Source of the DNA: Saprospira grandis str. Lewin
GTDB taxonomy: Bacteria > Bacteroidota > Bacteroidia > Chitinophagales > Saprospiraceae
NCBI RefSeq assembly: GCF_000250635.1
Contig: NC_016940.1
Location: forward strand, 1,224,995-1,288,994
Direction: 5' to 3'
DNA length: 64,000 bases
Shown: piece by piece, positions 1 through 64,000 of the stretch
How positions within the stretch are numbered: position 1 is the first letter of the stretch
How the letters are laid out: every line of letters starts with the position of its first letter
The notes under the pieces: generated by a model
Database searches by the model: none
The model's input: the letters and a program-made list of their open reading frames with translations, nothing else
What the model was told of the DNA's origin: nothing
Translations under genes and position numbers: made by a program

Positions 1-3000
1 CTACCGCTAACCTCGCTAATGATGATGGCCTTGCTACTAGTAGTAGTCGTGGCCCCGCCTCCGACGGAAGAATCAAACCCGATATCTCCGCTCATGGCCA
101 AGGCCATTTCTCTACCGACCCCGATAATACTTATGTGGCCGGTGGAGGAACTTCAGCCGCCGCTCCTGGTATCGCAGGGGTGCTCACCCAATTGCATCAG
201 GCTTATCGAGACCTCAATGCTGGCGCTAACGCCCCCTCGGCCCTACTAAAAGCCGCATTGCTCAACTCTGCCAATGATCTAGGCAATGATGGTCCCGATT
301 ACTCTTTTGGCTGGGGAAAAGTGAATGCCTATCGCGCACTCAAAACCCTAGAAGAAAACCGATACATTAACGGATCTGTGGGACAAGCAGGCAGCGCTAG
401 CCATACCATTAGTATCCCTGCTAATGTTCGCCGAGCTAAAATTATGGTCTATTGGCACGATAAGGAGGCCTCTACTTCAGCCGCCCTTGCCCTAGTTAAT
501 AACCTAGACCTTACAGTTAGCGATCCTAGTAATAGCACGCATTTGCCCTGGATCCTCGACCCAACACCTAATGCCACTACCCTAGCCCTACCCGCTACCA
601 GAGGAGTCGATACCCTCAATAATGTGGAACAGGTGGCTATTGATAACCCTAGCGCAGGAACTTATACCATTAACGTAAGTGGTACTGCGGTGCCCTTTGG
701 CCCACAAGACTACTATATCGTCTATGAGTTCCTGACCGATGATATCCTACTCACTTATCCCGTGGGGGGCGAAGGACTTATCCCTGGCAGCCAAGACCGT
801 ATCCATTGGGATGCCTATGGCACAAGCGCTAGCTTTAATATTGAGTATAGCGCCGATAATGGTAATTCTTGGGCGACAGTACAATCTAATGTAGCTGGTA
901 CAGCTCGCTTTATTGACTGGACCGTCCCCACTGCTGTAACTGGCCAAGGACTTATCCGTATTACTAGAGGGAGCAACTCGGATATGAGCGATGCCAATTT
1001 CTCGATCCTAGAGACTCCTCAAAATATTCGAGTAGTTGCGGTCTGTACCTCTGCCAATACCATCCGCATCAATTGGGATGCCGTAGCTGGTGCCGCCGAA
1101 TATGATGTCTTTGTTCTTGGTGCCACACATATGGATTCTGTGGGCTCTACGGCTAACCTTAGCTTTGATGTCCCCGTCAACAATATCAATGATGACCAAT
1201 GGTTCTCGGTTCGAGCCAAAGGCCCTAACGGCCTTAGAGGCCGCCGCGCTATTGCAGTCCAAATGCAAGGAGGAAATACTGGAAGTTCAGCCTGCCTCAT
1301 GGATTGTGGACTAAATGACGATGCCGGAATTAGCCAGGTCTTTAGCCCCCAAACACAACAGCAAAGTTGTAATGGGAATAGTCTGCCCGTAGAAGTCGAA
1401 TTGACCAATATTAGCAATCAAGCACAAAGCAACTTTGAGGTCTACTATCAAGTCGATAACCAAACTATTGTTACCGATACCTTTACTGGCAGCCTAGCCG
1501 GAGGCGCTGTTGCTAACTTTAGCTTTAGCCAAGCCCTTACACTTGCTAGCCCCGGCCAATATCAGTTTAAGGTCTGGACCAATATCCCCGGAGATGGTGC
1601 CCGCTGTAATGATACAATCGCCATGACAATTGATTTTAGCAATACTATTAGTGCTTTCCCTTATATCGAGGACTTTGAATCTGGCGTTTTTCCTCCCGCC
1701 AATAGCTACCTCGAAAATAATGATGCCGACCTCAGCTGGCAGGAAGATAATGTGACGGGTAGCGATGGCAACCCCACTACTGCTATTGTGGTCAATAACT
1801 TTTCCTATAATGCCGCTGGTGAAGAAGATGTCCTCGGCTTCTTTAGTATGGACCTCACTAACGCACCCGCCGCTCAACTCAGCTTTGATGTGGCCTATGC
1901 TCGCTATAATGCCTCGCTCTATGATGGCCTAAGAGTAGAGGTCTCTACCGATTGTGGCCAAACCTATAGCCAACTCTACTTCAAGGAAGACCTTAATCTC
2001 GCTACGGCAGGTAGCCAAACTGGGCAGTTTAGCCCCGCCGCCGCTAGCGACTGGAGAACAGAGGTCATCGATCTCGCCCCTTACATTGGTAATAATGTGG
2101 CCTTCCGCTTTGTGAATATCTGTGGCTATGGCAACGACCTTTTCCTAGATAATATCAATGTGACGACGCTTAATAATGCCCCCAGCGTGGCCTTTAGCGC
2201 TGGAAGCACGACTAGCTGTAATGGTGCAGTCTCTTTTATGGACCAATCTACAAATACGCCCACTAGCTGGGCCTGGGATTTTGGCGATGGCAATAGCTCT
2301 ACGCAACAAAACCCCAACCATCTGTATACCGCCAATGGCAGCTATACGGTCCAACTAATTGCAAGTAACCAACTCGGTAGCGATACCCTGGTCCAAAGCA
2401 ATTATGTAACAGTGAATTTCCCTACAGCCCCCACTGCTGCAACTCCAGCTACAGGCTGTGTTGGCCAAACTGTTGCCCTAAGCGCTACCGGCACAGGCAG
2501 CATCTGGTGGTCCGATGCAAACGGTAATTTCCTCTTTGAAGGCAATACTTATAATGCAACGCCTACGGCTACAAGCAGCAACTATTCGGTCCAAAATGTA
2601 GTCACTTCTCCCTCTCAGCAGGTTGGCCCAGCCAACCCCGCCGCTGTAGGTGCCGGAGGCTATTTTACAGGTACCCAATACCTGAATTTCGACGCTAGCA
2701 GCCCCATCCGCATCGTTTCCATTTTGGTAGATGCCAATGGCGCAGGCAACAGAACGATTGAGCTTTATGATGCAGCCAATGGCGGCGGCAACCTGGTTCA
2801 GTCCACTACCGTAAATGTCCCTAACGGACAAAGCCGCATTACGCTCAATTTTGAACTGCCCGCTGCAGGTAGCTATAGTATCGGTGGCTCGGCCCTCAAT
2901 CTCTACCGCAATAATGCCGGCGTTAACTATCCCTATAGTATCGCTGGCCTGATGAGCATCACGGGCTCTTCTTTTAGCCCCGACTACTACTATTTCTTTT

Positions 3001-3551
3001 ATGATTGGGAAGTCCAAGAAGGCCCCTGCCGCTCTACTGCCGTTACGGTTAATGTCTCTGCTGATGAGGCAAACTTTAATCATGATGCCAATGCGAGTAC
3101 CCTTGCCGTTAACTTCACGGACCAATCCGCTGGAGCCAATAGTTGGAGCTGGGATTTTGGCGATGGCAATAGCTCTACGCAACAAAACCCTAGCTATAGC
3201 TATACCGCCCCTGGCGTTTATTTGGTCCAATTGACGATCAATGGTAACTGCAGCTATACAGATACGGTCACGGTTGGCCCCACGGCTATCCAAAGCTGGA
3301 GCAATGGCACTGATGTACGCATCCTGCCCAATCCTAGCCTCGGCCAAAGCCGCCTACAACTCTCTAGCGCACTCAGCAATACCCTAAGCGTTCAACTGAT
3401 TGCCCTAGACGGACGTATCCTACAAAGCTATGAACTGCCCGCTGGCCAAAATAGCCTAGACCTTAATGAGGAGCTCGCCCCCGGCCTCTATTTCTTGCGC
3501 CTGCAAAATGAACAGGAGCAACTCCTACTCAAATGGATTATTCAAGACTAA
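1..3551 (+). CDS. Subtilisin-like S8 serine peptidase with PKD-like domains and a T9SS C-terminal sorting domain (5' end outside window)
   Basis: Frame-3 reading is open from position 3. S8 motifs 'SSRGPASDGRIKPDISAHG' and 'GTSAAAPGIAGV' (G-T-S-x-A-x-P active-site Ser). Two 'WAWDFGDGNSSTQQNP..Y..G.Y.VQL' PKD-like repeats. C-terminal ~80-aa beta-rich tail ('ILPNPSLGQSRLQL...LYFLRLQNE') typical of Por_Secre_tail. Confidence 0.85.
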   Translation, partial: TANLANDDGLATSSSRGPASDGRIKPDISAHGQGHFSTDPDNTYVAGGGTSAAAPGIAGVLTQLHQAYRDLNAGANAPSALLKAALLNSANDLGNDGPDYSFGWGKVNAYRALKTLEENRYINGSVGQAGSASHTISIPANVRRAKIMVYWHDKEASTSAALALVNNLDLTVSDPSNSTHLPWILDPTPNATTLALPATRGVDTLNNVEQVAIDNPSAGTYTINVSGTAVPFGPQDYYIVYEFLTDDILLTYPVGGEGLIPGSQDRIHWDAYGTSASFNIEYSADNGNSWATVQSNVAGTARFIDWTVPTAVTGQGLIRITRGSNSDMSDANFSILETPQNIRVVAVCTSANTIRINWDAVAGAAEYDVFVLGATHMDSVGSTANLSFDVPVNNINDDQWFSVRAKGPNGLRGRRAIAVQMQGGNTGSSACLMDCGLNDDAGISQVFSPQTQQQSCNGNSLPVEVELTNISNQAQSNFEVYYQVDNQTIVTDTFTGSLAGGAVANFSFSQALTLASPGQYQFKVWTNIPGDGARCNDTIAMTIDFSNTISAFPYIEDFESGVFPPANSYLENNDADLSWQEDNVTGSDGNPTTAIVVNNFSYNAAGEEDVLGFFSMDLTNAPAAQLSFDVAYARYNASLYDGLRVEVSTDCGQTYSQLYFKEDLNLATAGSQTGQFSPAAASDWRTEVIDLAPYIGNNVAFRFVNICGYGNDLFLDNINVTTLNNAPSVAFSAGSTTSCNGAVSFMDQSTNTPTSWAWDFGDGNSSTQQNPNHLYTANGSYTVQLIASNQLGSDTLVQSNYVTVNFPTAPTAATPATGCVGQTVALSATGTGSIWWSDANGNFLFEGNTYNATPTATSSNYSVQNVVTSPSQQVGPANPAAVGAGGYFTGTQYLNFDASSPIRIVSILVDANGAGNRTIELYDAANGGGNLVQSTTVNVPNGQSRITLNFELPAAGSYSIGGSALNLYRNNAGVNYPYSIAGLMSITGSSFSPDYYYFFYDWEVQEGPCRSTAVTVNVSADEANFNHDANASTLAVNFTDQSAGANSWSWDFGDGNSSTQQNPSYSYTAPGVYLVQLTINGNCSYTDTVTVGPTAIQSWSNGTDVRILPNPSLGQSRLQLSSALSNTLSVQLIALDGRILQSYELPAGQNSLDLNEELAPGLYFLRLQNEQEQLLLKWIIQD

Positions 3552-3607
3552 TCTTTTTCGGTTTTTCTTGATTTCTCATCTAGAGGCCTTCCTTTTGGAA
3601 GGTCTCT

Positions 3608-3735
3608 TTTTTTTGGGGCCTGCCGCCTTCGGCGGCCGGGCCCTTGCAGGGCTCGCAAGCCTGCTCGGCCCTTCGTTTTTCGCTGCGCTCAAAACTCGGT
3701 CTGGCCTGCGGCCACCCTTTCAGGCCCCTAGGCCA
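3608..3735. repeat. GC-rich intergenic repeat element, forward orientation (family described in findings)
   Basis: Begins 'ttttggggcctgccgccttcggcgg' and ends 'ggtctggcctgcggccaccc...ctaggcc'. Shares the core 'gctcgc..gcctgctcggccc' with 18 other copies in the window. Coordinates approximate. Confidence 0.8.
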
Positions 3736-3815
3736 ATAGCCACTGCGGCTTTCAGCCGCAGCAAAAAGGGCCAGCTCAAAAGCTGGCCCAAGACCTAGCA
3801 GGGCGCAAAGCGCCC

Positions 3816-3945
3816 GCAGGCTGAGGGATGGGAGCAGGGCCGCCGCAGGCGGCAGACCCAGGCGCTTTAGTGCCGCAGGGCCGAGCGAACAGCGAGCTGC
3901 GGACAGCCCGACCCGCCCGCAGGGCGGGGCAGCCCCAAAAAATCA
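3816..3945. repeat. GC-rich intergenic repeat element, reverse orientation, variant B
   Basis: Sequence 'ggctgagggatgg...gccgcagggccgagcgaacagcgagctgcgg...ggggcagccccaaaa'. Reverse-complement form of the copies at 6855-7000, 15436-15592 and 62460-62650. Confidence 0.8.
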
Positions 3946-3955
3946 TCATCTAGTA

Positions 3956-4978
3956 TTAAAGCGATAATTCCCAACTCAAACCCGAAATATCCACTAATTT
4001 TAGGGTTTTGGCCTTGGCCGCTAAGGCTTTGGAAATCGGCAGACTCAGACGGGCCTTGGCCCCCAAGGGAACCACTAGGCTATGCGCCCCCGCCTTGATT
4101 TTAGCGGGATAAGCATTCTGAATTTGTTGATCGGGCAGGCTAGAAAGGGCTTTTTGGTCCCAGTTCTTAAGGATTTGGCCCTCCTCATCTAGCAATTCAA
4201 TTTGGATGAGAAAGGAGCCATAGACATCTGCTCCCTCTATGCGATAGAGCTCAAAGCTTAGGCTATCGGCCTGAAAAATCGGGGCCGAAAGGGCCAATTT
4301 GGGCTTAACCGATTTGTTGTGTAGCTGTCCCCAAAGGCCAGAATGAAAATATTGGTTAGTATAAAGTGCTAGGGCAAAAATGAGCAAACTGCCCCATAAA
4401 ACGGGCTTTTGGAAGCCTTCCCAGCGGATAGGGCCAGAGCTCCAGAACGATAGGTAGCCGGTCCAGCCCCAACGCTCCAAAGCATAATGGTCTAGACTGT
4501 AGCGGCCGCCGCCCGTCATCAATATACTTGCCCCAGCAGATACCCCCAAAATGCCGATTTGCCATTCATCTAGGCAGGTGGTGCCCAGCCAGCCTGAGCC
4601 CAGCAAAATGCCTAGGGCAAGGCCCAAAACGGCCAGACTCATCAGGCGGCTCAAAAAACCGAGCATAAAAAAGAGGCCCACAACGCCCTCTATCAGGGTA
4701 AAAAAGAGCATGGCCCACCACAAATAGGCGGGATGTTCGAGCAAAAACTCGATGATTGGGCCAATGCCAAGGGCCTGCGGCAAAAAATGATTAAACTTGA
4801 TACCGATATAATTGGCGGCATCGGGATCTAGCTTATTGGAGAGAATCAGGCGGCGCCAAAAAGCCGAGAAATAGGTCCAACCCACCACTAGACGGAGGCC
4901 CAAATTAAAGACGCCCAATAATTTATAGGAAAGAAACTGCTGCCCATCTTGGGGCAAAACTGCTGATTGATTTGACAT
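3956..4978 (-). CDS. DoxX-family membrane protein with a C-terminal soluble extension
   Basis: 340-aa ORF. The N-terminal ~170 aa contain four hydrophobic segments resembling DoxX/TQO small subunit proteins. Start may be further downstream because of overlap with the next ORF. Confidence 0.5.
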   Translation of the reverse strand: MSNQSAVLPQDGQQFLSYKLLGVFNLGLRLVVGWTYFSAFWRRLILSNKLDPDAANYIGIKFNHFLPQALGIGPIIEFLLEHPAYLWWAMLFFTLIEGVVGLFFMLGFLSRLMSLAVLGLALGILLGSGWLGTTCLDEWQIGILGVSAGASILMTGGGRYSLDHYALERWGWTGYLSFWSSGPIRWEGFQKPVLWGSLLIFALALYTNQYFHSGLWGQLHNKSVKPKLALSAPIFQADSLSFELYRIEGADVYGSFLIQIELLDEEGQILKNWDQKALSSLPDQQIQNAYPAKIKAGAHSLVVPLGAKARLSLPISKALAAKAKTLKLVDISGLSWELSL

Positions 4979-5396
4979 AGAAATGAGTTTTTTTAATGAA
5001 TGAATCGCTTAATTGCCAAGCATTCATCAACTCATTTTTCCATTGTTGGTAGAGCAGAAAATAGGGCCGAGGAGGGCCGCGGGGGCCTTCGGCATCGAGC
5101 ATAGCTCTATTTTTCCGCTTCATTTGGCTCAAAAAAAATAGCGAAGCCGAAGAAAGAGGCGCTGGGCCTGTTTTCTTTAGCTTCACTATTGTTTGGCCCC
5201 ATTGCAGCAGCCTGTTTTCGCTTTTTTGTTCTGTTTTCGCACAACTTAGGCCTTTGGCTTTGGCGGCCACGGCCGTAGGCAATTGGTCCAAACTGCTTTG
5301 CAGGGCCCAGCGCATTTTGCAGGGGGCTAGCAAGAGCAAGCTGCCCAAAAAGAGCAGACCAATATATGTGCGGAGCCTATTCATAGGCACAAACAT
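4923..5396 (-). CDS. Hypothetical small secreted protein (weak call)
   Basis: 157-aa ORF with a signal-peptide-like N-terminus 'LLFLGSLLLLAPC' in an otherwise 445-bp gap. Low-complexity composition. No recognisable family. Confidence 0.3.
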   Translation of the reverse strand: MFVPMNRLRTYIGLLFLGSLLLLAPCKMRWALQSSLDQLPTAVAAKAKGLSCAKTEQKSENRLLQWGQTIVKLKKTGPAPLSSASLFFLSQMKRKNRAMLDAEGPRGPPRPYFLLYQQWKNELMNAWQLSDSFIKKTHFYVKSISSFAPRWAAVSFL

Positions 5397-5424
5397 AAGG
5401 CTTTATTCCTTTCCCTTTTCTTAG

Positions 5425-6108
5425 CTATTTGCTAAGGCTTTCTAAAAGGCTTTTGGCCCCTTCAAACAAGCTGTCTAGGGCTTTTTCCATTTGCCAGCCG
5501 GCTCTATTGCGGGGCTCTACATAATTGGAGATAGACCGCAGGGCCACAAAAGGCTGTTTGGCTTGCAGGCAGGCAAAGAAAAAAGCGGCTCCCTCCATAC
5601 TCTCCAAATCGGCCTCGGGATATTTGGCCCGAATCTGCTCGATAGAATGGGCAGAGCCATGGGCTTTATTGACCGTTAGGCCCGTAGCCAAGGGCAAAAA
5701 CTCGCTTTCATCGGCTTGGGGGTTATAGAGGCGCTTATTGATATAAGGCGGGTTGCTCGGTTCTAAGAGGCCCAAATCAAAGAGGTCTAGAAGGCGGCCA
5801 TCTTTTTCCTCGGCCCCTAGGTCTCCTAAGATTTCGGCCCGAACGTGATAGAGCTGGCCCAAAACCAAATCGGGGTTCAAGGCTCCAGCTACCCCTAGGT
5901 TGATGGCCAAATCGGGGGGATTTAGGAGGAGCTCTTGGCCCAAAGCATGGGCGGTATGCATACTGCCCACCCCAGTAATTAGGCAATGTAGTTCTAGTTG
6001 GCCTTGCTTAAAGCTGCCCGCTCTGCGCTGAGGCTCCCAGTTTTTGTACAGCCATTGCAAAAGGGGCGAAATTTCTAGTTCGGTGGCGGCGACAATCAGG
6101 AGTTTCAT
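5425..6108 (-). CDS. Nucleoside phosphorylase-I family hydrolase (MTA/SAH nucleosidase or futalosine hydrolase MqnB-like)
   Basis: 'MKLLIVAATELEISPL' N-terminus and 'ITGVGSMHTAHAL' resemble the MTAN/MqnB fold. 227 aa is a typical length. Confidence 0.5.
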   Translation of the reverse strand: MKLLIVAATELEISPLLQWLYKNWEPQRRAGSFKQGQLELHCLITGVGSMHTAHALGQELLLNPPDLAINLGVAGALNPDLVLGQLYHVRAEILGDLGAEEKDGRLLDLFDLGLLEPSNPPYINKRLYNPQADESEFLPLATGLTVNKAHGSAHSIEQIRAKYPEADLESMEGAAFFFACLQAKQPFVALRSISNYVEPRNRAGWQMEKALDSLFEGAKSLLESLSK

Positions 6109-6815
6109 AGTTGAGTGGCTTGTTCGGCGAGATATTCTTCTTGGCTCATGCGGTCATAATAACGCATCTTAAAACGGTCCTTTTCGAGGACCACTTGGGT
6201 GTGGCTGACCGTCTGCACAATGCCATTATTTCGGTACATCACTAGGCCATTTTCGATATCGCCTTGGCCCCCTTCCTGATGAAACTGCCAGGCAGATTCT
6301 GGGCGGTAAGTTCCTTGCTGGCACTTCCAATCTGTAAACCAGCCCGCTCTTTGGGCCTGAATAGGCGCTGGATAAAGGGTGGCTGAAGACCAGATATAGG
6401 CCTCGGTGGGCATCAATTTTTCTACATGGGCTTTTTCCTCATCCCAGCGCAATTGATACAAATTGCCTCGCTCATAAATGACCAAAGTAAAGGGTTCGAT
6501 GCCTTCAAAATCGTAGTGTTCAAAAAAGCTGGGCGCATCTTCATAATCAAAGAAGTCGAGGACCAGCAGGCCACGGCTGCGTTTATAAGGCGGTTGATGC
6601 TTATGTTTCACAAAGGCGCCATTGAGCAAACAAAGCAGGCGGCCATTATCCGAGGCGGCAATCCAAGTTCCCCCTTGGCTCGGCTCTTTGGGGTAAATCA
6701 CCCCCTTTTCCTCATTCTTAAAAATCCCCTCGGGTTGGCGGCGGGGGCTCTCATCTCGGTTAGAGGTCAGTACAAATTGGTCCTTGCCTAGGGGCAAGTA
6801 AGTTACGGTACACAT
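6105..6815 (-). CDS. NRDE-family protein (DUF833/TANGO2-like)
   Basis: Starts 'MCTVTYLPLGKDQFVLTSNRDESPRR', i.e. the literal N-terminal Cys and NRDE motif. The ATG at 6813-6815 was verified on the reverse strand. The longer ORF call 6105..6971 runs through a repeat copy and is rejected. Confidence 0.75.
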   Translation of the reverse strand: MCTVTYLPLGKDQFVLTSNRDESPRRQPEGIFKNEEKGVIYPKEPSQGGTWIAASDNGRLLCLLNGAFVKHKHQPPYKRSRGLLVLDFFDYEDAPSFFEHYDFEGIEPFTLVIYERGNLYQLRWDEEKAHVEKLMPTEAYIWSSATLYPAPIQAQRAGWFTDWKCQQGTYRPESAWQFHQEGGQGDIENGLVMYRNNGIVQTVSHTQVVLEKDRFKMRYYDRMSQEEYLAEQATQL

Positions 6816-6854
6816 AATATTATATAGTTCTTGTTTTTCGGTTGGGGTTATGGG

Positions 6855-7000
6855 AAATTTTGGGGCTGCCCCGGCCAAGGGCCGGGTCGGGCTGTGTCGG
6901 GGCTCGCTATTCGCTCGGCCCTGCGCGGGCTTTGCCCGCTGGGTCTGCGGCTTCGCCGCCCCCCTATCCATCCCTCAGCCTGCGGCGCTTCGCGCCTGCT
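6855..7000. repeat. GC-rich intergenic repeat, variant B, forward
   Basis: Sequence 'ggggctgccccggcc..gggtcgggctgtgtcggggctcgc..ttcgctcggccctgcgcgggctttgcccgctgggtctgcggcttcgccgcccccctatccatccctcagcc'. Confidence 0.85.
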
Positions 7001-7009
7001 TGCTGCAAA

Positions 7010-7642
7010 TTATTGGCCCAATAAAATTTGCTGGGGAAAGAGTTTTTTGAGGCGGGCATCATGGGTAACAATCAGCAGGCTAGCGTTTAGAGCTTCTGAT
7101 TGTTCTCGGAGGAGCTGGGCCACTTCCTCGGCATTTTTATCGTCTAGGCTGGCCGTGGGTTCATCGGCCAGGATGAGTTGGGGGCGGCGCAGCAGCACAC
7201 GAGCAATAGCGATGCGTTGTTGTTCGCCTTGGCTCAGTTGATGGGGTTTGGCCTTGCGTTTATCGGCTAGACCTAGGCGATCTAGCAAATGGACAATGGC
7301 ATTTTTGTCTTCTTTAATTTGGGCAAAATGCTGGGCGGCCAATAGGTTTTCTTCCACATTTAGAGAGCGGATAAGGTGGGCTTGTTGGAAGACCACCCCG
7401 ACCTTTTGTCCCCTATACTCATCTAGGCTGCCCTTCATATTTTCTAGGGCCAAATTGCCTAGGCGGATACTGCCTTTTTGCAATTTTCGGAGGCCTGCGA
7501 TCAGGTGGAGCAGGGTTGTTTTGCCGCAGCCAGATTGGCCTAAGAGCAGGCGTTGCTCGCCTGCGGGGCAAGTAAAATTGGGAAAATCAATTTGTTTTCC
7601 ATCGGGATATTGGTAACTAACATCTTGAACGTGTAGGTCCAT
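7010..7642 (-). CDS. ABC transporter ATP-binding protein (orphan; no adjacent permease)
   Basis: Walker A 'GQSGCGKTT', ABC signature 'LSQGEQQRIAIAR' and Walker B 'LILADEPT'. Start set at 'MDLHVQDVSYQY' (ATG 7640-7642), because the upstream in-frame extension lies inside a repeat copy. Confidence 0.8.
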   Translation of the reverse strand: MDLHVQDVSYQYPDGKQIDFPNFTCPAGEQRLLLGQSGCGKTTLLHLIAGLRKLQKGSIRLGNLALENMKGSLDEYRGQKVGVVFQQAHLIRSLNVEENLLAAQHFAQIKEDKNAIVHLLDRLGLADKRKAKPHQLSQGEQQRIAIARVLLRRPQLILADEPTASLDDKNAEEVAQLLREQSEALNASLLIVTHDARLKKLFPQQILLGQ

Positions 7643-7667
7643 AGGAAAGGAGTTTCTGGTCCAAAAA

Positions 7668-7830
7668 ATGGCGGCTTTGCCGCCTTGGCCGCAGGCCAAA
7701 CGGCCTAGCGATGTGCAGGGGTGGCCGAAGGCCAGACCGAAGCGCGCAGCGCTGAAGGGCCGAGCGAACAGCGAGCCCTGGAACGTAGCGCCGCAGCTTT
7801 GCTGCGGAGGCCCCAAAAAATCAGCGAGCC
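7668..7830. repeat. GC-rich intergenic repeat, variant A, reverse
   Basis: Sequence 'ggcctagcgatgtgcaggggtggccgaaggccagaccgaagcg...gggccgagcgaacagcgagccctggaacgtagcgccgcagctttgctgcggaggccccaaaaaa'. Confidence 0.85.
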
Positions 7831-7974
7831 CCGGAACGACAACAAGGTCTTTAGACCGTCTTTGACGACCGAAGGGAGTAACCGCCGCCTCATCATATGA
7901 GTGGAGGCCCCAAAAGGGCATAAAAAAGGGGAGAACAGCGAACTGTCCTCCCCTCAAAAGTACAATATTTTGGC

Positions 7975-10900
7975 TTATTTCTGCAAAATAATGCGTTCGG
8001 TCAATACTTGCTCACCGATGATGATGCGGGCGAGATAAACGCCAGCGCTATAATCGGCTAGGTTAATTTGGTAGTTAAGGTTGCGGCCCAATTGGCTGGG
8101 GAAGCGTTGAACTTCTTGGCCATTGAGGTTATAGATTGTCAATTGTACTTCCTCCTCATTGGCTAGTTCAATTTGAAGCTGAGCGACATCTTGAGTAGGA
8201 TTGGGGAAGAGATTCAATTGATTGAGGCCTTCCACGCCATTGATATTAGTGGGTTGAGTGTAAGCCAGCGTGATTGTTTGGCTAGCAGAGCAACCTACTT
8301 GATCGTAGACAGAAACTTCATATTGGCCAGAAACGAGGTTATTGATGCTAGCGGTAGTATCGCCAGTATTCCAAACGATGTAGTAAGGACCAACACCGCC
8401 AGAGACAGAAACATCGATAGATCCAGCGAAGTCGCTGCTTTCGTTCACGATATTATCTACATTGATTGTCAAAGCGGGGTTAGCGCTAATTGTGTAGCTT
8501 TCGTCATAAGTACAGCCGATAGCGTCGGTAACGGTTACGCTATAAGTTTCGCCATCGAGGACGTTGCTTAGAGCGGCAGTCGTTGCGCCATTGCTCCAGT
8601 TGTAGGTATAGGGAGCGGTACCGCCTTGAACGTTAAGTTGGAGCGTACCGGCATTGCCACAATCTACGCCATTAGCCATAAAGCTAAAGTTGATCGGGGC
8701 TGGGCCATTAACGGGATAAGTTTCGGTAAACTCACAGCCGTTATCGTCGGTAATAGTTACGGTATAAGTTCCAACATCTAGTCCAGTGATATCTTCAGTA
8801 GTAGCGCCGGTGGTCCAATTGAAAGAGAAAGGAGCCGTACCGCCAGCCAAAGTAATATCAACAGCACCGTTGCCATCGCGTCCGCAGTTTAGCGTACTCA
8901 ACTGAGCGCTAACTGTGGGGCCAGTAAAGAAAGAAATCTGGATAGAGTCGGTAAGTGCGCAGCCATTAGCATCAGTCATGGTGACTGCATATTGGCCCTC
9001 CATATTAGCAACAATACCGGGAGTAGTTTCTCCAGTGCTCCAGAGATAGCTTTGAGCGCCAGGGGCGGCAGCAAGGCCTAATGGGTTACTTTCACAGATG
9101 GTAGCATCGGGGCCAAGGTCTAGGTTGGCTGTTGACACTACAGTAGCCGTAACGGGGGTACGCGTTGTACCGCCAGCACAAGAAGTAATTTCTGCGTAGT
9201 AAGTAGTAGATACTTGGAGCGCAGGAGTAGTAAATACGGGATCGGTAGACAAGAGTGTACCGCCAGTAGCTTGGTCGTACCAGCTAATTCCGCCAGCGGG
9301 CATAGAGGTCAAGCTAGCGCTATTTCCGATACAAGTCGTATCGTCCATGAAAGTGGGGTTAGGATTAGCGATGCTCACACAAATGTTAGCGGTATCATTG
9401 CTTGCGTTAGCGTCGGCAGCAAGCTGTGTAATGATTTCGAAGCAGTAATTTCCGCCTCCTGTAGTATTAAAGGTACCTACAGTGAGAGTATCTTGAGCGG
9501 CAGAAGCTAAAGGACCAGCATAGGTAGCGCTCAAGGTTTGCGTACCGTTAGGGCCATTCAAGTTTACGATTACGGGAACATTGCTAAGGCTATTGCTACC
9601 ATTATTAGAGAGCGTAATTACCAAGACTTCATTGGCATTTTCGCAGGTACCTACGCTAGGGGCGTCAACACCAACGGCTACGGCATCATCAGTAAAGATA
9701 GTAATCTCATCAGCTCCGATATCGGGTAGTGAAGTACTTGCAGAGGGTCGAGTTTCGCCATCGATATCAGTAGCTACGCCTACAAGAGCGCCAGCGGCAT
9801 TGAGTTGGATATTTTGAACGTGTAGGTCTGTGTAATTAGCCACAAACTGGGGATCGATATCCAAAGAGTTAGCATCATAGCCATAGGGGCCAGAAGCCTG
9901 CCAAGTGGCCAAATCATAGGTAGTTGTACCATAATCGATATGGTTAGTTCCGCTTGCCTTATAGAACACGTTATTATCCATAGCGGCCAAAGGCAAAGCA
10001 TCGGCAGATTCAAAGGCGTAGGCAGAAGCATTATCGGCCACAAAGATATTATTGCGAATATCTAGGTCGGTGGGGTCATTCATATAGAGACCAGAAGCGG
10101 CAGTGCTACCAGAACCGACCAATGTATTGTGCCAAATATCTACAGATTGGATATCATCCATATAGAGTGCATCATCACTCTTAGAGAACACCATATTGTT
10201 GATAATCTGTCCACGGCGAGTAATAGTGCCATCAAAGTTACCATCAGAGATATAGATGCCATAATCTTCTGTCACCACACGGTTGTAGTTGATTGTAAAG
10301 TCCATGATATCGAAGCAATAGATTGCATCGCTGGCGGTAGAGCCCACAGTTGTTTCAATCGTATTGTAGTTAATCTCTAGAGAGTCTTGATCATCAACAT
10401 AGATACCGTAGTCGTCAAAGTCTACAATTGTATTATTGATGATGCGGTTATACTTGTTGCGAGCAGCGCTAGCGCCTTCGATGTGGATCCCCATTTCTCC
10501 ACCAGAGATATAGTTATTCTCGATGAGGGTATAATTGGCGTTATTGCCTTCTGAGTAGTCATTGGTATAATCTGAAGAAATAACTACAGGAGTCACATCA
10601 AAAACAGAGGTGTGGAAAGTAGCGCTAATGCGGTTATTTCTGATGCGGTTATGATCTGCGCCATTAGTCAATTGTACGCCCCAGCCATCGCCGCCAGAAA
10701 GGGCAGTAGTAGCAATATTGAAGTTTTGTACTGTTACATAATCGGCTCCATCCAATAGTACAGTAGCATATTGGCTACTAGAAGCATCATGAGTAAGGAA
10801 AGTGGTAGCGGTATCGCCACCATCAAAAGTGATGGTATTGCTCATGCTAGCGCCAGAGATTTCTCCAACTAGGGCCAGTTGTTGTCCAGTATAAACGCCG

Positions 10901-13632
10901 GGAGCCACTTGGAAAGTGACGGCACCAGCTACACCACATTGGTAGAGGCGAGCTACAGCATCTGTAATAGCGGGAAAATCAGAAGTGGGCGTACCTACAG
11001 TATAAGTACCCACTAGGCCTTGGCAAAGCTCGGCATAGAGCGTATCATTGCTCATACGGTCATCAGTTTGGCCGTTGGGCATGCTGGTCCAGAACACAAA
11101 GTCTACATTTTGGCCAGCGGGGAAGTTAATGCTACTTAGGGTAACATCTACTTCTTGTTGGGGAGCAAGAGGAGCTCCAGTATAGCCAATTGTTCCTTGA
11201 GGCGTTCCGTTGTAGGTCCAATCAATATTGAAAGTTGTCAAATCTTGTACACCAAAGTTACGCACACGTACGGTTACGGCTTGGAAGCCTGCAGTTAGTG
11301 GAGAAACGGGGTTGACCAAAGCGATCACACCAGCATCATTATCTTTGGGGCGGAACTCATCTGCTCCAATATCTACGGTAGTGGCACCAGTAAATGGACG
11401 GCTTTCGCCATCAATATCTACAGTAACGCCAACAGTATTATCTCCAGCATCATTAGCAAAAGCGCCGTCTACGTGTAGGTCCATAGGGCCAAAGAAAACG
11501 GGATCAGCTTCTACAGAGTTAGTGCCATGGCCAAAAGTGTTACTATTTTGCCAAGTCACTACATCAACATAGTTAGAGGTACCAAACTGGATAAAGTTTG
11601 TTCCGGGGTTAAAGCGGAAAAACAGGTTATGGTCCATATCAGTTAGGGCCAAGGCATCGGCATGGCGGAAAGTATAGCCAAAGTCTGAAGTAAAGATATT
11701 GTTCACTGCAGAAACATCAATCAAGTCATTGCCATAGAAAGATGAGCTAGTGGTGCTTGTATTTTTGTTCCAAGTGCTGTTATGGAAAACATCAGTTTCG
11801 TTCACATCATCTAGGTAAATACAATAGAACCCTTCAGCGATAGACATGTTGTTGATCACCTCTCCACGACGGCTAGGGGTCGCATCAAAGTTTCCATCAG
11901 AAATATAGATGCCATAATCTTGTGCATAAACATTATTGCTATTGATACGGAAGTCCATCAAGTCAAGGCAATAAATAGCATCAGAGAAGGTAGAGCGAAG
12001 ATCATTCACTGTGTTTCCGATGATATCGATAGAGTCTTGATCATCCATATAGAAACCATAATCATCTACGCCAGTGATTGTATTATTGATAAAGCGGTTG
12101 CCTACATTGCGGTTAGCGCTAGCGCCCTCAAAGCGGACGGCATAGTCTCCTCCTGTAATGTAGTTGCCTTGGATCAGGTTGTAGTTGGCATTGTCGCCTT
12201 CGCTAGAGGTACTAGTATAACTAGCAGAAGCAAGAATAGCTACGGCATCAACGATACCTGACCGATAAGGCATTGTAATTTGGTTATTGAGGATTTGGTT
12301 ATTATTGGCCGAATTGGTCAAGAATACCCCCCAAATATCGGTAGTTCCGGTACTTTGGATACCTAAGTTTTGGATACGCACCCATTCTACGCCATCTAAA
12401 GCCACAGTAGCATTACCATCTGTGCCAGAACCGTCATGCGTTACAATAGTATTCGCGGCATTTCCACCATCAAAGGTTACCGTATTTACTGCAGAGGCCC
12501 CTATAATAGGGCCAACTAGGGCAATATTTTCGGTATAAGTACCAGGCTGAATATTAAGCGTAACTGGGCCACTGATTCCGCAGCTATACAAAGCGGCAAC
12601 AGCATCTCCGATAGTAGCAAAGTCTGCCGTTGCGCCCCCTACCGTATAAGCCCCATTAAGGCTGGCACAGAAGATAGCAGTCAAGGTATCATTGCCTGTA
12701 AAGTTATCGGCATTACCGTTAGGCAAAGAGGTCCAAGCCTTGATTGTTGTCAAACCATTAGTAAAGTTATAGTTTCCTAGGTTAACGGTTACGCTAGCCT
12801 GAGGAGCCACCAATGTGCTATAATTGACCTGCGTTTGCATGACCCCATTCATTTCCCAGTCAATATTTACTGAGTTAAGGGCATTGGTGCCAAAGTTGGT
12901 TAGAGTTACATCTACGGCTTGATTACCTGCTGTACTGGGTACAGTAGGAGCCACCAAGGCGCTAATTCCAGCATTGTCGGGAACGGGAGGCGTACCTGTA
13001 ATGCTAAAGTCATCTAGAGTAAATCCATCAGAACCTGTGATACTCGTGGCTTGAAAGTTATCAGACCAACCAAAACGCACCTGAAAAGTACTACTAACTA
13101 GCTGGCTATTGGCCGCTAGAGTAGCATCGATATCGATCCCCGTCTCATTAAAATAAACAGCATTGGTTGTGTTTCCAGACCAATCTAGGACCTCAATCCA
13201 AGCATCGGTATTACTTCCTCGGATCCAAACGCGGTCCTCTGGCTGCGACTCATCTCCATGGTCCATCCACCAAAAGCTAAGCTCTAGGTCATTAGAGCCC
13301 AAATAAGTGGAAAGGTCTCCGGTAAAAGTTAAATAAGAAATACCTAAGGTGCTGTTCACTTCTGCATCTAGGGTCATAGCGCGGTTACCGCCATGATAAA
13401 AACCCGCTCCAGCATCAGTACGAAGGCGACAGTTCGTGGTATTTTCTTCAAAATCCCATTGGTAGCCTGTGCCACTAAGGCCAGGAATAGGGTTGGTAGT
13501 GGCTACATAAGTGCCAGCTGTGGCCCCCTCAAAGTCCTCATTATAAGGAAGGGTTAGCTGGGCCTGCGCAGAGGTCCAACTCGCCAAAAGCAGCGCTACA
13601 CAATAGCCTAATTGTGTTAACGTTTTTCGCAT
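7975..13632 (-). CDS. Giant secreted cell-surface protein (1885 aa) with two duplicated parallel beta-helix modules, SprB-type repeats and a T9SS C-terminal domain
   Basis: Signal peptide 'MRKTLTQLGYCVALLLASWTSAQA'. Two near-duplicate ~270-aa modules ('NNQILNNQITMPYRSG...GIYISDGNFDATPSRRGEVINNM' and 'NRIRNNRISATFH...GIYISDGNFDGTITRRGQIINNM') with N/I/T-rich beta-helix periodicity. 'GTYTVTITDDNGC', 'ETYSVTVTDAIGC' and 'GQYEVSVYDQVGC' SprB/HYR-like repeats. C-terminus '...LNLFPNPTQDVAQLQIEL...YLARIIIGEQVLTERIILQK' is Por_Secre_tail-like. Confidence 0.85.
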   Translation of the reverse strand: MRKTLTQLGYCVALLLASWTSAQAQLTLPYNEDFEGATAGTYVATTNPIPGLSGTGYQWDFEENTTNCRLRTDAGAGFYHGGNRAMTLDAEVNSTLGISYLTFTGDLSTYLGSNDLELSFWWMDHGDESQPEDRVWIRGSNTDAWIEVLDWSGNTTNAVYFNETGIDIDATLAANSQLVSSTFQVRFGWSDNFQATSITGSDGFTLDDFSITGTPPVPDNAGISALVAPTVPSTAGNQAVDVTLTNFGTNALNSVNIDWEMNGVMQTQVNYSTLVAPQASVTVNLGNYNFTNGLTTIKAWTSLPNGNADNFTGNDTLTAIFCASLNGAYTVGGATADFATIGDAVAALYSCGISGPVTLNIQPGTYTENIALVGPIIGASAVNTVTFDGGNAANTIVTHDGSGTDGNATVALDGVEWVRIQNLGIQSTGTTDIWGVFLTNSANNNQILNNQITMPYRSGIVDAVAILASASYTSTSSEGDNANYNLIQGNYITGGDYAVRFEGASANRNVGNRFINNTITGVDDYGFYMDDQDSIDIIGNTVNDLRSTFSDAIYCLDLMDFRINSNNVYAQDYGIYISDGNFDATPSRRGEVINNMSIAEGFYCIYLDDVNETDVFHNSTWNKNTSTTSSSFYGNDLIDVSAVNNIFTSDFGYTFRHADALALTDMDHNLFFRFNPGTNFIQFGTSNYVDVVTWQNSNTFGHGTNSVEADPVFFGPMDLHVDGAFANDAGDNTVGVTVDIDGESRPFTGATTVDIGADEFRPKDNDAGVIALVNPVSPLTAGFQAVTVRVRNFGVQDLTTFNIDWTYNGTPQGTIGYTGAPLAPQQEVDVTLSSINFPAGQNVDFVFWTSMPNGQTDDRMSNDTLYAELCQGLVGTYTVGTPTSDFPAITDAVARLYQCGVAGAVTFQVAPGVYTGQQLALVGEISGASMSNTITFDGGDTATTFLTHDASSSQYATVLLDGADYVTVQNFNIATTALSGGDGWGVQLTNGADHNRIRNNRISATFHTSVFDVTPVVISSDYTNDYSEGNNANYTLIENNYISGGEMGIHIEGASAARNKYNRIINNTIVDFDDYGIYVDDQDSLEINYNTIETTVGSTASDAIYCFDIMDFTINYNRVVTEDYGIYISDGNFDGTITRRGQIINNMVFSKSDDALYMDDIQSVDIWHNTLVGSGSTAASGLYMNDPTDLDIRNNIFVADNASAYAFESADALPLAAMDNNVFYKASGTNHIDYGTTTYDLATWQASGPYGYDANSLDIDPQFVANYTDLHVQNIQLNAAGALVGVATDIDGETRPSASTSLPDIGADEITIFTDDAVAVGVDAPSVGTCENANEVLVITLSNNGSNSLSNVPVIVNLNGPNGTQTLSATYAGPLASAAQDTLTVGTFNTTGGGNYCFEIITQLAADANASNDTANICVSIANPNPTFMDDTTCIGNSASLTSMPAGGISWYDQATGGTLLSTDPVFTTPALQVSTTYYAEITSCAGGTTRTPVTATVVSTANLDLGPDATICESNPLGLAAAPGAQSYLWSTGETTPGIVANMEGQYAVTMTDANGCALTDSIQISFFTGPTVSAQLSTLNCGRDGNGAVDITLAGGTAPFSFNWTTGATTEDITGLDVGTYTVTITDDNGCEFTETYPVNGPAPINFSFMANGVDCGNAGTLQLNVQGGTAPYTYNWSNGATTAALSNVLDGETYSVTVTDAIGCTYDESYTISANPALTINVDNIVNESSDFAGSIDVSVSGGVGPYYIVWNTGDTTASINNLVSGQYEVSVYDQVGCSASQTITLAYTQPTNINGVEGLNQLNLFPNPTQDVAQLQIELANEEEVQLTIYNLNGQEVQRFPSQLGRNLNYQINLADYSAGVYLARIIIGEQVLTERIILQK

Positions 13633-13775
13633 CGTTTAAAAGTAAATTTGATGAAGAGTTAATAAAATTGTGAAATCTTCCTAGGTAAAGTTAAGGATTT
13701 TTAAATGGAAAACAAACCCTCTTCTCTCCCCTATCTACTCCCTAAAATTAGATCTGCGACTAGAGGAGCGTAGCG

Positions 13776-13912
13776 ACTGGCTGAGGGATGGATAGCAGGG
13801 CCGCCAAAGGCGGCAGACCAAGGAGCCCAAGGCGACGCAGGGCCGAGCAAGCCTGCGAGCTGCGACACAGCCCGACCCGAGCGAAGCGAGGGGCAGCCCC
13901 AAAAATAGCCCC
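13776..13912. repeat. GC-rich intergenic repeat, variant B, reverse
   Basis: Sequence 'ggctgagggatggatagcagggccgcc...cagggccgagcaagcctgcgagctgcgacacagcccgacccgagcgaagcgaggggcagccccaaaa'. Confidence 0.85.
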
Positions 13913-14009
13913 TAATTTTTCAGAAAAACAGACTTCACACAAAAAAGCAATAAAAAACAAACCGAAAAGCTTAGATATTGTTAGCTTAACAGCTACAATT
14001 TTAAATCTT

Positions 14010-15410
14010 ATGGATATGTCTGCTCTGCCCAAAAAAGCCAAAAGAGTTATTGCTTGGTTTCGCCTAGATTTGCGACTACACGATAATGAAATGCTCACCG
14101 AAGCAATTAAGGCCGGTGAGGAGGTCTACCCTGTCTATGTCTTTGATGAGCGGACCTTTGGCGGCAAGACGGAGTCTGGCTTTGCCAAAACTGGCCCCAG
14201 AAGATGCCAGTTTATTATTGAGGCGGTGGCCGACCTAAAGCAACAACTACAGGCCCTTGGCATCGACCTCCTTATCCGAAGAGGAAAGGCCGAGGAGGAG
14301 GTCTTTAAGCTGGCCCAAGAACTCAAAACGGGCTGGGTGTTTTGTAACCGAGAAAAAACTTATGAGGAGGAACTTCAGCAAAATCGTCTAGAAGAAAAAC
14401 TCTGGTCTATTGGCCAAGAAATTCGCTTTTTTAGAGGGAAAATGCTCTACTATACTCAAGATCTGCCCTTCCCTATTGCCCATACCCCCGATATTTTTAC
14501 GCAGTTTCGCAAGGAGGTGGAAAAACTAACGCCGGTCCGCGCCCCCCTGCCCAAACCCAAGGCTTTTAACCCTTGGAGCCACCGTTTGCCCCTAGGCGAT
14601 TTACCCCAATTGAGCGATTTTGGCTGGGAAATGCCGCCCCAAGATGATCGGACCGTCCTGCAGTTTAAGGGCGGAGAAACAGAGGGACTCAAACGCCTAC
14701 ACTATTATCTCTGGGAGTCGGATTGTATTGCCAGTTATAAGGAAACGAGAAACGGCCTGCTGGGCGCCGATTATTCCTCTAAGTTTTCGCCCTGGCTGGC
14801 CCAAGGCTGCCTTTCGCCCAAACAGATTTATGACGAAATTAAACGCTACGAAAAAGAAAGAACAAAGAATAAATCCACTTATTGGCTCTATTTTGAACTG
14901 CTCTGGCGCGACTTTTTCCGCCTGATGGGCAAAAAATATGGCTCGCAGATTTTCTTGCCCACGGGCCTGCGGGGCAAAAAGAAAAAGAAGCTCTCTAATA
15001 ATATGCAAGCCTTTGAAAGTTGGCTGCTAGGCAAAACCGGACAGCCCTTTATCGACGCCAATATGCGAGAACTGGCCCAAACGGGCTTTATGTCGAACCG
15101 AGGCCGCCAAAATGTAGCCAGCTACCTCATCAACGACCTAAAAGTGAATTGGCAACTGGGCGCAGAATACTTTGAATCGGTCCTGATTGATTATGATGTG
15201 ACCAGCAATTGGGTCAATTGGCTCTATATCGCTGGCCTGGGCAATGACCCCCGAGAAGATCGCTATTTCAACCCCATCAGCCAAAGTAAACGCTATGATC
15301 CCGATGGCGAATATATTCGGCTTTGGCTGCCCGAATTAGCCGCCCTCGATAGCCGAGAAATTCATGAGGCCGATAGCCGAGCGTTTAGCCGAAAAAAACA
15401 TCAACCCTAA
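14010..15410 (+). CDS. Cryptochrome-DASH / photolyase-family protein
   Basis: 'VIAWFRLDLRLHDNEML' (Cry-DASH N-terminal signature WFRNDLRxHDN). Photolyase FAD-binding C-terminal region ('WRDFF', 'TGQPFIDANMREL..TGFMSNRGRQNVASYL'). Start set at ATG 14010 ('MDMSALPKK'); the upstream ORF extension 13788-14009 runs through a repeat. Confidence 0.8.
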   Translation: MDMSALPKKAKRVIAWFRLDLRLHDNEMLTEAIKAGEEVYPVYVFDERTFGGKTESGFAKTGPRRCQFIIEAVADLKQQLQALGIDLLIRRGKAEEEVFKLAQELKTGWVFCNREKTYEEELQQNRLEEKLWSIGQEIRFFRGKMLYYTQDLPFPIAHTPDIFTQFRKEVEKLTPVRAPLPKPKAFNPWSHRLPLGDLPQLSDFGWEMPPQDDRTVLQFKGGETEGLKRLHYYLWESDCIASYKETRNGLLGADYSSKFSPWLAQGCLSPKQIYDEIKRYEKERTKNKSTYWLYFELLWRDFFRLMGKKYGSQIFLPTGLRGKKKKKLSNNMQAFESWLLGKTGQPFIDANMRELAQTGFMSNRGRQNVASYLINDLKVNWQLGAEYFESVLIDYDVTSNWVNWLYIAGLGNDPREDRYFNPISQSKRYDPDGEYIRLWLPELAALDSREIHEADSRAFSRKKHQP

Positions 15411-15435
15411 TGATTAGAGGTCCATTTTTGGACCT

Positions 15436-15592
15436 TTTTTCTTTTTTGGGGCTGCCCCGCCCTGCGGGCGGGTCGGGCTGTGTCGGGGCTCGCAGGTCTG
15501 CTCGGCCCTGTGCGGGCTTTGCCCGCTGGGTCTGCGGCTTCGCCGCCCCCCTTTCCATCCCTCAGCCGAGGCGCTCCGCGCCTCTCGCCCAA
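15436..15592. repeat. GC-rich intergenic repeat, variant B, forward
   Basis: Sequence 'ttttggggctgccccgccctgcgggcgggtcgggctgtgtcggggctcgcaggtctgctcggccctgtgcgggctttgcccgctgggtctgcggcttcgccgcccccctttccatccctcagcc'. Confidence 0.85.
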
Positions 15593-15787
15593 GCTTAGTC
15601 CTTAAGAAGAAATTAAAAGCGAAAAATAGGCTTAAACTCCTTTCAAAACGATTTAATTTTGGCCCAAGTTAGTAGAGCCTAAAAAAATGCCTATTTTAGG
15701 GCCCTTAAACACTAGAAAAATAAAGGTGGCCCAGGCTACCCTATATAATTAACATCCAACCCCTTAAGGGGTCAAAAAATAATACAG

Positions 15788-16783
15788 ATGCAATCTTCGG
15801 CAGATATTCAAGCCCTGAACGAACGCATTTATGCAGAAAGCCAAGTCATCGAGCGCCTATTGGCCGAAACCTCTAAGGTGATTATTGGCCAAGAATACAT
15901 GATTGAGCGCCTGCTAATGGGCCTGTTGACCAAAGGACACGTTCTTCTGGAAGGCTTGCCCGGTTTGGCCAAAACCCTAGCCATCAATACGCTCTCTAAG
16001 GCTATTGATGCGGAGTTTAAACGGATTCAATTTACCCCCGATTTGCTGCCCGCAGATATTTTGGGGACCATGATTTATAATCCCGCCAACAACAGCTTTT
16101 CGGTCCGTAAAGGCCCCATTTTCGCCAACTTTATTCTTGCAGATGAGATTAACCGTGCCCCCGCCAAGGTGCAATCGGCCCTGCTAGAGGCCATGCAAGA
16201 GCGACAGGTCACTATTGGCGAAAAAACCTATAAATTGCAAGAGCCCTTCTTGGTCCTCGCTACCCAAAACCCCATCGAGCAAGAAGGAACTTACCCCTTG
16301 CCCGAGGCCCAAACCGACCGCTTTATGCTCAAGGCCAAAATTGGCTATCCCAAAAAGAGCGAAGAACGCCAAATTATCCGCCTAAATATGAGCGGAGAGT
16401 TTAGCCAGGTCCAAAAAGTAGCCAGTATAGAGGATATTTTGCGCGCCCGCAAAACCGTTCGAGAGGTGTATATGGATGACCGTATCGAGCAGTATATTTT
16501 GGACCTCGTTTTTGCTAGCCGCTTCCCCAAAGAACACGGCCTCGCCCAACTAGAAGATCTCATTACTTATGGAGGCTCACCTCGGGCAAGTATCAACCTG
16601 GCCCTAGCCGCAAAAGCCCATGCCTATATGCGCCGCCGAGGCTATGTGATTCCAGAAGATGTGCAAGCTATTGCCCCCGATGTGCTCCGCCACCGTATTG
16701 GCCTAAGCTATGAGGCCCAAGCCGAAAATATTAGTCAAGAAGATATTATTGAGCAATTGCTCAATAGCGTAAAGGTCCCCTAA
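15788..16783 (+). CDS. MoxR-family AAA+ ATPase (first gene of the Bat aerotolerance operon)
   Basis: 'HVLLEGLPGLAKTLAINTLSKAI' Walker A region and 'ILADEINRAPAKVQSALLEAMQE' Walker B / sensor region typical of MoxR. 331 aa. Confidence 0.9.
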   Translation: MQSSADIQALNERIYAESQVIERLLAETSKVIIGQEYMIERLLMGLLTKGHVLLEGLPGLAKTLAINTLSKAIDAEFKRIQFTPDLLPADILGTMIYNPANNSFSVRKGPIFANFILADEINRAPAKVQSALLEAMQERQVTIGEKTYKLQEPFLVLATQNPIEQEGTYPLPEAQTDRFMLKAKIGYPKKSEERQIIRLNMSGEFSQVQKVASIEDILRARKTVREVYMDDRIEQYILDLVFASRFPKEHGLAQLEDLITYGGSPRASINLALAAKAHAYMRRRGYVIPEDVQAIAPDVLRHRIGLSYEAQAENISQEDIIEQLLNSVKVP

Positions 16784-16785
16784 AG

Positions 16786-17664
16786 ATGAGCCAGCAAGTT
16801 CGAGATTTAATCAAGAAAGTGCGCAAAATCGACTTAAGGACCAGAGGCCTCTCTGCCATGGCCTTTTCGGGCAGTTACAAAACCCATTTTAAGGGTAGAG
16901 GAATGTCCTTTAGCGAGCTGCGCAGCTACCAATATGGAGACGATATCCGAAACATTGATTGGAATGTGACGGCCCGTACAGGTACGCCCTACATTAAGGT
17001 TTTTGAGGAGGAACGAGAGCAGAATTTTATGCTTTTGGTGGATGTGAGTGCCTCCACCAATTTTGGCAGCCATGATGTCAATAAACGAGAGTTTATGGCC
17101 GAGCTGGGCGCCACTTTGGCCCTGGCCGCTATTCGCAACAACGATAAAGTGGGCGTCATCTTTTTTTCAGATAAAATTGAGCAGTATTTGCCGCCAAAAA
17201 AGGGGCGAAACCATGGTTTGCGCATCATTCGGGAGCTCCTGCAATGCCAGTCAGAAAGTCCGCATACAGACATAGACCAAGCCCTGCGCTACCTGACGGG
17301 CCTGATTCGCAAACGCTGCACCGCTTTTCTTTTATCCGACTTTTTGGACCCCAATTATGGCCGCTATCTCAAGGTGGCCGCTAGCCGCCACGATTTGGTC
17401 GGCCTACAGGTCTATGACCCCCGAGAGGTAGAATTGCCCAATTTGGGCCTTTTGCCTATCCGCGATGCCGAAACCGGCAGTTGGCGCTGGATAGACAGCG
17501 CTTCCGCTAGCGTTCGTCAGGCCTATAAAGCTCGTTTTGAGCAACAAACCGCCAGCTTTAAGGAGCAATTTGGAAAACTAGGGCTCGACTCCTTGAGTTT
17601 GTGCAGCGACCAGCCTTTTGTGGGCGCTTTGCGGCAGTTTTTCCAGGAACGTCCGGCCTTATAA
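16786..17664 (+). CDS. DUF58-domain protein (partner of MoxR)
   Basis: 'GMSFSELRSYQYGDDIRNIDWNVTARTGTPYIK' is the canonical DUF58 motif. Starts 3 bp after the MoxR stop. Confidence 0.85.
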   Translation: MSQQVRDLIKKVRKIDLRTRGLSAMAFSGSYKTHFKGRGMSFSELRSYQYGDDIRNIDWNVTARTGTPYIKVFEEEREQNFMLLVDVSASTNFGSHDVNKREFMAELGATLALAAIRNNDKVGVIFFSDKIEQYLPPKKGRNHGLRIIRELLQCQSESPHTDIDQALRYLTGLIRKRCTAFLLSDFLDPNYGRYLKVAASRHDLVGLQVYDPREVELPNLGLLPIRDAETGSWRWIDSASASVRQAYKARFEQQTASFKEQFGKLGLDSLSLCSDQPFVGALRQFFQERPAL

Positions 17665-17680
17665 ATGATTAGAAACTACC

Positions 17681-18979
17681 ATGATGCACCGCCTCCTTTT
17701 GTGGATTCCTTATATATTTTATTGTTTTTATTCTATGCTAAGTAGGATTTGGGGCCTCCTGCCTTCGGCAGGCGCTATGTTCGGCAGCTCGCAAGTCTGC
17801 TCGGCCCTGCGGCCCTACGGGCCTGGGTCTGCGGCTGCGCCGCACTGCCTACCAGCGCTAGGCCCTGCCCGCCCTCGGCCCAATAACGTCCTACAGGCGG
17901 CGATAGCCGCCGCAGGCCTAGGGATGGAAAGCGGTGGCCGAAGGCCAGACCGAGGCGGCTTTGCCGCCGAAGGGCCGAGCGAAGAGCGAGCCGCGACACA
18001 GCCCGCCGCCAAGGCCGCAGGCCTGCAGCGGAGGCCCCAACTCCTGCTGATTATCCTTACCTTTTTACTGCCTGTACTGGCTTCTGCCCAAGCCAATATT
18101 CAGTTTTTGGTGGATAGTACAGAGTTGTTGATTGGCGACCAATTGACGGCTCGGATGCGGCTAGAAAGTCGAGAAGATGTACTGGTCCGCCTGCCCAACC
18201 CTACGGTATATTGGGATGATGACTTAGTGGAAGTCATTCGACTTTCGGATCAATTGGAGGAGATTAGCCCTGATGGATTAAATAGTTTTGAGAAAAAGAT
18301 CACTTTTACCTTTTGGGATACGGGCCATTATCAGCTGCCCGATTTGCCCATTTTGTATCAGAAAGATGGACAAATAGACAGTCTTTGGTTGAAAGTGCCC
18401 CTGATTCGGGTCAAGTTTCCGCCGGGCATTCGGGGCGATTCTAGTTATGTTGCACCGATTAAGGACATTATGGATGAGCCGCAGAATTTTATAGAAAAGC
18501 TGCTAGAATGGTTCTTCTTTTATCTGCCAATTGTTGCGGTAGTTTTTCTCATTTTGTTTGCTAGTGTCTTGGGCTTTTTGGCCTATTTGCTCTACAAAAA
18601 AGCGCAGGCTAGAAAAACCTACAAAACGCCTGAAGAGCGGGCACGTATAGCCCTAAAAAAGCTATTGGCCAAGGGCTATTTGGAGCGAGAAGAATGGGCA
18701 GAATTTCATACGGGCATCAGTTGGATTATCCGGAGTTATTTGCGGCTTCGTTTTAGAGTTCGGGCTTTAGAGGCCACCACTAATCAGCTATTAGATCGGC
18801 TAAATTATGAGCATCTAGAGCAGAGTTTACTCTTAGAATTGAGAGAAGTACTAGAAACTGCGGATTTGGTCAAATATGCCAAGGCTTCGCCTTTGGCGGC
18901 GGCCAATGATTTTTCCTTAAAATTTATCCATAAAATGTTGGAATATGTAGAGCGGCAGGAAGCCCTCCGCAATCGTTAA
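17681..18979 (+). CDS. Bat-operon membrane protein (DUF4381-like); true start uncertain
   Basis: Central TM segment 'WFFFYLPIVAVVFLILFASVLGFLAYLLY'. The N-terminal ~120 codons of the ORF call are occupied by two back-to-back GC-rich repeat copies (17745-18045), so the annotated ATG at 17681 is doubtful. A signal-like 'LLLIILTFLLPVLASAQA' follows the repeat with no in-frame ATG. Confidence 0.55.
   Translation: MMHRLLLWIPYIFYCFYSMLSRIWGLLPSAGAMFGSSQVCSALRPYGPGSAAAPHCLPALGPARPRPNNVLQAAIAAAGLGMESGGRRPDRGGFAAEGPSEERAATQPAAKAAGLQRRPQLLLIILTFLLPVLASAQANIQFLVDSTELLIGDQLTARMRLESREDVLVRLPNPTVYWDDDLVEVIRLSDQLEEISPDGLNSFEKKITFTFWDTGHYQLPDLPILYQKDGQIDSLWLKVPLIRVKFPPGIRGDSSYVAPIKDIMDEPQNFIEKLLEWFFFYLPIVAVVFLILFASVLGFLAYLLYKKAQARKTYKTPEERARIALKKLLAKGYLEREEWAEFHTGISWIIRSYLRLRFRVRALEATTNQLLDRLNYEHLEQSLLLELREVLETADLVKYAKASPLAAANDFSLKFIHKMLEYVERQEALRNR
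17745..18045. repeat. Two adjacent GC-rich repeat copies (forward then reverse) lying inside the 5' end of an ORF call
   Basis: Sequence 'ggggcctcctgccttcggcaggcgctatgttcggcagctcgcaagtctgctcggccctgcgg...' then '...ggtggccgaaggccagaccgaggcggctttgccgccgaagggccgagcgaagagcgagccgcg...gcggaggccccaa'. Confidence 0.8.
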
Positions 18980-18993
18980 AATTAAGCAAAAGC

Positions 18994-19995
18994 ATGTCAG
19001 GTCTTACATCTATTATATTTGCACAAGCTTGGGTCTTGCTTCTTTTGCCCTTACTGTCTTTATTTTGGTATTGGCGGAAGCGGAGAGCCTATTATCCTGA
19101 CTTAGAGTTATCTTCTACGGCGGGTTTGGGCCCGGCTAAGAGTTGGCGAAGTCGTTTGCGGCCCATATTGCCTCGGTTGCAGCTCTTTGTTTTGGGGAGT
19201 TTGATTTTGGCCTTGGCTCGTCCGCAGAAAGTCTTGGTCAAGGAAAACATCAAGGCGGATGGCATTGACATTGTGGTGGCCTTAGATGTATCGAGTAGTA
19301 TGTTGGCTCGGGACTTTAAGGAAGACCGTTTGGATGCTTCTAAGCGGGTGGTGCAGCGCTTTGTTGACCAGCGGCCCTACGATCGTTTGGGCTTGGTGCT
19401 CTTTGCGGGCCGCAGCTACACCCAATGTCCGCTAACGACCGATCATGGCATGCTCAAGCAGCTGATTAGTCGGGTAGAATGTGGCTTAATTGAAGAGGGG
19501 ACGGCCATTGGGATGGGCTTGGCCAATGCGGTTCGGCGTTTACAAAAGAGCCAGGTCAAGAGCAAAGTAATCATCTTATTGACCGATGGAGTGAATAACT
19601 CGGGGAAGATTCCGCCTTTGGTGGCCGTAGAAGCCGCCAAAAAGCTGGGGATAAAGGTCTATACCATTGGAGTAGGGACCAGAGGGCGGGCCTTGGCGCC
19701 TATTTACCGCAAGGCCAATGGCAGCTTTGTATTTAGCCCCACCGAGGTAGAAATTGACGAAAAGCTTTTGCAGCAAATTGCAGAAAGCACCAGTGGGCTT
19801 TATTTTCGGGCCACAGATGAAAAAAGCCTAGAGAAAATTTACGCTCAGATTGACAAATTGGAGCGCTCTAAAATTGAGAAAGAGACCTTTATTCGTCATC
19901 GGGAACTGTACCAATACTTTCTCTTTTTCGCAGTGATTTTACTGTTCCTTCATCTTATTCTTCAACAAACGGTATTGCGTAGCATCGTCCAATAG
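18994..19995 (+). CDS. batA: BatA (von Willebrand factor A domain membrane protein, aerotolerance operon)
   Basis: Two N-terminal TM helices, then VWA MIDAS 'DIVVALDVSSSM' and 'IILLTDGVNNSG', and a C-terminal TM. Operon context after MoxR/DUF58. Confidence 0.85.
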   Translation: MSGLTSIIFAQAWVLLLLPLLSLFWYWRKRRAYYPDLELSSTAGLGPAKSWRSRLRPILPRLQLFVLGSLILALARPQKVLVKENIKADGIDIVVALDVSSSMLARDFKEDRLDASKRVVQRFVDQRPYDRLGLVLFAGRSYTQCPLTTDHGMLKQLISRVECGLIEEGTAIGMGLANAVRRLQKSQVKSKVIILLTDGVNNSGKIPPLVAVEAAKKLGIKVYTIGVGTRGRALAPIYRKANGSFVFSPTEVEIDEKLLQQIAESTSGLYFRATDEKSLEKIYAQIDKLERSKIEKETFIRHRELYQYFLFFAVILLFLHLILQQTVLRSIVQ

Positions 19996-20004
19996 TCTTT
20001 TATT

Positions 20005-21015
20005 ATGCAGTTTGAATCACCCAGTTTGCTGGCCCTACTAGTCTGCATTCCCCTAATTATTATATTATTTATTAGGGCGCAGCGGCTCAATGCCCAAGTT
20101 AGAGCTCGTTTTGGCAGTTGGACAGCCTTTCAGCGGATGATCCCTACTTTTGCTCCTGGCCGCAACAAGCTCAAGTTTGTGCTTTCTGTGTTGGCCCTTT
20201 CGCTAATGATTTTGGCCTGGGCCAACCCGAGGATGGGCAGCCGCAGCCGCAAAGTAGAGCGGGCGGGAGTAGATGTTTATCTGGCCCTCGATTTATCTAG
20301 AAGTATGTGGGCCAAAGATGTGCAGCCTAGGGGTATGGACCGTTTGGAGAAGGCCCGTCTGTTTAGTTTGGATTTGCTGCAGGGTTTGGCCAACAATCGG
20401 GTGGGGCTTATCTTCTTTGCGGGAGAGGCTTTTTTGCAAATGCCGCTTACTTTGGACCATAGTTCGGCCCAGGTATTTCTTTATAATGGCTTGGAAGAAG
20501 TAGAACTCATGCAAGGCAGTATGCCAGAGAAAGTCTTGGAGCTGGTCCAAAAATCAGAAATACAGCCCGATGGCAAACAGCATCAAAAAGCGGTTATTTT
20601 TGTTAGTGATGGAGAAGAACACAACCCCAAAACCTTAGAAGCGGCCAAAGCCGCCCGCAAAAATGGCGTATTTAGTTATACCATTAGTGTGGGCTCTGGC
20701 CAAGGGGCCAAAATTCCTCTGCAAAGAGAAAATGAACTGGGTTTTCATAGAGATAAGCGAGGAGAAGAAGTAGTGACCGCTACCAACAAAAAGATGTTGG
20801 CCGAATTGGCCAAAGTAGGGGGCGGCCGAGCCTTTGATATTGACCAAGGGAAAAATATCTTGCCCGCCTTGCTCAAAGACTTTAAGAAATTGGAGCAACA
20901 AGAGTTTGATGAATTGCAATATGACGATTTTGACAGCTACTATCAGTATTTGTTGGCTCCTGCCCTACTCCTTCTCCTCTTTGAGTTTTTTCTGGCCTAC
21001 CGCAAAAAATCATAA
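20005..21015 (+). CDS. batB: BatB (VWA domain protein)
   Basis: VWA MIDAS 'DVYLALDLSRSM' and 'VIFVSDGEEHNP', plus a C-terminal TM 'LLAPALLLLLFEFFLAY'. Confidence 0.85.
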   Translation: MQFESPSLLALLVCIPLIIILFIRAQRLNAQVRARFGSWTAFQRMIPTFAPGRNKLKFVLSVLALSLMILAWANPRMGSRSRKVERAGVDVYLALDLSRSMWAKDVQPRGMDRLEKARLFSLDLLQGLANNRVGLIFFAGEAFLQMPLTLDHSSAQVFLYNGLEEVELMQGSMPEKVLELVQKSEIQPDGKQHQKAVIFVSDGEEHNPKTLEAAKAARKNGVFSYTISVGSGQGAKIPLQRENELGFHRDKRGEEVVTATNKKMLAELAKVGGGRAFDIDQGKNILPALLKDFKKLEQQEFDELQYDDFDSYYQYLLAPALLLLLFEFFLAYRKKS

Positions 21016-21018
21016 GCG

Positions 21019-21636
21019 ATGAGAGTAATTATTTTTCTGCTTCTTGCGCTCCCTTTGGGGCTATTGGCCCAAGAATCTTCTCGGAAGAACTTGATTGAAG
21101 GCAATAAGCACTATCGGCTGGGCGAACAAGAAAAGGCAGGGCAAAGTTATAAGAAAGCCCTGCAAACCGATGAAAACAATAGCAAGGCCTGGTACAACCT
21201 AGGCAATGTCTTTTATCAGGCACAAAATTATGAAGAGGCAGAACAACACTATAAAGAAGCCCTTCAGAAAGCCGATAACCCCGAGCTAGAAGCCCGGGCC
21301 TACCACAACCTGGGGAACCTCTACGCCAAAGAGAAAAAACTCAAAGAGGCCGTAGAAGCCTATAAGAATGCCCTGCGCATTCGGCCCAAAGATGTGGAAA
21401 CCAAACACAACCTGGCCCAGGTCCTCAGAACGATTAAGCAGCAGCAACCGCCGCCCCCTAAGCCCAAAGATGATAATAAAAAACAGGAGGAACAACAAGA
21501 ACCGCCGCCCCCCGATGAAATGTCTAAGGATGAGGTAGAACGCATGATGGATATGATTGAGGAGGAAGACAAAGACACCCAAAAGAAGAAGAAAAAGCAA
21601 CCTAAAAATCGCCAAAATCCAGAAAAAGACTGGTAA
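21019..21636 (+). CDS. batC: BatC (TPR-repeat protein with Lys/Glu-rich tail)
   Basis: TPR motifs 'AWYNLGNVFYQAQNYEEAEQHYKEAL' and 'AYHNLGNLYAKEKKLKEAVEAYKNAL'. Low-complexity PPPK/EE tail. Confidence 0.8.
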   Translation: MRVIIFLLLALPLGLLAQESSRKNLIEGNKHYRLGEQEKAGQSYKKALQTDENNSKAWYNLGNVFYQAQNYEEAEQHYKEALQKADNPELEARAYHNLGNLYAKEKKLKEAVEAYKNALRIRPKDVETKHNLAQVLRTIKQQQPPPPKPKDDNKKQEEQQEPPPPDEMSKDEVERMMDMIEEEDKDTQKKKKKQPKNRQNPEKDW

Positions 21637-21716
21637 GCAAATTGTATTTATAATGAGCGGAAGGAAGCAGGGCTTCCTTCCACCTTCTATTCTTCATTTT
21701 TAAATTCAACTGCATT

Positions 21717-22436
21717 ATGAAAACGCTTTTTAGTACTTTGATGGGACTCTTTTTTGTGCTTGGCCTAGGGGCCCAGTCGCCTACTATCTCTCTGGAAGTT
21801 CCTTATGATACCGTAGGGACCGAAGATGTTTTTCAATTGCACTACCATATTGAGCAGGGAGAGCAAGTAGAGTTCAAACAGCCCGATTTTGTCGACTTTG
21901 AGGTAGTGGGGACCGCTAGTAGCAGCCAAACCTCTATTATCAATGGCCAAAAGACCGCTAAGAAAACCTATAGCTTTAGCCTAAAGCCCCGCTATGCGGG
22001 CTATCTGGCCCTACCCTCCGCTACGGCCTATATTGATGGCCAGACTTATAGCAGCCCCAATGGGTCTGTCTTTGTGGTAGAAGGTCCACTAAGAGGCAAC
22101 AGCAAAGGAAATATTTTTGGCAATTCTCCCTTTTCTAATGACTCGCCTTTTGGCCAAGGCTTTAATCTACAGCCCGATAATTTCAACTTTGATATGGAAG
22201 GCTTTGGCGATTTGAGCGATGGCCGCATGCAAGAACTAATGCAAAAACAAGAGGAACTCATGCGACGCTTGCAAAATCCCGATTCCCTGCTTAAACAACT
22301 AGAGCCACAACTTAGAAATATGGACCAAGAATTTGAGGAGCTTTTTCGCCAAATGGAAGACCAATTCCCTGGTTTGCTTGGACCAGATGCCCCCAAAAAG
22401 GAACAACCCAAAGAGCAAAAAACCTATCGGCTTTAA
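21717..22436 (+). CDS. Secreted BatD-N-terminal-like protein
   Basis: Signal peptide. 'ISLEVPYDTVGTEDVFQLHYHIEQG..FKQPDFVDFEVVG' resembles the BatD N-terminal beta-domain. Q/E-rich C-terminus. Confidence 0.55.
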   Translation: MKTLFSTLMGLFFVLGLGAQSPTISLEVPYDTVGTEDVFQLHYHIEQGEQVEFKQPDFVDFEVVGTASSSQTSIINGQKTAKKTYSFSLKPRYAGYLALPSATAYIDGQTYSSPNGSVFVVEGPLRGNSKGNIFGNSPFSNDSPFGQGFNLQPDNFNFDMEGFGDLSDGRMQELMQKQEELMRRLQNPDSLLKQLEPQLRNMDQEFEELFRQMEDQFPGLLGPDAPKKEQPKEQKTYRL

Positions 22437-22437
22437 G

Positions 22438-22590
22438 GGAAGCAGCCAAGCGCAACTTGGCCTAGCGATGTGCAGCAGTGGCCCGCAGGGCCAGACCGAG
22501 CCGCTGAAAGCGGCGAAGGGCCGAGCGAACAGCGAGCTGCGAAACGTAGCGCCGACGACCGAAGGGAGGCGGAGGCCCCAAATAAATAGA
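22438..22590. repeat. GC-rich repeat copy (variant A, reverse) located inside the Bat operon
   Basis: Sequence 'ggcctagcgatgtgcagcagtggcccgcagggccagaccgagccgctgaaagcggcgaagggccgagcgaacagcgagctgcgaaacgtagcgccgacgaccgaagggaggcggaggccccaaa'. Confidence 0.85.
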
Positions 22591-22623
22591 TAAGTCAACA
22601 ACTACCAGATTAAAACTACCGTT

Positions 22624-24375
22624 TTGAAAAGCTACCAACTAAGTCTACTTCTCCTTAGTTTTTGGGCCATGAGCAGCAGCTTGTTGGCCCAAAAAATCGC
22701 TTTTGTAGCCGATTGCAACGCCTCTAAGGTGGTGCTAGGCAATGCCTTCAGACTCTCTTTTCGTTTAGAAAATGCCGAAATTAAGAAGATTCGATTTCCA
22801 GATTTTGAAGCCCAGGGCTTTCAAATTGTGGAGGGCCCCGTCAATGAGAGCCGATACACCAATATTAACGGCAACCGCTATACCTTTGAGGCCTATACCT
22901 TTAGTTTGGCCCCCAATGAAGAGGGCAACTATACGATTGGCCCCGCAGAAGTGACCACTTATGGCGGTAAGGTCCTGAAAACTATGCCCGTTAAGATCAA
23001 GTGCGTGGCGCCAAGTAGTAGCAATGTACAAAGCCTAAATGACCACAACCTGCCCCCAGAATTGGCGGGAAAAGTGCTTTTTCGCCTCGAATGTGAAAAT
23101 CAGGAGGCCGTGGTGGGCGAACAAATCCGACTCAATTATAAGGTCTATACCCAAATAGATATTTCTAATATTGAGCTGGTCAAGGAACCCGAATTTCCTA
23201 AAATGTATAGCAAGGAATATCGCTTCTTTGACAAAGATCCTCGGGTGGAGGTCATCAATGGCCAACAATATGCCACGAAAATCATCTACTCTATGGGGGT
23301 TTTTCCAACCAAAAATGGCGAACTGAGCATCCCCCCCGCCGAAATCCTAATTAGTGTGGGCCGACAAGATCCCCGCAACCCTTTTGCTAGCCGCAACCTC
23401 AAACAATATCCCCTGCTCAGCCTGCCCAAAACAATTCCCGTTCGCTCGCTTTCTGGCCAAGATAAAGATTATACCGGGGCCGTGGGCGAATACGATATGG
23501 AGCTTTATCTGGAAAAAGATGAAATTACAACCGATGAAGCCCTAGAACTAGTGATGCGCATTCGGGGCCTAGGCGATATTAAACCCATCACGGCTCCACC
23601 CGTCCATTTTAAGGAGGGCAGCTTCAAGATTTTGGAGGTCGAACAAAAAGAAGATATCCGAGAAGGCGGCCGCGGCATTGGCGGCGAAAAAACCTTTATC
23701 TATAAAATTGACCCGCAAGAAGTGGGGAATTTGAGCTTGCAGCCCAGCTTTGTCTACTTTGATGTGCGCGACCGAAAATTGGTCCGCATAGATAGCAGTC
23801 TAGAGGTCAAGGTAAAACAAGGCAAACGCATCCTGAACCAAGAAGTAGCCGAAAAAGCCGTAGATAGCAGCCAAGTATTGAGCATGCAAGCGGCCCTAAA
23901 ATCGGCAAGTTGGCGGCCAACACCCCAGCCATTTTTTGGAAGTTATCGCTTTTATCTGCTCAGTGTATTGCCCTTTTTGGCCTTTGGCGGATTCTATTTG
24001 CTCCTTTTGGGCCGAAAGAAAAGCCTAGCGCTCAAAGAAAAACAAGCCCTAAAAAATGCCCCTTATCGACATGCTCAGGAGCAGCTTAAGCTGGCCAAAA
24101 CAGCCCTAAAAACAGATACTGTAGGCGATTTCTACCGGGCCATTGAAGAGGCCCTAAAAGGCTATATTGGCCTACAGATGAATATCCCTTTAGGCGAAAG
24201 GAGCAAAGAACGCCTACAAACGCTTTTGCCCGAAAAAGAAGCGCAGGAACTAGGCGAAATCCTTGAGCATTGCGAACAAGCCCTCTTTGCTGGCCAATCG
24301 CCCCATAAAACCATGGAAGAACAACTCAAACATAGCCAAAAGCTCATTAAACAACTCGAAAAACGCCTTGCCTAA
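22624..24375 (+). CDS. batD: BatD (oxygen-tolerance protein)
   Basis: 583 aa. Signal peptide, repeated beta-rich domains, TM 'FYLLSVLPFLAFGGFYLLLLGRKK' and a C-terminal helical region. Position and architecture match BatD. Confidence 0.75.
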   Translation: MKSYQLSLLLLSFWAMSSSLLAQKIAFVADCNASKVVLGNAFRLSFRLENAEIKKIRFPDFEAQGFQIVEGPVNESRYTNINGNRYTFEAYTFSLAPNEEGNYTIGPAEVTTYGGKVLKTMPVKIKCVAPSSSNVQSLNDHNLPPELAGKVLFRLECENQEAVVGEQIRLNYKVYTQIDISNIELVKEPEFPKMYSKEYRFFDKDPRVEVINGQQYATKIIYSMGVFPTKNGELSIPPAEILISVGRQDPRNPFASRNLKQYPLLSLPKTIPVRSLSGQDKDYTGAVGEYDMELYLEKDEITTDEALELVMRIRGLGDIKPITAPPVHFKEGSFKILEVEQKEDIREGGRGIGGEKTFIYKIDPQEVGNLSLQPSFVYFDVRDRKLVRIDSSLEVKVKQGKRILNQEVAEKAVDSSQVLSMQAALKSASWRPTPQPFFGSYRFYLLSVLPFLAFGGFYLLLLGRKKSLALKEKQALKNAPYRHAQEQLKLAKTALKTDTVGDFYRAIEEALKGYIGLQMNIPLGERSKERLQTLLPEKEAQELGEILEHCEQALFAGQSPHKTMEEQLKHSQKLIKQLEKRLA

Positions 24376-25139
24376 TGCTACGCCTTTTTAGCCTCATTTT
24401 GCTCCTTGCCGTAGCAGCCCCAAGCTGGGCCCAACTGCCCGACAGCTTGGCCAAACAGTTTGCTATTGGCTATGCCCATTATGAAAAAGGAGACTACGAA
24501 AAAGCCCTTTTGGCCTATCAAAAAGCAGCCTTGCCAGGCTATTGCTCTGCCGAATTGCAAAATAATTTGGGCCTGACCTACGAGAAATTAGGCCAATATG
24601 GCCCCGCTGTGCTCGCCTTTGAACGCGCCCTCTTTTGCCAGCCCCAATTTGGGCCAGCTCAAGCCAACCTTAAAGCCATTTCCGGCAAATTAAGCCGACC
24701 CAAAGCGCAAGAAAAATCCGGTTTTATCTTCCAAACTTGGGACAATATGGCCGCTGGCCTCGGGAGCCATTTCTGGGCCTATAGCTTCCTGTTTTTCCTC
24801 TTTTTGGCCGCCGGCAGCCTCGCCTACTACCTCTTTGTGCAACAGAAAAAAGGCAAAACTTGGCTGCTCATCCTACTTAGCCTGCTGCTGGCCTTCTTTA
24901 GTTTTATGCTCAGCCGCCGAGCCAATTATCTGCAATTTAACCGCCAATGGGCCGTCGTCATGAGCTCAGAAGCCGCCATCCTAGACCAACCCTCTATCCA
25001 AGGCAAAGAAGTAGAGCTGGTCGGCAGCGGAAATAAAGCCCTAATTCTAGAAGAAAAAGAAGATTGGTATTATGTTCGCTTGCCCAATGCCGTACAAGGC
25101 TGGATATCGGCCAAATTACTAGAAAAAGTACGCTCCTAA
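24375..25139 (+). CDS. batE: BatE-like protein (TPR + TM + SH3b)
   Basis: TPR ('YEKALLAYQKAAL', 'NNLGLTYEKLGQYGPAVLAFERAL'), two TM segments and a C-terminal SH3b-like 'WYYVRLPNAVQGWISAKLL'. Start codon overlaps the BatD stop. Confidence 0.7.
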   Translation: MLRLFSLILLLAVAAPSWAQLPDSLAKQFAIGYAHYEKGDYEKALLAYQKAALPGYCSAELQNNLGLTYEKLGQYGPAVLAFERALFCQPQFGPAQANLKAISGKLSRPKAQEKSGFIFQTWDNMAAGLGSHFWAYSFLFFLFLAAGSLAYYLFVQQKKGKTWLLILLSLLLAFFSFMLSRRANYLQFNRQWAVVMSSEAAILDQPSIQGKEVELVGSGNKALILEEKEDWYYVRLPNAVQGWISAKLLEKVRS

Positions 25140-25275
25140 TTTGGGGCCTCCGCAGCAAAGCTGCGGCGCTACGTTTCGGGGCTCGCTGTTCGCTCGGCCC
25201 TGCGGCAGCAAAGCTGCCTGGGTCTGGCCTGCGGCCACCCCTACACATCGCTAGGCCTGCGGCGCTCCGCGCCTG
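25139..25275. repeat. GC-rich repeat, variant A, forward
   Basis: Sequence 'tttggggcctccgcagcaaagctgcggcgctacgtttcggggctcgctgttcgctcggccctgcgg...ggtctggcctgcggccacccctacacatcgctaggcctgcgg'. Confidence 0.85.
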
Positions 25276-25314
25276 CATAACGCAAAATATAAGACCTCTT
25301 AAAATACTTATCAT

Positions 25315-26044
25315 CATGAAAAATATCTTTTCTCTAAGCCTCATGGCTGTCCTCATTCTCTTTAGCTTTAGTAGCTGCGATAGCCTACAATCTGCCCTAG
25401 ATGAGGCCTCAAAACTCAATGGCGGAACCGCCGCCCTTACCCAAGCCCAAATTGGCGAAGGACTCAAGCAAGCCCTTAAGCAAGGGGCCAGCAAAGGAGC
25501 CAGCCAACTGGCCGCCCGCGACGGATTTTTTAAAAATCCTTCGGTCAAAATCCTCTTTCCCGATGAGGCCAAACAAGTAGAAAGCCGCCTCCGTGCCCTA
25601 GGCGCTGGCAACCTAGTCGATGATGCCATCGAAAAACTAAACCGCTCGGCAGAAGATGCCTCCAAATCAGCTAAAGACATTTTTGTTAAGGCGATTACCC
25701 AAATGACCATCCAAGATGCTACGAATATCCTGATGGGCGACAAAGATGCTTGTACTAGTTACCTCAAAAAAACCACCTCCACCCAATTGTACCAAAGCTT
25801 TCAGCCTGTGATCAAAAATTCATTGAATAAAACAGGCGCCCTAAACGCCTGGAACAATGTAATGACTCGCTACAATAAAATTCCACTGGTCCAAAAAGTG
25901 AACCCCGATCTAGATGATCATGTCACCAATAAAGCCATGGAAGGCCTATTCAAAATGGTCGAAAAAGAAGAGGCAAATATTCGCGCCAATCCTGTATCTC
26001 GGGCTACCGACCTTATGAAAAAAGTCTTTGCCAAACAAGATTAG
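25315..26044 (+). CDS. DUF4197-family lipoprotein
   Basis: 'MKNIFSLSLMAVLILFSFSSCDS' lipoprotein signal. Ala/Lys-rich helical protein. The ORF call 25064.. is over-extended through the repeat; ATG 25315 was verified. Confidence 0.6.
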
Positions 26045-26080
26045 TAGCCTTTTTAAGCCCTACTTACGTTAGTAAAAAGA

Positions 26081-26114
26081 GAAGTCAGTTGATCCTCAAC
26101 TGACTTCTTTTTTG
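26081..26114 (+). terminator. Rho-independent terminator
   Basis: 'gaagtcagttga tcc tcaactgacttc' is a perfect 12-bp stem, followed by 'ttttttg'. Confidence 0.8.
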
Positions 26115-26169
26115 TTACTTTTGAGCCCCTCGGAGCAAAATGCTCTAGCCTAGCCTAAAAATAGAATTT

Positions 26170-28071
26170 ATGTTTTATCGCACGCTTTTATACCTTTTGA
26201 TCTGCTGCCTAAGCAGCCCCGCACTCTTTGCCCAAGGAGTACAGCTGGTTCCACTAGAAGAAAATTTGGCCCTCAAAAAAAGAAGCCAACTCAAAAATAA
26301 TCAGGTCTGCCCCAACCTCCAATTGAGCCTCCCCTTCTTCGAGGATTTTGCCAATAACCCCAATGGCATTTACCCCGATTGTAGCCGCTGGCAAGATAAT
26401 CACGCTTATATCAATGAGCAATTTGGCTATTTGCCCCCCAGCTTAGGAGTCGCCACCCTAGACGGTTTGGACCAAACTGGCGCTCCCTATGATGCCAATG
26501 CTAGCGTCTCTATCCCTGAAGCCGCCGATACCCTTACTTCTCAAACTATAGACCTAGACAACCGCAACCTAAGCGACCAAATTGTCTTGAGCTACTTCTA
26601 TCAGCCCCAAGGCTGGGGCGACCGCCCCGAAGAAGGCGACTCCCTGCTACTGGAGTTTTTGGACCAAAACGGCAACTGGCAAGCCGTCCGCGCTCATGCT
26701 GGGGTGCCTAGCTCCGTCTCTACTACCGACCTCATTGACTTTGAAGAGGAGCTGGTGGTCCTAGATACCCAATTCCTACATGCTAATTTTCAATTCAGAT
26801 TTAGAAATTTAGCCACTATTACCGGAAGTAATGACCACTGGAACCTCGATTATATTTATCTAGATGCCAACCGCGATACCAGCCAAGCTAGCAATTATGC
26901 CGATGTGAGCTTTCGTATGCGACCAAAATCTCCTCTGGCCCCCTATACCGCAGTGCCTTGGCGCCATTTTGATAATACCCTTTGGTCCGACTCTATTGTG
27001 ATGCAGTGCTTTAATCATAATGGCCTATCGGGTACCCTAGACCGCAGATACCAAGTTTATGATAGCGCACAAACGAGCTTTTTGTTACTCAATAGCCAAG
27101 TGCCCGCTACCACCTATGCCCCTAGCCCCAATGCAGACGATGACTATCGAGACCTTAGCCTAAATGCTTTTTCTCCCTTTTTGCCTAGCCAAACTACAGA
27201 GCTCATCAGCCGCTATATTATTGAAAACCCTAGCGATTTTCAATCTGCAGCCCGCTATCAGGCCAATGATACCGCCTACCTAAAAACCCAACTCTCCAAC
27301 TATTTTGCTTATGATGATGCCTCGGCAGAAATGCGCATTATTGTCCAGGGAATTGGAACCCAACTGGCCGTAGCTTTTCAGGCCCAAGTAGATGATACCC
27401 TCAGAGGCATCTATTTTCATTTGCCCTATTTTACTAACCGAGATGCAGAACTCGACTTTATCAATGTTAAGGTTTGGGAAGACTCTGCGGGCGTCCCTGG
27501 CCAAGAACTATTTTCTAAGGATATTTATAAATTGCGTTATGTAGAGGGCTTTAATGGCTTTCATTATATGCCCCTCAGTGATTTTGCCGATAGCCTAACG
27601 CCTATCGCCCTGGCCGCCGGTAGCCGCTTTCATATTGGCTGGCAACAAGCTTCTAGTACGCCAGTTCCAGTAGGTTTTGACCGAAATAACAGCGATGCCG
27701 AAGCCTTTACTCATGTCAAAGTAGGAGGAAATGCTTGGCAGGATCTGGCCCTAGGCGGCGCCGTGATGATTCGGCCCGTACTTAGCCCCTCTGCTAATCC
27801 AGTGATTGTGTCTAGTACAACAACATTGGCCCCAAAAACAACATTAGACTGGAAGGTATTCCCCAACCCACTAGCAGACGTTTTAATAATAGAAGGACTA
27901 GAAGAACGACCCCAGGCAGAGCTCCAACTCTATAATAGTTTGGGCCAATTGGTGGCCCAAAGTCCCGCCCAAAGCCGCTGGACCCTTCCTCAACTTCCCA
28001 GCGGTATTTATTACCTTTCGGTTTGGGAGAATGGCCAATGCCTAGGTAGTAAAAAGCTATTACAACCCTAA
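26170..28071 (+). CDS. Secreted hypothetical protein with T9SS C-terminal sorting domain
   Basis: Signal peptide 'LLYLLICCLSSPALFAQ'. C-terminal 'WKVFPNPLADVLIIEGL...LQLYNSLGQLVAQ...SGIYYLSVWENGQ' is Por_Secre_tail-like. No other recognised domain. Confidence 0.7.
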   Translation: MFYRTLLYLLICCLSSPALFAQGVQLVPLEENLALKKRSQLKNNQVCPNLQLSLPFFEDFANNPNGIYPDCSRWQDNHAYINEQFGYLPPSLGVATLDGLDQTGAPYDANASVSIPEAADTLTSQTIDLDNRNLSDQIVLSYFYQPQGWGDRPEEGDSLLLEFLDQNGNWQAVRAHAGVPSSVSTTDLIDFEEELVVLDTQFLHANFQFRFRNLATITGSNDHWNLDYIYLDANRDTSQASNYADVSFRMRPKSPLAPYTAVPWRHFDNTLWSDSIVMQCFNHNGLSGTLDRRYQVYDSAQTSFLLLNSQVPATTYAPSPNADDDYRDLSLNAFSPFLPSQTTELISRYIIENPSDFQSAARYQANDTAYLKTQLSNYFAYDDASAEMRIIVQGIGTQLAVAFQAQVDDTLRGIYFHLPYFTNRDAELDFINVKVWEDSAGVPGQELFSKDIYKLRYVEGFNGFHYMPLSDFADSLTPIALAAGSRFHIGWQQASSTPVPVGFDRNNSDAEAFTHVKVGGNAWQDLALGGAVMIRPVLSPSANPVIVSSTTTLAPKTTLDWKVFPNPLADVLIIEGLEERPQAELQLYNSLGQLVAQSPAQSRWTLPQLPSGIYYLSVWENGQCLGSKKLLQP

Positions 28072-28077
28072 GCCCCA

Positions 28078-28222
28078 TTTGCTGTTAAAGCGCTTGGGGG
28101 CGGCTTGGCCGCCTTGGCCGAAGGCCAAATGGCCCAGCGCTGCGGCGGGGTGGCCGAAGGCCAGACCAAAGGCGAAACGAAGTGGAGCCTGAAGGGCCGA
28201 GCAGAACTGCGAGCCCCAAAGC
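28078..28222. repeat. GC-rich repeat copy (variant A, reverse), left part, interrupted by an IS insertion
   Basis: '...ggcccagcgctgcggcggggtggccgaaggccagaccaaaggcg...gggccgagcagaactgcgagccccaaagc'. Continues at 29781-29832 ('ccccaaagcatagcggcggccgcc...gggccccaaaa'), matching the intact copy at 51945-52090. Confidence 0.8.
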
Positions 28223-29780
28223 CTTGGGTTGACCCACTTTTTATAGCGGTGTCAATTTAGGGATCGATATCCATCATACATAAATATGAATCTCTCTAAC
28301 CCTAGTCCTATTTTCTTGACGGATACGGCATGCCTAGTTTTCTTCACTGCGCCATTAAATTCGCCCAACCTTGCTATGATCCAATAGGCCCAAGCTATTG
28401 ATTTAGAGGTAAATGGGTTACGCAAAGAAGGGCTTTGGCTTTCGCCTTTTAGATATTGTTTAAATATAAGATCTAAGACTTCTACTTCATCTTCTGTGAA
28501 AATAGAGGTTGCTGGAGTCTCATTATCTTGGTTAAGTCCAGCTTCTTTAAGCTTAAGGACCTTGTCAGATGCACTGATTGCCATAAGTATCATTTTGCGG
28601 ATAGCTTTACCTGTTTTTAAACATATGTTTTCAATATCAAAGCCATCTGATTTTAAATATTTAAAGTATGTTTCAATTAACCACCTCTTGCGGTAGCAAA
28701 GAACAAGCTCTAAGAGCTCTTCTTCGCTGTTGATTTCTTCATTTGTGAGTAAGCGCCAACTGATGGTTTCATCATCATGATCTTTTTTTGTTCGGCTTCT
28801 TTTTCTAGCGGCAGATTTTGAAAAACCTTTGCCCTTTTCAAAGACCTCAATAACATTGATTGTCATTGGTTTAGGCCTTGGTTCGCCAAGAACATACTTA
28901 CAAGATTTGGGAACGGCAAAAGTCACTTTTTTAGATCGAATAACTAGCTTCTTCCCGTTAAGTTTTTTACGGCTACTCTTGACCGTTTCTGTCGTCTCAA
29001 AGTCTGCTGGATAATGTTCAAAGACATCACATAATGGAATCTTTTTGCCATCCTCCCAAATCGTTGCTCGTCTATCTGTTCGAGACCGAATCAAGAACTT
29101 AATATGCTGTCTGAAAAAACTTTCCATCATAGGATAAACATCTCCTTCTCGATCACAAACATGTAAAATATCAATTAGGTCGTTAATTATTTTTAACGCA
29201 GATTCTGTCTCTTCTACATTTATTTTCCACCTCGTAATTTCACCTCTAAAATGACCCGTATTTCTATTTTCAGCCTCCTTACAAGTTACTCTATTTTTAT
29301 ATCGATTATAAAGCTGAATACCTCCTAAGCCATGATAATGAAAGCTTTCTCGACCATATAGTAGAGCCATGTGAAGAAATACAGACAAATTTGTTTCCCG
29401 ACCTCCAGGGCCTAAACCCTCTTTGTCGGTTAGTCTATTTCTTTGCTTGTTCAGTACAACTTCAGAGGTGTCGTGAAAGGCCAGAAGCTTTTCTTCAACC
29501 ACCTTCATAGACTCCCTACTTTTGCCAATAAACTCAAATTGAATGTATTCCTCAGTAAGATTTTTGTTTGATAACAACCTCATGAAAGCCTTACGGTCTG
29601 CATCAGTTTTTGCTACATTTGTTAAATGTGGGTTAGGATTATTTTTTAGACTCTCTACTAATCTATAACATACTCTTACTGATTGCTTATTTAACATAAA
29701 TGAAGATACCTTTGTACTGTCCATATAAATCTTGATTTAGAGCTAAGTTAAGCTTATTTTTAAAAGTGGGTCAACCCAAG
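28223..29780 (-). mobile_element. IS4-family insertion sequence (1558 bp) with 19-bp perfect terminal inverted repeats and a 9-bp target-site duplication
   Basis: Left inverted repeat 'cttgggttgacccactttt' (28223-28241). Right inverted repeat 'aaaagtgggtcaacccaag' (29762-29780). Direct repeat 'ccccaaagc' immediately outside both ends (28214-28222 and 29781-29789). Confidence 0.85.
28252..29724 (-). CDS. IS4-family DDE transposase
   Basis: 490 aa. 'YRKRWLIETYFKYLK' fits the IS4 Y-x2-R-x3-E-x6-K signature. Single ORF filling the element. Confidence 0.85.
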   Translation of the reverse strand: MDSTKVSSFMLNKQSVRVCYRLVESLKNNPNPHLTNVAKTDADRKAFMRLLSNKNLTEEYIQFEFIGKSRESMKVVEEKLLAFHDTSEVVLNKQRNRLTDKEGLGPGGRETNLSVFLHMALLYGRESFHYHGLGGIQLYNRYKNRVTCKEAENRNTGHFRGEITRWKINVEETESALKIINDLIDILHVCDREGDVYPMMESFFRQHIKFLIRSRTDRRATIWEDGKKIPLCDVFEHYPADFETTETVKSSRKKLNGKKLVIRSKKVTFAVPKSCKYVLGEPRPKPMTINVIEVFEKGKGFSKSAARKRSRTKKDHDDETISWRLLTNEEINSEEELLELVLCYRKRWLIETYFKYLKSDGFDIENICLKTGKAIRKMILMAISASDKVLKLKEAGLNQDNETPATSIFTEDEVEVLDLIFKQYLKGESQSPSLRNPFTSKSIAWAYWIIARLGEFNGAVKKTRHAVSVKKIGLGLERFIFMYDGYRSLN

Positions 29781-29867
29781 CCCCAAAGCATAGCGGCGGC
29801 CGCCCTACTATAAAGGGCGGCCGCGGGCCCCAAAACACCCTAAAAAGAACTACATAAAACATCTAAA

Positions 29868-39471: not shown

Positions 39472-40389
39472 TTGGGCCTTTTGCTGCTCTTGGTCTTGGG
39501 CCTACTTCCTGCCTGCCAGCCTGCTCAATCGGCTGAGGCAGAGCCCGCCCCCCTCCTAGCAGATAGTAGCCAAACAGACAGTTTGCCCCCAAGCCAACTC
39601 CCCCCCGCTATTCGCCAAGGGCCACAGCCTCGGCTAGCCCAATTTAGCGACAGTCTGACGACCCTAAGGATTGGGGGGCATAAGGTGGATATACAACTCC
39701 CTAGGGCCGCCTTTAAGGGCAGTATCATTATTTTGCCTGGCTATAATTTCCCGAAGGAGGATGCCTGCCAGAAAGCCCCCCTCTTTTGCCAGACCTTTTT
39801 GGATGCTGGTTATCTACTCATCATGCCCGAAATGGGACGCTCCTTATATAGTAGTCAGTATTTTCCAGAAACCCAGGCTCGTTACAAGCGCTATCCCGAC
39901 CAAAACTGGGTCCTAGATAGTCTGCTCCCTAATTTGCAGCTAGAATATGGGCTATTAGTAGATGGGCAAGACAATTTCTTAGTGGGTATTTCTACTGGGG
40001 GCCGAGGAGCGGCTCTTTTGGCCTTGGCTGCGCCCGAGCGCTGGACCGCAGTGGCCTGCCTGTCTGGAGATTTTGACCAAAGCCAGATGCCCAATGATGG
40101 ACTGATGCGCAACTTTTATGGACCTTACAAACAATTTAGTCAGCGCTGGAAAACGGTGGATAATGTTATTGCTCGCATAGACGACTGGCAAACGCCTATA
40201 TTTATTGGGCATGGCGGAGCCGATAAGGTGGTCCCCCCTGCCCAGTCTAAACAACTCTTTGATAGCTTGCAGAGCCGTTTAGATCAGGAGTTACTCTATT
40301 ACTCTGCCCCCCCCAAGGCCGAGCACAACTATGCTTATTGGGAAGCTGAGGCCAAAAATATACTGGCCTTTTTTCAGTCATTGCCTTAG
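39472..40389 (+). CDS. Putative esterase (alpha/beta hydrolase, esterase-D-like) lipoprotein; start uncertain (possible TTG)
   Basis: 'VGISTGGRGAALLAL' nucleophile-elbow-like G-x-S-x-G and 'FIGHGGADKVVP'. The only in-frame ATG (39199) lies upstream of a repeat. After the repeat there is no ATG before the lipoprotein-like 'GLLLLLVLGLLPAC', so a TTG at 39472 is proposed. Confidence 0.5.
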   Translation: MGLLLLLVLGLLPACQPAQSAEAEPAPLLADSSQTDSLPPSQLPPAIRQGPQPRLAQFSDSLTTLRIGGHKVDIQLPRAAFKGSIIILPGYNFPKEDACQKAPLFCQTFLDAGYLLIMPEMGRSLYSSQYFPETQARYKRYPDQNWVLDSLLPNLQLEYGLLVDGQDNFLVGISTGGRGAALLALAAPERWTAVACLSGDFDQSQMPNDGLMRNFYGPYKQFSQRWKTVDNVIARIDDWQTPIFIGHGGADKVVPPAQSKQLFDSLQSRLDQELLYYSAPPKAEHNYAYWEAEAKNILAFFQSLP

Positions 40390-40580
40390 CGGGCTGTTTT
40401 TTGTCCTGCTTTATACTTTGCCCCCTAGTTGCTTGCAGCGGCTAGGGGGCTTTGTTGTTTGGGCTAATCCCCAGCAGTTTACTCTAACTCATTCAGCCGC
40501 TATTTAGCGAGACTATTCTTAGCCTATTGGCTAGGTCTCCTCCCCAATTATTATAGCAAATGAAGAGGGTTTATGCTAGT

Positions 40581-40640
40581 CCTCTAGAGGGGGTCCCCTA
40601 CCCCTCTGCAGGGGTTGCGCACCCCCTCAGGGGGATTCTT
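40581..40640. repeat. Three consecutive GC-stem hairpin palindromes
   Basis: 'cctctagagg' (perfect 10-bp palindrome), 'cccctctgcagggg' and 'ccccctcaggggg' in a row, downstream of the esterase gene, with no T tract. Confidence 0.5.
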
Positions 40641-40689
40641 CTACCTCCAAGCGAGGACCTATAGAAATCATCAGGAGGACCTCATAAAA

Positions 40690-40865
40690 TCCTCGGGAGG
40701 ACGTCAATAAATCCTCTTGACCATTTTACAAGATCCTCGGGAGGACGTTAATAGATCCTCACGACCATTTTGCAAGCTCCTCGGGAGGACGTTAATAGAT
40801 CCTCTTGACCATTTTACAAGGTCCTCGAGAGGACCTTCTTAAATCATCTTGATGAGGTAGTGAGG
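40690..40865. repeat. Tandem array of 4-5 degenerate 44-bp direct repeats, each beginning 'tcctcgggaggac'
   Basis: Units at 40690, 40734, 40778 and 40822 ('tcctcgggaggacgttaatagatcctcttgaccattttacaag'), a partial fifth unit and a partial unit upstream. In a 760-bp ORF-free region. Confidence 0.8.
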
Positions 40866-41150
40866 TCCTCTTGATGAGGTAGTGACCCCCTAAAGGGAAA
40901 TCAGCCTTTACCTAAGGTTCAACAGCTAGCAAAATGGCTAAATTTTATCGCCTAATGCGAACAATTTAGCCTAAAAACCTGCCAAATACTAAAAAATAGT
41001 ATCTAAAACGTATTTTTTATTAGTTATAACTTGCATTATTAAATTGTTTACCTTATGTTTATAACGTAGACAACGAAAAGGACTATAACTTTGTAGTTGT
41101 CGAACAAGTTCTTGACTAATAAATTTTTAATCAATTAAACATTTTGACCT

Positions 41151-41660
41151 ATGTCTAGAAAAAATGTAATTAGCATTGATTTGCTTGCTAGTGATTTGCA
41201 GCAAATTATGTCTGCCTTTGAGACCATTGAGCAATTACTGCAGGGCAAATTGACCAACATCAGCCCGGAGGACCGTCAGCGTTATGGGAGTGTAAATGAG
41301 CAGGCCAAACTATTTGTGTTCAAGGCGCATGATTTTTATCGGGCCAAGGGGCAGTTGCTTCCGAGCTACTTTGATGCTGTAGAGTATGAAAAAGACTTTG
41401 AGGGGCGTAAAGCCTTTGAGCAGATGGAAAGCAGAATTAGCGAGCTATATGAAAAGGTTCGCGACACTCGGACGCTTTTGGATTATGATACCCTTCAGTA
41501 TTCTTACAGTCTGTATCGACATCTGAAGAACATGAGCCAGGAAGACATTCCGGGCATTGATTTTTGGCTAGAGGAGATGTCTCAGTTTTTCAAGCGTAGC
41601 ACTAACAATGGTTTGGAAGAGCAGAGCAATGATGAGGCGGAGCCGCCTATTGTTGACTAA
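41151..41660 (+). CDS. Hypothetical protein (169 aa), no recognised domain
   Basis: Clean ORF with an AT-rich upstream region. Predicted helical and acidic, with a D/E-rich C-terminus. Confidence 0.5.
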   Translation: MSRKNVISIDLLASDLQQIMSAFETIEQLLQGKLTNISPEDRQRYGSVNEQAKLFVFKAHDFYRAKGQLLPSYFDAVEYEKDFEGRKAFEQMESRISELYEKVRDTRTLLDYDTLQYSYSLYRHLKNMSQEDIPGIDFWLEEMSQFFKRSTNNGLEEQSNDEAEPPIVD

Positions 41661-41734
41661 CTAGTTTTAGTTGTTTAATCTGTGGTTTATAAATTGGTTA
41701 CAGGCAAGCTCTACTTTTGTGGGGCTTGTTTTTT

Positions 41735-41895
41735 TTGTGGGCTGGGGAGGCGGCAGCCATGGCCCGCAGGGCCAAACGGCCTAGCGATGCGGCGGGGTGG
41801 CCGTCAGGCCAGACCAAGGCGGCGCAGCCGCCGCAGGGCCGAGCAGACCTGCGAGCCCCAAAGCGTAGCGCCGCAGCTTGCTGCGGAGGCCCCAA
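41735..41895. repeat. GC-rich repeat, variant A, reverse
   Basis: Sequence 'ggcctagcgatgcggcggggtggccgtcaggccagaccaaggcggcgcagccgccgcagggccgagcagacctgcgagccccaaagcgtagcgccgcagcttgctgcggaggccccaaa'. Confidence 0.85.
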
Positions 41896-42013
41896 ATAAA
41901 AAGGCTGAAGTAAATACTTGTTATCTTGCTGAAGCTTTGTTAAATTTGGGGCTTGTTTTTGGGGCTTAGGGTCCTGAGCAGATATTAACAAACCGTATTA
42001 CGAATAATATATC

Positions 42014-42727
42014 ATGGGAAGAGCATTTGAATATCGCAAAGAGCGCAAGATGAAGCGTTGGAGCCAGATGGCCAAGGTATTTACAAAAATTGGTAGAGAG
42101 ATCGCATTGGCGGTAAAAGAGGGGGGCCCTGATCCGGAGAACAACCCGAAATTGCGTTTGGCGGTACAGAATGCCAAGGTGGCCAACATGCCTAAAAAGA
42201 ACGTAGAGGCGGCCATTCAGCGGGCGACCTCTAAGGATGCGGAGGACTTGCAGGAGGTGGTATATGAGGGTTATGGGCCTCATGGTATAGCCTTTATTAT
42301 TGAGACCTTGACGGACAATCCGACGCGGACGGTGGCCAATATGCGTTTTTATTTTAGCCGTTCTAATGGTTCATTGGGGACCTCGGGTTCGGTATCTTTT
42401 ATGTTTGACCGTCAGGGCGAATTTATTTTGGATGCCGAGGGTTTGGACATGGAAGAGTTGGAGTTGGAATTGATTGATGGAGGAGCCGAAGAGATTGAGA
42501 TCAATGAGGATCAGGTTTGTATTTATACGGCCTTTGAGGACTTTGGAAACATGCAAGCCAAGTTGGAAGAGTTGGGCTTGGAGGTAAAAGAGGCTAGTTT
42601 GCAGCGTTTTGCCAATGCGAGTAAAAAGTTGGAAGACCCCGATCAAATTGCTGAAATAGAGAACCTTATTGATAAGTTTGAGGATGATGACGATGTGCAG
42701 AAGGTTTTCCACTCTATGGAAATCTAA
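42014..42727 (+). CDS. yebC: YebC/PmpR-family transcriptional regulator
   Basis: 'MGRAFEYRKERKMKRWSQMAKVFTKIGREIALAVKEGGPDPENNPKLRLAVQNAK' is the highly conserved YebC N-terminus. 237 aa. Confidence 0.9.
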   Translation: MGRAFEYRKERKMKRWSQMAKVFTKIGREIALAVKEGGPDPENNPKLRLAVQNAKVANMPKKNVEAAIQRATSKDAEDLQEVVYEGYGPHGIAFIIETLTDNPTRTVANMRFYFSRSNGSLGTSGSVSFMFDRQGEFILDAEGLDMEELELELIDGGAEEIEINEDQVCIYTAFEDFGNMQAKLEELGLEVKEASLQRFANASKKLEDPDQIAEIENLIDKFEDDDDVQKVFHSMEI

Positions 42728-42824
42728 AAAATAAGCAAAAAACTAGGCGCTTTATTTGGACAAACCAATTGGAGCGCCTATATTTGCATCGCACTTGAGG
42801 GAACGATAGTGTATAATTACTCTT

Positions 42825-42910
42825 GCCCAGGTGGTGGAATTGGTAGACACGCTACTTTGAGGGGGTAGTGCCTAATTACAGGCGTGCAAGTTCGACTCTT
42901 GTCCTGGGCA
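42825..42910 (+). tRNA. tRNA-Leu (anticodon GAG), type II with long variable arm; CCA encoded at 42911-42913
   Basis: Acceptor stem 'gcccagg' / 'cctgggc'. D loop 'aattggtagac' identical to E. coli tRNA-Leu. Anticodon arm 'ctact ttGAGgg ggtag'. T arm 'gttcgactc'. A T-run hairpin region follows at 42914-42952. Confidence 0.85.
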
Positions 42911-43027
42911 CCAAAAAATCTCGATATCGGAAGATGTCGGGATTTTTTTTTGTGCTGTATAAGATGAGGAAATAAAAAAGCCACAAGTCATACAACTTGC
43001 GGCTTTGGTTTTCTCTAGTGCTACAAT

Positions 43028-44080
43028 CTAAGCCTCCAAAGAAGCCATATCAATAACGAAGCGGTATCTCACATCGCCTTTTTCGAGTCGGTCAAAGGCT
43101 TCATTTACCTCTTGGATATTGATGCGTTCTACGTCGGCAACAATTTGGTGCTCGGCACAGAAGTCTAGCATTTCTTGGGTTTCTGCAATACCACCGATAT
43201 TAGAGCCTGAAAAGCTTTTGCGTCCTTTTACCAATTGGAAGGCGCCTACTTCTAGCGGTTGAGCGGGTAGGCCCACAATAACGAGGCTACCATCTACGGC
43301 TAGGGCACTCAAATAACTGTTCACATCATGTTTGGCAGAAACTGTATCAATGATGAGATCAAAGCCTTTGGCTTGGGCCATGGCTTCGGGATCAGTAGAT
43401 AAGATCGCTTGATCAGCCCCTAAGCGTTTAGCATCTTCGGCCTTAGCTACAGAACGGGTGAATACGGCTACTTCTGCCCCCATGGCTTTAGCGATACGAA
43501 CGGCCAAATGGCCCAGTCCACCAATACCAATAACAGCTACTTTTTTGCCTGGACCAGCCTTCCAATGTTTGAGGGGGGAATAAACCGTGATGCCTGCACA
43601 AAGTAAGGGAGCCGCAGCGGCTAGGTCCTCAAAGTTGGGCATTTTCAAGACATAGCCCTCATTACAAACATAGAATTTGGAGAAGCCGCCATAGGTTCGT
43701 CCACCAGAAACCTTATCTGGAGAGTTGAAGGAGAAGGTCATGCCTTCTTCACAAAACTGTTCTTCTCCAGACTCGCAATGTTGGCAATGCTGGCAAGAAT
43801 CGACAATACAGCCAACAGCAGCTAGATCGCCTACATTAAAGTTTTTTACTTCGGGCCCAACTTGAGTCACTCGGCCTAAGATTTCGTGGCCAGGGACAAT
43901 AGGAAAAGTTGTTCCGCCCCAATCGTTGCGGACCGAGTGTAGATCAGAATGGCAAATACCACAAAACAGGATTTCCATTTCTACATCTGTAGCTAAAAGG
44001 GTTCTTCTTTTGATTTGCATACTTTCTAGAGGCTGAGTAGCGGCCTCTGTGCCATAAGCTTTTACGCTAGTCATATTCAT
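43028..44080 (-). CDS. Zn-dependent NAD(P) alcohol dehydrogenase (cinnamyl-alcohol-dehydrogenase-like)
   Basis: 'GHEILGRVTQVG' zinc-ADH signature. Structural-zinc Cys cluster 'CQHCQHCESGEEQFC'. Rossmann 'VIGIGGLGHLAV'. Confidence 0.85.
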   Translation of the reverse strand: MNMTSVKAYGTEAATQPLESMQIKRRTLLATDVEMEILFCGICHSDLHSVRNDWGGTTFPIVPGHEILGRVTQVGPEVKNFNVGDLAAVGCIVDSCQHCQHCESGEEQFCEEGMTFSFNSPDKVSGGRTYGGFSKFYVCNEGYVLKMPNFEDLAAAAPLLCAGITVYSPLKHWKAGPGKKVAVIGIGGLGHLAVRIAKAMGAEVAVFTRSVAKAEDAKRLGADQAILSTDPEAMAQAKGFDLIIDTVSAKHDVNSYLSALAVDGSLVIVGLPAQPLEVGAFQLVKGRKSFSGSNIGGIAETQEMLDFCAEHQIVADVERINIQEVNEAFDRLEKGDVRYRFVIDMASLEA

Positions 44081-44492
44081 TTACTAGTTTTTTGATGGTT
44101 GTGTGATTGAAAATTACTTTTTAGGGAGAGGGGATTTCCCTGCTGTTCTGAGATAGCTCAAGCCAACATTTACACCTAAATCGTGAGCAGCGATAAGAGC
44201 TTCTAGAGCTCTTTGTCCAAAGCCGCCCAATTAATTAAAAGCCTCATCTAATGCTTTAACTTATTCGGAGCTCAAACTCAGGTAAGCAGCGGCACTACGC
44301 ATACTTACTTTTTTAAATGAAAGTCCCTACTCTGATCGCTAAGTTCAGCGATAGAAATCGAAACGAAAACGTTCACATCAAAAGGAATCTTAGGATATAG
44401 CGGAGTCATCAACTACTTCCCTTTGTTGCCTTACAAAGTTAAGGGAAGTTGGAACAGCAAAATGACGTTTTTAAAATAGAAGATTACGAAAT

Positions 44493-45377
44493 TCAAACCT
44501 TCCTAAATTGACCAGGGGTCATTTTCAATTGTTTCTTGAAAAAGTTATTAAAATGAGTAGCCTCAGTAAAGCCCAAGCCATAGGCAATTTCCGAAATATT
44601 CCAGCTCGTATCCTTTAAAAGGATTTTTGCCTCTCTCAATATTCGCTCTTGGATAATTTGACTTGTCGTTTTATCAACTGTTTCTTTGAGTACTCTATTT
44701 AAATAGTTAGGATGAATATTCAACTTTTCAGCAAATTCAGAAGCCGTCCGCAACTCTACTCTTGGATGTAACTCATCTAAAGGGAACTGTCGACCCAATA
44801 ATTCAAAAAAAAGCGTAGATATCCGCTCCGCTGCATTTAAAGTATGCTGTTGACTTTCACTAGGCTTCAATTTCATAGCAAAATGAATAAGCTCTTGGGT
44901 CAGCATTCTAAGTACATCAAGCTTAAACTCATAAGTAGAAGCAATCTCTTTGTGCATCTTTGCAAAAATGTCTTTTACCCAAGCCAATTGCTCATCGTCT
45001 AACTCAAAGACATGATGCCCCTTAGGTTGAAAAACACTATACTTTGACAATTTACTATACGAGTAAAAAAAATCATCGCTGAAAATAGCATAATGCCCCT
45101 TGTGCACACTCTCAAAATGCTTCCAACAATAAGGAATGTATGGATTGGTGAAAATCAACGCCTGCTTAGGTATCCGAATGACTTTGTCTGCATACTGCAT
45201 CAAACTATTCCCCTCCAATAAACTCACCTTGTAATAATCTCGCTTCTTATAAGGAAGCGGCTTTTTGTTTTCTGTCTCAAAAGGCTCTATTTCAAAGACA
45301 TTAAAATCACCGCTCTTTCTAGTTTGGTCCCTCATCAGTTTTGTTTTATCAGCAGTTCCCCAGATAATCCTAGGCAA
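44493..45377 (-). CDS. AraC-family transcriptional regulator
   Basis: C-terminal AraC HTH ('ISEIAYGLGFTEATHFNNFFKKQLKMTPGQFRK') and N-terminal cupin-like ligand domain. Confidence 0.75.
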   Translation of the reverse strand: MPRIIWGTADKTKLMRDQTRKSGDFNVFEIEPFETENKKPLPYKKRDYYKVSLLEGNSLMQYADKVIRIPKQALIFTNPYIPYCWKHFESVHKGHYAIFSDDFFYSYSKLSKYSVFQPKGHHVFELDDEQLAWVKDIFAKMHKEIASTYEFKLDVLRMLTQELIHFAMKLKPSESQQHTLNAAERISTLFFELLGRQFPLDELHPRVELRTASEFAEKLNIHPNYLNRVLKETVDKTTSQIIQERILREAKILLKDTSWNISEIAYGLGFTEATHFNNFFKKQLKMTPGQFRKV

Positions 45378-45513
45378 AACAAAGTTACGATTTTCGTACT
45401 ATAGTTTTAACTACTAAAACTAGTTTAGCACTCTTTGGTCCTCAAAAGAAATATCTCAGTATTAAGCAAACCAAAGCCGCCAACTTATCTCTATAAGCTG
45501 GCGGCTTTATGCG

Positions 45514-46026
45514 CTACTTGGGATTCCACCAAAGCCCCCCTTCTACTCCCCCAGCCTCTCCAATTTCTAGCTCCCAAATACTGCCCAAAGGCGTATGGCA
45601 ACCATAGGGACAAGTATAGGGGTAGTCGAGTAGCTCTTTCTTGGGGTCCAAATACTCCAAAATCATATTGATGGGCCCACAATGGCTAAAGATGGCCGTG
45701 GGCCGAGCCCATAACTGCTGCTGCTCTCCCCGATACCAATCCTGCACTCTTTGTTCTAGTGACTCATGCGGCTCTATTTCTTTCTCTCTTTCTCTTAATG
45801 CCTGCACTACTTTCGGCTGCAAAGCTGGCACAAGCTGAGCATAGGGCGCATAGGTCTGCCCTACCCGCAAATAATCGCTACAATATACGGCCTGAATATC
45901 TTTCTTTGCTAAATATTGGGCAATGGCTAGAGCTTGCTCTTTTCCCTTTTCGCCCAAGGCTGGCCCCGGAAAACCCCGATATTCTTTGGGGGCAGGCTGG
46001 GCATGACGCACTAGATAAAGCTTCAT
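45514..46026 (-). CDS. Histidine-phosphatase-family protein (phosphoglycerate-mutase-like / SixA-like)
   Basis: 'MKLYLVRHAQP' contains the RHA motif of the catalytic His. 170 aa. Confidence 0.6.
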   Translation of the reverse strand: MKLYLVRHAQPAPKEYRGFPGPALGEKGKEQALAIAQYLAKKDIQAVYCSDYLRVGQTYAPYAQLVPALQPKVVQALREREKEIEPHESLEQRVQDWYRGEQQQLWARPTAIFSHCGPINMILEYLDPKKELLDYPYTCPYGCHTPLGSIWELEIGEAGGVEGGLWWNPK

Positions 46027-46718
46027 ATTTTATGTTGACAGTCTCCTTTTTCGTTAATAATTTCATGTTCCCCCCCTTGGTTCTGCACCAACGCAAAGCC
46101 ATTGTAAAAGGGCTCTAGCTGCAAAAATCGACGATTATATACGGGCCGCCCCGCCAAATCGATATGCAACCAACCCGCCTCATCTTTGGCCCGGGCAAAT
46201 CCTTTGTGAAAAACATCTAGTTCTAGATAGCGATAAGGATGTAAGGCCCTGCCCTGAGAATCAATATGCAAACAATAGCCATCGGCCTGACGAACACAGG
46301 CATAGCCATCCCTAAAGTCGCCCGCATAGCGATAACGCTCCTCATAAAGCGGATGTCCCTGCAGATCAATATGGAAGTATTCCCCGCCTTTTCGGACCGT
46401 GCAAATGTCTTGCTGATAGTTCCCACACCAGTCATAACGCTCTCCATAAATGGCATTTCCTTTTGTGTCTATATGAAATTGCCCCTGCTCCGAAGATACC
46501 GCCGCCCGCTCACAATAATAACCAAAGGTCCGCAAATATCGCTGCCGATAAAGGGCCATGCCCTCGCTGTTGATATGATAACTGCCCGTTTCGTCTTCTA
46601 CAGGCGCCAAACCCGGCGCATGAAACTTTAATACCGACTTATAAGGACCAAATATAGCTTGCCCTTCCAAGCAAAATCCATTGCCCTCTGCATTGACTTT
46701 TATGTTTTTCCAATTCAT
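46023..46718 (-). CDS. WG-repeat-containing protein
   Basis: Repeated ~30-aa units of the type 'G..LHIDSQGR.L.P.RY....F..GFA.V....GW..ID..G' (KWG/WG repeat-like). Confidence 0.5.
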   Translation of the reverse strand: MNWKNIKVNAEGNGFCLEGQAIFGPYKSVLKFHAPGLAPVEDETGSYHINSEGMALYRQRYLRTFGYYCERAAVSSEQGQFHIDTKGNAIYGERYDWCGNYQQDICTVRKGGEYFHIDLQGHPLYEERYRYAGDFRDGYACVRQADGYCLHIDSQGRALHPYRYLELDVFHKGFARAKDEAGWLHIDLAGRPVYNRRFLQLEPFYNGFALVQNQGGEHEIINEKGDCQHKI

Positions 46719-47686
46719 CTTTTCTCAAATATCAATAGGGTCTGTAAATCATTGATCGGACGCTTTTCTAGATAAGCAAAGCCTATTTTCTCTGCTAATT
46801 TCCGATAGGCAGCTAAGGTCCGTTCTTGGCTCTTGCAAATGGCCAACATATTCAAACTAAGCAGCTCGGCCCCATCGGCTAGCTGCTCTTTTAGGATTTC
46901 TAAGATATACATTCGCCCTCCTTTTGGCAAGGCGGCATAAACGTTTTCCAATATTTTCAAGGCAGCTTCATCGGGCCAATCATGTAGCACTCTGGCCAGA
47001 AAAATATGCTCCGCGACTTGGGGAATAGGCGCAAAAAAATCGGCTGGAATAGGCCGAAAAGGCAGCTCCCCCGCTGGCAATAAAGCCAAGACCTTGGGCT
47101 TGTCTAATAAATAATATTTAGGCTGAGGATGAACCCTCGCCAAGGCCTTGAGCAAAGCCCCCAGACCGCCTCCCAAATCCATCACAGCCTTAGCTTCCGA
47201 CAAATCCAACTGCTCGCCCAACTGCGCATAATCATCCCGCGCATATTCGTTCATCGCCAAATGATAAATCCGATTGCTCTCGGGCTGCTCATCCAAATAA
47301 TCAAAAAAAGGCTGTCCATATAGCTGCTCAAAAACGGCCTCATCACTGCGAATACTCTGCGCCAAATGCTGCCAAGCCCGCAAATGCTCCTCCCCCCAAA
47401 GCAAACAAGCATACTTCAAAGATTGGGGATGTTCCTCCGCCAGTTGCGCCCCTTTTTCGGCCAAAACATACTGCCCATTTTCGGTCCTCAAGGCCGCCAA
47501 TTGCTCCAAAGCCGCCAATAATAACTGCAAACTAGCCTGTTTAGCCCCTAGCTTTTCGGCCAACTCAGCCAAACTAAGCGGCCCCTCCCAAAGCGCATCA
47601 AATACCCCCAGCTGGCAGGCGGTCCGCAAGGGCAAATAATGCCAATAACTGGTAAAACTATTCTTCAACTCCTGACTAATACTCAT
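46715..47686 (-). CDS. Class I SAM-dependent O-methyltransferase (COMT/ASMT-like)
   Basis: N-terminal dimerisation/winged-helix region. SAM motif 'VMDLGGGLGALLKAL' and 'YYLLDKPKV'. Confidence 0.7.
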   Translation of the reverse strand: MSISQELKNSFTSYWHYLPLRTACQLGVFDALWEGPLSLAELAEKLGAKQASLQLLLAALEQLAALRTENGQYVLAEKGAQLAEEHPQSLKYACLLWGEEHLRAWQHLAQSIRSDEAVFEQLYGQPFFDYLDEQPESNRIYHLAMNEYARDDYAQLGEQLDLSEAKAVMDLGGGLGALLKALARVHPQPKYYLLDKPKVLALLPAGELPFRPIPADFFAPIPQVAEHIFLARVLHDWPDEAALKILENVYAALPKGGRMYILEILKEQLADGAELLSLNMLAICKSQERTLAAYRKLAEKIGFAYLEKRPINDLQTLLIFEKR

Positions 47687-47704
47687 TTTTTTCTGTTCTA
47701 CATG

Positions 47705-47850
47705 ATTTGATTTTGGGGCCTCCTGCCTACGGCAGGCGCTACGCTTTGGGGCTCGCTATTTGCTCGGCCCTTCGGCGGCTTTGCCGCCTCGGTCTGGCCT
47801 AACGGCCACCCCGCCGCATCGCTAGGCCAAAAAAGGCCTGCGGCTGAGCT
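47705..47850. repeat. GC-rich repeat, variant A, forward
   Basis: Sequence 'ttttggggcctcctgcctacggcaggcgctacgctttggggctcgctatttgctcggcccttcggcgg...ggtctggcctaacggccaccccgccgcatcgctaggcc'. Confidence 0.85.
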
Positions 47851-47865
47851 AGAGAGTAAGCTAAG

Positions 47866-48768
47866 CTACCAGCGCTCTAAAGTTCGATGACTCACTCCTA
47901 AAGCCTCCCCTGCTTTTTGTAAAGTGCCATATTTCTCTACAGCCCAATATTTAAGTTTTGCCTTAAAGTTTCTAATTAGCTCATCAGCACTTTTATCTTC
48001 GATACTGAATTCATAAATGCCTGTCTCTTTACTTTCGGGAAAATGATTGTATTTCTTGAATCCTGCTATAACTTCTTGCGCCAAATGCTTATCGTCCACC
48101 TCTTTTTCAGCTAAAATATCTCTATAAGATTGATCCCAGCTTATACAAAGTTTATCCAGGTCTCTGAAATTTCCATTAAAGCTATGCCCCTTCTCCTTTA
48201 GGAAATCTTCTAACACTTTAGGGTAAGGCGCTTTTTTAAACCCAAACTTTTTCCAACTTACCTTAAAGTCTTCAACAATCTTAGCGGAACAACTATCAAA
48301 GCTCGGAAACTCCACTACAAGTTGAGCAATGCGATCAAAAAAATGATTGCTCAAGTATTGCCGACTATCTCTTAGGTTCGCAATAGGTTTAGAGGAACTA
48401 AAGACAACACGTACCTCATACTCTTTTTCAGCTAAGCCAAATTTCCCATCCTTAGTCGACAGCCCTTCAAATAACAACTCTTGGCTTTTTTTAGACAAAT
48501 ACTCCACATCCTTAATCAAAAGGATTTTCTGATGTGCTTTTTTTAAAATATGCGCCCAAAAATCTTTTGTCTCTTCGGTTAAGCGCCCTTTTACCATAAT
48601 CACTTCTATTCCTTTTTTTTCTGCAAACTGTTCTAGCCAAAATGTTTTTCCAGTCCCTGTTTTTCCTAGGATAAGAATAGAAAATCGTCCTGGATTCTCA
48701 AGGTAGTTATTCAATTTCTGAATAGCTGCCTTTCTTTTTGCGTGCTGTTTATCTATTGACACTTTCAT
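47866..48768 (-). CDS. Truncated RtcR-like AAA+/HTH regulator lacking both the N-terminal CARF-like domain and the GAFTGA region
   Basis: 300 aa. Walker A 'ILILGKTGTGKTF' sits at residue ~30. 'FFDRIAQLVVEFPSF' matches the sigma54-activator 'FReDLyyRLnV..i.lPpL' segment. 'NGNFRDLDKL' vs E. coli RtcR 'RGNFRELSAS'. C-terminal Fis-type HTH 'LQKAGEALGVSHRTLERW'. No GAFTGA. Confidence 0.6.
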   Translation of the reverse strand: MKVSIDKQHAKRKAAIQKLNNYLENPGRFSILILGKTGTGKTFWLEQFAEKKGIEVIMVKGRLTEETKDFWAHILKKAHQKILLIKDVEYLSKKSQELLFEGLSTKDGKFGLAEKEYEVRVVFSSSKPIANLRDSRQYLSNHFFDRIAQLVVEFPSFDSCSAKIVEDFKVSWKKFGFKKAPYPKVLEDFLKEKGHSFNGNFRDLDKLCISWDQSYRDILAEKEVDDKHLAQEVIAGFKKYNHFPESKETGIYEFSIEDKSADELIRNFKAKLKYWAVEKYGTLQKAGEALGVSHRTLERW

Positions 48769-48887
48769 TTATGTATTTTTTTGCGGGTTATTTAGTCTTT
48801 TTTTGCGGGTATCAATATGCCTCTTACCTATGCCCTACATTTGTAGAGTAATCAGCTGATACACTATTATTTACTTATTTAAAATCA

Positions 48888-49040
48888 ATGCTTATGAAAT
48901 ACGATGGAAAAGATTCTGATGAAATGGAACAACACGATATAGACAATCGTGCTGACCAACTTAACCCCAATAATGATGCATACTGGACTTCTAGAGACTA
49001 TGATGAGCGTCCAAATGATTGGGAAGATCTTGTTGACTAA
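48888..49040 (+). CDS. Unannotated small ORF, 50-aa highly acidic peptide (hypothetical)
   Basis: Translates to 'MLMKYDGKDSDEMEQHDIDNRADQLNPNNDAYWTSRDYDERPNDWEDLVD', codon-checked. Below the 60-aa ORF-track cutoff. Divergent from the truncated regulator gene. Confidence 0.35.
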   Translation: MLMKYDGKDSDEMEQHDIDNRADQLNPNNDAYWTSRDYDERPNDWEDLVD

Positions 49041-49077
49041 CATCCAATAAATTTAATCACTTCTAAATTGACAGAAC

Positions 49078-49179
49078 ATGGCCAAATCAACAAAGAAAAC
49101 AGGCTTAAACCTACCAAGTACAACTGGAAACCCTTCTGGTAAGGGACGTGATAATTGCTCTTCTAAACCAAAGAAGTAG
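49078..49179 (+). CDS. Unannotated small ORF, 33-aa basic Ser/Thr/Gly-rich peptide with one Cys (hypothetical)
   Basis: Translates to 'MAKSTKKTGLNLPSTTGNPSGKGRDNCSSKPKK', codon-checked. Ends 10 bp before a perfect bidirectional terminator. Confidence 0.35.
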   Translation: MAKSTKKTGLNLPSTTGNPSGKGRDNCSSKPKK

Positions 49180-49188
49180 CCCTTTTTT

Positions 49189-49221
49189 ACCGCTATACTA
49201 GTTTTAGTATAGCGGTTTTTT
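49189..49221. terminator. Bidirectional rho-independent terminator
   Basis: 'ccgctatacta gttt tagtatagcgg' is an 11-bp perfect stem, flanked by 'cccttttttac' on one side and 'tttttt' on the other. Confidence 0.8.
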
Positions 49222-49229
49222 ATCTACGC

Positions 49230-50255
49230 CTACTTCCGCATCGTACAGCCTTGGCAAAGGGGCTTTTCCTTATAGTTTTCTACCAATTCTACGTAGGCTT
49301 TACTTTGTAGGACCTCCACAAGGCTGCGGTTCTGAATACTACCAAAGTCGCCTAAGGCTTGCCGCTGCTCATCGGGGGCGCAGCAGGGCGATATTTTCCC
49401 GGTGGCCGAGACCCAAAGTTCTTTATTTAAGAAAGGGCAGTCGTAGTCTTCTGGGACCGCCTCTGCTGCGCCTGCCGTTAGGGGGACAATATTTTCTAGT
49501 AAAACAGCTTTGCCATTGGGCAGTAAATATTGGTCTCTAGCCGCATAGGCCTCTTCTACATATTGGTTCCATTGGGCCATGCTTTGGGCATCCTTACGAA
49601 AAGACAGGTCCTTGATTTCATCAAAATGATCCCACAACTGATGCCCTTTTACCCGATCTACGCCAAGACTAGCCGCTAGCTTGATGATATCGGCTAGTTC
49701 ATGCATATTGTTTTGCATGAAGGTGAGTTGGAAACTCACACGGCAATAATAGCCCGTTTCTGCAAAATGCTGGTCCCTTACAGCCACAAAGCGACGGACA
49801 TGATCTACACACTGCTCGAAGTTAATTCCAGGCATGACTTCCTCAGCCGTTTTGGCTGTGGCCGCATTCCAAGAGATTTTAATGTCTGTGGTTTGTGGTA
49901 CAATCAGTTTGGCCCAAACCTCTACGGGCTTTTTAGGAAAGGTCCCATTGGTGGTCAAGTTGATTTTAATCCCATACTGCTCACTCAAATCAAAGATTTG
50001 CTCAAAGCCTTTATAGAGCAAGGGCTCGCCCATGGTAGAGGGGATAATCTCTTTGACGCCCAAGGCTTGGGCCTGCTCAAAAATCTGGACCACCCACTCA
50101 AAAGGCATACGGCGACGCTTGACGCCCGTGTTTTTATAGAGGTCTGCGATAAATGTACTATAAGGACTATGCTCCTCGCACATAATACAATGCAAGTTGC
50201 AATCTTCAGGGTTGGTGTCTATGGTAATTCGCCAAAAGTCTTTAGGCTTGGACAT
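49230..50255 (-). CDS. Radical SAM enzyme with C-terminal SPASM/twitch-type auxiliary-cluster domain
   Basis: 'EDCNLHCIMCEE' is C-x3-C-x2-C at residues 19-26. C-terminal 'CPFLNKELWVSATGKISPCC' fits C-x12-G-x4-C-C. Terminal 'PLCQGCTMRK'. 341 aa. Confidence 0.75.
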   Translation of the reverse strand: MSKPKDFWRITIDTNPEDCNLHCIMCEEHSPYSTFIADLYKNTGVKRRRMPFEWVVQIFEQAQALGVKEIIPSTMGEPLLYKGFEQIFDLSEQYGIKINLTTNGTFPKKPVEVWAKLIVPQTTDIKISWNAATAKTAEEVMPGINFEQCVDHVRRFVAVRDQHFAETGYYCRVSFQLTFMQNNMHELADIIKLAASLGVDRVKGHQLWDHFDEIKDLSFRKDAQSMAQWNQYVEEAYAARDQYLLPNGKAVLLENIVPLTAGAAEAVPEDYDCPFLNKELWVSATGKISPCCAPDEQRQALGDFGSIQNRSLVEVLQSKAYVELVENYKEKPLCQGCTMRK

Positions 50256-51531
50256 GCAAAATAGCTTTATACTGTTCTAAAATGGTTGCTGTATGTGTTT
50301 TTATATCAGGGACCTCTCCGGCGGCATCATAGAGATAGCCTCTTTGGCCCAATTGCTTCATTTCTTCGGGATGTTGAATGGCCCAGGCCATTTGCTCTTG
50401 CAATGATGGACCATCTCGGTGCTTGAAGAGCAGGCCATTGACCCCATGCGCTACATATTCTGCCATGCCGCCATAATCTGCCGTGATGACAGGCAAACGA
50501 GCCGCCTGCGCCTCATGAATCACCAAAGGAGAGTTTTCGCCCCAAATAGAAGGGACCACAATGGCATCTACCTGAGCAAAGACCTCTTGGACCAAATCTT
50601 CATTGGCATAGCCCCCACAAAATGAAATCCGCTGACTTTGTGCTGCGCTCATGGCGTTTAAGGCCTTTTGGCTTTGGCTGTCTTTCCAGCCCCAAATCTT
50701 TAGCTCTGCCGCTTGATCCAAGCCCTTAAAGGCCTCTATGAGTAGGTTGACCCCCTTGGCGGGAATATGCGTGCCGATATACCCAAAGCGAAAAGGTCCA
50801 GCTTTTCGAGCTGTTTTGGGCGGACTTAAATAATGCGTTGGAAAGCCATAATCTAGATAACTTACTTTTTCGGCAGGCAAATTAAAGTCCTTGATAAAGC
50901 GATTCATCAGATAGCGAGAGGGCGCAATAAAATGATCGACTAGCCCAATAATTTCTCTTGTTTTCTGCATCCGTCGGCCGATCCATCGGCTCCAATAGGC
51001 TAGGTCTTCGGCTTCTTCTTCTGGATGGCCAGAAAAGAGCATTTTGTAGCAAGAGGCCGCACATTTTTGGTCCTCTTGACCCGTACAGAGCTGATAGCAG
51101 TTTTGGCCATCAAAGTTGCGCTGTAGAAACTGACCTCGGGGACACATCAGCCAGAAGTCATGCAAGGTAAAGAGAATAGGCACCCCCGCCTTTTTCAGCG
51201 CTTGGACCAAGCCCAAGGACAGATGATTAAGATGGCCAATATGAGCCACATCTGGACGGTCTTGGGCCAAAATAGCCGCCAGCTTTTGGTCGACCTGCGG
51301 CTGCCAATAGCCATCTTTGTCTCTGGGCATATTGACCAAATGAAACTGTAAGCCCTGCTCATCTTTAAAAGAACGCAGCTCAAAATCTGGCCGATAAGGT
51401 TCCTCCTCTCGGCTGAAAATGCTGAGCCGATGCCCCTGCCGATGCAGTTCTTGGCAGAGGCTCTGGCTATAGACTTCGGAGCCTGCACTGTAGCCCGGCG
51501 GATAGCCATGAATAATTTTTAGAATGTGCAT
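50242..51531 (-). CDS. GT4-family (GT-B) glycosyltransferase with a Cys-rich insertion
   Basis: N-terminal 'MHILKIIHGYPPGYSAGSEVYSQSLCQELHRQGH'. C-terminal 'VVPSIWGENSPLVIHEAQAARLPVITADYGGMAEYVAHGVNGLLF' is the E-x7-E sugar-donor motif region. Insert 'CPRGQF..CYQLCTGQEDQKCAASCY'. Overlaps the radical-SAM start by 14 nt, which argues for an operon. Confidence 0.75.
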   Translation of the reverse strand: MHILKIIHGYPPGYSAGSEVYSQSLCQELHRQGHRLSIFSREEEPYRPDFELRSFKDEQGLQFHLVNMPRDKDGYWQPQVDQKLAAILAQDRPDVAHIGHLNHLSLGLVQALKKAGVPILFTLHDFWLMCPRGQFLQRNFDGQNCYQLCTGQEDQKCAASCYKMLFSGHPEEEAEDLAYWSRWIGRRMQKTREIIGLVDHFIAPSRYLMNRFIKDFNLPAEKVSYLDYGFPTHYLSPPKTARKAGPFRFGYIGTHIPAKGVNLLIEAFKGLDQAAELKIWGWKDSQSQKALNAMSAAQSQRISFCGGYANEDLVQEVFAQVDAIVVPSIWGENSPLVIHEAQAARLPVITADYGGMAEYVAHGVNGLLFKHRDGPSLQEQMAWAIQHPEEMKQLGQRGYLYDAAGEVPDIKTHTATILEQYKAILHVQA

Positions 51532-51944
51532 TTTTTCAATTTATGGTTTAGGGAAGGCTGTTGGGAACTAGCTCAAAAGGAGAGTTTTGTCTTTGTGCCC
51601 CTTTTGTGCTCCACTTATTTCAGCTAATCAAAAGGATGTGCCAAAAAACAAAAACCAACTAAACAACTAACAACCAACAACTTACAAAAACAAGCTAATT
51701 TAAAGCTGCTGTAAAATTTTGGAATCTATGTATTTTTTTACAGTTTCAGGATAAATTTAGGGCAATACTTAGGCGGCTTCGCCGCCTTGGCCGAAGGCCA
51801 AATGGCTAAAGGCCAAATAGCAGTCCTCTCACTTCTATCCTTTGATGCAATTTCCTGCTATTCTGCGTTATTTTTCTCAGCCATAGCTAGGGCTATGCCT
51901 TTAAAAAATGCCTTGAGTAGCCTGAAATTTCTATCCAAGGATGG

Positions 51945-52090
51945 CCGAAGCGAAGGGCTTCTATTTGGCCTAGCGCTGCGGCGGGGTGGCCCAAAGGGCC
52001 AGACCTAGGCGGCAAAGCCGCCGCAGGGCCGAGCAGACCTGCGAGCCCCAAAGCATAGCGCCCGCAGCTTGCTGCGGGAGGCCCCAAAAG
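51945..52090. repeat. GC-rich repeat, variant A, reverse (a separate fragment lies at ~51765-51800)
   Basis: Sequence 'ggcctagcgctgcggcggggtggcccaaagggccagacctaggcggcaaagccgccgcagggccgagcagacctgcgagccccaaagcatagcgcccgcagcttgctgcgggaggccccaaaag'. Confidence 0.85.
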
Positions 52091-52113
52091 CCCCTCATTT
52101 AACCCTCAAAACT

Positions 52114-53940
52114 ATGGCAAAAGAAAACATTTACATCAGTTGGCATTATACTACTCATGGTATTGCATTTTTGCAGCATCAATTGGCGGCTTTTTGGCGG
52201 GGGGAGCTGCAATTATCGGAAAAGCCCTTGTATAAGGAAGGGCTTTGTCAGTTAGAATTGAGCGAGGCCTTTTCGGCAAATCGGCAGCCTGGATTTTTAT
52301 TTGACAAGGTCTATTATTTATGTGCCGAGCAGACTGTTTTGGACCGTTTATCTCTTCGGCGTTTGAGCTATCGGAAGAATATGTATGAGGTAGACAAAGC
52401 AGTGGAGGAGACGCAGATGCAGGAGGTTTGGAGAGAGGTGATTGCGCAGGATCTTTCCTCTTGGGTAGATGAGATGGCTTATGTAAAGGAACATTATCCC
52501 GATCGTTTGGAAGACTTTGAGGGGCAAATTTGGCGGGATATGCAGCATTATCCCATTGACAGTCAGCTAGCATGGTTTAGGAGAAGGTCGCCTGCTGCGC
52601 CTTATTATCAAGCTCGTTTTGAGGCCATTCATTTTAGCCAAGAAGAGCTACCAAACTTGCGAGACGAGCAGAGTATTTTGGCTGTTTTGCAAGGATTTTT
52701 CAAAACTCTTTTGGCCCATCATGGGGCCGAGGCCAATTATATCATCAATGTCAGTTTGGGCAGTAATGAAACGCAGGTCGCTTGGTTTGTCCTGGCCGAG
52801 GCGGGGCTCTTGCCCCCCAACTGTCGATTCATCAAGGTCTATGATGTTAAGACCAAAGGCGCAGATCCTCGTTTTAAGAATTTCCAAATTCAGGAGATTC
52901 CCAGCCGCCTAATTTCTAGTTTATCGGCCAACTTATATGAGCATGACAACCTACAATCGCCCCAGCGGCGTTTGGCTGATCTCAAGATGAAGACCTATAT
53001 AGAGCAAGGTTTTGCCATATTGATTTTGGGCGAAAGAGGAACGGGAAAATCCAGAATGATTTCAAGATTGGAGCGAGAAAACCGCAAGGTCTTAGCCATC
53101 AATTGTGCCTCCTTTGATGATGATAACAAGGCTGAATCGGAGTTTTTTGGACATAGCAAGGGGGCCTATACTGGGGCAGATCAAGCCAAAAAGGGCTTAT
53201 TTGAAGAAGCTCGGGGCGGAATTCTCTTCTTTGATGAGGTACATCATTTGAGTAAGCGGGTACAGGGCAAACTCATGAAAGCCCTACAAACCGATGAGAA
53301 CAACAACTATCGTTTTCGGCCCATGGGGAGCAGCCAAGAACAGCAAAGTCAGTTTACTGCTGTTTTTGCTAGCAACAAAAGTATTGAAGAGCTGCGGGAG
53401 CTTTTATTGGCCGACTTCTTTGATCGTATCTCTCAGCTCCTGATTGAGCTGCCCCCACTGCGGGAAAGTCGAGATGAAATTGAAAAAGACTGGGAAACCG
53501 TTTGGACGCAACTGCGCTTTGCCCCTAGCTACCCCTGTCCTAAATCTCCAGAGCTTTTCCAATGGCTCAAAAAGCAGCCTTTGTGGGGCAACTTTAGAGA
53601 TTTGCAAAAGATAGCCATCTATTATAAGGCCTTTATGGATTTACCCCAAGAGGCTCAACAACTAGAGGGAGTAGATAGCCCTCTGGCCTTTGCCAAAAAG
53701 GAGTTTAAGGCCTATCATGGGCATTTTCCTAAGCAAACTAAGTTGCCCCAAGCCTTTCAAGACCTCTTTGATCTGGAGCTCATTGCCTCAGAGACAGAAG
53801 AAAAGACCTATAAAATTCTGGAGAAGCGCTATAAAAAGGCCCTTATTAGTTGGGTAGAGGAAAACTTTCCCGCTCAACCGGTTTGGGAGATTTTAGGCAT
53901 GAGCGAAAGTAATTACTACAAGATGAAGAAAGAGGGCTAA
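52114..53940 (+). CDS. rtcR: RtcR-like sigma54-dependent transcriptional regulator with N-terminal CARF-like sensor domain
   Basis: Compared with recalled E. coli RtcR: 'ETQVAWFVLAEAGLLPPNCRFIK' vs 'THVAQICWFLLAEARYLPARLIQ' (end of CARF domain); 'ILILGERGTGKSRM' vs 'ILLNGPTGAGKSFL'; 'ESEFFGHSKGAYTGA' vs 'MSTLFGHVKGAFTGA' (GAFTGA loop); 'GGILFFDEVHHL'; 'DFFDRISQLLIELPPLRESRDEIEKD'; 'GNFRDLQKIAIYY'. Start set at ATG 52114 ('MAKENIYISW'), downstream of the repeat. Confidence 0.75.
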   Translation: MAKENIYISWHYTTHGIAFLQHQLAAFWRGELQLSEKPLYKEGLCQLELSEAFSANRQPGFLFDKVYYLCAEQTVLDRLSLRRLSYRKNMYEVDKAVEETQMQEVWREVIAQDLSSWVDEMAYVKEHYPDRLEDFEGQIWRDMQHYPIDSQLAWFRRRSPAAPYYQARFEAIHFSQEELPNLRDEQSILAVLQGFFKTLLAHHGAEANYIINVSLGSNETQVAWFVLAEAGLLPPNCRFIKVYDVKTKGADPRFKNFQIQEIPSRLISSLSANLYEHDNLQSPQRRLADLKMKTYIEQGFAILILGERGTGKSRMISRLERENRKVLAINCASFDDDNKAESEFFGHSKGAYTGADQAKKGLFEEARGGILFFDEVHHLSKRVQGKLMKALQTDENNNYRFRPMGSSQEQQSQFTAVFASNKSIEELRELLLADFFDRISQLLIELPPLRESRDEIEKDWETVWTQLRFAPSYPCPKSPELFQWLKKQPLWGNFRDLQKIAIYYKAFMDLPQEAQQLEGVDSPLAFAKKEFKAYHGHFPKQTKLPQAFQDLFDLELIASETEEKTYKILEKRYKKALISWVEENFPAQPVWEILGMSESNYYKMKKEG

Positions 53941-53950
53941 ATAAGAGGGT

Positions 53951-54490
53951 TTAGGCCTCGGTTCTCAAAAGCGCATAATGGTATTCATCCCAAAATTGGC
54001 CCGCCTTATAAACCGCTTCTAGAGATTTGCCCTCTAAACGGAAGCCTGCAGCTTCTAATACCTTGACCGAGCCCAGATTAAAGCTGAATACGGTCCCCAC
54101 CACCCGATGTAAGTCTGGATAACGGCCCCAAGCCCGCTCTAAGAATAAGGGCAAGATCTTTTTCATCAGCCCTCGGCCCCAAAAGGCAGGCGTTAACCAA
54201 TAGCCAATTTCCATATTGTAGCGCCAAACATCTTGCTGTGCATGCAGACCAATTCCCCCAATCAATTGCTCTTGGGCAAAGATGGCTAAGATGCCCCCAT
54301 CCGAAGGGATGGCTACCTGATTCACAAAGGCCTCTGCAGTGGCTAAGGTATATGGCGAAGCAAAACGATCGCTCATGCCTTTGGCCACTTCTGGATAATC
54401 GGCAGCCTGCTGTAAGGCCGCTGTATATTCGGGCCGAAATAGGCGTAGGGAGTAGGCCTCGCCATTTAGTTCAAATTCTATCTCTTTCAT
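53951..54490 (-). CDS. GNAT-family N-acetyltransferase (RimJ/RimL-like)
   Basis: 179 aa. Motif A region 'QLIGGIGLHAQQDVWRYNMEIGYWLTPAFWGRGLM'. Confidence 0.7.
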   Translation of the reverse strand: MKEIEFELNGEAYSLRLFRPEYTAALQQAADYPEVAKGMSDRFASPYTLATAEAFVNQVAIPSDGGILAIFAQEQLIGGIGLHAQQDVWRYNMEIGYWLTPAFWGRGLMKKILPLFLERAWGRYPDLHRVVGTVFSFNLGSVKVLEAAGFRLEGKSLEAVYKAGQFWDEYHYALLRTEA

Positions 54491-54499
54491 TTTTTATCT

Positions 54500-55720
54500 T
54501 TGAGTTCACTCAGAATTATTGACATGATTAAGATAGATAAAATAAAACAACTGGCCCAAGAACAACTAGAGCAATGGATCAGCATTCGCCGACATCTTCA
54601 CCAATATCCAGAACTCTCTTTTGAAGAATGGGAAACCGCTAATTATATCGCCTCTTGCCTAGACCGCTGGGGCATTAGCTACCAAAGAGGCATGGTCAAA
54701 ACAGGGATTTTTGCCCAAATTGAAGGCAAAAATCCCGATGCGGCCTGCATTACGCTCCGTGCCGATATAGATGCGCTCCCTATCCAGGAGCAGACGGGCC
54801 TGCCCTTTAGCTCTAAGAATGAGGGCCGTATGCACGCCTGCGGCCATGATGTACATACGACTTCCCTACTCGCTACCGCTTTTATCCTTAATGAACTTAA
54901 GGAGGAGTTTGAGGGCCGCGTTCAACTGATTTTCCAACCCGGCGAGGAGCTACTACCCGGCGGCGCTAGCCAGGTCTTGGCCGAGGGTTGGCTGGATCAA
55001 AGCCGAGATTTTCCGATTCTGGGCCAGCATGTAGAGCCTGGCCTGCCTGCTGGACAGGTAGGTTTTCATCCCGGCCCTTTTATGGCCTCCGCCGATGAGC
55101 TTTATCTCTCTGTTTATGGTAAGGGGGGACATGCCGCCCGACCCCAAGATTGCAATGATGTGGTCCTGATTGCCTCGCATTTGGTCATTGCCCTACAGCA
55201 GTTAATTAGCCGATTTAGAGACCCGCTGCAGCCTTCGGTCCTTAGTTTTGGCAAGATGAATACGGCTGGCGGGGCCACCAATGTATTGCCCGAACGCATT
55301 GATCTTGAAGGCACATTCAGGGCATTCAATGAAGAATGGCGAGCCGAGGCGCATCAAAAAATGCAGCAGCTCTGTCAGCAAATGGCCCAAAGTATGGGTG
55401 GCCGTGCCGAGCTAGAAATCAGAAAGGGCTACCCCTACCTACACAATGAAGAAAGCCTAACGCATAGCCTGATGCAGGCCGCCCGTGACTATGTCGGCAA
55501 GGATAATTTGGTCCTTCTTCCCCAACGCATGGGGGCCGAAGATTTTGGCTTTTATGCCCAACAAATGCCCGCCTGCTTCTATCGCTTGGGCACGGGCATT
55601 GGTCCAGGTTTGCACCACCCCAAGTTTTCTCCAGATGAAAAAACGGCCCTCCCCTTGGGGGCTGGGCTTATGGCCTATCTGGCCCTTTTTCAGCTAAATC
55701 AACAGATCAAAAAGGCCTAG
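54500..55720 (+). CDS. M20D-family amidohydrolase (N-acyl-amino-acid amidohydrolase / hippurate-hydrolase-like)
   Basis: 'RMHACGHDVHT' metal-binding motif characteristic of M20D. 406 aa. Confidence 0.8.
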   Translation: MSSLRIIDMIKIDKIKQLAQEQLEQWISIRRHLHQYPELSFEEWETANYIASCLDRWGISYQRGMVKTGIFAQIEGKNPDAACITLRADIDALPIQEQTGLPFSSKNEGRMHACGHDVHTTSLLATAFILNELKEEFEGRVQLIFQPGEELLPGGASQVLAEGWLDQSRDFPILGQHVEPGLPAGQVGFHPGPFMASADELYLSVYGKGGHAARPQDCNDVVLIASHLVIALQQLISRFRDPLQPSVLSFGKMNTAGGATNVLPERIDLEGTFRAFNEEWRAEAHQKMQQLCQQMAQSMGGRAELEIRKGYPYLHNEESLTHSLMQAARDYVGKDNLVLLPQRMGAEDFGFYAQQMPACFYRLGTGIGPGLHHPKFSPDEKTALPLGAGLMAYLALFQLNQQIKKA

Positions 55721-55802
55721 TTGTTTGCTTGCTTTTGCTTAACTTGCAGCCAATTCGCATTTCAAACATAGAGGCTCGACCTCTTCAAAGCTTTTTATTT
55801 CT

Positions 55803-56459
55803 ATGAAATTTTTTGTGGATACGGCCAATCTGGCCCAAATTAAAGAAGCCGCCGATCTTGGCGTTTTGGATGGTGTAACCACCAATCCCTCTCTCATGGC
55901 CAAAGAAGGCATCAAAGGCGAGGAGGCCGTCCGCCAGCATTATCTAAACATCTGCAAGCTTGTAGATGGCCCCGTAAGTGCCGAAGTGATTTCCACCGAT
56001 TTTGAGGGCATGATCAAAGAAGGCGAAGCCCTAGCCGCCCTACACCCCAATATCGTCGTGAAGGTCCCTATGATTGAGGATGGCGTGAAGGCCCTTCGCT
56101 ATTTTAGCGACAAAGGCATCAAGACCAACTGTACCCTCGTCTTTTCTGCTGGACAGGCTATTTTGGCCGCCAAAGCAGGCGCTACCTATGTTTCTCCCTT
56201 TATTGGCCGCATTGACGACATTAACTGGAGTGGCGTGGAGTTGATCGAGCAGATTGTACATATCTACCAAAACTTTGCTTTCCGCACTCAGGTTTTGGCC
56301 GCCTCTATCCGCAATCCCTTGCATATTGTGCAGTGCGCAGAACTTGGCGCCGATGTGGTCACTTGCCCCCTTTCTGCCATGAAAGGCATGCTCAAACATC
56401 CACTTACCGATATTGGCTTGCAAAAGTTTTTGGCCGATCACGCTAAAAATAATGGCTAG
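55803..56459 (+). CDS. fsa: Fructose-6-phosphate aldolase / transaldolase-family protein (Fsa/TalC type)
   Basis: 'MKFFVDTANLAQIKEAADLGVLDGVTTNPSLMAKEG' canonical N-terminus. 218 aa. Schiff-base Lys context 'VVKVP'. Confidence 0.9.
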   Translation: MKFFVDTANLAQIKEAADLGVLDGVTTNPSLMAKEGIKGEEAVRQHYLNICKLVDGPVSAEVISTDFEGMIKEGEALAALHPNIVVKVPMIEDGVKALRYFSDKGIKTNCTLVFSAGQAILAAKAGATYVSPFIGRIDDINWSGVELIEQIVHIYQNFAFRTQVLAASIRNPLHIVQCAELGADVVTCPLSAMKGMLKHPLTDIGLQKFLADHAKNNG

Positions 56460-56504
56460 TTAAAGCCCAAGAAGATAAAGGCTGCTGAAAAGTAGCCTTT
56501 TTTT

Positions 56505-56710
56505 TTGGGGCCTCCCGCCTTCGGCGGGCGGTTACTCCCTTCAGTCGTCGAACTGCGGCCTAAAGGCCTTGTTGTCGTTCCGCAGCTCGCTGCTGTTTTG
56601 GGGCCTCCCGCCTTCGGCGGGCGCTACGTTCCGCAGCTCGCTCTTCGCTCGGCCCTGCGGCCTGACGGCCTTGGTCTGCGGCTGCGCCGCACTGCTACAC
56701 ATCGCTAGGC
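56505..56710. repeat. GC-rich repeat, variant A, forward, with an internal partial duplication (two 'ttttggggcctcccgccttcggcgggcg' heads)
   Basis: First head at ~56507 and second head at ~56596, then '...cgctacgttccgcagctcgctcttcgctcggccctgcggcctgacggccttggtctgcgg...catcgctaggcc'. Confidence 0.85.
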
Positions 56711-56782
56711 CGCTCATCTGCCTTTTTCTAGCTTAAGTTTCTTCTTTGGCGGCTGGGTAGTTTTGGGCCGATGGGCTGAAGC

Positions 56783-57306
56783 CCATTTGGAGGATGCTAT
56801 TCTGCAACTGCAAAACGACACATTCCATTTGGAGGATGCTATTCTGAAACTGCAAAATGGCATATTCCATTTGGAGGACGCTATTCTGCAACTGCAAAAC
56901 GGCATATTCCATTTAGAGGATGCTATTCTGAAACTGCAAAACGGCATATTCCATTTGGAGGACGCTATTCTGAAACTGCAAAACGACACATTCCATTTGG
57001 AGGACGCTATTCTGAAACTGCAAAATGGCATATTCCATTTGGAGGACGCTATTCTGCAACTGCAAAACGACATATTCCATTTGGAGGATGCTATTCTGCA
57101 ACTGCAAAACGACATATTCCATTTGGAGGACGCTATTCTGAAACTGCAAAACGACACATTCCATTTGGAGGATGCTATTCTGAAACTGCAAAACGGCATA
57201 TTCCATTTGGAGGATGCTATTCTGAAACTGCAAAATGGCATATTCCATTTGGAGGACGCTATTCTGCAACTGCAAAACGACACATTCCATTTGGAGGACG
57301 CTATTA
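56783..57306. repeat. 42-bp tandem repeat array, 12 full units plus 1 partial
   Basis: Unit 'ccatttggaggaYgctattctgMaactgcaaaaYgRcaYatt'. Unit starts 56783, 56825, 56867 ... 57287 verified for the first two, then in register. No unique spacers. Open in several frames on both strands (+: 'HLEDAILQLQNGIF'; -: 'IASSKWNMPFCSFR'). Confidence 0.9.
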
Positions 57307-57354
57307 GGAATTTGCGAAAACGTACATCAAGACTTTGATGGGCTGTTCCAAAAT

Positions 57355-57495
57355 TCGTCTTACAGGCCCGAAGGGCCGCAGGCCTAGCGATGCGAAAGGG
57401 GGCGGCGAAGCCGCAGACCAAGGCCGTCAGGCCGCAGGGCCGAGCAGACCTGCGAGCCCTGAAGCGTAGCGCCTGCAGCTTTGCTGCAGGAGGCC
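57355..57495. repeat. GC-rich repeat, variant A, reverse
   Basis: Sequence 'ggcctagcgatgcgaaagggggcggcgaagccgcagaccaaggccgtcaggccgcagggccgagcagacctgcgagccctgaagcgtagcgcctgcagctttgctgcaggaggccccaaaa'. Confidence 0.85.
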
Positions 57496-57537
57496 CCAAA
57501 ACAACAACAGCAAGAGCATAAAAAACAGCAGACTAAA

Positions 57538-58713
57538 ATGGGAAGAACAGAAGATTGGGCATTCATTGCGGAGCATCAGGCGGAAGATTTGGCGCAATTG
57601 GCTTTGCAATTGGCCAAGCGGCCAGAGCTAGACCGCAGTTTTATTTTGGCGCAGGTCAATGGGCGGCAAAAGGCCAAGGAAAAGTTGCCAGATTGGGCGG
57701 GTAGAGCGGGCTTAATATTCCCTTCTCGCTTATCGATGCAGCAGTCTTCTAGCCAGATGACGGCCCAAAAAAAGGCCGAATACTTGGCGGGGGGCACCCT
57801 AGTTGATTTGACGGGAGGTTTTGGGGTAGATAGTTATTATTTGGGCCAAAAATTTGAACGAGTTTATCATGTGGAGCCGCAAGAGGAGTTGCAAGAAATT
57901 GTGCGGGCCAACTTTGCGCTTTTGGGCTTTGATCGGGCGGAGTTTTTTTTGGGCAAGGCCGAAGAATTTCTGGAACAGGCCAATTTGCCGGCCATAGATT
58001 GCTTTTATATTGATCCGAGCAGAAGATCGGAGGGCCAAAAAGTCTTTCGTTTAGATGATTGTCAGCCGCAATTACTGGAGATCTTGCCTCGATTATTGGA
58101 GCTTGCGCCTAGGGTTTGGGTCAAGGCGGCCAGTATGTTAGACATACAGCAGGCCTTGCAGCAATTGGGGGGTAAAGTTCGGCAAGTTTATATTTTGGCT
58201 TGGCGCAATGAGTGCAAAGAGTTGCTCTTTGAAATTGGGCGAGAGCCACAGCCCTCTCCGCAGATACAGATAGAAGAAATTTACCCCAAGCGGGCCTTTT
58301 CTTTTCCGTTTACATTAGCAGAAGAAGAGCAAGCTCGGGCCGATTATGGGCCCTTGGGCAGTTATGTATATTTGCCGCATACAGGCCTACTCAAGGCGGG
58401 AGCCTTTAAATTATTGGCCGAGCGTTATGGGCTGAGCAAGTTGGCCATCAACAGCCATATTTATAGTAGTGAAAAAGAAATATTGGATTTTCCGGGCCGG
58501 GCATTTCGGTTAATTCGGGCCATCCCTTACCCTAGTAAAGCGGCCAAAAAGCTAGGCTTAAAAAAAGCGCAAATCATCAGTAAGAACTTTGGAATGAGCG
58601 TAGAACAGCTACGGAAAAAGCTAAAAATAAAGCAATCGGGGGGCAGCTACCTCCTAGCGAGCAGAGATCAAGAAAACAAAACTTGGCTTTATGAAATGGC
58701 GCCCTTGTTCTAA
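57538..58713 (+). CDS. Class I SAM-dependent methyltransferase-like protein (THUMP-like/RNA-methylase-like fold)
   Basis: 'LVDLTGGFGVDSYYLG' G-rich SAM motif and 'DCFYIDPSRR' (motif IV-like D/N-P-P variant). Start placed at ATG 57538 ('MGRTEDW'), downstream of the repeat. Confidence 0.5.
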   Translation: MGRTEDWAFIAEHQAEDLAQLALQLAKRPELDRSFILAQVNGRQKAKEKLPDWAGRAGLIFPSRLSMQQSSSQMTAQKKAEYLAGGTLVDLTGGFGVDSYYLGQKFERVYHVEPQEELQEIVRANFALLGFDRAEFFLGKAEEFLEQANLPAIDCFYIDPSRRSEGQKVFRLDDCQPQLLEILPRLLELAPRVWVKAASMLDIQQALQQLGGKVRQVYILAWRNECKELLFEIGREPQPSPQIQIEEIYPKRAFSFPFTLAEEEQARADYGPLGSYVYLPHTGLLKAGAFKLLAERYGLSKLAINSHIYSSEKEILDFPGRAFRLIRAIPYPSKAAKKLGLKKAQIISKNFGMSVEQLRKKLKIKQSGGSYLLASRDQENKTWLYEMAPLF

Positions 58714-58825
58714 ATAGAGTTTTTCTCTCCCTAAATTTTTTATTAAATTGTAAATGCTTTAGCGATTCATTTAAAAAAGTGTGGATTTATTCCCTTTTCG
58801 ATGAAAAAGTCAACCCAAGGATTTT

Positions 58826-60940
58826 TTGGCTGTTAGGAGTCAGATATCCTTTTTTTATCTCCAATTCCCCATAGCCTTAGGGCTAACGACCGAGAACTTA
58901 ACTATGCCTGCTCCCCGTTTCCTCCATTTTTTTCCAAAAACATTTAGGCAAGAAAGCTTAGAGAAGATACTCTTATCTTTAGGGAGTTTTTGGAGTATGA
59001 TCATCTGCATTACCTATTGGTTAATTAGTTTATACTATGACTATCAAGAGGTCGTTCGCTTAGCCACTACTTTAGGGGCCTTAGGCTATTTGAGCTTATT
59101 TTTATGGCTAAAATTTAGGACTTTTTCACCTTGGCTGCCTGTAATTTACATTCTAATTTCGCTTAGCTTACTAGATGGGCTTTGGATGAGAGTGGGCGGA
59201 GTTTATAGTGACTTGCCTATATTGCTCTTGCTGGCCTTTTTTACCTCTATGATTATTTCAACAGAGGGTTGGCGTTGGTTAGCGATGGTACTCAACTTTA
59301 GCAACTTTGCCTTTTTGTTAGTTTTGCACCTTTATTTCCCCGAGAGTATCAGCTACTATCCTCCGGCAAGCGAGGTAGCCTTTACCAGTTTTACGAGCTT
59401 GGGAGTGGCTTTATTTTCGGTTTGGGTATTGATGGGCATCTTAAAGGAGCGCTATCAATTGAGTCAGGAGCAATTGGAGGGAAAAAACATGGCCTTAAGA
59501 GATGCCAGCCAGGCCAAGTCGCAGTTTTTGGCCCAGATGAGCCATGAGATTCGGACCCCCATGAATGGAATGTTGGGCATGGCCCAGCTCCTGCTAGACG
59601 GTCCCCTAAGCGAAGAGCAACAAGAATATGCGCAGACCCTCAAACAAAGTGGCGAGCAGCTTTTGCAGATTGTCAATGAGATTTTGGATTACTCTAAGTT
59701 AGAGGCGGGAGGTTGGCATTTGCAGGAGCAAGAATTTGAGTTGGAGCGGGCTGTAGAGGAGGCCATGAATATTGCGGTCTCTAGGGCCTTAGCCAAGGGA
59801 TTGAGCTTGCGTTATTTTCCAGATGCCCATTTGCCAGAGCAGCTCATTGGAGATGCGACAAAGATTCGGCAAATGCTATTAAATTTATTGGACAATGCCA
59901 TTAAGTTTAGTCATCAGGGCTGCATCTCTATTTATCTATCCAAATTGCGGGAGGAAGAAGATCGAGTTTGGGTAGAATTTCGCTTAACGGATCAGGGTGT
60001 GGGGATTCCCAAAGCCAAGCAAAGCGATTTATTTAAGGAGTTCTCTCAACTGTCCAATCAGCAGGCGCATAGCAGCTCGGGCACGGGTTTGGGCCTATCC
60101 ATTGTTCGACAATTGGCCGAGCAGATGGGGGGCCATGTTGGTGTAGATAGTGAAGAGGGCCAGGGGGCCAGTTTTTACTTTCATTTACCCTTACAAAAGG
60201 CGGCCTCCAAGTCGGCCAGTTTATTTAAGGGCAAACGGCTCTTTTTATTGAGCAAAAACAAGGATGCCGCTCGTTTTTTCGAGGCCATTTGCCAGCGTTG
60301 GGAGATGGAATACTTTCAGTTTTGGGAGCCCGATGCTAGTCATCAGGCTGCAGAGCTAGACATTATTCCCAGCCCTGATTTTGTCTTTTTTGATAGCCAG
60401 TTACAAAACCCTGAAGAGGTGTTGAGTTGGCCTTGCCCCCAGTTTTTACTTTTGGCCTTAGGTGAAGAGCGGAAGCTCAGTCGCAACTTTCAGGCAGCAC
60501 TTTCGGCTCCTTTGCGCCCGCTACGAATCAAGCAGTTATTGCTCAAGCAAATGTCGGTGGTCCAAGAGGAAAAGGAGGAAGGTCCTAGCTACCCCTGGAC
60601 CAATAAAAAGGTACTTTTGGCCGAGGATAATAAGATCAATCAGCGCCTGATGCAACAAATTTTGGAACGGATGGGGCTTCGGTTGCATATTGTACAAAAT
60701 GGGCAGGAAGCCCTTGACTTTTTGGCCCAAGAAGAGGTAGATCTTATTTTTATGGACCTACAAATGCCCGTTTTAGATGGGCGAACAGCCAGCCAAGAAA
60801 TTCGAGCTCAACAGATTAACACGCCCATTATTGCGCTTAGCGGAGAGGAGCAAAAAGCCATTGAAGGCATCAATGGCTTTTTGCAAAAGCCCATTGCGCG
60901 AGAAGAACTAGAGGCTTGTTTGCGCCAGTTTTTTTGCTAG
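58826..60940 (+). CDS. Hybrid sensor histidine kinase / response regulator with N-terminal multi-pass membrane sensor
   Basis: 6-7 predicted TM segments. H-box 'MSHEIRTPMNGMLGMAQLL'. HATPase 'DNAIKFS', 'GTGLGLSIVRQLAEQMGG'. C-terminal receiver 'VLLAEDNKINQ...DLIFMDLQMPVLDG'. Start codon uncertain. Confidence 0.85.
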   Translation: MAVRSQISFFYLQFPIALGLTTENLTMPAPRFLHFFPKTFRQESLEKILLSLGSFWSMIICITYWLISLYYDYQEVVRLATTLGALGYLSLFLWLKFRTFSPWLPVIYILISLSLLDGLWMRVGGVYSDLPILLLLAFFTSMIISTEGWRWLAMVLNFSNFAFLLVLHLYFPESISYYPPASEVAFTSFTSLGVALFSVWVLMGILKERYQLSQEQLEGKNMALRDASQAKSQFLAQMSHEIRTPMNGMLGMAQLLLDGPLSEEQQEYAQTLKQSGEQLLQIVNEILDYSKLEAGGWHLQEQEFELERAVEEAMNIAVSRALAKGLSLRYFPDAHLPEQLIGDATKIRQMLLNLLDNAIKFSHQGCISIYLSKLREEEDRVWVEFRLTDQGVGIPKAKQSDLFKEFSQLSNQQAHSSSGTGLGLSIVRQLAEQMGGHVGVDSEEGQGASFYFHLPLQKAASKSASLFKGKRLFLLSKNKDAARFFEAICQRWEMEYFQFWEPDASHQAAELDIIPSPDFVFFDSQLQNPEEVLSWPCPQFLLLALGEERKLSRNFQAALSAPLRPLRIKQLLLKQMSVVQEEKEEGPSYPWTNKKVLLAEDNKINQRLMQQILERMGLRLHIVQNGQEALDFLAQEEVDLIFMDLQMPVLDGRTASQEIRAQQINTPIIALSGEEQKAIEGINGFLQKPIAREELEACLRQFFC

Positions 60941-60979
60941 CTTTGCGCTATTATTTTCACGCATCCTCCCCTCCGAATC

Positions 60980-62455
60980 ATGAAAGTTACTGCAGAAAAA
61001 ATAGCCCTTTATAGTCTTGGATTTCTTTTTTGTATCCTGCTACTCTACAAGGCGGTCAAGATGAGCATGACCCATGATGAAGCCGCTACTTTTTTGGTCT
61101 ATACCAAATGGTCTATTTATGACATCTGGACCAATTCGGGTCCCAATCCTACGGCCAACAACCACCTACTCAATACCTTATTGATTAAGTTTTTGGTGCA
61201 GCTCTTTGGCGATCATCAGTTGGTGGTTCGCCTTAGCAATATTTTAGCGGGATTCAGTTTTCTCTATTTCTCTGGGCGCCTGATGCAGCAGGTTTTTGGG
61301 CCAAAAAATAAGCTTTTGGTCCTTTTGGGCTTCAGCCTGCTGCTAATGAATAATTATCAGTTTGATTTTTTTGCCGTGGCCCGCGGTTATGGCTTGTCTA
61401 TGGGCTTTTTTATGCCTGCGATCTATTTTTCGCTGCAGGCGGTCGCCAATTCTTCTATCCGAAGTTGGAGCTGGGCGGTCGGCCTTTGTCTGCTGGCGGT
61501 TTTGGCCAATTTTAGTAGCCTGGTTTTTTGTATCGCCTTGCTGGGCAGCGCACTGCTGCTGGCGCTCAAAAAAGAGCGAAACTGGCGGTTTTTGGGCCAA
61601 AGTCTAGGTATTGCTAGTCTGGCGGCCCTCGTTTTAGGGCTGGCCATTGCCCCTGCCATCATTCGCCTCATCGACTTTGAGCAGCTCTATTTTGGGGGAA
61701 ATAATGGCTTTTTTCAAGATACTATAGGCAGCTTGGCCCGATCCTATACACACAATATTTCCTTTTTGCATTCGCCCAAATATATCCATTGGGGCTTTGG
61801 GTTTCTGCTTATTTTTGCCGCTGCCCGCCTGCTTTTTTCGCTGATCAAAGAGAAAAGTCAGGGCCCTGCCCTTTTCATTCAATTGGGTTTATCCTGCCTT
61901 TTGGCTAGTTGCATCGGCCATCTTTTGCTGCACCTCCTTTTCGATGTCAAGTTTCTGATTCAACGGACGGCCCTGATTTATTTTCCCCTGCTGCAGTTTT
62001 CACTCATTAGCCTGCTGTATAGCCTTTATCAGGTTTTTCCCTTGGCCAAAAAATGGAAAAATACGGCTTTGGTCTTCGCTAGCGTTCTGGGCCTAAGCCT
62101 TTTTGGCCTCAACTACCGCCCCAATACCATGACCGAATGGTACTATAATGTAGAGGATAGAAAAATTTTGAGCGAATTGGAGGCGAGCATTCCCCAAAAT
62201 GAAACCCATACCCTGGGCATTTGGTGGCTCTTTTTCCCCACTTTCGAGTTTTATCTAGAAACGGGAGTCTATCAAAATATTCAGCTCAATCCACACAATA
62301 TGCAGCTCGATCTCGAGCAGGATTATGACTATTATTTTATTGACCACAATGCAGAACGAGTGGCCGCTTTAAGCGAAAAATACGAGCGCTTCAAAAATTA
62401 CCAACAAGGGATTCTCTTTCGCCATAAGAACTTTCCCATTCAGAAAAATAACTAG
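60980..62455 (+). CDS. GT39/ArnT-like integral-membrane glycosyltransferase (PMT_2 family)
   Basis: At least 10 TM segments. N-terminal 'MSMTHDEAATFLV' and 'NNHLLNTLLIKFLVQLFG' loop typical of ArnT/PMT-fold transferases. Confidence 0.6.
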   Translation: MKVTAEKIALYSLGFLFCILLLYKAVKMSMTHDEAATFLVYTKWSIYDIWTNSGPNPTANNHLLNTLLIKFLVQLFGDHQLVVRLSNILAGFSFLYFSGRLMQQVFGPKNKLLVLLGFSLLLMNNYQFDFFAVARGYGLSMGFFMPAIYFSLQAVANSSIRSWSWAVGLCLLAVLANFSSLVFCIALLGSALLLALKKERNWRFLGQSLGIASLAALVLGLAIAPAIIRLIDFEQLYFGGNNGFFQDTIGSLARSYTHNISFLHSPKYIHWGFGFLLIFAAARLLFSLIKEKSQGPALFIQLGLSCLLASCIGHLLLHLLFDVKFLIQRTALIYFPLLQFSLISLLYSLYQVFPLAKKWKNTALVFASVLGLSLFGLNYRPNTMTEWYYNVEDRKILSELEASIPQNETHTLGIWWLFFPTFEFYLETGVYQNIQLNPHNMQLDLEQDYDYYFIDHNAERVAALSEKYERFKNYQQGILFRHKNFPIQKNN

Positions 62456-62459
62456 TGTT

Positions 62460-62650
62460 TTTTGGGGCTGCCCCAGCCTTCGGCTGGGTCGGGCTATGTC
62501 GCAGCTCGCAGGTCTGCTCGGCCCTGCGGGCTTTTTCGCTTTGCTTCAAAAGCCCTGGGTCTGGCCTTCGGCCACTGCTTTCTATCCCTCAGCCGCGTCG
62601 CTGCGCTCCTATGCGGGCGCTGCGCGCCCTGCAAAACCGCAATTGGACCA
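62460..62650. repeat. GC-rich repeat, variant B, forward
   Basis: Sequence 'ttttggggctgccccagccttcggctgggtcgggctatgtcgcagctcgcaggtctgctcggccctgcgggctttttcgctttgc...gggtctggccttcggccactgctttctatccctcagccgcg'. Confidence 0.85.
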
Positions 62651-62655
62651 ACAGG

Positions 62656-64000
62656 CTAGCGCTTTTTGGGTGGAAAAAGCTCAAAGCGCTTCTGAAAATC
62701 TTTCAATAAGCCATTTTGCTTCAAAAAGTGGACATACTTCTCTCGGTCGGTCGTCGGCCGATGTTTTGGCTTGGGGATATCTTCTTCCTTGGGTTCCTCT
62801 ATTGTAAATTTATACTGCAATTTGGGCAGACCAAATTCTTCTCGCAACTGATTGAGCAGGGCCTGTTCATCGCCAATAGCGTCTTTTACTCTTTGGCTAC
62901 TCACCACTAATCCTAGGGCCTGTTCTTCTTTGGGCAAAACCGTCAATTTAGCCGAGCGCAGCAGGGCCTGCATAGAAGGCGACTCCATTTTTTGGGCATA
63001 GGCTTCCCAAAGGGCCAAAACAGCCTTTTCTTCCCAGCTTTTGTGTACAATTTGCTTTTTGCGCTCTTCTTCAGCCTGAATTTCGGCCTTAAGGGCATCT
63101 ATGGCCGTTTCTTTTTTCTTTTTGAGGCGCTCCTTTAAACTCTTTTTAGGCTTTTTTTCCAGTTTTGGCGCTGCCTCCTTAGGCTCTTCTTTGGCTGCAA
63201 CTACTTTAGGGCTAGTTGTTTCTTTGGGTTCTTCTTGTTTTTTGCTGGGGGCAGCGCCTTCTTGGACCACTTCCTTCGGGCTGCTTTCTACGGTTTGCAC
63301 ATATTGTACAACTTGCTGCGGGGCCAAAGTTTGGGGCTGTATCGCCCTGCGGATATGGGCCATTTTAATCAGAGCCATTTCAACATGTAGGCGCTTATTT
63401 CTGGCCATTTTATAATTTACATCGCAGGCGGCGCTCAGGCTCAGGGCCGAAACCAAAATATCTTTGGGCGCCAATTGGGCCTGCTGCTGATAGCGTTGGC
63501 GCAGCTTTTCACTAAGGTCCAAAAGGCCAAGGGTGCTAGCATCTTGGGCCATTAGCAAATTGCGCAAATGCAAAGAAAGGCCATCTAAGAAAATATCGCC
63601 ATCAAATCCCTTTCGCTGAATTTGGTCAAAGATGAGGAGCAATTGCTGCATATCCTCGGCCAAGATGGCATCAATAATCTGAAAGTAATAATCGTAATCT
63701 AAAATATTCAGGTTTTCAATGACATCCTCATAGCGGATATTGCTGCCTGAAAAACTGACCATGCGGTCAAAAATAGAAAGGGCATCTCGCAGAGCGCCAT
63801 CGGCCTTTTGGGCAATCATATTGAGGGCCTCTTCTTCGGCCTCAATGCCCTCTTCTTGGCAAATCTTGGCCAAATGCGCTCGCATATCGGCTACCTGAAT
63901 CCGATTAAAGTCAAAAATTTGACAGCGAGAGAGAATAGTGGGAATAATTTTATGCTTCTCGGTGGTGGCCAAAATAAAAATGGCATAAGAGGGCGGTTCC
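62656..64000 (-). CDS. dnaX: DNA polymerase III subunit gamma/tau, C-terminal ~440 codons (5' end outside window)
   Basis: 'IIPTILSRCQIFDFNRI' (sensor-2/lid motif of clamp-loader AAA+), followed by a low-complexity K/E/P-rich tau linker and a C-terminal domain. Confidence 0.85.
   Translation of the reverse strand, partial: EPPSYAIFILATTEKHKIIPTILSRCQIFDFNRIQVADMRAHLAKICQEEGIEAEEEALNMIAQKADGALRDALSIFDRMVSFSGSNIRYEDVIENLNILDYDYYFQIIDAILAEDMQQLLLIFDQIQRKGFDGDIFLDGLSLHLRNLLMAQDASTLGLLDLSEKLRQRYQQQAQLAPKDILVSALSLSAACDVNYKMARNKRLHVEMALIKMAHIRRAIQPQTLAPQQVVQYVQTVESSPKEVVQEGAAPSKKQEEPKETTSPKVVAAKEEPKEAAPKLEKKPKKSLKERLKKKKETAIDALKAEIQAEEERKKQIVHKSWEEKAVLALWEAYAQKMESPSMQALLRSAKLTVLPKEEQALGLVVSSQRVKDAIGDEQALLNQLREEFGLPKLQYKFTIEEPKEEDIPKPKHRPTTDREKYVHFLKQNGLLKDFQKRFELFPPKKR

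Follow-up and report, generated by a model that had tools for sequence, protein, structure and literature searches.

A structured, REP/BIME-like intergenic repeat family in Saprospira grandis and related Saprospiraceae

Repeat copies in a 64-kb window and range of the family

The intergenic regions of the window, by which we mean the entire 64-kb stretch of Saprospira grandis str. Lewin DNA that was analysed, are rich in copies of a repeat with a unit length of 115-135 nt. Using a covariance model trained on 19 of the window copies (cmsearch), we found 20 matches, 10 on the forward and 10 on the reverse strand, all of them between genes. Scores ranged from 52.8 to 120.5 bits (E-values from 3e-24 to 1.7e-9), with no match expected by chance. 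The search with nhmmer also gave 20 copies, and blastn with two seed copies produced matches at every position listed in an earlier, sequence-only reading of this DNA, each of which holds a family member. The copies make up 3.8% of the window and have a GC content of 69.9%, versus 46.7% for the rest, in agreement with the enrichment noticed earlier. The statement that almost every intergenic gap carries a copy was too strong, as one was present in 18 of the 29 gaps of at least 60 nt between genes. Beside the 20 copies, there are two related partial units, which have the 5' end in common with full copies. The features are as follows (scores in bits are from cmsearch):

3612..3734, forward strand: full copy, subfamily D (GGGGCCTGCC…GGCCCCTAGGCC), 86.2 bits; left partner of a tail-to-tail pair
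3819..3939, reverse strand: full copy, subfamily B, 84.1 bits; right partner of 3612..3734, tail-to-tail
6859..6980, forward strand: full copy, subfamily B, 108.5 bits
7702..7817, reverse strand: full copy, subfamily A, 105.4 bits
7821..7914, reverse strand: C-type partial unit, directly 5' of copy 7702..7817
13779..13903, reverse strand: full copy, subfamily B, 94 bits; preceded by a duplicated GGGGCT-T run
15445..15567, forward strand: full copy, subfamily B, 102.3 bits
17748..17864, forward strand: full copy, subfamily A, 107 bits; left partner of a tail-to-tail pair
17915..18041, reverse strand: full copy, chimera, 93.8 bits; right partner of 17748..17864
22459..22582, reverse strand: full copy, subfamily A, 109.8 bits; between two BatD-domain genes (Pfam)
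25140..25257, forward strand: full copy, subfamily A, 120.5 bits; first base directly after a stop codon
28131..28222, reverse strand: 3' part of a split subfamily E copy, 52.8 bits
28223..29779, reverse strand: insertion sequence inside the subfamily E copy (Pfam DDE_Tnp_1, E=9.5e-8; end sequences)
29780..29834, reverse strand: 5' part of the split subfamily E copy
33278..33393, forward strand: full copy, subfamily A, 105.9 bits
35639..35769, reverse strand: full copy, subfamily B with long middle hairpin, 112 bits
39247..39371, forward strand: full copy, subfamily A, 113.8 bits
41778..41896, reverse strand: full copy, subfamily A, 109.8 bits
47712..47828, forward strand: full copy, subfamily A, 110.5 bits
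51967..52088, reverse strand: full copy, subfamily A, 114.1 bits
56504..56596, forward strand: C-type partial unit, weak match (E=0.046), directly 5' of 56597..56711
56597..56711, forward strand: full copy, subfamily A, 104.9 bits
57381..57500, reverse strand: full copy, subfamily A, 112.3 bits
62461..62594, forward strand: full copy, subfamily B, 109.4 bits

The position previously given as 28078/29781 holds a single copy, split by a 1.56-kb insertion sequence that is the only one in the window. The insertion sequence carries a DDE transposase ORF at 28252-29724, inverted ends of 18-19 bp (TTGGGTTGACCCACTTTT) and a target duplication of 9-10 bp (GCTTTGGGGC), and its ends are unrelated to the repeat ends. 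Copies can therefore be insertion targets, and the insertion sequence itself stands outside the repeat family. In the partial unit at 7821..7914, the family 5' end and first hairpin are followed by GGCGGTTACTCCCTTCGGTCGTC…TTGTTGTCGTT…GGGGCTCGCTG, and the arrangement of a C-type unit with a subfamily A copy recurs at no fewer than 12 other loci. In the chimera at 17915..18041, both sides pair as in subfamily A in the outer part and as in subfamily B in the inner part. The copy at 22459..22582 was correctly placed between genes of a Bat operon (a BatA/BatB/BatD cluster by Pfam), but it is antisense to the operon, so that the opposite strand of the repeat would be present in any transcript. Eight mechanical ORF calls in the window run into copies, as anticipated from the sequence, and the repeat thus distorts gene calls. 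One short-read contig that we checked ends ~140 nt after the gene that precedes a copy in the window, likely because the assembly breaks at the repeat.

In 701 kb from Saprospira grandis DSM 2844 and from loci of Saprospiraceae metagenome-assembled genomes (MAGs), 191 matches were identified. One metagenome contig group, ~84% identical to DSM 2844, contained 63 matches, and copies are spread over an entire 4.4-Mb scaffold. The conserved frame of the repeat was nearly unchanged even in a Saprospiraceae MAG with best-matching proteins that are only 35-55% identical. The copy number is about a thousand per Saprospira genome, and the repeat represents about 3-4% of the genome. The family is restricted to Saprospira and related Saprospiraceae assemblies. 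No match was obtained when the whole window was searched against Rfam 15 at gathering thresholds, Rfam matches up to an E-value of 10 around one copy were at chance level only, and a literature search found no paper describing the family.

Conserved scaffold, hairpins and covariation

The copies share the scaffold TTTGGGGCC…GCTCGC-N6-GCTCGGCCC…GGTCTG…CTAGGCC, which holds three hairpins of variable sequence, all of one polarity. GCTCGC, GCTCGGCCC and GGTCTG are invariant, and the spacer between the first two occurs in two forms. A core string quoted earlier turned out to be a composite, without a match at up to 3 mismatches. Subfamilies exist as proposed, but there are at least five, plus chimeras, and not two.

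Each hairpin is a perfect palindrome with a 3-nt loop (TTC, TGC, AAA or TTT) at its centre. The hairpins had been described as stems with UUCG tetraloops, but the loops are 3-nt TNC and no UUCG tetraloop is in register. The TNC loops are on the forward strand, where GNA is almost never found (one GAA among ~90 such loops), and the loops are therefore GNA when read on the reverse strand. The first hairpin has a 6-7-bp stem and a 3-nt loop, with at least 32 different stem sequences in this slot.

The 5' boundary of the unit is sharp (TTT at 93-97%), and the 3' side is open-ended and fuzzy. Both ends have hairpins nearby, and the sequence 5' of the unit contains a strand-specific T-run. This flank is T-rich (65% T, 14% A), with the bias fading over ~20 nt. 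The 3' flank consists of variable GC-rich hairpins, with no direct repeat matching the 5' flank. No target-site duplication was seen at the copies, and T-richness was present on one flank only. The earlier statement that there are no obvious terminal inverted repeats holds for long ones (none of at least 10 bp matching an autonomous insertion sequence was found), but the ends can pair with each other over 5 bp, the only pairing they share, and this pairing covaries between subfamilies.

Beyond the three hairpins, four covarying helices form a nested fold, some of them spanning ~115 bases. Standard pairs were found in 99.2% of 3544 pair cells, versus 82% in shuffles and 29-65% with slid partners, and cells with double changes numbered 514, versus 148 in shuffles. 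Helix P3 has nine complementary allele pairs, and the mutual information between its sides is 2.12 of 2.30 bits, as opposed to 0.79 bits for a nearby spacer at a distance of a few bases. A covariation test had been named beforehand; the covariation is strong and extends to long-range helices that had not been noticed. Selection for secondary structure in the repeat is supported by these data. Wobble pairs are avoided, with 2 G·T and 12 A·C cells among ~3400 in the variable helices, and one helix has an invariant forward-strand G·T (149/150 rows; 148/149 distinct rows). Folding energies of single copies gave no advantage over shuffled sequence (z-scores between -0.1 and -1.4).

Orientation, pairing and comparison between genomes

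Relative to flanking co-directional genes, 38 copies were sense and 41 antisense. Orientation along the chromosome was unbiased as well (71 versus 78), without a link to GC skew. Neighbouring copies at least 400 nt apart alternate in orientation (127 versus 23, p=1e-18), and spacing is asymmetric (median 1.6 versus 3.5 kb, p=4e-12). Pairs within 400 nt comprise 38 tail-to-tail, 2 head-to-head and 3 tandem cases, and there are also convergent partners at longer range; most units have such a convergent partner, near or far. The close pairs, earlier called head-to-head, are tail-to-tail, with the T-run 5' ends outward. Convergent pairs enclose 16 nt to ~3 kb, and the partners belong to different subfamilies in 4 of the 8 window pairs. 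The enclosed genes are ordinary and differ by pair (ABC ATPase, peptidase and glycosyltransferase among others), and none encodes a transposase.

The general description was borne out: the family is intergenic, GC-rich and pervasive, resembles REPs and BIMEs, has subfamilies and occurs in both orientations. The case for RNA-level function that had been made from UUCG loops was not borne out, in view of the TNC loops, the rarity of G·U, the folding energies and the random orientation. The near absence of G·T pairs from the variable helices, the orientation independent of transcription and the GNA loops of the reverse strand point to DNA over mRNA as the selected form.

In stretches aligned to other Saprospira genomes at 93% and ~84% identity, all 28-29 copies were at the same sites, and presence/absence polymorphism was seen in none of them, in a sample biased toward shared sites by the selection of loci. 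Orthologous copies differ mainly by patchy replacement of whole modules with base pairing preserved, as expected from gene conversion between copies. Divergence of copies without replacement was 2.2%, versus 5.6% for other intergenic DNA and 14.9% for four-fold sites, and one orthologous pair was identical despite ~84% flank identity, so that a host-level function fits at least as well as a selfish element. In the window, the copy at 17748..17864 has 3 differences to its DSM 2844 orthologue, the copy at 17915..18041 has 1 difference to its orthologue, and the copy at 62461..62594 differs from a metagenomic Saprospira orthologue in 6 of 134 bases, 4 of these 6 being two compensatory pair changes.

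DNA between facing 3' ends was alignable between genomes for 74%, versus 95% between facing 5' ends, an excess of variation inside convergent pairs that goes back to about five events. At pairs whose enclosed DNA is not the same in two genomes, the copies on either side are both still in place. One inversion breakpoint, between L021 and L312, maps to a copy.

Interpretation and comparison with known systems

The best reading, to which we give about an even chance, is that of a previously undescribed interspersed family of REP/BIME/REPIN type in Saprospira and close relatives, an unusually elaborate relative of REPs and BIMEs. On the reverse strand, subfamily A, the main one, reads C-GTAG-CG, then a 6-7-bp stem with 3-nt loop, then GGAGGCCCCAAA, which fits the published REP search rule of a GT[AG]G tetranucleotide that precedes a hairpin by 0-2 nt (PMC6006769). 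This reading applies to 124 of 184 copies in total and to 9 of the 20 window copies. The GTAG foot is absent in other subfamilies, which have ACAG (B), CAAG (D) or ATAG (E). Genes of the Bacteroidetes-specific RAYT subclass 2.6 are described as having atypical structures on their flanks, which occur again at other places in the genome and have 3-nt loops and feet such as GCTAG and GCTGG (PMC6006769). These pentamers also end the Saprospira repeat. Inverted dimers, as known from REPs and REPINs, are frequent here (the 38 tail-to-tail pairs within 400 nt), and REP dimers whose partners are separated by inserted DNA have been described by Di Nocera et al., 2013 (PMC3733652), who did not report GTAG repeats in Bacteroidetes. 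The REP hallmark of a short unit (20-40 nt, loop of 2-5 nt, basal stem of 7 or more nt without unpaired bases) whose stem sequence is constant in a family was not found, as the conserved unit is 115-135 nt long and its stems vary. In ~0.8 Mb of Saprospira DNA (~10-15% of a genome), a motif search and tblastn with E. coli RayT gave no RAYT-like ORF, TnpA was not found, and no transposase of any kind was linked to the family.

The past spread of the family may have used a strand-specific, single-strand DNA mechanism such as that of REP-associated tyrosine (HUH, Y1) transposases. The first hairpin with its 5' GTAG foot on the reverse strand would be the recognition unit. Recognition of the folded single strand would have preserved the fold, and present use of the elements by the host may contribute to this. 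After this spread, copies would have become largely immobile and been homogenised by recombination.

Several observations speak against a REP reading, namely the missing GTAG foot in B, D and E, the variable stems and greater length of the unit, the lack of orientation bias along the chromosome, the lack of insertion polymorphism in the aligned stretches and the lack of a RAYT-like ORF in the ~0.8 Mb; in addition, the invariant forward-strand G·T would suit a forward-strand RNA. Nested covarying helices with conserved unpaired junctions are typical of functional RNAs, and a structured RNA with a host function, made from neighbouring transcripts or its own promoter and with its fold selected as RNA, would also agree with that invariant G·U, with the scaffold preserved in the distant MAG and with highly conserved orthologous copies whose changes preserve structure. 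We consider it unlikely, given the balance of sense and antisense copies between co-directional genes, the 2 G·U versus 12 A·C cells in the variable helices, triloops that are neither UNCG nor GNRA tetraloops, the folding energies and the lack of an Rfam match. Moreover, no promoter-like motif was found inside the element; the Bacteroidetes -7 box includes an upstream TA, which the 5' TTTG lacks. A host feature at the DNA level is also unlikely. Here convergent pairs would be protein-binding or recombination sites bracketing genes, with any mobility long past, and might organise the chromosome or mark places of DNA gain or loss. Alternating orientation and asymmetric spacing are what such sites would show, as are the poorer alignment between facing 3' ends, the inversion breakpoint, the positions fixed across species and the Watson-Crick-only pairing, but no binding protein or recombinase was linked to the repeat, the enclosed genes are ordinary and the variation excess amounts to few events. 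The alternation could also be passive, with direct-repeat neighbours lost by deletion, or could come from REP-like dimers split by later insertions.

It is very improbable that the copies are classic cut-and-paste MITEs or that, with TTTGGGGCC at the terminus, they form the long inverted ends of DNA transposons that carry cargo. The sharp outer (5') and fuzzy inner boundaries, the convergent pairs and the covarying 5-bp termini would fit such elements, but target-site duplication was not seen and the T-rich flank is on one side only, partners are often of different subfamilies, and the enclosed genes differ by pair without a transposase among them. Both flanking copies also remain where the enclosed DNA differs, and polymorphism was not found in the sample biased toward shared sites. 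Finally, we see a limited chance of a separate class of ~120-nt single-strand elements with a four-helix scaffold, the junction GCTCGC…GCTCGGCCC…GGTCTG and three free hairpins, selected at about a thousand fixed sites. Its gene-bracketing convergent pairs could be, for example, recombination, integration or chromosome-organising sites, which would account for both the alternating orientation and the excess gene-content change between partners.

The family joins features that are usually separate. It has hairpins and dimers like those of REPs, but also a covarying fold of several helices with conserved junctions, as in RNAs; its positions are highly stable, and its copies evolve in concert, module by module. 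Should the repeat be recognised by a Bacteroidetes RAYT, the many copies would show on a large scale what a Y1 transposase reads in a folded single strand; if there is no such enzyme, the alternating, gene-bracketing layout would direct attention to a role in genome organisation or gene turnover.

Among known systems, IS200/IS605-derived PATEs have subterminal hairpins, no terminal inverted repeat or target-site duplication, insertion 3' of a short fixed one-strand target, orientation biased by replication direction and TnpA in the genome; unlike IS200/IS605, the Saprospira repeat has no chromosomal orientation bias. Integron attC sites (e.g., Vibrio VCRs) resemble it as 60-140-nt sites defined by folded single-strand structure, with conserved short boxes, variable stems and adjoining gene-sized variable DNA, but lie in direct orientation in one array with an adjacent integrase and have RYYYAAC/GTTRRRY boxes. 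Identity with attC was rejected, as the ends TTTGGGGCC…CTAGGCC lack R''/R' boxes and the copies alternate and are scattered over the 4.4-Mb scaffold. ERIC/IRU, RUP, BOX and Correia/NEMIS elements are of similar length, have imperfect dyad symmetry and are intergenic in either orientation; we know of no sequence similarity between them and the Saprospira repeat. ERIC is likewise highly conserved in sequence across genera, but is a single long hairpin without variable-sequence branch hairpins, and Correia elements differ by 26-bp terminal inverted repeats and TA duplication.

Like enterobacterial BIMEs, the repeat is an intergenic mosaic of hairpins and conserved linkers with several alternative modules per slot, and in both cases the share of the genome can reach a few percent. 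In BIMEs, REPs alternate in orientation and are conserved in sequence, whereas the three hairpins of the Saprospira unit have one polarity, free sequence and a covarying fold of the whole unit. GTAG-tagged REPs and REPIN doublets are reportedly mobilised by RAYTs (Nunvar 2010; Bertels & Rainey 2011; Di Nocera 2013, PMC3733652; Quentin 2018, PMC6006769). The Saprospira unit is 3-4 times longer than REPs and tied together by long-range helices, the GTAG is missing in some subfamilies, and, in contrast to classical REPs, it is the linkers that are conserved and the stems that vary. It shares with REP/REPIN-RAYT systems the high copy number, the extragenic location, GC-rich hairpins, frequent inverted dimers with variable DNA between partners, positions stable between related genomes, several subfamilies per genome and, on one strand of subfamily A, a GTAG at a distance of 2 nt from a stem of 6-7 bp that is capped by a 3-nt loop. 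The REPs of RAYT subclass 2.6 are similarly atypical, with 3-nt loops and GCTAG/GCTGG feet (PMC6006769).

Copy number and anatomy of the repeat unit

The intergenic repeat family noticed in the sequence-only reading is real, with corrections, and every listed position was matched by blastn with two seed copies. With a profile HMM, 20 copies were detected in the window, and the count rises to 218 once 89 fetched loci are included. A search with a covariance model based on 19 of the window copies gave 20 window matches, 10 per strand, with scores of 52.8-120.5 bits and E-values of 3e-24 to 1.7e-9. Copies have a GC content of 69.9%, versus 46.7% for the rest of the window, and take up 3.8% of it. 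They do sit in intergenic gaps, but in 18 of the 29 gaps of at least 60 nt and not in almost every one, and the core that had been quoted is a composite consensus, absent as an exact string even with up to three mismatches allowed. The genome total would be ∼1400 copies if extrapolated from window density, or ∼900 from the fetched loci after correction for locus choice.

Read on the forward strand (the strand beginning with a T-run), the unit starts with TTT-GGGGCC-TCC, hairpin 1 and GGCGCTACGTTTC, continues with GGGG-CTCGC-(AGGTCT or TRTTC)-GCTCGGCCC-TGCG, hairpin 2 and CT-GGTCTG, and ends with hairpin 3 followed by A-CCCC-TCCACAT-CGCT-AGGCC. The outer parts distinguish at least five subfamilies. 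Chimeras between subfamilies exist, and those combining A-type outer with B-type inner sequence are symmetrical on both sides. Partial units of the C type also occur in the window:

7821-7914, C-type partial unit directly 5' of a full copy, with the 5' end and first hairpin as in full copies
56504-56596, C-type partial unit directly 5' of a full copy, with the 5' end and first hairpin as in full copies

The same arrangement of C-type unit and full copy was found in at least 12 further places elsewhere.

The 5' boundary is sharp, with TTT in 93-97% of copies and a T-run length of 0-8, and is preceded by a T-rich flank (65% T, 14% A) that decays over ∼20 nt. The 3' boundary is fuzzy, as GC stays high for ∼30 nt more, in optional extra hairpins. 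An intrinsic terminator was considered and rejected, because on the forward strand the T-run precedes the GC-rich part, and on the other strand it is an A-run; a terminator-like hairpin abuts only 14 of 184 copies, versus 3.4% of control TTTG sites. The locus of S. grandis DSM 2844 orthologous to window ∼35620 (L026, ∼592-740) has a 145-bp unrelated insertion beside the 3' side of the copy, which the window lacks.

The listed 28078/29781 is a single copy, split by a 1.56-kb insertion sequence in a region of low GC (0.39-0.43):

28223-29779, insertion sequence inside a repeat copy, with 18-19-bp inverted ends TTGGGTTGACCCACTTTT and a 9-10-bp target duplication GCTTTGGGGC
28252-29724, minus strand, DDE_Tnp_1 transposase ORF of 490 aa inside the insertion sequence

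Two other small palindromic repeats, CTGTAGGTTGAAACCTACAG and AATGAGGGTTAAAACCCTCAT, are recurrent: some are inserted into a copy's hairpin 1, others lie immediately 3' of a copy and flank variable segments. They resemble additional repeat families that have the Saprospira repeat as target or companion. Their positions in the window and in fetched genome loci are:

L063:∼3950-4019, minus strand, small palindromic repeat
L069:∼2840-2909, minus strand, small palindromic repeat
L045:4249-4345, plus strand, small palindromic repeat
L047:∼4700-4790, small palindromic repeat
window ∼52090-52110, small palindromic repeat

Separately, horizontal acquisition is possible for two low-GC stretches (0.36-0.38) at window 44000-45400 and 48000-49000, which carry genes for an AraC-type regulator and a sigma-54-interaction AAA ATPase.

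Covariation and the question of strand

RNAalifold predicted nested long-range helices beyond the local hairpins of the window copies. P1 pairs the ends of the unit, as GGCCT/AGGCC or, in subfamily B, as GGCTG/CAGCC; P2 consists of GC/GC or GG/CC; P3 joins the four bases before CTCGC with four bases after hairpin 3; and P4, at the base of hairpin 2, is formed by GGCC and GGTC. Covariation had been proposed as a check on the hairpins, and it proved strong and extends to these long-range helices. In 150 copies from other genomes, aligned with the covariance model, standard pairs were found in 99.2% of 3544 pair cells (versus 82.4% in column shuffles, and 29-65% when partners were slid by 1-3 columns) and both-side changes in 514 cells (versus 148 in shuffles), figures that are flattered by an alignment fitted to the model. 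The P3 alleles were therefore inspected directly. They form nine different complementary pairs, most commonly GGGG/CCCC (55), AGGG/CCCT (37), GCAG/CTGC (30), GCGG/CCGC (13) and GTGG/CCAC (6). The two sides are 75-120 bases apart and share 2.12 of a possible 2.30 bits of mutual information, while each side shares 0.79 bits with the spacer a few bases off and 0.35 bits with P1. This pattern is explained by a pairing constraint and not by linkage by descent. Folding energies of six single copies did not go beyond those of shuffles (z -0.14 to -1.38), and the case for structure is therefore one of covariation, evolutionary and not thermodynamic.

The hairpins are perfect palindromes whose register gives 3-nt loops, which rules out the UUCG tetraloops originally proposed. 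Forward-strand loops are TTC, TGC, TAC, AAA or TTT, with GAA and GCA almost absent (1 GAA among ∼90 such loops); bases 1 and 3 are kept and the middle base varies. Variable helices contain 3384 Watson-Crick, 2 G·T and 12 A·C cells, so that wobble pairs are evidently not tolerated on the forward strand. The rare mismatches become wobble pairs if read on the reverse strand, where TNC loops also become GNA. C-GNA-G triloops are very stable in DNA hairpins. A reading of the reverse strand as folded DNA has against it the invariant forward-strand G·T of P4 (149 of 150 rows; 148 of 149 distinct rows), which is an A·C mismatch on the other strand.

Orientation is not tied to transcription, as copies between co-directional genes divide into 38 sense and 41 antisense cases, and the copy within the Bat gene cluster (BatA, BatB and BatD domains) is antisense. 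Replication-strand bias was likewise absent along a 4.4-Mb scaffold and relative to GC skew (71 versus 78). The argument for RNA-level function from UUCG loops thus finds no support in the loop length, the near-absence of G·T or the balance of sense and antisense copies. Together, the pairing, loop and orientation data argue against a strand-specific role within host mRNAs, and lean towards selection on single-strand DNA, or on the ability of both strands to fold.

Alternating orientation and stability of sites

Neighbouring copies alternate in orientation (167 alternating versus 26 same). This holds for neighbours at least 400 nt apart (127 versus 23, p = 1e-18), and also when window, genome loci and metagenome loci are each counted alone. 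Pairs within 400 nt are mostly tail-to-tail, with facing 3' ends (38, versus 2 head-to-head and 3 tandem), and partners often come from different subfamilies. When not adjacent, partners with facing 3' ends have a median distance of 1.6 kb, whereas partners with facing T-run ends have a median of 3.5 kb and are never less than 1 kb apart (p = 4e-12). A transposon with cargo was rejected, as no transposase is encoded inside pairs, where the proteins are ordinary or unannotated.

Sites are shared between related genomes. The window is ∼93% identical to S. grandis DSM 2844 (three overlapping loci), and 8 of 8 copies in the aligned stretches are at the same site. Contigs of one metagenome, ∼84% identical to DSM 2844, have all 18-19 copies of the syntenic stretches in common with it, and 2 of 2 with the window. 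Because the choice of loci favoured common sites, this degree of sharing gives a maximum for site stability.

Divergence between the window and DSM 2844
Four-fold degenerate sites: 14.9%
Other alignable intergenic DNA: 5.6%
Three copies without module replacement: 2.2% (8/362 bases, all unpaired)

In other orthologous pairs a whole module was swapped: hairpin 1 only, hairpin 2 only, or the entire central block, which takes both sides of P3 along (GCAG/CTGC versus GTGG/CCAC). One pair has an entire unit from another subfamily, one is identical over 117 bases at ∼84% flank identity, and another differs at 6 of 134 bases, four of which make up two compensatory pair changes. These differences match the pattern expected from gene conversion among copies plus selection for pairing.

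DNA between facing 3' ends was alignable between genomes in 74% of its length, versus 95% between facing 5' ends, a difference that comes from ∼5 events. In three comparisons, both copies stay but one of the two genomes lacks the gene-sized or sub-kb stretch between their facing 3' ends, or has other DNA in its place:

L074:1796-3342, variable stretch between facing 3' ends, compared with L283
L047:4734-7103, variable stretch between facing 3' ends, compared with L282
window 40390-41150, variable stretch between facing 3' ends, compared with L026

None of the extra ORFs in these stretches has a significant Pfam match when the curated cutoff is applied. At L021:5772-6113, compared with L312, the synteny between DSM 2844 and metagenomic Saprospira flips orientation at a copy, which suggests an inversion with its breakpoint there. 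In the window, a 491-aa ORF without Pfam match (60980-62455, plus strand) is present that is absent from the syntenic metagenome contig L330, which has ∼35 nt between the histidine-kinase gene and the repeat copy at that place. An AT-rich intergenic stretch of ∼160 nt (35457-35620), upstream of the gene at 33522-35456, is near-identical in DSM 2844 despite a 15% difference at four-fold sites, and could be regulatory DNA or encode a small RNA.

Range of the family and relation to REP elements

A scan for an exact sub-pattern, covering a single genome of each species, placed the family in four assemblies: two Bacteroidota MAGs, one Saprospiraceae MAG and S. grandis DSM 2844. The best-matching proteins of the Saprospiraceae MAG are only 35-55% identical to those of Saprospira, yet its copies retain the scaffold as a 103-nt version that lacks hairpin 2; there is little synteny between Saprospira and the distant MAG. 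Metagenome matches satisfying the covariance model came only from Saprospira-like contigs of Ga0193958 and Ga0193951 and from one other contig, while scan matches in soil and other samples did not fit it. Core-pattern matches in viral contigs were at chance level, with a single weak model match (32 bits) at L158:4638-4740, minus strand (IMGVR_UViG_3300017971_000039). It contains the core GCTCGC-N5-GCTCGGCCC-TTC-GGGCTGG and then a hairpin, without the family ends, which makes it a possible distant relative, outside Saprospira, of the core motif. Against Rfam, the window had no match at gathering thresholds, and permissive thresholds brought up only chance-level matches to one copy. We found no description of the family in the literature.

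The reverse strand of subfamily A reads C-GTAG-CG-[6-7-bp stem, 3-nt loop]-GGAGGCCCCAAA, and so fits the rule for canonical REPs, GT[AG]G located 0-2 nt from a GC-rich short-loop stem (PMC6006769). REP-associated tyrosine transposases (RAYTs) of the Bacteroidetes-specific subclass 2.6 have gene flanks holding atypical structures that recur elsewhere in the genome, the listed examples having loops of 3 nt and feet that include GCTAG and GCTGG (PMC6006769); the same pentamers terminate the Saprospira repeat. Inverted dimers with variable DNA between the partners are common in REP families (PMC3733652). Based on the GTAG-tagged hairpin, the subclass 2.6 feet and the inverted dimers, the family is most likely REP/BIME/REPIN-like, in support of the initial REP/BIME-like reading. 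Its past spread probably used a strand-specific mechanism based on single-strand DNA, and its copies would now be largely immobile, their uniformity kept by conversion and selection. Within ∼0.8 Mb of Saprospira DNA, neither a motif search nor tblastn with E. coli RayT detected a RAYT, the best match being antisense inside a dehydrogenase gene.

The repeat also departs from known REPs, in its 120-nt covarying fold, its stems of free sequence with conserved linkers, its conservation across genera and its alternating arrangement. For these reasons we keep two rivals alive: a structured RNA that serves the host, and a function at the DNA level, in genome organisation or gene turnover. If the REP/BIME/REPIN-like assignment is correct, the family would be an unusually elaborate addition to the REP/BIME-type elements.

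What the first reader, a model, noticed from the sequence alone, without database searches (positions are those of the whole stretch)
47866..53940. Divergent pair of RtcR-like regulators bracketing a radical-SAM/SPASM plus glycosyltransferase cassette with two small peptide ORFs
A full-length RtcR-like protein (52114-53940, +) has a CARF-type N-domain (motif 'ETQVAWFVLAEAGLLP' vs E. coli 'HVAQICWFLLAEARYLP') and a sigma54 AAA+ core with a GAYTGA loop. It is transcribed divergently from a two-gene operon on the minus strand. That operon encodes a GT4 glycosyltransferase (50242-51531) that overlaps by 14 nt a radical-SAM enzyme with a SPASM/twitch C-terminus (49230-50255). Beyond a perfect bidirectional terminator lie two unannotated small ORFs on the plus strand: a 50-aa acidic peptide and a 33-aa basic S/T/G-rich peptide with one Cys. 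A second, truncated RtcR paralog (47866-48768) follows. In model bacteria RtcR senses RNA damage through its CARF domain and activates the RtcB/RtcA RNA-repair operon; here the apparent target is instead a peptide- or macromolecule-modifying rSAM+GT pair. The rSAM/SPASM + GT + short peptide combination is RiPP-like. It is reminiscent of, but not identical to, Haft's GG-Bacteroidales rSAM/GT systems. This could be a stress-induced modification or defence-like module under CARF control.
Basis: partly seen in the sequence, partly recalled or inferred. Interest (0 to 1): 0.8.

Follow-up and report, generated by a model that had tools for sequence, protein, structure and literature searches.

The report
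CARF-regulated sugar-modifying operon in Saprospira
A nucleotide-sensing (CARF) transcription activator sits beside, and probably switches on, a conserved but uncharacterised enzyme operon (glycosyltransferase, radical-SAM enzyme, phosphatase, WG-repeat protein) found in over 500 mostly Bacteroidota species, often among anti-phage genes; it looks like an inducible small-molecule pathway, not a peptide-modifying one.

Summary
All ORFs, domains and coordinates in the finding are real. The 608-aa protein has a confidently modelled CARF fold, a sigma54 AAA+ core with GAYTGA, and an HTH. Its homologues (40-53% identity) lie divergently next to the same GT4-rSAM operon in all five distant genomes sampled. 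A sigma54-type -24 element (TGGCAY, weak -12) precedes the operon in 17/23 loci whose regulator keeps GAFTGA, against 1/20 loci whose regulator lacks it. In the window it is at 51628-51643(-).

The cassette extends beyond the reported coordinates: GT4, rSAM, O-methyltransferase, WG-repeat protein, His-phosphatase (45514-51531). Across 80 genomes GT, rSAM and WG are invariant, a phosphatase is nearly so (60/64), and OMT or carbamoyltransferase is optional.

The "truncated paralog" belongs to a conserved family of short regulators that lack CARF and GAFTGA and replace the long one elsewhere. Together with both small ORFs and the hairpin it forms a 1370-bp indel, absent from a 94%-identical relative.

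The small ORFs are real, but they belong to several unrelated hydrophilic families and are missing from many loci, so the RiPP reading is unlikely. The best reading is an inducible small-molecule glycoside pathway, probably defence- or stress-related. The product is unknown.

The parts
52114..53940 (+). Long regulator: CARF domain (about residues 1-270, with a helical insertion at 73-165), a sigma54-type AAA+ domain with a GAYTGA loop, and a C-terminal HTH
   Evidence: Pfam and NCBIfam. PADLOC RtcR_PspF1--CARF_AAA_HTH, 275.8 bits. AF2 pLDDT 91.5 with exclusively CARF top hits. 94% identical to a Saprospira grandis protein.
51628..51643 (-). Sigma54-type promoter candidate TGGCACATCCTTTTGA (good -24, shifted/degenerate -12), 96 bp upstream of the GT start codon
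   Evidence: Equivalent TGGCAY elements occur on the operon strand in 17/23 GAFTGA+ loci against 1/20 GAFTGA- loci, Fisher p=5e-6. L052 has the perfect consensus TGGCACGCAGATTGCA.
50242..51531 (-). GT4 glycosyltransferase, first gene of the operon in this strain
   Evidence: Pfam Glycos_transf_1 93 bits, Glyco_transf_4 79 bits, GT4-conflict 29.1 bits against a cut-off of 26. Present in 62/62 loci with complete upstream flanks. Fused to the rSAM in several genomes.
49230..50255 (-). Radical-SAM enzyme with a SPASM/twitch C-terminal domain. Conserved cysteines: C19/C23/C26 plus C171, C273, C291, C292, C334, C337
47857..49226 (.). 1370-bp indel module (short regulator, repeats, two small ORFs, hairpin). 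It is absent from the closely related Saprospira contig L089 and present in L093, L094 and L095
   Evidence: blastn: L089 8450-11029 aligns to window 51806-49227, and L089 11037-13371 aligns to window 47856-45523..
49189..49216 (+). Hairpin terminator for the small-ORF transcript (12-bp stem followed by a T-run). There is no U-tract on the rSAM strand
49078..49179 (+). s33: 33-aa basic protein of a conserved family (consensus N-W/L-PS-x-x-G-K-PSG-x-GR-x-NNPPKPKK). In other genomes this family sits about 50 bp upstream of the GT gene
   Evidence: Family seen in L008, L011, L027, L032, L038, L045, L053, L056 and L079. Between strains there are only synonymous changes plus one in-frame codon indel.
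48888..49040 (+). s50: 50-aa acidic protein with the motif DNRADQLNPNNDAYW
   Evidence: A relative lies immediately upstream of GT in L079 (42% identity over 36 aa). The QLNPN motif is shared with family B small ORFs. Three synonymous changes and one V->I change between strains.
48773..48810 (+). Two 16-nt direct repeats (GTmTTTTTTTGCGGGT) with 22-bp spacing between the short regulator and s50: a putative operator for the short regulator
   Evidence: Paired TGCGT boxes with about 22-bp spacing occur in 9/20 short-type loci and 0/22 GAFTGA+ loci.
47866..48768 (-). Short regulator (300 aa): AAA+ domain with an intact Walker A but with the GAFTGA/L1 loop deleted and Walker B changed from DE to KD, plus a C-terminal HTH. 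It has no CARF domain
   Evidence: Pfam and PADLOC. Alignment with 15 orthologues at 33-44% identity that occupy the regulator position in other loci.
46715..47686 (-). Class-I O-methyltransferase of the small-molecule (phenolic) type, with a dimerisation domain
   Evidence: Pfam Methyltransf_2 124 bits. Nearest solved structures: 6c5b at 1e-42, CalO6, MmcR, CalO1, ASMT, DnrK. Present in 25/64 loci.
46023..46718 (-). WG-repeat protein, an invariant partner of GT and rSAM
   Evidence: Pfam WG_beta_rep. Present in 64/64 loci with complete downstream flanks. Fused to the methyltransferase in L098, Rickettsia and Arsenophonus.
45514..46026 (-). Histidine-phosphatase superfamily enzyme, last gene of the operon
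   Evidence: Pfam His_Phos_1 62.5 bits. Some phosphatase (His_Phos or Y_phosphatase3, with or without a PolB-type NTase) is present in 60/64 loci.
45472..45509 (-). Terminator-like hairpin (17-bp stem) ending the operon

Best explanation
This is an inducible biosynthetic operon whose transcription is gated by a dedicated CARF-sensor enhancer-binding protein.

Shown. The 608-aa protein has a CARF fold, a sigma54-type AAA+ core with a GAFTGA-type loop, and an HTH. Its family is consistently encoded divergently from the operon. A sigma54-type -24 element lies in front of the operon, and only in loci whose regulator keeps GAFTGA.

Inferred. A nucleotide-derived ligand (cyclic oligoadenylate, or an RNA end bearing a 2',3'-cyclic phosphate, as in RtcR) binds the CARF domain and relieves its inhibition. 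The AAA+ ring then remodels sigma54-RNA polymerase at TGGCAC (51628-51643) and the operon is transcribed.

The enzymes most likely build a low-molecular-weight glycoside rather than a modified peptide. The GT4 couples an NDP-sugar to a phosphorylated acceptor. The tightly coupled, sometimes fused, SPASM/twitch radical-SAM enzyme transforms that product, as BlsE and DesII act on nucleoside or nucleotide sugars. A phosphatase removes the phosphate. An optional phenol-type O-methyltransferase or a NodU-type carbamoyltransferase caps a hydroxyl. The invariant WG-repeat protein acts as a substrate-binding or scaffold partner.

The cassette often lies beside, or directly downstream of, restriction, Abi, viperin, HEPN and toxin genes. 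Its most likely role is therefore chemical defence or conflict (anti-phage or abortive). An abiotic-stress role is the main alternative.

In this Saprospira strain a 1.37-kb module has been inserted between rSAM and OMT. It carries a second, alternative regulator (no CARF, no GAFTGA, so presumably sigma54-independent), its 22-bp-spaced operator repeats and two small hydrophilic proteins. This adds a second control layer.
For: CARF fold:
- AF2 pLDDT 91.5; the top ~46 PDB hits are all Csm6, Card1, Cad1, Cam1, Can2 or ring nucleases.
- The loops after beta1 (WHYTTHG) and beta4 (LGSNETQVxW) are invariant in 54 homologues.

Regulator class:
- PADLOC RtcR_PspF1, 275.8 bits.

Dedicated linkage:
- Five of five sampled homologues (L001, L002, L096, L097, L098) and the syntenic relative L089 are divergent from GT-rSAM.

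Promoter:
- TGGCAY on the operon strand in 17/23 GAFTGA+ loci against 1/20 GAFTGA- loci (p=5e-6).
- T12, T13 and G14 are enriched at canonical spacing.
- L052 has the perfect consensus.

Small-molecule chemistry:
- The rSAM is 60-80% identical across at least 520 genomes, while the adjacent small ORFs belong to unrelated families or are absent.
- A phosphatase from three non-homologous groups is present in 60/64 loci; OMT or carbamoyltransferase in 32/64.
- OMT relatives are all phenolic natural-product OMTs.
- The closest solved GT is MshA, which uses a phospho-acceptor.
- The GT-rSAM-WG trio also sits in a BGC-like context (epimerase/dehydratase, dioxygenase, ABC exporter, PLP aldolases) on Rickettsia and Arsenophonus plasmids.

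Defence context:
- McrBC x4, pVip x2, AbiLi x2, PD-Lambda-2 x2, AriA x2, WYL, Schlafen and BrxL among 142 flanking genes.
- McrC, HsdR, HipA, a DEAD-MZB helicase and a HEPN protein lie directly upstream on the same strand in regulator-less loci.
- GmrSD, WYL and McrBC lie next to the long regulators.
- AbiE pairs are inserted inside the cassette.
- The GT passes the Pfam GT4-conflict threshold.

Insertion:
-.

Precedent:
- RtcR-like CARF regulators not linked to Rtc are known to associate with R-M systems and CoCoNuTs (PMC4012209, PMC11090510).
Against: - No product, ligand or transcript has been observed; every mechanistic step beyond architecture and co-occurrence is inference.
- The -12 element is degenerate (C15 in only 3/16 sites). 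In the window it is shifted by one base, so sigma54 dependence is not proven. I could not check for rpoN in this genome.
- About 40% of cassettes have no bEBP-type neighbour, so CARF control is one of several regulatory solutions.
- In this window the flanks are housekeeping genes (transaldolase, M20 peptidase, acetyltransferase, AraC), not a defence island.
- The defence-context signal is heterogeneous and was not tested against a genome-wide background.
Confidence: 0.55

Rival explanations
1. Abiotic-stress or dormancy protectant operon. The GT4 plus phosphatase make a compatible-solute-like glycoside, as in the sucrose-P, glucosylglycerate or mycothiol two-step logic. The rSAM and OMT modify it. 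The co-transcribed small hydrophilic, LEA/SMP-like proteins are hydrophilins. CARF or sigma54 control then reports general RNA damage, as Rtc does.
For: - GT4 with a near-universal phosphatase.
- The leader ORFs are small, highly hydrophilic and probably disordered.
- Family C has a weak match to plant Seed Maturation Protein (E=0.018).
- The window locus sits among housekeeping genes.
- RtcR-type regulators respond to translation and RNA stress (PMC9650030, listed).
Against: - The distribution is patchy: about 520 of 185,579 species representatives, found on plasmids and IMG/VR contigs, and frequently embedded in restriction, Abi or toxin gene neighbourhoods.
- A radical-SAM step and phenol-type OMTs are not features of known compatible-solute pathways.
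- The SMP match is below threshold.
Confidence: 0.2
2. RiPP-like system. One of the small ORFs is a precursor peptide that the SPASM rSAM cross-links or oxidises and the GT4 glycosylates, with O-methylation, as in mycofactocin (MftA/C/F/M) or Haft's GG-Bacteroidales systems.
For: - Small ORFs recur immediately upstream of GT in roughly a third of loci.
- Mycofactocin shows that an rSAM-SPASM, a GT and an OMT can act on a peptide-derived core.
Against: - The small ORFs fall into at least four unrelated families (A-D) with no shared motif.
- They are missing from loci such as L051, L054 and L042, where the regulator-GT gap is only 104-137 bp, although the rSAM is 60-80% identical throughout.
- The 341-aa rSAM has no N-terminal RRE, and no PqqD-like gene was detected.
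- Family scores are far below cut-offs: TIGR04148 20.5 against 300, TIGR04157 36 against 400, MftC 20 against 265.
- In a 94%-identical relative both small ORFs are absent while the operon is intact.
Confidence: 0.1
3. Macromolecule (RNA, tRNA or DNA) modification or repair module analogous to RtcBA or Pnkp/Hen1. The phosphatase and NTase heal RNA ends, the methyltransferase and GT cap or modify them, and the rSAM alters a base.
For: - The regulator class is shared with the RNA-repair regulator RtcR.
- Phosphatase, PolB-type NTase and (in L097) a small P-loop kinase are typical end-healing activities.
- GT4-family enzymes can glycosylate queuosine in tRNA (own knowledge).
Against: - The OMT belongs to the phenolic small-molecule class, not to Hen1 or RNA methyltransferases.
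- No ligase, nuclease or RNA-binding domain was found in the core.
- NodU-type carbamoyltransferase, an ABC exporter and sugar epimerase/dehydratase in variant clusters point to a diffusible small molecule.
Confidence: 0.1

Closest known systems
RtcR / rtcBA RNA-repair regulon (E. coli, Salmonella)
   Same: CARF, sigma54 AAA+ (GAFTGA-type loop) and HTH architecture. The regulator is encoded divergently from its target operon. A -24 TGGCAC element precedes the target.
   Different: - It is not an RtcR orthologue (NCBIfam NF038308: 140 bits against a cut-off of 650; only residues 179-500 align).
- The CARF domain carries a ~90-residue helical insertion.
- The target is GT4-rSAM-phosphatase-WG, not RtcB/RtcA.
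- The -12 element is degenerate.
RtcR_PspF1/2 CARF_AAA_HTH regulators associated with R-M systems and CoCoNuTs (Makarova 2014, PMC4012209; Bell 2024, PMC11090510)
   Same: The same regulator class (PADLOC PDLC01994, 275.8 bits), not linked to Rtc, and frequently located in defence islands. The idea that CARF sensing drives transcription of a defence cargo is the same.
   Different: The cargo here is a biosynthetic enzyme cassette, not nucleases or restriction systems. I found no description of this cargo in the searchable literature.
PspF (CARF-less bEBP) and GAFTGA-less bEBP relatives such as TyrR and HupR
   Same: The 'mid' regulators (L039, L047, L050, L065, L066) are AAA+(GAFTGA) plus HTH only, like PspF. 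The window's 300-aa protein lacks GAFTGA, as TyrR-type sigma70-dependent relatives do (own knowledge).
   Different: The short family also has an altered Walker B (DE changed to xD). It is specific to this cassette and has its own paired TGCGT/TGCGG boxes spaced 22 bp apart.
Blasticidin-type GT + SPASM/twitch rSAM pairs (BlsD/BlsE) and DesII
   Different: Sequence identity is only ~16%. TIGR04466 scores 20.8 bits against a cut-off of 400. The companions here (WG repeat, phosphatase) are different.
Mycofactocin (MftA-F, MftM) and Haft's GG-Bacteroidales rSAM/GT systems
   Same: The combination of a small ORF, a SPASM rSAM, a glycosyltransferase and an O-methyltransferase.
   Different: There is no conserved precursor and no RRE or chaperone. 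All family scores are far below cut-off. The GT is GT4, not the GT2-type MftF.
Prokaryotic viperins (pVip)
   Same: A radical-SAM enzyme in defence islands that makes an antiviral small molecule. True pVips flank the cassette in two of the sampled loci.
   Different: NF038283 scores 24 bits against a cut-off of 180. The enzyme has a SPASM domain and obligatory GT and WG partners.

Membership tests
RtcR (NCBIfam NF038308 equivalog) | Whole-protein score at or above the curated cut-off (650 bits) | tested here: not met
   140.4 bits; only residues 179-500 align to profile positions 79-414
RtcR (NCBIfam NF038308 equivalog) | Adjacent rtcB/rtcA target operon | tested here: not met
   The divergent neighbour is GT4-rSAM in the window and in L001, L002, L089, L096, L097 and L098
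CARF-AAA+-HTH bEBP (RtcR_PspF1 class) | N-terminal CARF (Rossmann-like) fold | tested here: met
   AF2 pLDDT 91.5, pTM 0.87. Foldseek's top ~46 PDB hits are all CARF proteins, best E=6.6e-4. TM is only ~0.3 because of a helical insertion.
CARF-AAA+-HTH bEBP (RtcR_PspF1 class) | Sigma54-interaction AAA+ domain with a GAFTGA-type L1 loop | tested here: met
   PF00158, 114 bits; GAYTGA in the sequence and GAFTGA in the family consensus
CARF-AAA+-HTH bEBP (RtcR_PspF1 class) | Match to the class profile including the C-terminal HTH | tested here: met
   PADLOC PDLC01994, 275.8 bits; residues 198-585 align to profile positions 81-444 of 468
Sigma54-dependent operon | -24/-12 promoter (TGGCAC-N5-TTGCW) upstream of the target | tested here: inconclusive
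   Window: TGGCACATCCTTTTGA, with a perfect -24 but no GC at -12. Across loci TGGCAY is tied to GAFTGA+ regulators (17/23 against 1/20), the -12 is weak, and one locus has the perfect consensus. No transcript data.
Sigma54 activator (for the 300-aa protein 47866-48768) | GAFTGA loop and a Walker B DE motif | tested here: not met
   The L1-loop segment is deleted and Walker B reads KD/ND/ED in all 16 short-family members aligned
Radical SAM / SPASM-twitch | CxxxCxxC cluster motif plus a Cys-rich C-terminal domain | tested here: met
   C19, C23 and C26 are invariant. PF13186 scores 38 bits against a cut-off of 21.5. C273, C291, C292, C334 and C337 are invariant. That is five C-terminal Cys rather than the full seven-Cys SPASM motif, so one or two auxiliary clusters remain possible.
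RiPP biosynthetic cluster | A conserved precursor peptide gene that co-occurs with the maturase | tested here: not met
   The small ORFs belong to unrelated families A-D, are absent from many loci, and are absent from the near-identical relative L089
RiPP biosynthetic cluster | An RRE/PqqD-like recognition element, fused or stand-alone | tested here: not met
   No such Pfam or NCBIfam hit in any cassette protein. The rSAM model begins directly with the core barrel. A non-canonical binder such as the WG protein cannot be excluded.
Haft GG-Bacteroidales rSAM/GT system | TIGR04148 (rSAM) and TIGR04157 (GT) at their cut-offs | tested here: not met
   20.5 bits against 300, and 36.1 bits against 400
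GT4 glycosyltransferase / GT4-conflict (PF20706) | Pfam gathering thresholds | tested here: met
   PF00534 93 bits, PF13439 79 bits, PF20706 29.1 bits against a cut-off of 26
Prokaryotic viperin | NF038283 cut-off (180 bits) | tested here: not met
   24.1 bits; PADLOC pVip only 32.7 bits
Anti-phage defence system | Protection against phage when expressed | not testable with these tools
   Only context evidence is available

The most novel reading that the evidence does not exclude
GT4, SPASM-rSAM, phosphatase and WG-repeat protein constitute a previously unrecognised, widespread (over 500 species) inducible chemical-defence pathway of Bacteroidota. A CARF sensor detects an infection-derived nucleotide signal and, through sigma54, switches on synthesis of a modified glycoside. 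The glycoside would block phage replication or trigger dormancy. This would be a transcription-level counterpart of CARF effector activation in type III CRISPR, and a new chemistry alongside viperin products.
Probability: 0.3. Interest if true: 0.85.

Novelty: new variant of a known kind. Interest (0 to 1): 0.68.

Why it matters
CARF domains are best known as allosteric switches of nucleases. RtcR was the single studied case in which a CARF domain drives transcription. This work identifies a large family of CARF-bEBPs dedicated to an uncharacterised enzyme cassette.

The cassette's core is among the most conserved uncharacterised rSAM families I have seen: 60-80% identity across a phylum. It recurs in defence islands, on endosymbiont plasmids and on IMG/VR contigs.

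This gives a concrete, testable system for three open questions:

1. Which ligand do RtcR-like CARF domains sense outside the Rtc system?
2. What chemistry does a GT4/SPASM-rSAM/WG trio perform?
3. Do bacteria use transcriptionally induced small-molecule synthesis as an immune output?

The natural replacement of the CARF regulator by PspF-like and GAFTGA-less forms, each with matching promoter or operator changes, is also a clean example of regulatory module swapping.

Tried and rejected
- **Strict sigma54 consensus.** TGGCAC-N5-TTGCW with up to 2 mismatches gave 25 hits in the window against 39.7 expected. With a mandatory GG/GC core in 700 bp upstream of GT, only 3 of 76 loci matched. I replaced this with inspection of the intergenic regions and a TGGCAY test.
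- **k-mer enrichment** in the intergenic regions returned only AT-rich words.
- **Rfam** over 44-58 kb found no RNA family at E<=0.1.
- **Small and leader ORFs.** Pfam and NCBIfam gave nothing significant for s50, s33 or families A, B, E and F. Family C had a weak SMP match (E=0.018) and family G a weak DUF4258 match (E=0.002).
- **Rickettsia lead.** I asked whether the Rickettsia plasmid homologue is the published 'aminoglycoside' cluster of R. buchneri. That cluster (PIG-L, KanB, HemL, BtrB...) has different genes, so I dropped the lead.
- **Literature searches** for the cassette combined with RtcR/CARF, WG repeat or anti-phage terms found no description. The Makarova 2020 CARF classification paper is not held.
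- **Exact-match look-ups** of the window regulator and of P0001 returned nothing.
- **rSAM fold search** cannot discriminate peptide from small-molecule substrates.
- **'Bidirectional terminator'** was rejected on sequence grounds.
- **'Truncated pseudogene-like paralog'** was rejected because the short form is a conserved family.

Full report
**1. Observation**

Every ORF named in the finding exists at its coordinates. Pfam and NCBIfam give:

- 52114-53940(+): Sigma54_activat, 114 bits, plus a partial match to NCBIfam RtcR (140 bits against a cut-off of 650).
- 50242-51531(-): GT4, including PF20706 'GT4 in conflict systems' at 29.1 bits against a cut-off of 26.
- 49230-50255(-): Radical_SAM plus SPASM, overlapping the GT gene by 14 nt.
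- 47866-48768(-): weak Sigma54_activ_2 plus an HTH.
- The 50-aa acidic and 33-aa basic ORFs are as described.

Three corrections are needed. First, the 49189-49216 hairpin has T-runs on both sides of the + strand, so it is a terminator only for the small-ORF strand. Second, the operon continues with an O-methyltransferase (46715-47686), a WG-repeat protein (46023-46718) and a histidine phosphatase (45514-46026), and ends at a strong hairpin at 45472-45509. Third, the 300-aa protein is not a remnant (section 5). The organism is a Saprospira: the regulator is 94% identical to an S. grandis protein.

**2. The regulator**

An AlphaFold model of residues 1-295, built on 54 homologues, is confident (pLDDT 91.5, pTM 0.87). 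Its best ~46 Foldseek matches in the PDB are all CARF proteins: Csm6, Card1, Cad1, Cam1, Can2, Cdn1 and ring nucleases. TM-scores are low (~0.3) because a ~90-residue helical insertion (73-165) interrupts the Rossmann-like core.

The loops after strand 1 (WHYTTHG) and strand 4 (LGSNETQVxW), which are the CARF ligand pocket, are invariant or nearly so in the family. PADLOC's RtcR_PspF1--CARF_AAA_HTH profile scores 275.8 bits. The protein is therefore a CARF-bEBP of a class already catalogued as 'RtcR-like but not linked to Rtc' (PMC4012209; PMC11090510). It fails the RtcR equivalog test and has no rtcBA neighbour.

**3. The cassette is conserved, and larger than reported**

The rSAM has hundreds of homologues at 60-80% identity (alignment A1, mean column identity 71%). 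A scan of one genome per species found at least 520 loci. Nearly all are in Bacteroidota; a few are in Ca. Uabimicrobium and a Leptospiraceae MAG.

I surveyed 80 of these by tblastn and ORF clustering:

- GT4 directly precedes the rSAM in 62/62 loci with complete upstream flanks.
- A WG-repeat protein follows in 64/64 loci with complete downstream flanks.
- A phosphatase is present in 60/64, drawn from three non-homologous groups: Y_phosphatase3 with or without a PolB-type NTase, and two His_Phos clades.
- The O-methyltransferase is present in 25/64.
- A NodU/CmcH-type carbamoyltransferase is present in 8/64.

GT and rSAM are fused in several genomes. The rSAM is fused to a phosphatase in one (P0230). 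WG is fused to the methyltransferase in others.

The same GT-rSAM-WG(+MT) trio, at 46-48% identity, lies on Rickettsia (pREIP, R. asiatica) and Arsenophonus plasmids. There it sits beside an NAD epimerase/dehydratase, a PhyH dioxygenase, an ABC transporter and PLP aldolases, with no bEBP.

**4. Regulator-cassette linkage and the promoter**

From the regulator side, all five homologues sampled at 40-49% identity (L001, L002, L096, L097, L098) lie divergently next to the cassette, as does the syntenic relative L089.

From the cassette side, among 62 loci with enough upstream sequence:

- 14 have the long CARF form.
- 23 have a CARF-less form at the same position.
- 25 have neither.

An alignment splits the CARF-less forms into two groups. 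The 'mid' PspF-like proteins keep a GAFTGA-type loop and a Walker B DE motif. The 'short' proteins, which include the window's 300-aa protein, have the whole L1/GAFTGA segment deleted and Walker B changed to xD.

The strict sigma54 consensus is almost never present. Reading the intergenic regions showed instead a TGGCAY element on the operon strand, 40-100 bp before the first gene:

- It occurs in 17/23 GAFTGA+ loci against 1/20 GAFTGA- loci (Fisher p=5e-6).
- Three more GAFTGA+ loci carry one-base variants.
- At canonical spacing, T12 (14/16), T13 (10/16) and G14 (9/16) are enriched, but C15 is not (3/16).
- L052 carries the perfect TGGCACGCAGATTGCA.

In the window the site is TGGCACATCCTTTTGA at 51628-51643(-), 96 bp upstream of the GT start. 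This co-variation between a protein loop and a DNA element is the strongest available evidence that the long regulator activates the operon through sigma54. Transcript data are still needed.

**5. The 300-aa protein and the small ORFs form an inserted module**

A Saprospira contig (L089) shares synteny with the window at 93-95% nucleotide identity, but it lacks exactly window 47857-49226. That segment holds the short regulator, the intergenic repeats, s50, s33 and the hairpin. In L089 the rSAM is followed directly by OMT. Three other Saprospira contigs carry the module.

Orthologues of the short regulator (33-44% identity) occupy the regulator position in other Bacteroidota loci. Nine of 20 such loci, and none of 22 GAFTGA+ loci, have paired TGCGT boxes ~22 bp apart beside the regulator start. 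The window has two 16-nt repeats ending in TGCGGGT at 48773-48810 with 22-bp spacing. The module is thus a complete 'short-type' control unit that has landed, inverted, inside a 'long-type' operon.

Because the hairpin has no U-tract on the rSAM strand, read-through from the sigma54 promoter into OMT-WG-HP remains possible. This is an inference.

**6. The small ORFs**

They are real genes. s33 belongs to a family (N-W/L-PS..GKPSG.GR.NNPPKPKK) found ~50 bp upstream of GT in at least nine other genomes. s50 has a relative in the same position in L079. Between Saprospira strains they differ by five synonymous changes, one V->I change and one in-frame codon indel.

However, the 'leader' position of the operon is filled by many unrelated genes:

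- small hydrophilic families A to D;
- three ~100-aa families, E (20 loci), F (7 loci) and G (5 loci; weak DUF4258 match);
- or nothing at all, as in L051, L054 and L042, where the regulator-GT gap is only 104-137 bp.

An enzyme that is 60-80% identical throughout is unlikely to use such different peptides as its substrate. No RRE was found. The RiPP interpretation is therefore unlikely (about 0.1).

**7. What the enzymes suggest**

- The OMT's nearest solved relatives are all phenolic small-molecule methyltransferases: 6c5b at 1e-42, CalO6, MmcR, CalO1, ASMT and DnrK.
- The GT's only PDB sequence relatives are MshA-type enzymes, which use a phosphorylated acceptor.
- The near-universal phosphatase, supplied by non-homologous families, fits a phospho-intermediate.
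- Optional carbamoyltransferase, sugar epimerase/dehydratase and an ABC exporter in variant clusters point to a diffusible glycoside.

**8. Context**

- Of 142 genes flanking the cassette in ~55 genomes, the recurrent families are McrBC (4), resolvase/recombinase (3), viperin (2, E=7.5e-69), AbiLi, PD-Lambda-2, PARIS AriA, WYL, Schlafen, AbiEii-like ATPases and BrxL.
- In regulator-less loci the gene immediately upstream on the same strand is McrC, HsdR, HipA, a 1955-aa DEAD/MZB helicase or a HEPN protein in 5 of 10 cases.
- GmrSD, WYL and McrBC lie next to the long regulators.
- AbiEi/AbiEii pairs are inserted inside two cassettes.
- The window's own flanks are housekeeping genes.

I did not compare these counts with a genome-wide background, so the defence association is suggestive rather than established.

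**9. Verdict**

The RiPP half is not.

The best model is a CARF- and sigma54-inducible small-molecule (glycoside) pathway with a probable conflict or stress role. The regulator class is known. As far as I could search, its dedicated coupling to this widespread GT-rSAM-phosphatase-WG cassette has not been described, nor has the three-way regulator swapping with matching cis-elements. I rate it a new variant of a known kind, with interest about 0.7.

Noticed in passing
window 47711-47828, 51967-52089, 56596-56711, 57368-57504, 41761-41900, 39276-39371, 33277-33406, 28111-28222, 25140-25275, 22459-22589, 17748-17864, 15483-15583, 7702-7820, 6897-6998: A GC-rich, partly palindromic ~100-150-bp intergenic repeat element (REP/MITE-like) occurs at least 14 times in the 64-kb window. 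Copies flank the regulator-GT intergenic region and lie next to the 1370-bp indel. They produce spurious ORFs such as 'GPPAAGGRYALGLA...'.
   Followed up: partly
window 56783-57305: A tandem array of 12.5 copies of a 42-bp unit (93% matches), open in several frames on both strands, lies between two copies of the GC-rich repeat element. Function unknown.
   Followed up: partly
L087 (Rickettsia pREIP, NZ_KR611317 17.7-27.5 kb) and L088 (Arsenophonus plasmid CP132908): Arthropod-endosymbiont plasmids carry the fused GT-rSAM and WG-methyltransferase core (46-48% identity). It is embedded in a BGC-like cluster with an epimerase/dehydratase, a PhyH dioxygenase, an ABC transporter and two PLP aldolases. 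This cluster is distinct from the published R. buchneri 'aminoglycoside' cluster.
   Followed up: partly
L014 8398-8718, L021 7603-7902, L047 8413-8712 (family E); L010 8419-8721, L050 6605-6907 (family F); L002 9355-9645(-), L036 8324-8614 (family G): Three conserved ~100-aa protein families of unknown function are translationally coupled to the start of the GT gene in 20, 7 and 5 loci respectively. Family G has a weak DUF4258 (toxin-like) match (E=0.002). None of the three is present in the window.
   Followed up: partly
L035 1439-3045 and L041 9025-11201: AbiEi/AbiEii-like gene pairs (identified by eye from their sequences, not scanned), and in L035 further unrelated genes, are inserted between the rSAM and the downstream cassette genes. 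This suggests that the rSAM-OMT junction, the same junction that carries the window's 1370-bp insertion, is a hotspot for insertions.
   Followed up: no
L097 3451-3972(-) and L098 5615-6607(-): Further cassette variants exist. L097 has a small P-loop kinase (AAA_18/AAA_33) between the rSAM and the NTase-phosphatase. L098 has an NAD-dependent sugar epimerase/dehydratase placed before GT, as on the Rickettsia plasmid.
   Followed up: no
L083 (IMGVR_UViG_2917530833_000001): A contig classed as viral in IMG/VR carries the complete short-regulator form of the cassette: short regulator, family B small ORF, GT, rSAM, phosphatase, OMT and WG. I did not check whether the contig is a genuine phage or prophage.
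   Followed up: no

What the first reader, a model, noticed from the sequence alone, without database searches (positions are those of the whole stretch)
56505..57495. 42-bp (14-codon) tandem repeat array sandwiched between two GC-rich repeat copies
Twelve and a half near-identical 42-bp units are present, with variation confined to about 5 positions (gaggaT/Cgct, ctgC/Aaac, aaaC/Tg, gA/Gca, cA/Tatt). The array sits between fsa and a methyltransferase gene, bracketed by a forward (56505-56710) and a reverse (57355-57495) copy of the GC-rich element. Because 42 is a multiple of 3, several frames on both strands stay open (+: 'HLEDAILQLQNGIF' repeated, with an ATG at 56763; -: 'IASSKWNMPFCSFR' repeated). 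The plus-frame peptide has a two-heptad amphipathic pattern (L..AIL.L...IF) compatible with a coiled-coil repeat protein. The array could equally be a non-coding minisatellite or a phase-variable contingency locus, since copy number is likely unstable. The inverted GC-rich repeats on either side could also mobilise or loop out the array.
Basis: seen in the sequence. Interest (0 to 1): 0.55.

Follow-up and report, generated by a model that had tools for sequence, protein, structure and literature searches.

The report
Hypervariable non-coding 42-bp minisatellite, Saprospira
The 42-bp tandem array is real, but it is a fast-evolving non-coding minisatellite in the gap between two inverted copies of a common GC-rich repeat of Saprospira grandis, and not a coiled-coil protein gene, so it is an ordinary though very dynamic piece of repeat DNA.

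Summary
The array is confirmed: 12.5 units of 42 bp at 56783-57305, in Saprospira grandis str. Lewin, between fsa and a THUMP-like methyltransferase gene. It fills the 655-bp spacer between two inverted copies of a ~130-nt GC-rich dispersed element. That element has 21 copies in the 64-kb window.

The same spacer differs in every other Saprospira examined. Strain WH has 12.5 units of a different composition (ABBBBBAAAAAA). Strain Sa g1 has about 5 units plus an unrelated insert. One metagenome genome has an unrelated 21-bp x 14 array, sp. CCB-QB6 has a 41-bp x 5.6 array, and one genome has no array.

A second array of the same family lies in another inverted doublet downstream of an FKBP gene. 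It is flipped between two strains.

No reading frame survives across the arrays. The coiled-coil frame has stop codons in WH and Sa g1, lacks a start codon in the second-locus array of Sa g1, and has no homologue among 5.8 billion proteins.

Best reading: a neutral VNTR that changes by slippage, unequal exchange and gene conversion, with recombination between the inverted arms flipping the loop. The closest analogue is the pneumococcal BOX element (boxA-boxB(n)-boxC). Interest is low to moderate.

The parts
56477..56506 (+). Intrinsic terminator of fsa (10-bp stem, 4-nt loop, T-run). It ends transcription before the repeat region.
   Evidence: The sequence is conserved in L005, L006, L012, L014 and L015.
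56499..56575 (+). Degenerate partial copy of the GC-rich dispersed element. It shares the 28-nt head TTTTGGGGCCTCCCGCCTTCGGCGGGCG with the next copy.
   Evidence: 24.5 bits, E 3e-4; direct repeat D2.
56592..56718 (+). Left arm: a full copy of the ~130-nt structured GC-rich dispersed element, in forward orientation.
   Evidence: 107.5 bits; alignment A2; covariation.
56719..56782 (.). Head of the spacer. It is locus-specific sequence with a small hairpin, ATGGGCTGAAGCCCAT (56771-56786), that runs into the first unit. It is conserved in WH and partly in Sa g1.
56783..57305 (.). The 42-bp minisatellite: 12 full units, all of type A, plus a half unit. The unit is itself an old dimer of a 21-bp motif.
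   Evidence: For the 21-bp sub-period, 11 of 21 positions match (p=0.004).
57306..57373 (.). Tail: a degenerate last unit followed by CATCAAGACTTTGATGGGCTGTTCCAAAATTCGTCTTACAGG. It is conserved next to one arm in every strain at both loci, including genomes with no 42-bp array.
57374..57505 (-). Right arm: a full copy of the GC-rich element in reverse orientation. It is 78.6% complementary to the left arm. In a single-strand DNA fold the two arms pair as one long stem around the array.
   Evidence: 112.3 bits; (z = -13).
56763..57338 (+). A 191-aa ORF with a TTG start (HLEDAILQLQNGIF repeats). It is open only in Lewin and is judged not to be a gene.
56733..56912 (-). A 59-aa ORF (MEYAVLQLQNSVLQ...). 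It is identical to the NCBI 'hypothetical protein' P0145 of strain Lewin and is most likely a spurious gene call inside the array.
   Evidence: The frame is broken by TAA wherever a unit carries TTTAGAGG.

Best explanation
The array is a non-coding minisatellite (VNTR). It occupies the loop between the two arms of an inverted (+,-) doublet of a structured GC-rich dispersed repeat of Saprospira.

The proposed mechanism has three parts.
- It grows, shrinks and changes unit type by replication slippage, unequal recombination and gene conversion between units. This possibly includes exchange with a paralogous array at a second doublet.
- Homologous recombination between the inverted arms can flip the whole loop.
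- The open reading frames are a by-product of repeating a stop-free 42-bp unit, and the array has no sequence-specific function.

Shown: the array exists; it is hypervariable among strains; the loop content is replaced or absent in relatives; the loop is inverted at the second locus; no frame is conserved; no homologue exists.

Inferred: the slippage and conversion mechanism; that arm pairing promotes instability of the loop; neutrality.
For: 1. Source. The window is S. grandis str. Lewin (fsa = AFC23993.1, methyltransferase = AFC23997.1).

2. Variation at the orthologous spacer. Between the same two arms, the spacer holds:
- Lewin: 42 bp x 12.5, all type A.
- WH / CP110854: 42 bp x 12.5, ABBBBBAAAAAA.
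- Sa g1 / DSM 2844: about 5 units, mostly type B, plus a ~350-bp unrelated insert X.
- Metagenome genome L014: an unrelated 21-bp x 13.9 array.
- Saprospira sp. CCB-QB6: a 41-bp x 5.6 array.
- L012: only 101 bp and no array.

3. Rate. Lewin versus WH: the flanks are 97.9-99.1% identical and the array is 87.8% identical at the same length.

4. Second locus. A paralogous array lies in another (+,-) doublet downstream of an FKBP gene:
- Sa g1: A x 5.6.
- WH: A x 7.5, inverted.
- L019: B x 5.6, inverted, followed by further 42-bp and 19-bp arrays.
The flanks are collinear at 93-96% identity while the interior is inverted.

5. Coding. Each frame is broken or startless in at least one array. The 41-bp period in the sister species cannot keep a frame. 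There are zero homologues of the + ORF among 5.8 billion proteins. The only annotated protein resembling any array ORF is a 59-aa hypothetical on the other strand.

6. Negative searches. There is no Rfam match at or above any family's gathering score; only four weak sub-threshold matches were found. There is no phage or plasmid match. There is no real metagenome match: one scan found nothing and the other gave four isolated single-copy chance matches. No Bacteroidetes -7 motif lies inside the array.

7. Arms. They are predicted to pair as a long stem. Two other (+,-) doublets in the window have spacers of only 36-70 bp, so the array is an expansion of a normally short loop.
Against: - The + frame peptide has a clean heptad pattern. 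The six A-to-B nucleotide differences give physico-chemically conservative replacements in that frame (FHLED to LQLRQ), which is what a coiled-coil under selection would also show.
- Lewin and WH keep exactly the same array length (523 bp) despite the different composition. This could hint at a length constraint.
- No expression data were available, so a function as RNA or as a protein-binding platform is not excluded.
- The link between arm pairing and array birth rests on two loci only.
- L012 is a short-read metagenome scaffold, so its 'no array' state carries some assembly risk.
Confidence: 0.8

Rival explanations
1. The whole module (GC-rich arm, tandem units, GC-rich arm) is a BOX-like composite mobile element that moves or is copied as a unit. 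Under this reading the array is its variable internal module rather than a local expansion.
For: - The architecture matches boxA-boxB(n)-boxC: terminal modules with inverted complementarity and a variable number (0 to 12.5) of internal tandem units.
- The same unit family and the same tail occur at two unlinked loci, both inside (+,-) doublets.
Against: - Only two loci carry the 42-bp family. The genome scan for the A-type unit found one locus in the Sa g1 genome.
- The arms are present at the fsa locus in every genome, including the one without an array and those with unrelated arrays. The arms therefore predate and outlast the arrays.
- The arm subtypes differ between the two loci.
- No target-site duplication or empty site was seen.
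Confidence: 0.1
2. The array is a functional cis element. Each 42-bp unit (four helical turns; 21-bp half unit) would be a binding site for a DNA- or RNA-binding protein, or the array would be transcribed as a repetitive regulatory RNA.
For: - The periods 21 and 42 are multiples of the helical repeat.
- The constant half of the unit has weak dyad symmetry: self-reverse-complement identity 26 of 42, p about 0.015-0.02 for A and B.
- Three-unit B-type transcripts fold better than shuffles on both strands (z -4.2 to -4.4). Of the A-type transcripts only the minus strand does (z -3.6); the plus strand does not (z -1.4).
- Lewin and WH have the same array length.
Against: - The sequence is not conserved. 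Unrelated 21-bp and 41-bp arrays, or nothing, occupy the same site in close relatives.
- The orientation relative to neighbours flips at the second locus, which lies between convergent gene ends.
- There is no AA/TT helical phasing.
- The dyad symmetry disappears in the common K variant of the unit.
- There is no Rfam family match.
- No partition or regulator gene is adjacent.
Confidence: 0.07
3. In strain Lewin the array encodes a lineage-specific 191-aa coiled-coil protein, a de novo or orphan gene born from a minisatellite.
For: - There is an intact 191-aa ORF with a TTG start.
- The a/d hydrophobic pattern is regular (positions 1, 5, 8 and 12 of the 14-residue repeat).
- Pfam coiled-coil families are hit non-specifically.
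- A-to-B replacements are conservative in this frame.
Against: - The same frame has stops in WH (unit 2) and Sa g1 (units 1 and 2 and the array end).
- There is no start codon at the Sa g1 FKBP-locus array.
- A frameshifting indel in the tail separates Lewin and WH.
- No homologue exists.
- None of the six ORF sequences tested by exact look-up, including this 191-aa ORF and two other array ORFs of the window, is in the protein collection. The only array ORF found there is the 59-aa minus-strand call.
- Only 3 of 6 polymorphic sites are synonymous in this frame.
- The single -7-like promoter motif (56758) would place the transcription start downstream of the TTG.
Confidence: 0.03

Closest known systems
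BOX elements of Streptococcus pneumoniae (boxA-boxB(n)-boxC)
   Same: - It is a composite intergenic repeat with two terminal modules that pair with each other.
- Between them lies a tandem array of about 45-bp units whose number varies between strains.
- The array length changes by slipped-strand mispairing or unequal crossover.
- Large arrays create ORFs that get annotated as genes.
(PMC3049150; compare)
   Different: - BOX occurs at more than 100 loci with the same boxB. Here the 42-bp unit is at two loci only, and other genomes carry unrelated units in the same frame of arms.
- The terminal modules here are ~130-nt GC-rich multi-hairpin elements that mostly occur alone (21 copies per 64 kb).
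- There is no sequence similarity to BOX.
REPIN / BIME-type REP doublets of proteobacteria (from my own knowledge: Bertels and Rainey 2011; Gilson et al.)
   Same: Two inverted copies of a short GC-rich palindromic intergenic repeat are separated by a short spacer and can form one long hairpin. The window has three such (+,-) doublets.
   Different: - In REPINs the loop is short and conserved. Here the loop of two doublets has been filled by minisatellites of 100-1000 bp.
- No RAYT transposase was looked for or seen.
- The element here is longer (~130 nt) and has a branched structure.
MIRU-VNTR and other bacterial minisatellites (from my own knowledge)
   Same: They are intergenic tandem repeats of 40-100 bp. 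Copy number is polymorphic between strains, the units are homogenised within a locus, and the units at the array edge are degenerate.
   Different: MIRUs are a dispersed family at about 40 loci. They often sit in operons, with small ORFs coupled to the flanking genes. Here there are two loci, inside inverted repeat doublets.
sopC centromere of plasmid F (12 x 43-bp repeats, each with an inverted repeat bound by SopB; from my own knowledge)
   Same: The number and length of units are almost identical (12 x 43 against 12.5 x 42). The unit has weak dyad symmetry.
   Different: - This array is chromosomal and has no partition genes nearby.
- It has no plasmid match.
- The unit is replaced by unrelated sequence in relatives.

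Membership tests
Bacterial minisatellite / VNTR | Head-to-tail tandem copies of a 10-100 bp unit | tested here: met
   42 bp x 12.5, 93% matches, no indels
Bacterial minisatellite / VNTR | Copy number or unit composition polymorphic between strains at the same locus | tested here: met
   12.5 (all A), 12.5 (A and B types mixed), about 5, and 0 units, plus unrelated arrays, at the orthologous spacer
Bacterial minisatellite / VNTR | Units more alike within an array than between arrays (concerted evolution), with degenerate edge units | tested here: met
   The private variant AACAGC occurs in the WH FKBP array, TTTAGAGG in the first three units of the Sa g1 FKBP array, and GAAATTG in L019. All arrays have degenerate last units.
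BOX-type composite repeat | Two terminal modules with mutual complementarity flanking the array | tested here: met
   The arms are 78.6% complementary over 126 nt and pair in the fold
BOX-type composite repeat | The same three-module element dispersed at many loci | tested here: not met
   The unit is unique in the 64-kb window. The scan found one locus for the A-type unit in the Sa g1 genome. Two loci are known in all. B-type units were not scanned genome-wide.
BOX-type composite repeat | Evidence of mobility (target-site duplication, polymorphic empty sites) | tested here: inconclusive
   The arms are present in all six orthologous fsa loci regardless of loop content. No empty site lacking arms was found. 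Target-site duplications were not identifiable.
Coiled-coil repeat protein gene | Heptad pattern of hydrophobic residues | tested here: met
   Hydrophobic residues fall at positions 1, 5, 8 and 12 of the 14-residue repeat. Pfam gives non-specific hits, mostly to coiled-coil families.
Coiled-coil repeat protein gene | Reading frame with a start codon conserved in orthologous and paralogous copies | tested here: not met
   There are stops in WH and Sa g1, no start in the Sa g1 FKBP array, a frameshift in the tail, and a 41-bp unit in the sister species.
Coiled-coil repeat protein gene | Homologous proteins elsewhere | tested here: not met
   No hit among 5.8 billion proteins
Phase-variable contingency locus | A repeat inside a coding region or promoter, so that a change in copy number switches expression | tested here: not met
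   The unit length is a multiple of 3 and no conserved gene overlaps. The array is separated from the methyltransferase gene by the right arm. The second locus lies between convergent gene ends.
Invertible DNA switch (fimS-like, Bacteroides invertible promoters) | A segment flanked by inverted repeats and found in both orientations | tested here: met
   At the FKBP locus the interior is inverted between Sa g1 and WH while the flanks are collinear. At the fsa locus all three S. grandis strains have the same orientation.
Invertible DNA switch (fimS-like, Bacteroides invertible promoters) | A promoter inside the segment, a regulated gene next to it, and a dedicated recombinase | tested here: not met
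   No promoter motif lies in the array. The neighbours at the FKBP locus are two gene 3' ends. No recombinase is among the neighbouring genes.
CRISPR array | Repeats separated by unique spacers | tested here: not met
   The units abut with no spacers
Plasmid centromere / iteron array (sopC-like) | Adjacent partition or replication genes, and a conserved binding site | tested here: not met
   The neighbours are a peptidase, fsa, a methyltransferase and a histidine kinase. There is no plasmid match. The unit is not conserved in relatives.

The most novel reading that the evidence does not exclude
The loop of an inverted doublet of the structured GC-rich element is a nursery for tandem arrays. 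Across two orthologous doublets and seven Saprospira genomes or metagenome contigs, the loops hold at least four different arrays: 42-bp types A, B and C, and 41-bp, 21-bp and 19-bp arrays. The loops range from about 100 to 1020 bp, and one has flipped. If pairing of the arms actively provokes template switching and de novo tandem duplication, this would be a natural bacterial system in which minisatellite birth can be watched and tested.
Probability: 0.15. Interest if true: 0.55.

Novelty: new member of a known kind. Interest (0 to 1): 0.3.

Why it matters
The practical consequences are modest.
- The ORFs across this array, including one already in GenBank as a hypothetical protein, should not be treated as genes.
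- The fsa-methyltransferase spacer is a ready-made, highly discriminating VNTR marker for typing Saprospira strains.
- Short-read assemblies break exactly here: the Logan contigs end at the arms.

The more general interest is the pattern of unrelated arrays arising in the loop of the same inverted repeat doublet. If that pattern holds genome-wide, it would give a tractable case for studying how bacterial minisatellites are born. The flanking GC-rich element itself, which is structured, shows covariation and makes up about 4% of the window, is probably the more interesting object.

Tried and rejected
- Protein homology of the + ORF: none found. Pfam gave only non-specific hits, mostly coiled-coil families.
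- Exact look-up of four array ORFs: none is in the protein collection.
- Rfam on the region and on the whole window: nothing at or above any gathering score; only four weak sub-threshold matches on the region.
- Phage and plasmid collections: no match.
- Metagenome scans: the A-type pattern found nothing. The shared half-unit gave four isolated single-copy matches in otherwise unrelated sequence, which are chance.
- Sigma-70 promoter scan: none found. Bacteroidetes -7 motif TAnnTTTG: one match, at 56758, outside the array and not conserved in WH or Sa g1.
- Intrinsic curvature: there is no AA/TT power at the 10.5-bp harmonic in any unit type.
- Dyad symmetry of the unit: weak, with p about 0.01-0.02 for A and B only.
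- Homology between the 41-bp unit of CCB-QB6 and the 42-bp B unit: they share CTAWTCTGCAA and ATTACARTTG blocks, but p is only about 0.02-0.04, which is inconclusive. The 21-bp unit is unrelated.
- A simple chromosomal inversion linking the two Sa g1 loci: rejected, because both loci keep their flanking genes.
- The 44-bp array at 40653-40852 as a second bracketed case: rejected, because genes lie between it and the nearest GC-rich copies.
- The FKBP locus of strain Lewin could not be recovered. Only a Logan contig that ends about 90 bp after the gene was found.
- The two Saprospira genome papers (PMC3368406, PMC3387799) are not in the held library.

Full report
**Observation**

The array is real. 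Tandem Repeats Finder gives one array at 56783-57305 with period 42, 12.5 copies, 93% matches and no indels. All 12 full units lie within 3 mismatches of the consensus, and the unit occurs nowhere else in the window.

Six unit positions vary.

The array follows the intrinsic terminator of fsa at 56477-56506. It precedes the ATG of a THUMP-like SAM methyltransferase gene at 57538.

**Source organism**

Exact protein look-up identifies the window as Saprospira grandis str. Lewin: fsa = AFC23993.1 and the methyltransferase = AFC23997.1.

**The flanking GC-rich copies**

BLAST of the flanks against the window shows a dispersed family.

I aligned 16 copies. The alignment shows conserved linker motifs (TTTTGGGGCCTCC, GCGCTACG, GCTCGGCCC, GGTCTG, CATCGCTAGGCC) and variable hairpins whose stems change in a compensatory way.
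- 95.5% of cells are paired, against 83% in shuffles.
- 17 of 35 pairs have changes on both sides.
- With the 3' partners slid by 1-3 columns, only 30-53% of cells pair and only 2-5 pairs covary.

A covariance model built from the alignment finds 21 copies in the 64-kb window. The relevant hits here are:
- the left arm at 56592-56718 (+);
- the right arm at 57374-57505 (-);
- a degenerate copy at 56499-56575 (+).

The two arms are 78.6% complementary. In a single-strand DNA fold they pair as one long stem around the array, with z = -13.

The window has two more (+,-) doublets, at 3607/3812 and 17743/17908, with spacers of only 36-70 bp. The array is therefore an expansion of the loop of an inverted doublet. 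Being flanked by GC-rich copies is not rare in this genome.

**The orthologous spacer in other Saprospira**

I used the methyltransferase and its 90%-identity cluster members to fetch the same locus elsewhere and placed the arms with the model.

| Genome | Locus id | Content of the spacer |
|---|---|---|
| S. grandis WH (CP110854; hybrid Nanopore/Illumina assembly, PMC10508125) | L006 | 523-bp array, the same length as Lewin, with units ABBBBBAAAAAA |
| S. grandis Sa g1 (DSM 2844) | L005 | About 5 units, mostly type B, then a ~350-bp unrelated segment X |
| Metagenome genome | L014 | Unrelated 21-bp x 13.9 array |
| Saprospira sp. CCB-QB6 (methyltransferase 89% identical) | L015 | 41-bp x 5.6 array |
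| Metagenome scaffold | L012 | 101-bp spacer with no array |

Type B differs from type A at 6 of 42 positions.

Between Lewin and WH the flanks are 97.9-99.1% identical, but the array is only 87.8% identical.

The 41-bp unit is at best weakly similar to type B (p about 0.02-0.04). The 21-bp unit is unrelated.

**A second locus, and an inversion**

There are 5.6 units (99% identical to each other) downstream of an FKBP isomerase gene, again inside a (+,-) doublet and with the same tail sequence.

In WH the same locus carries 7.5 A units plus one B-like unit in the opposite orientation. The flanks are collinear at 93-96% identity, while the interior (array, tail and inner arm ends) aligns only as a reverse complement.

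In a metagenome genome (L019) the locus holds inverted B x 5.6, then a third unit type (C, 42 bp x 3.5) and a 19-bp x 2.1 repeat.

The tail CATCAAGACTTTGATGGRCTGTTCCAAAAATTCGTCCTACAGG is conserved next to one arm in every copy at both loci. It resembles the C unit.

The FKBP locus lies between two convergent gene ends. A promoter role there is therefore unlikely.

**Coding test**

I translated all six frames of four arrays.

| Frame | Result |
|---|---|
| + HLEDAIL (coiled-coil) | Open only in Lewin. It has TAA in unit 2 of WH, and TGA, TAA and a further stop in Sa g1. It has no start codon in the Sa g1 FKBP array. A 1-nt indel in the tail changes the C-terminus between Lewin and WH. |
| - IASSKW | Broken in WH and in Sa g1 (fsa locus). 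|
| - MEYAVLQ | Broken wherever a unit carries TTTAGAGG, and in all B units. |
| + PFGGRY | Open in all four arrays translated, but it begins right after a stop and has no start codon. |

Other coding evidence:
- The + ORF has no homologue among 5.8 billion proteins.
- Pfam gives only scattered hits, mostly to coiled-coil families, almost all below their cut-offs.
- The only database protein resembling any array ORF is a 59-aa 'hypothetical protein' of Lewin on the minus strand, equal to 56733-56912.
- A 41-bp unit at the same site in the sister species cannot keep a frame.

The heptad look follows from the 21-bp sub-period of the unit, in which 11 of 21 positions match (p = 0.004).

**Other functions tested**

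- No Rfam family reaches its gathering score.
- No phage or plasmid match was found.
- No real metagenome match was found.
- No sigma-70-like promoter was found.
- The only Bacteroidetes -7 motif lies just outside the array and is specific to Lewin.
- There is no A-tract phasing.
- Dyad symmetry of the unit is weak and is absent from the common K variant.
- Folding of three-unit transcripts: B-type units are more stable than shuffles on both strands (z -4.2 to -4.4). Among A-type units only the minus strand is (z -3.6), and the plus strand is not (z -1.4). The pairings are not shared between A and B units.

**Conclusion**

The best-supported explanation is a neutral, hypervariable minisatellite in the loop of an inverted doublet of a structured GC-rich repeat. 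It changes by slippage, unequal exchange and gene conversion. Recombination between the arms can invert the loop.

The closest described system is the pneumococcal BOX element. Its boxA and boxC ends enclose a variable tandem array of boxB, its length varies between strains, and its large copies create ORFs that get annotated (PMC3049150).

Membership in a BOX-like mobile family is not established. The 42-bp unit is known at two loci only, and the arms persist whatever the loop holds.

The most novel reading still open is that such doublet loops actively generate tandem arrays. That needs a genome-wide census and experiments.

Noticed in passing
window, 21 sites (e.g. 47707-47835 +, 41771-41901 -, 25135-25264 +, 7695-7822 -, 56592-56718 +, 57374-57505 -): The GC-rich element is a ~130-nt dispersed repeat with about one copy per 3 kb, roughly 4% of the window. 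Its linker motifs are conserved and it has a branched multi-hairpin structure supported by compensatory changes. 95.5% of cells are paired, and 17 of 35 pairs have changes on both sides, including long-range helices, which is far above the shuffled and slid controls. One G-U pair is invariant in all 16 copies, which would be a mismatch on the other strand. It has no Rfam match. It may be a REP/REPIN-like element or a structured RNA, and it is probably more interesting than the array.
   Followed up: partly
window 3607-3741(+)/3812-3944(-) and 17743-17871(+)/17908-18046(-): There are two further head-to-head (+,-) doublets of the GC-rich element, with short spacers of 70 and 36 bp. This is a REPIN-like arrangement.
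   Followed up: no
window 40653-40852: This is a separate intergenic tandem array with period 44 bp and a 22-bp sub-period, 3.7-3.9 copies, and repeated ATCCTCGGGAGGACGT / ATCCTCTTGACCATTTT motifs. It lies upstream of the gene at 41151-41660. It is not related to the 42-bp unit (p = 0.07).
   Followed up: partly
L005:5483-5725; L001:5230-5470 (reverse); L014:3567-3610; L019:5460-5540: A further repeat, called X here, is hairpin-rich and contains ATTTGGCCAAYAGTCGCCYAGGGACAAGCCCCTAGG. It sits next to the arrays in several loops, in either orientation, at 70-74% identity between copies. It is not present in the Lewin window.
   Followed up: partly
L019:5279-5465: Directly after the inverted B-type array there is a second 42-bp array of a third unit type (C, x 3.5, related to the tail sequence) and a 19-bp x 2.1 repeat. 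The loops are therefore mosaics of several arrays.
   Followed up: partly
L018:5104-5952: Strain WH has a third FKBP-type isomerase gene (282 aa). It is a tandem duplicate that is absent from the same locus in Sa g1 (L001).
   Followed up: no
L002, L003, L004, L017 (Logan contigs): Short-read assemblies of Lewin-like samples end within about 70-90 bp of fsa, the methyltransferase gene and the FKBP gene, that is, at the GC-rich arms. These repeats fragment short-read assemblies of Saprospira.
   Followed up: no
window 56733-56912 (-): The NCBI 'hypothetical protein' of 59 aa (P0145) lies entirely within the head and the first three units of the array. It is most likely a spurious gene call. The accession numbers imply three annotated CDSs between fsa (AFC23993) and the methyltransferase (AFC23997).
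   Followed up: partly
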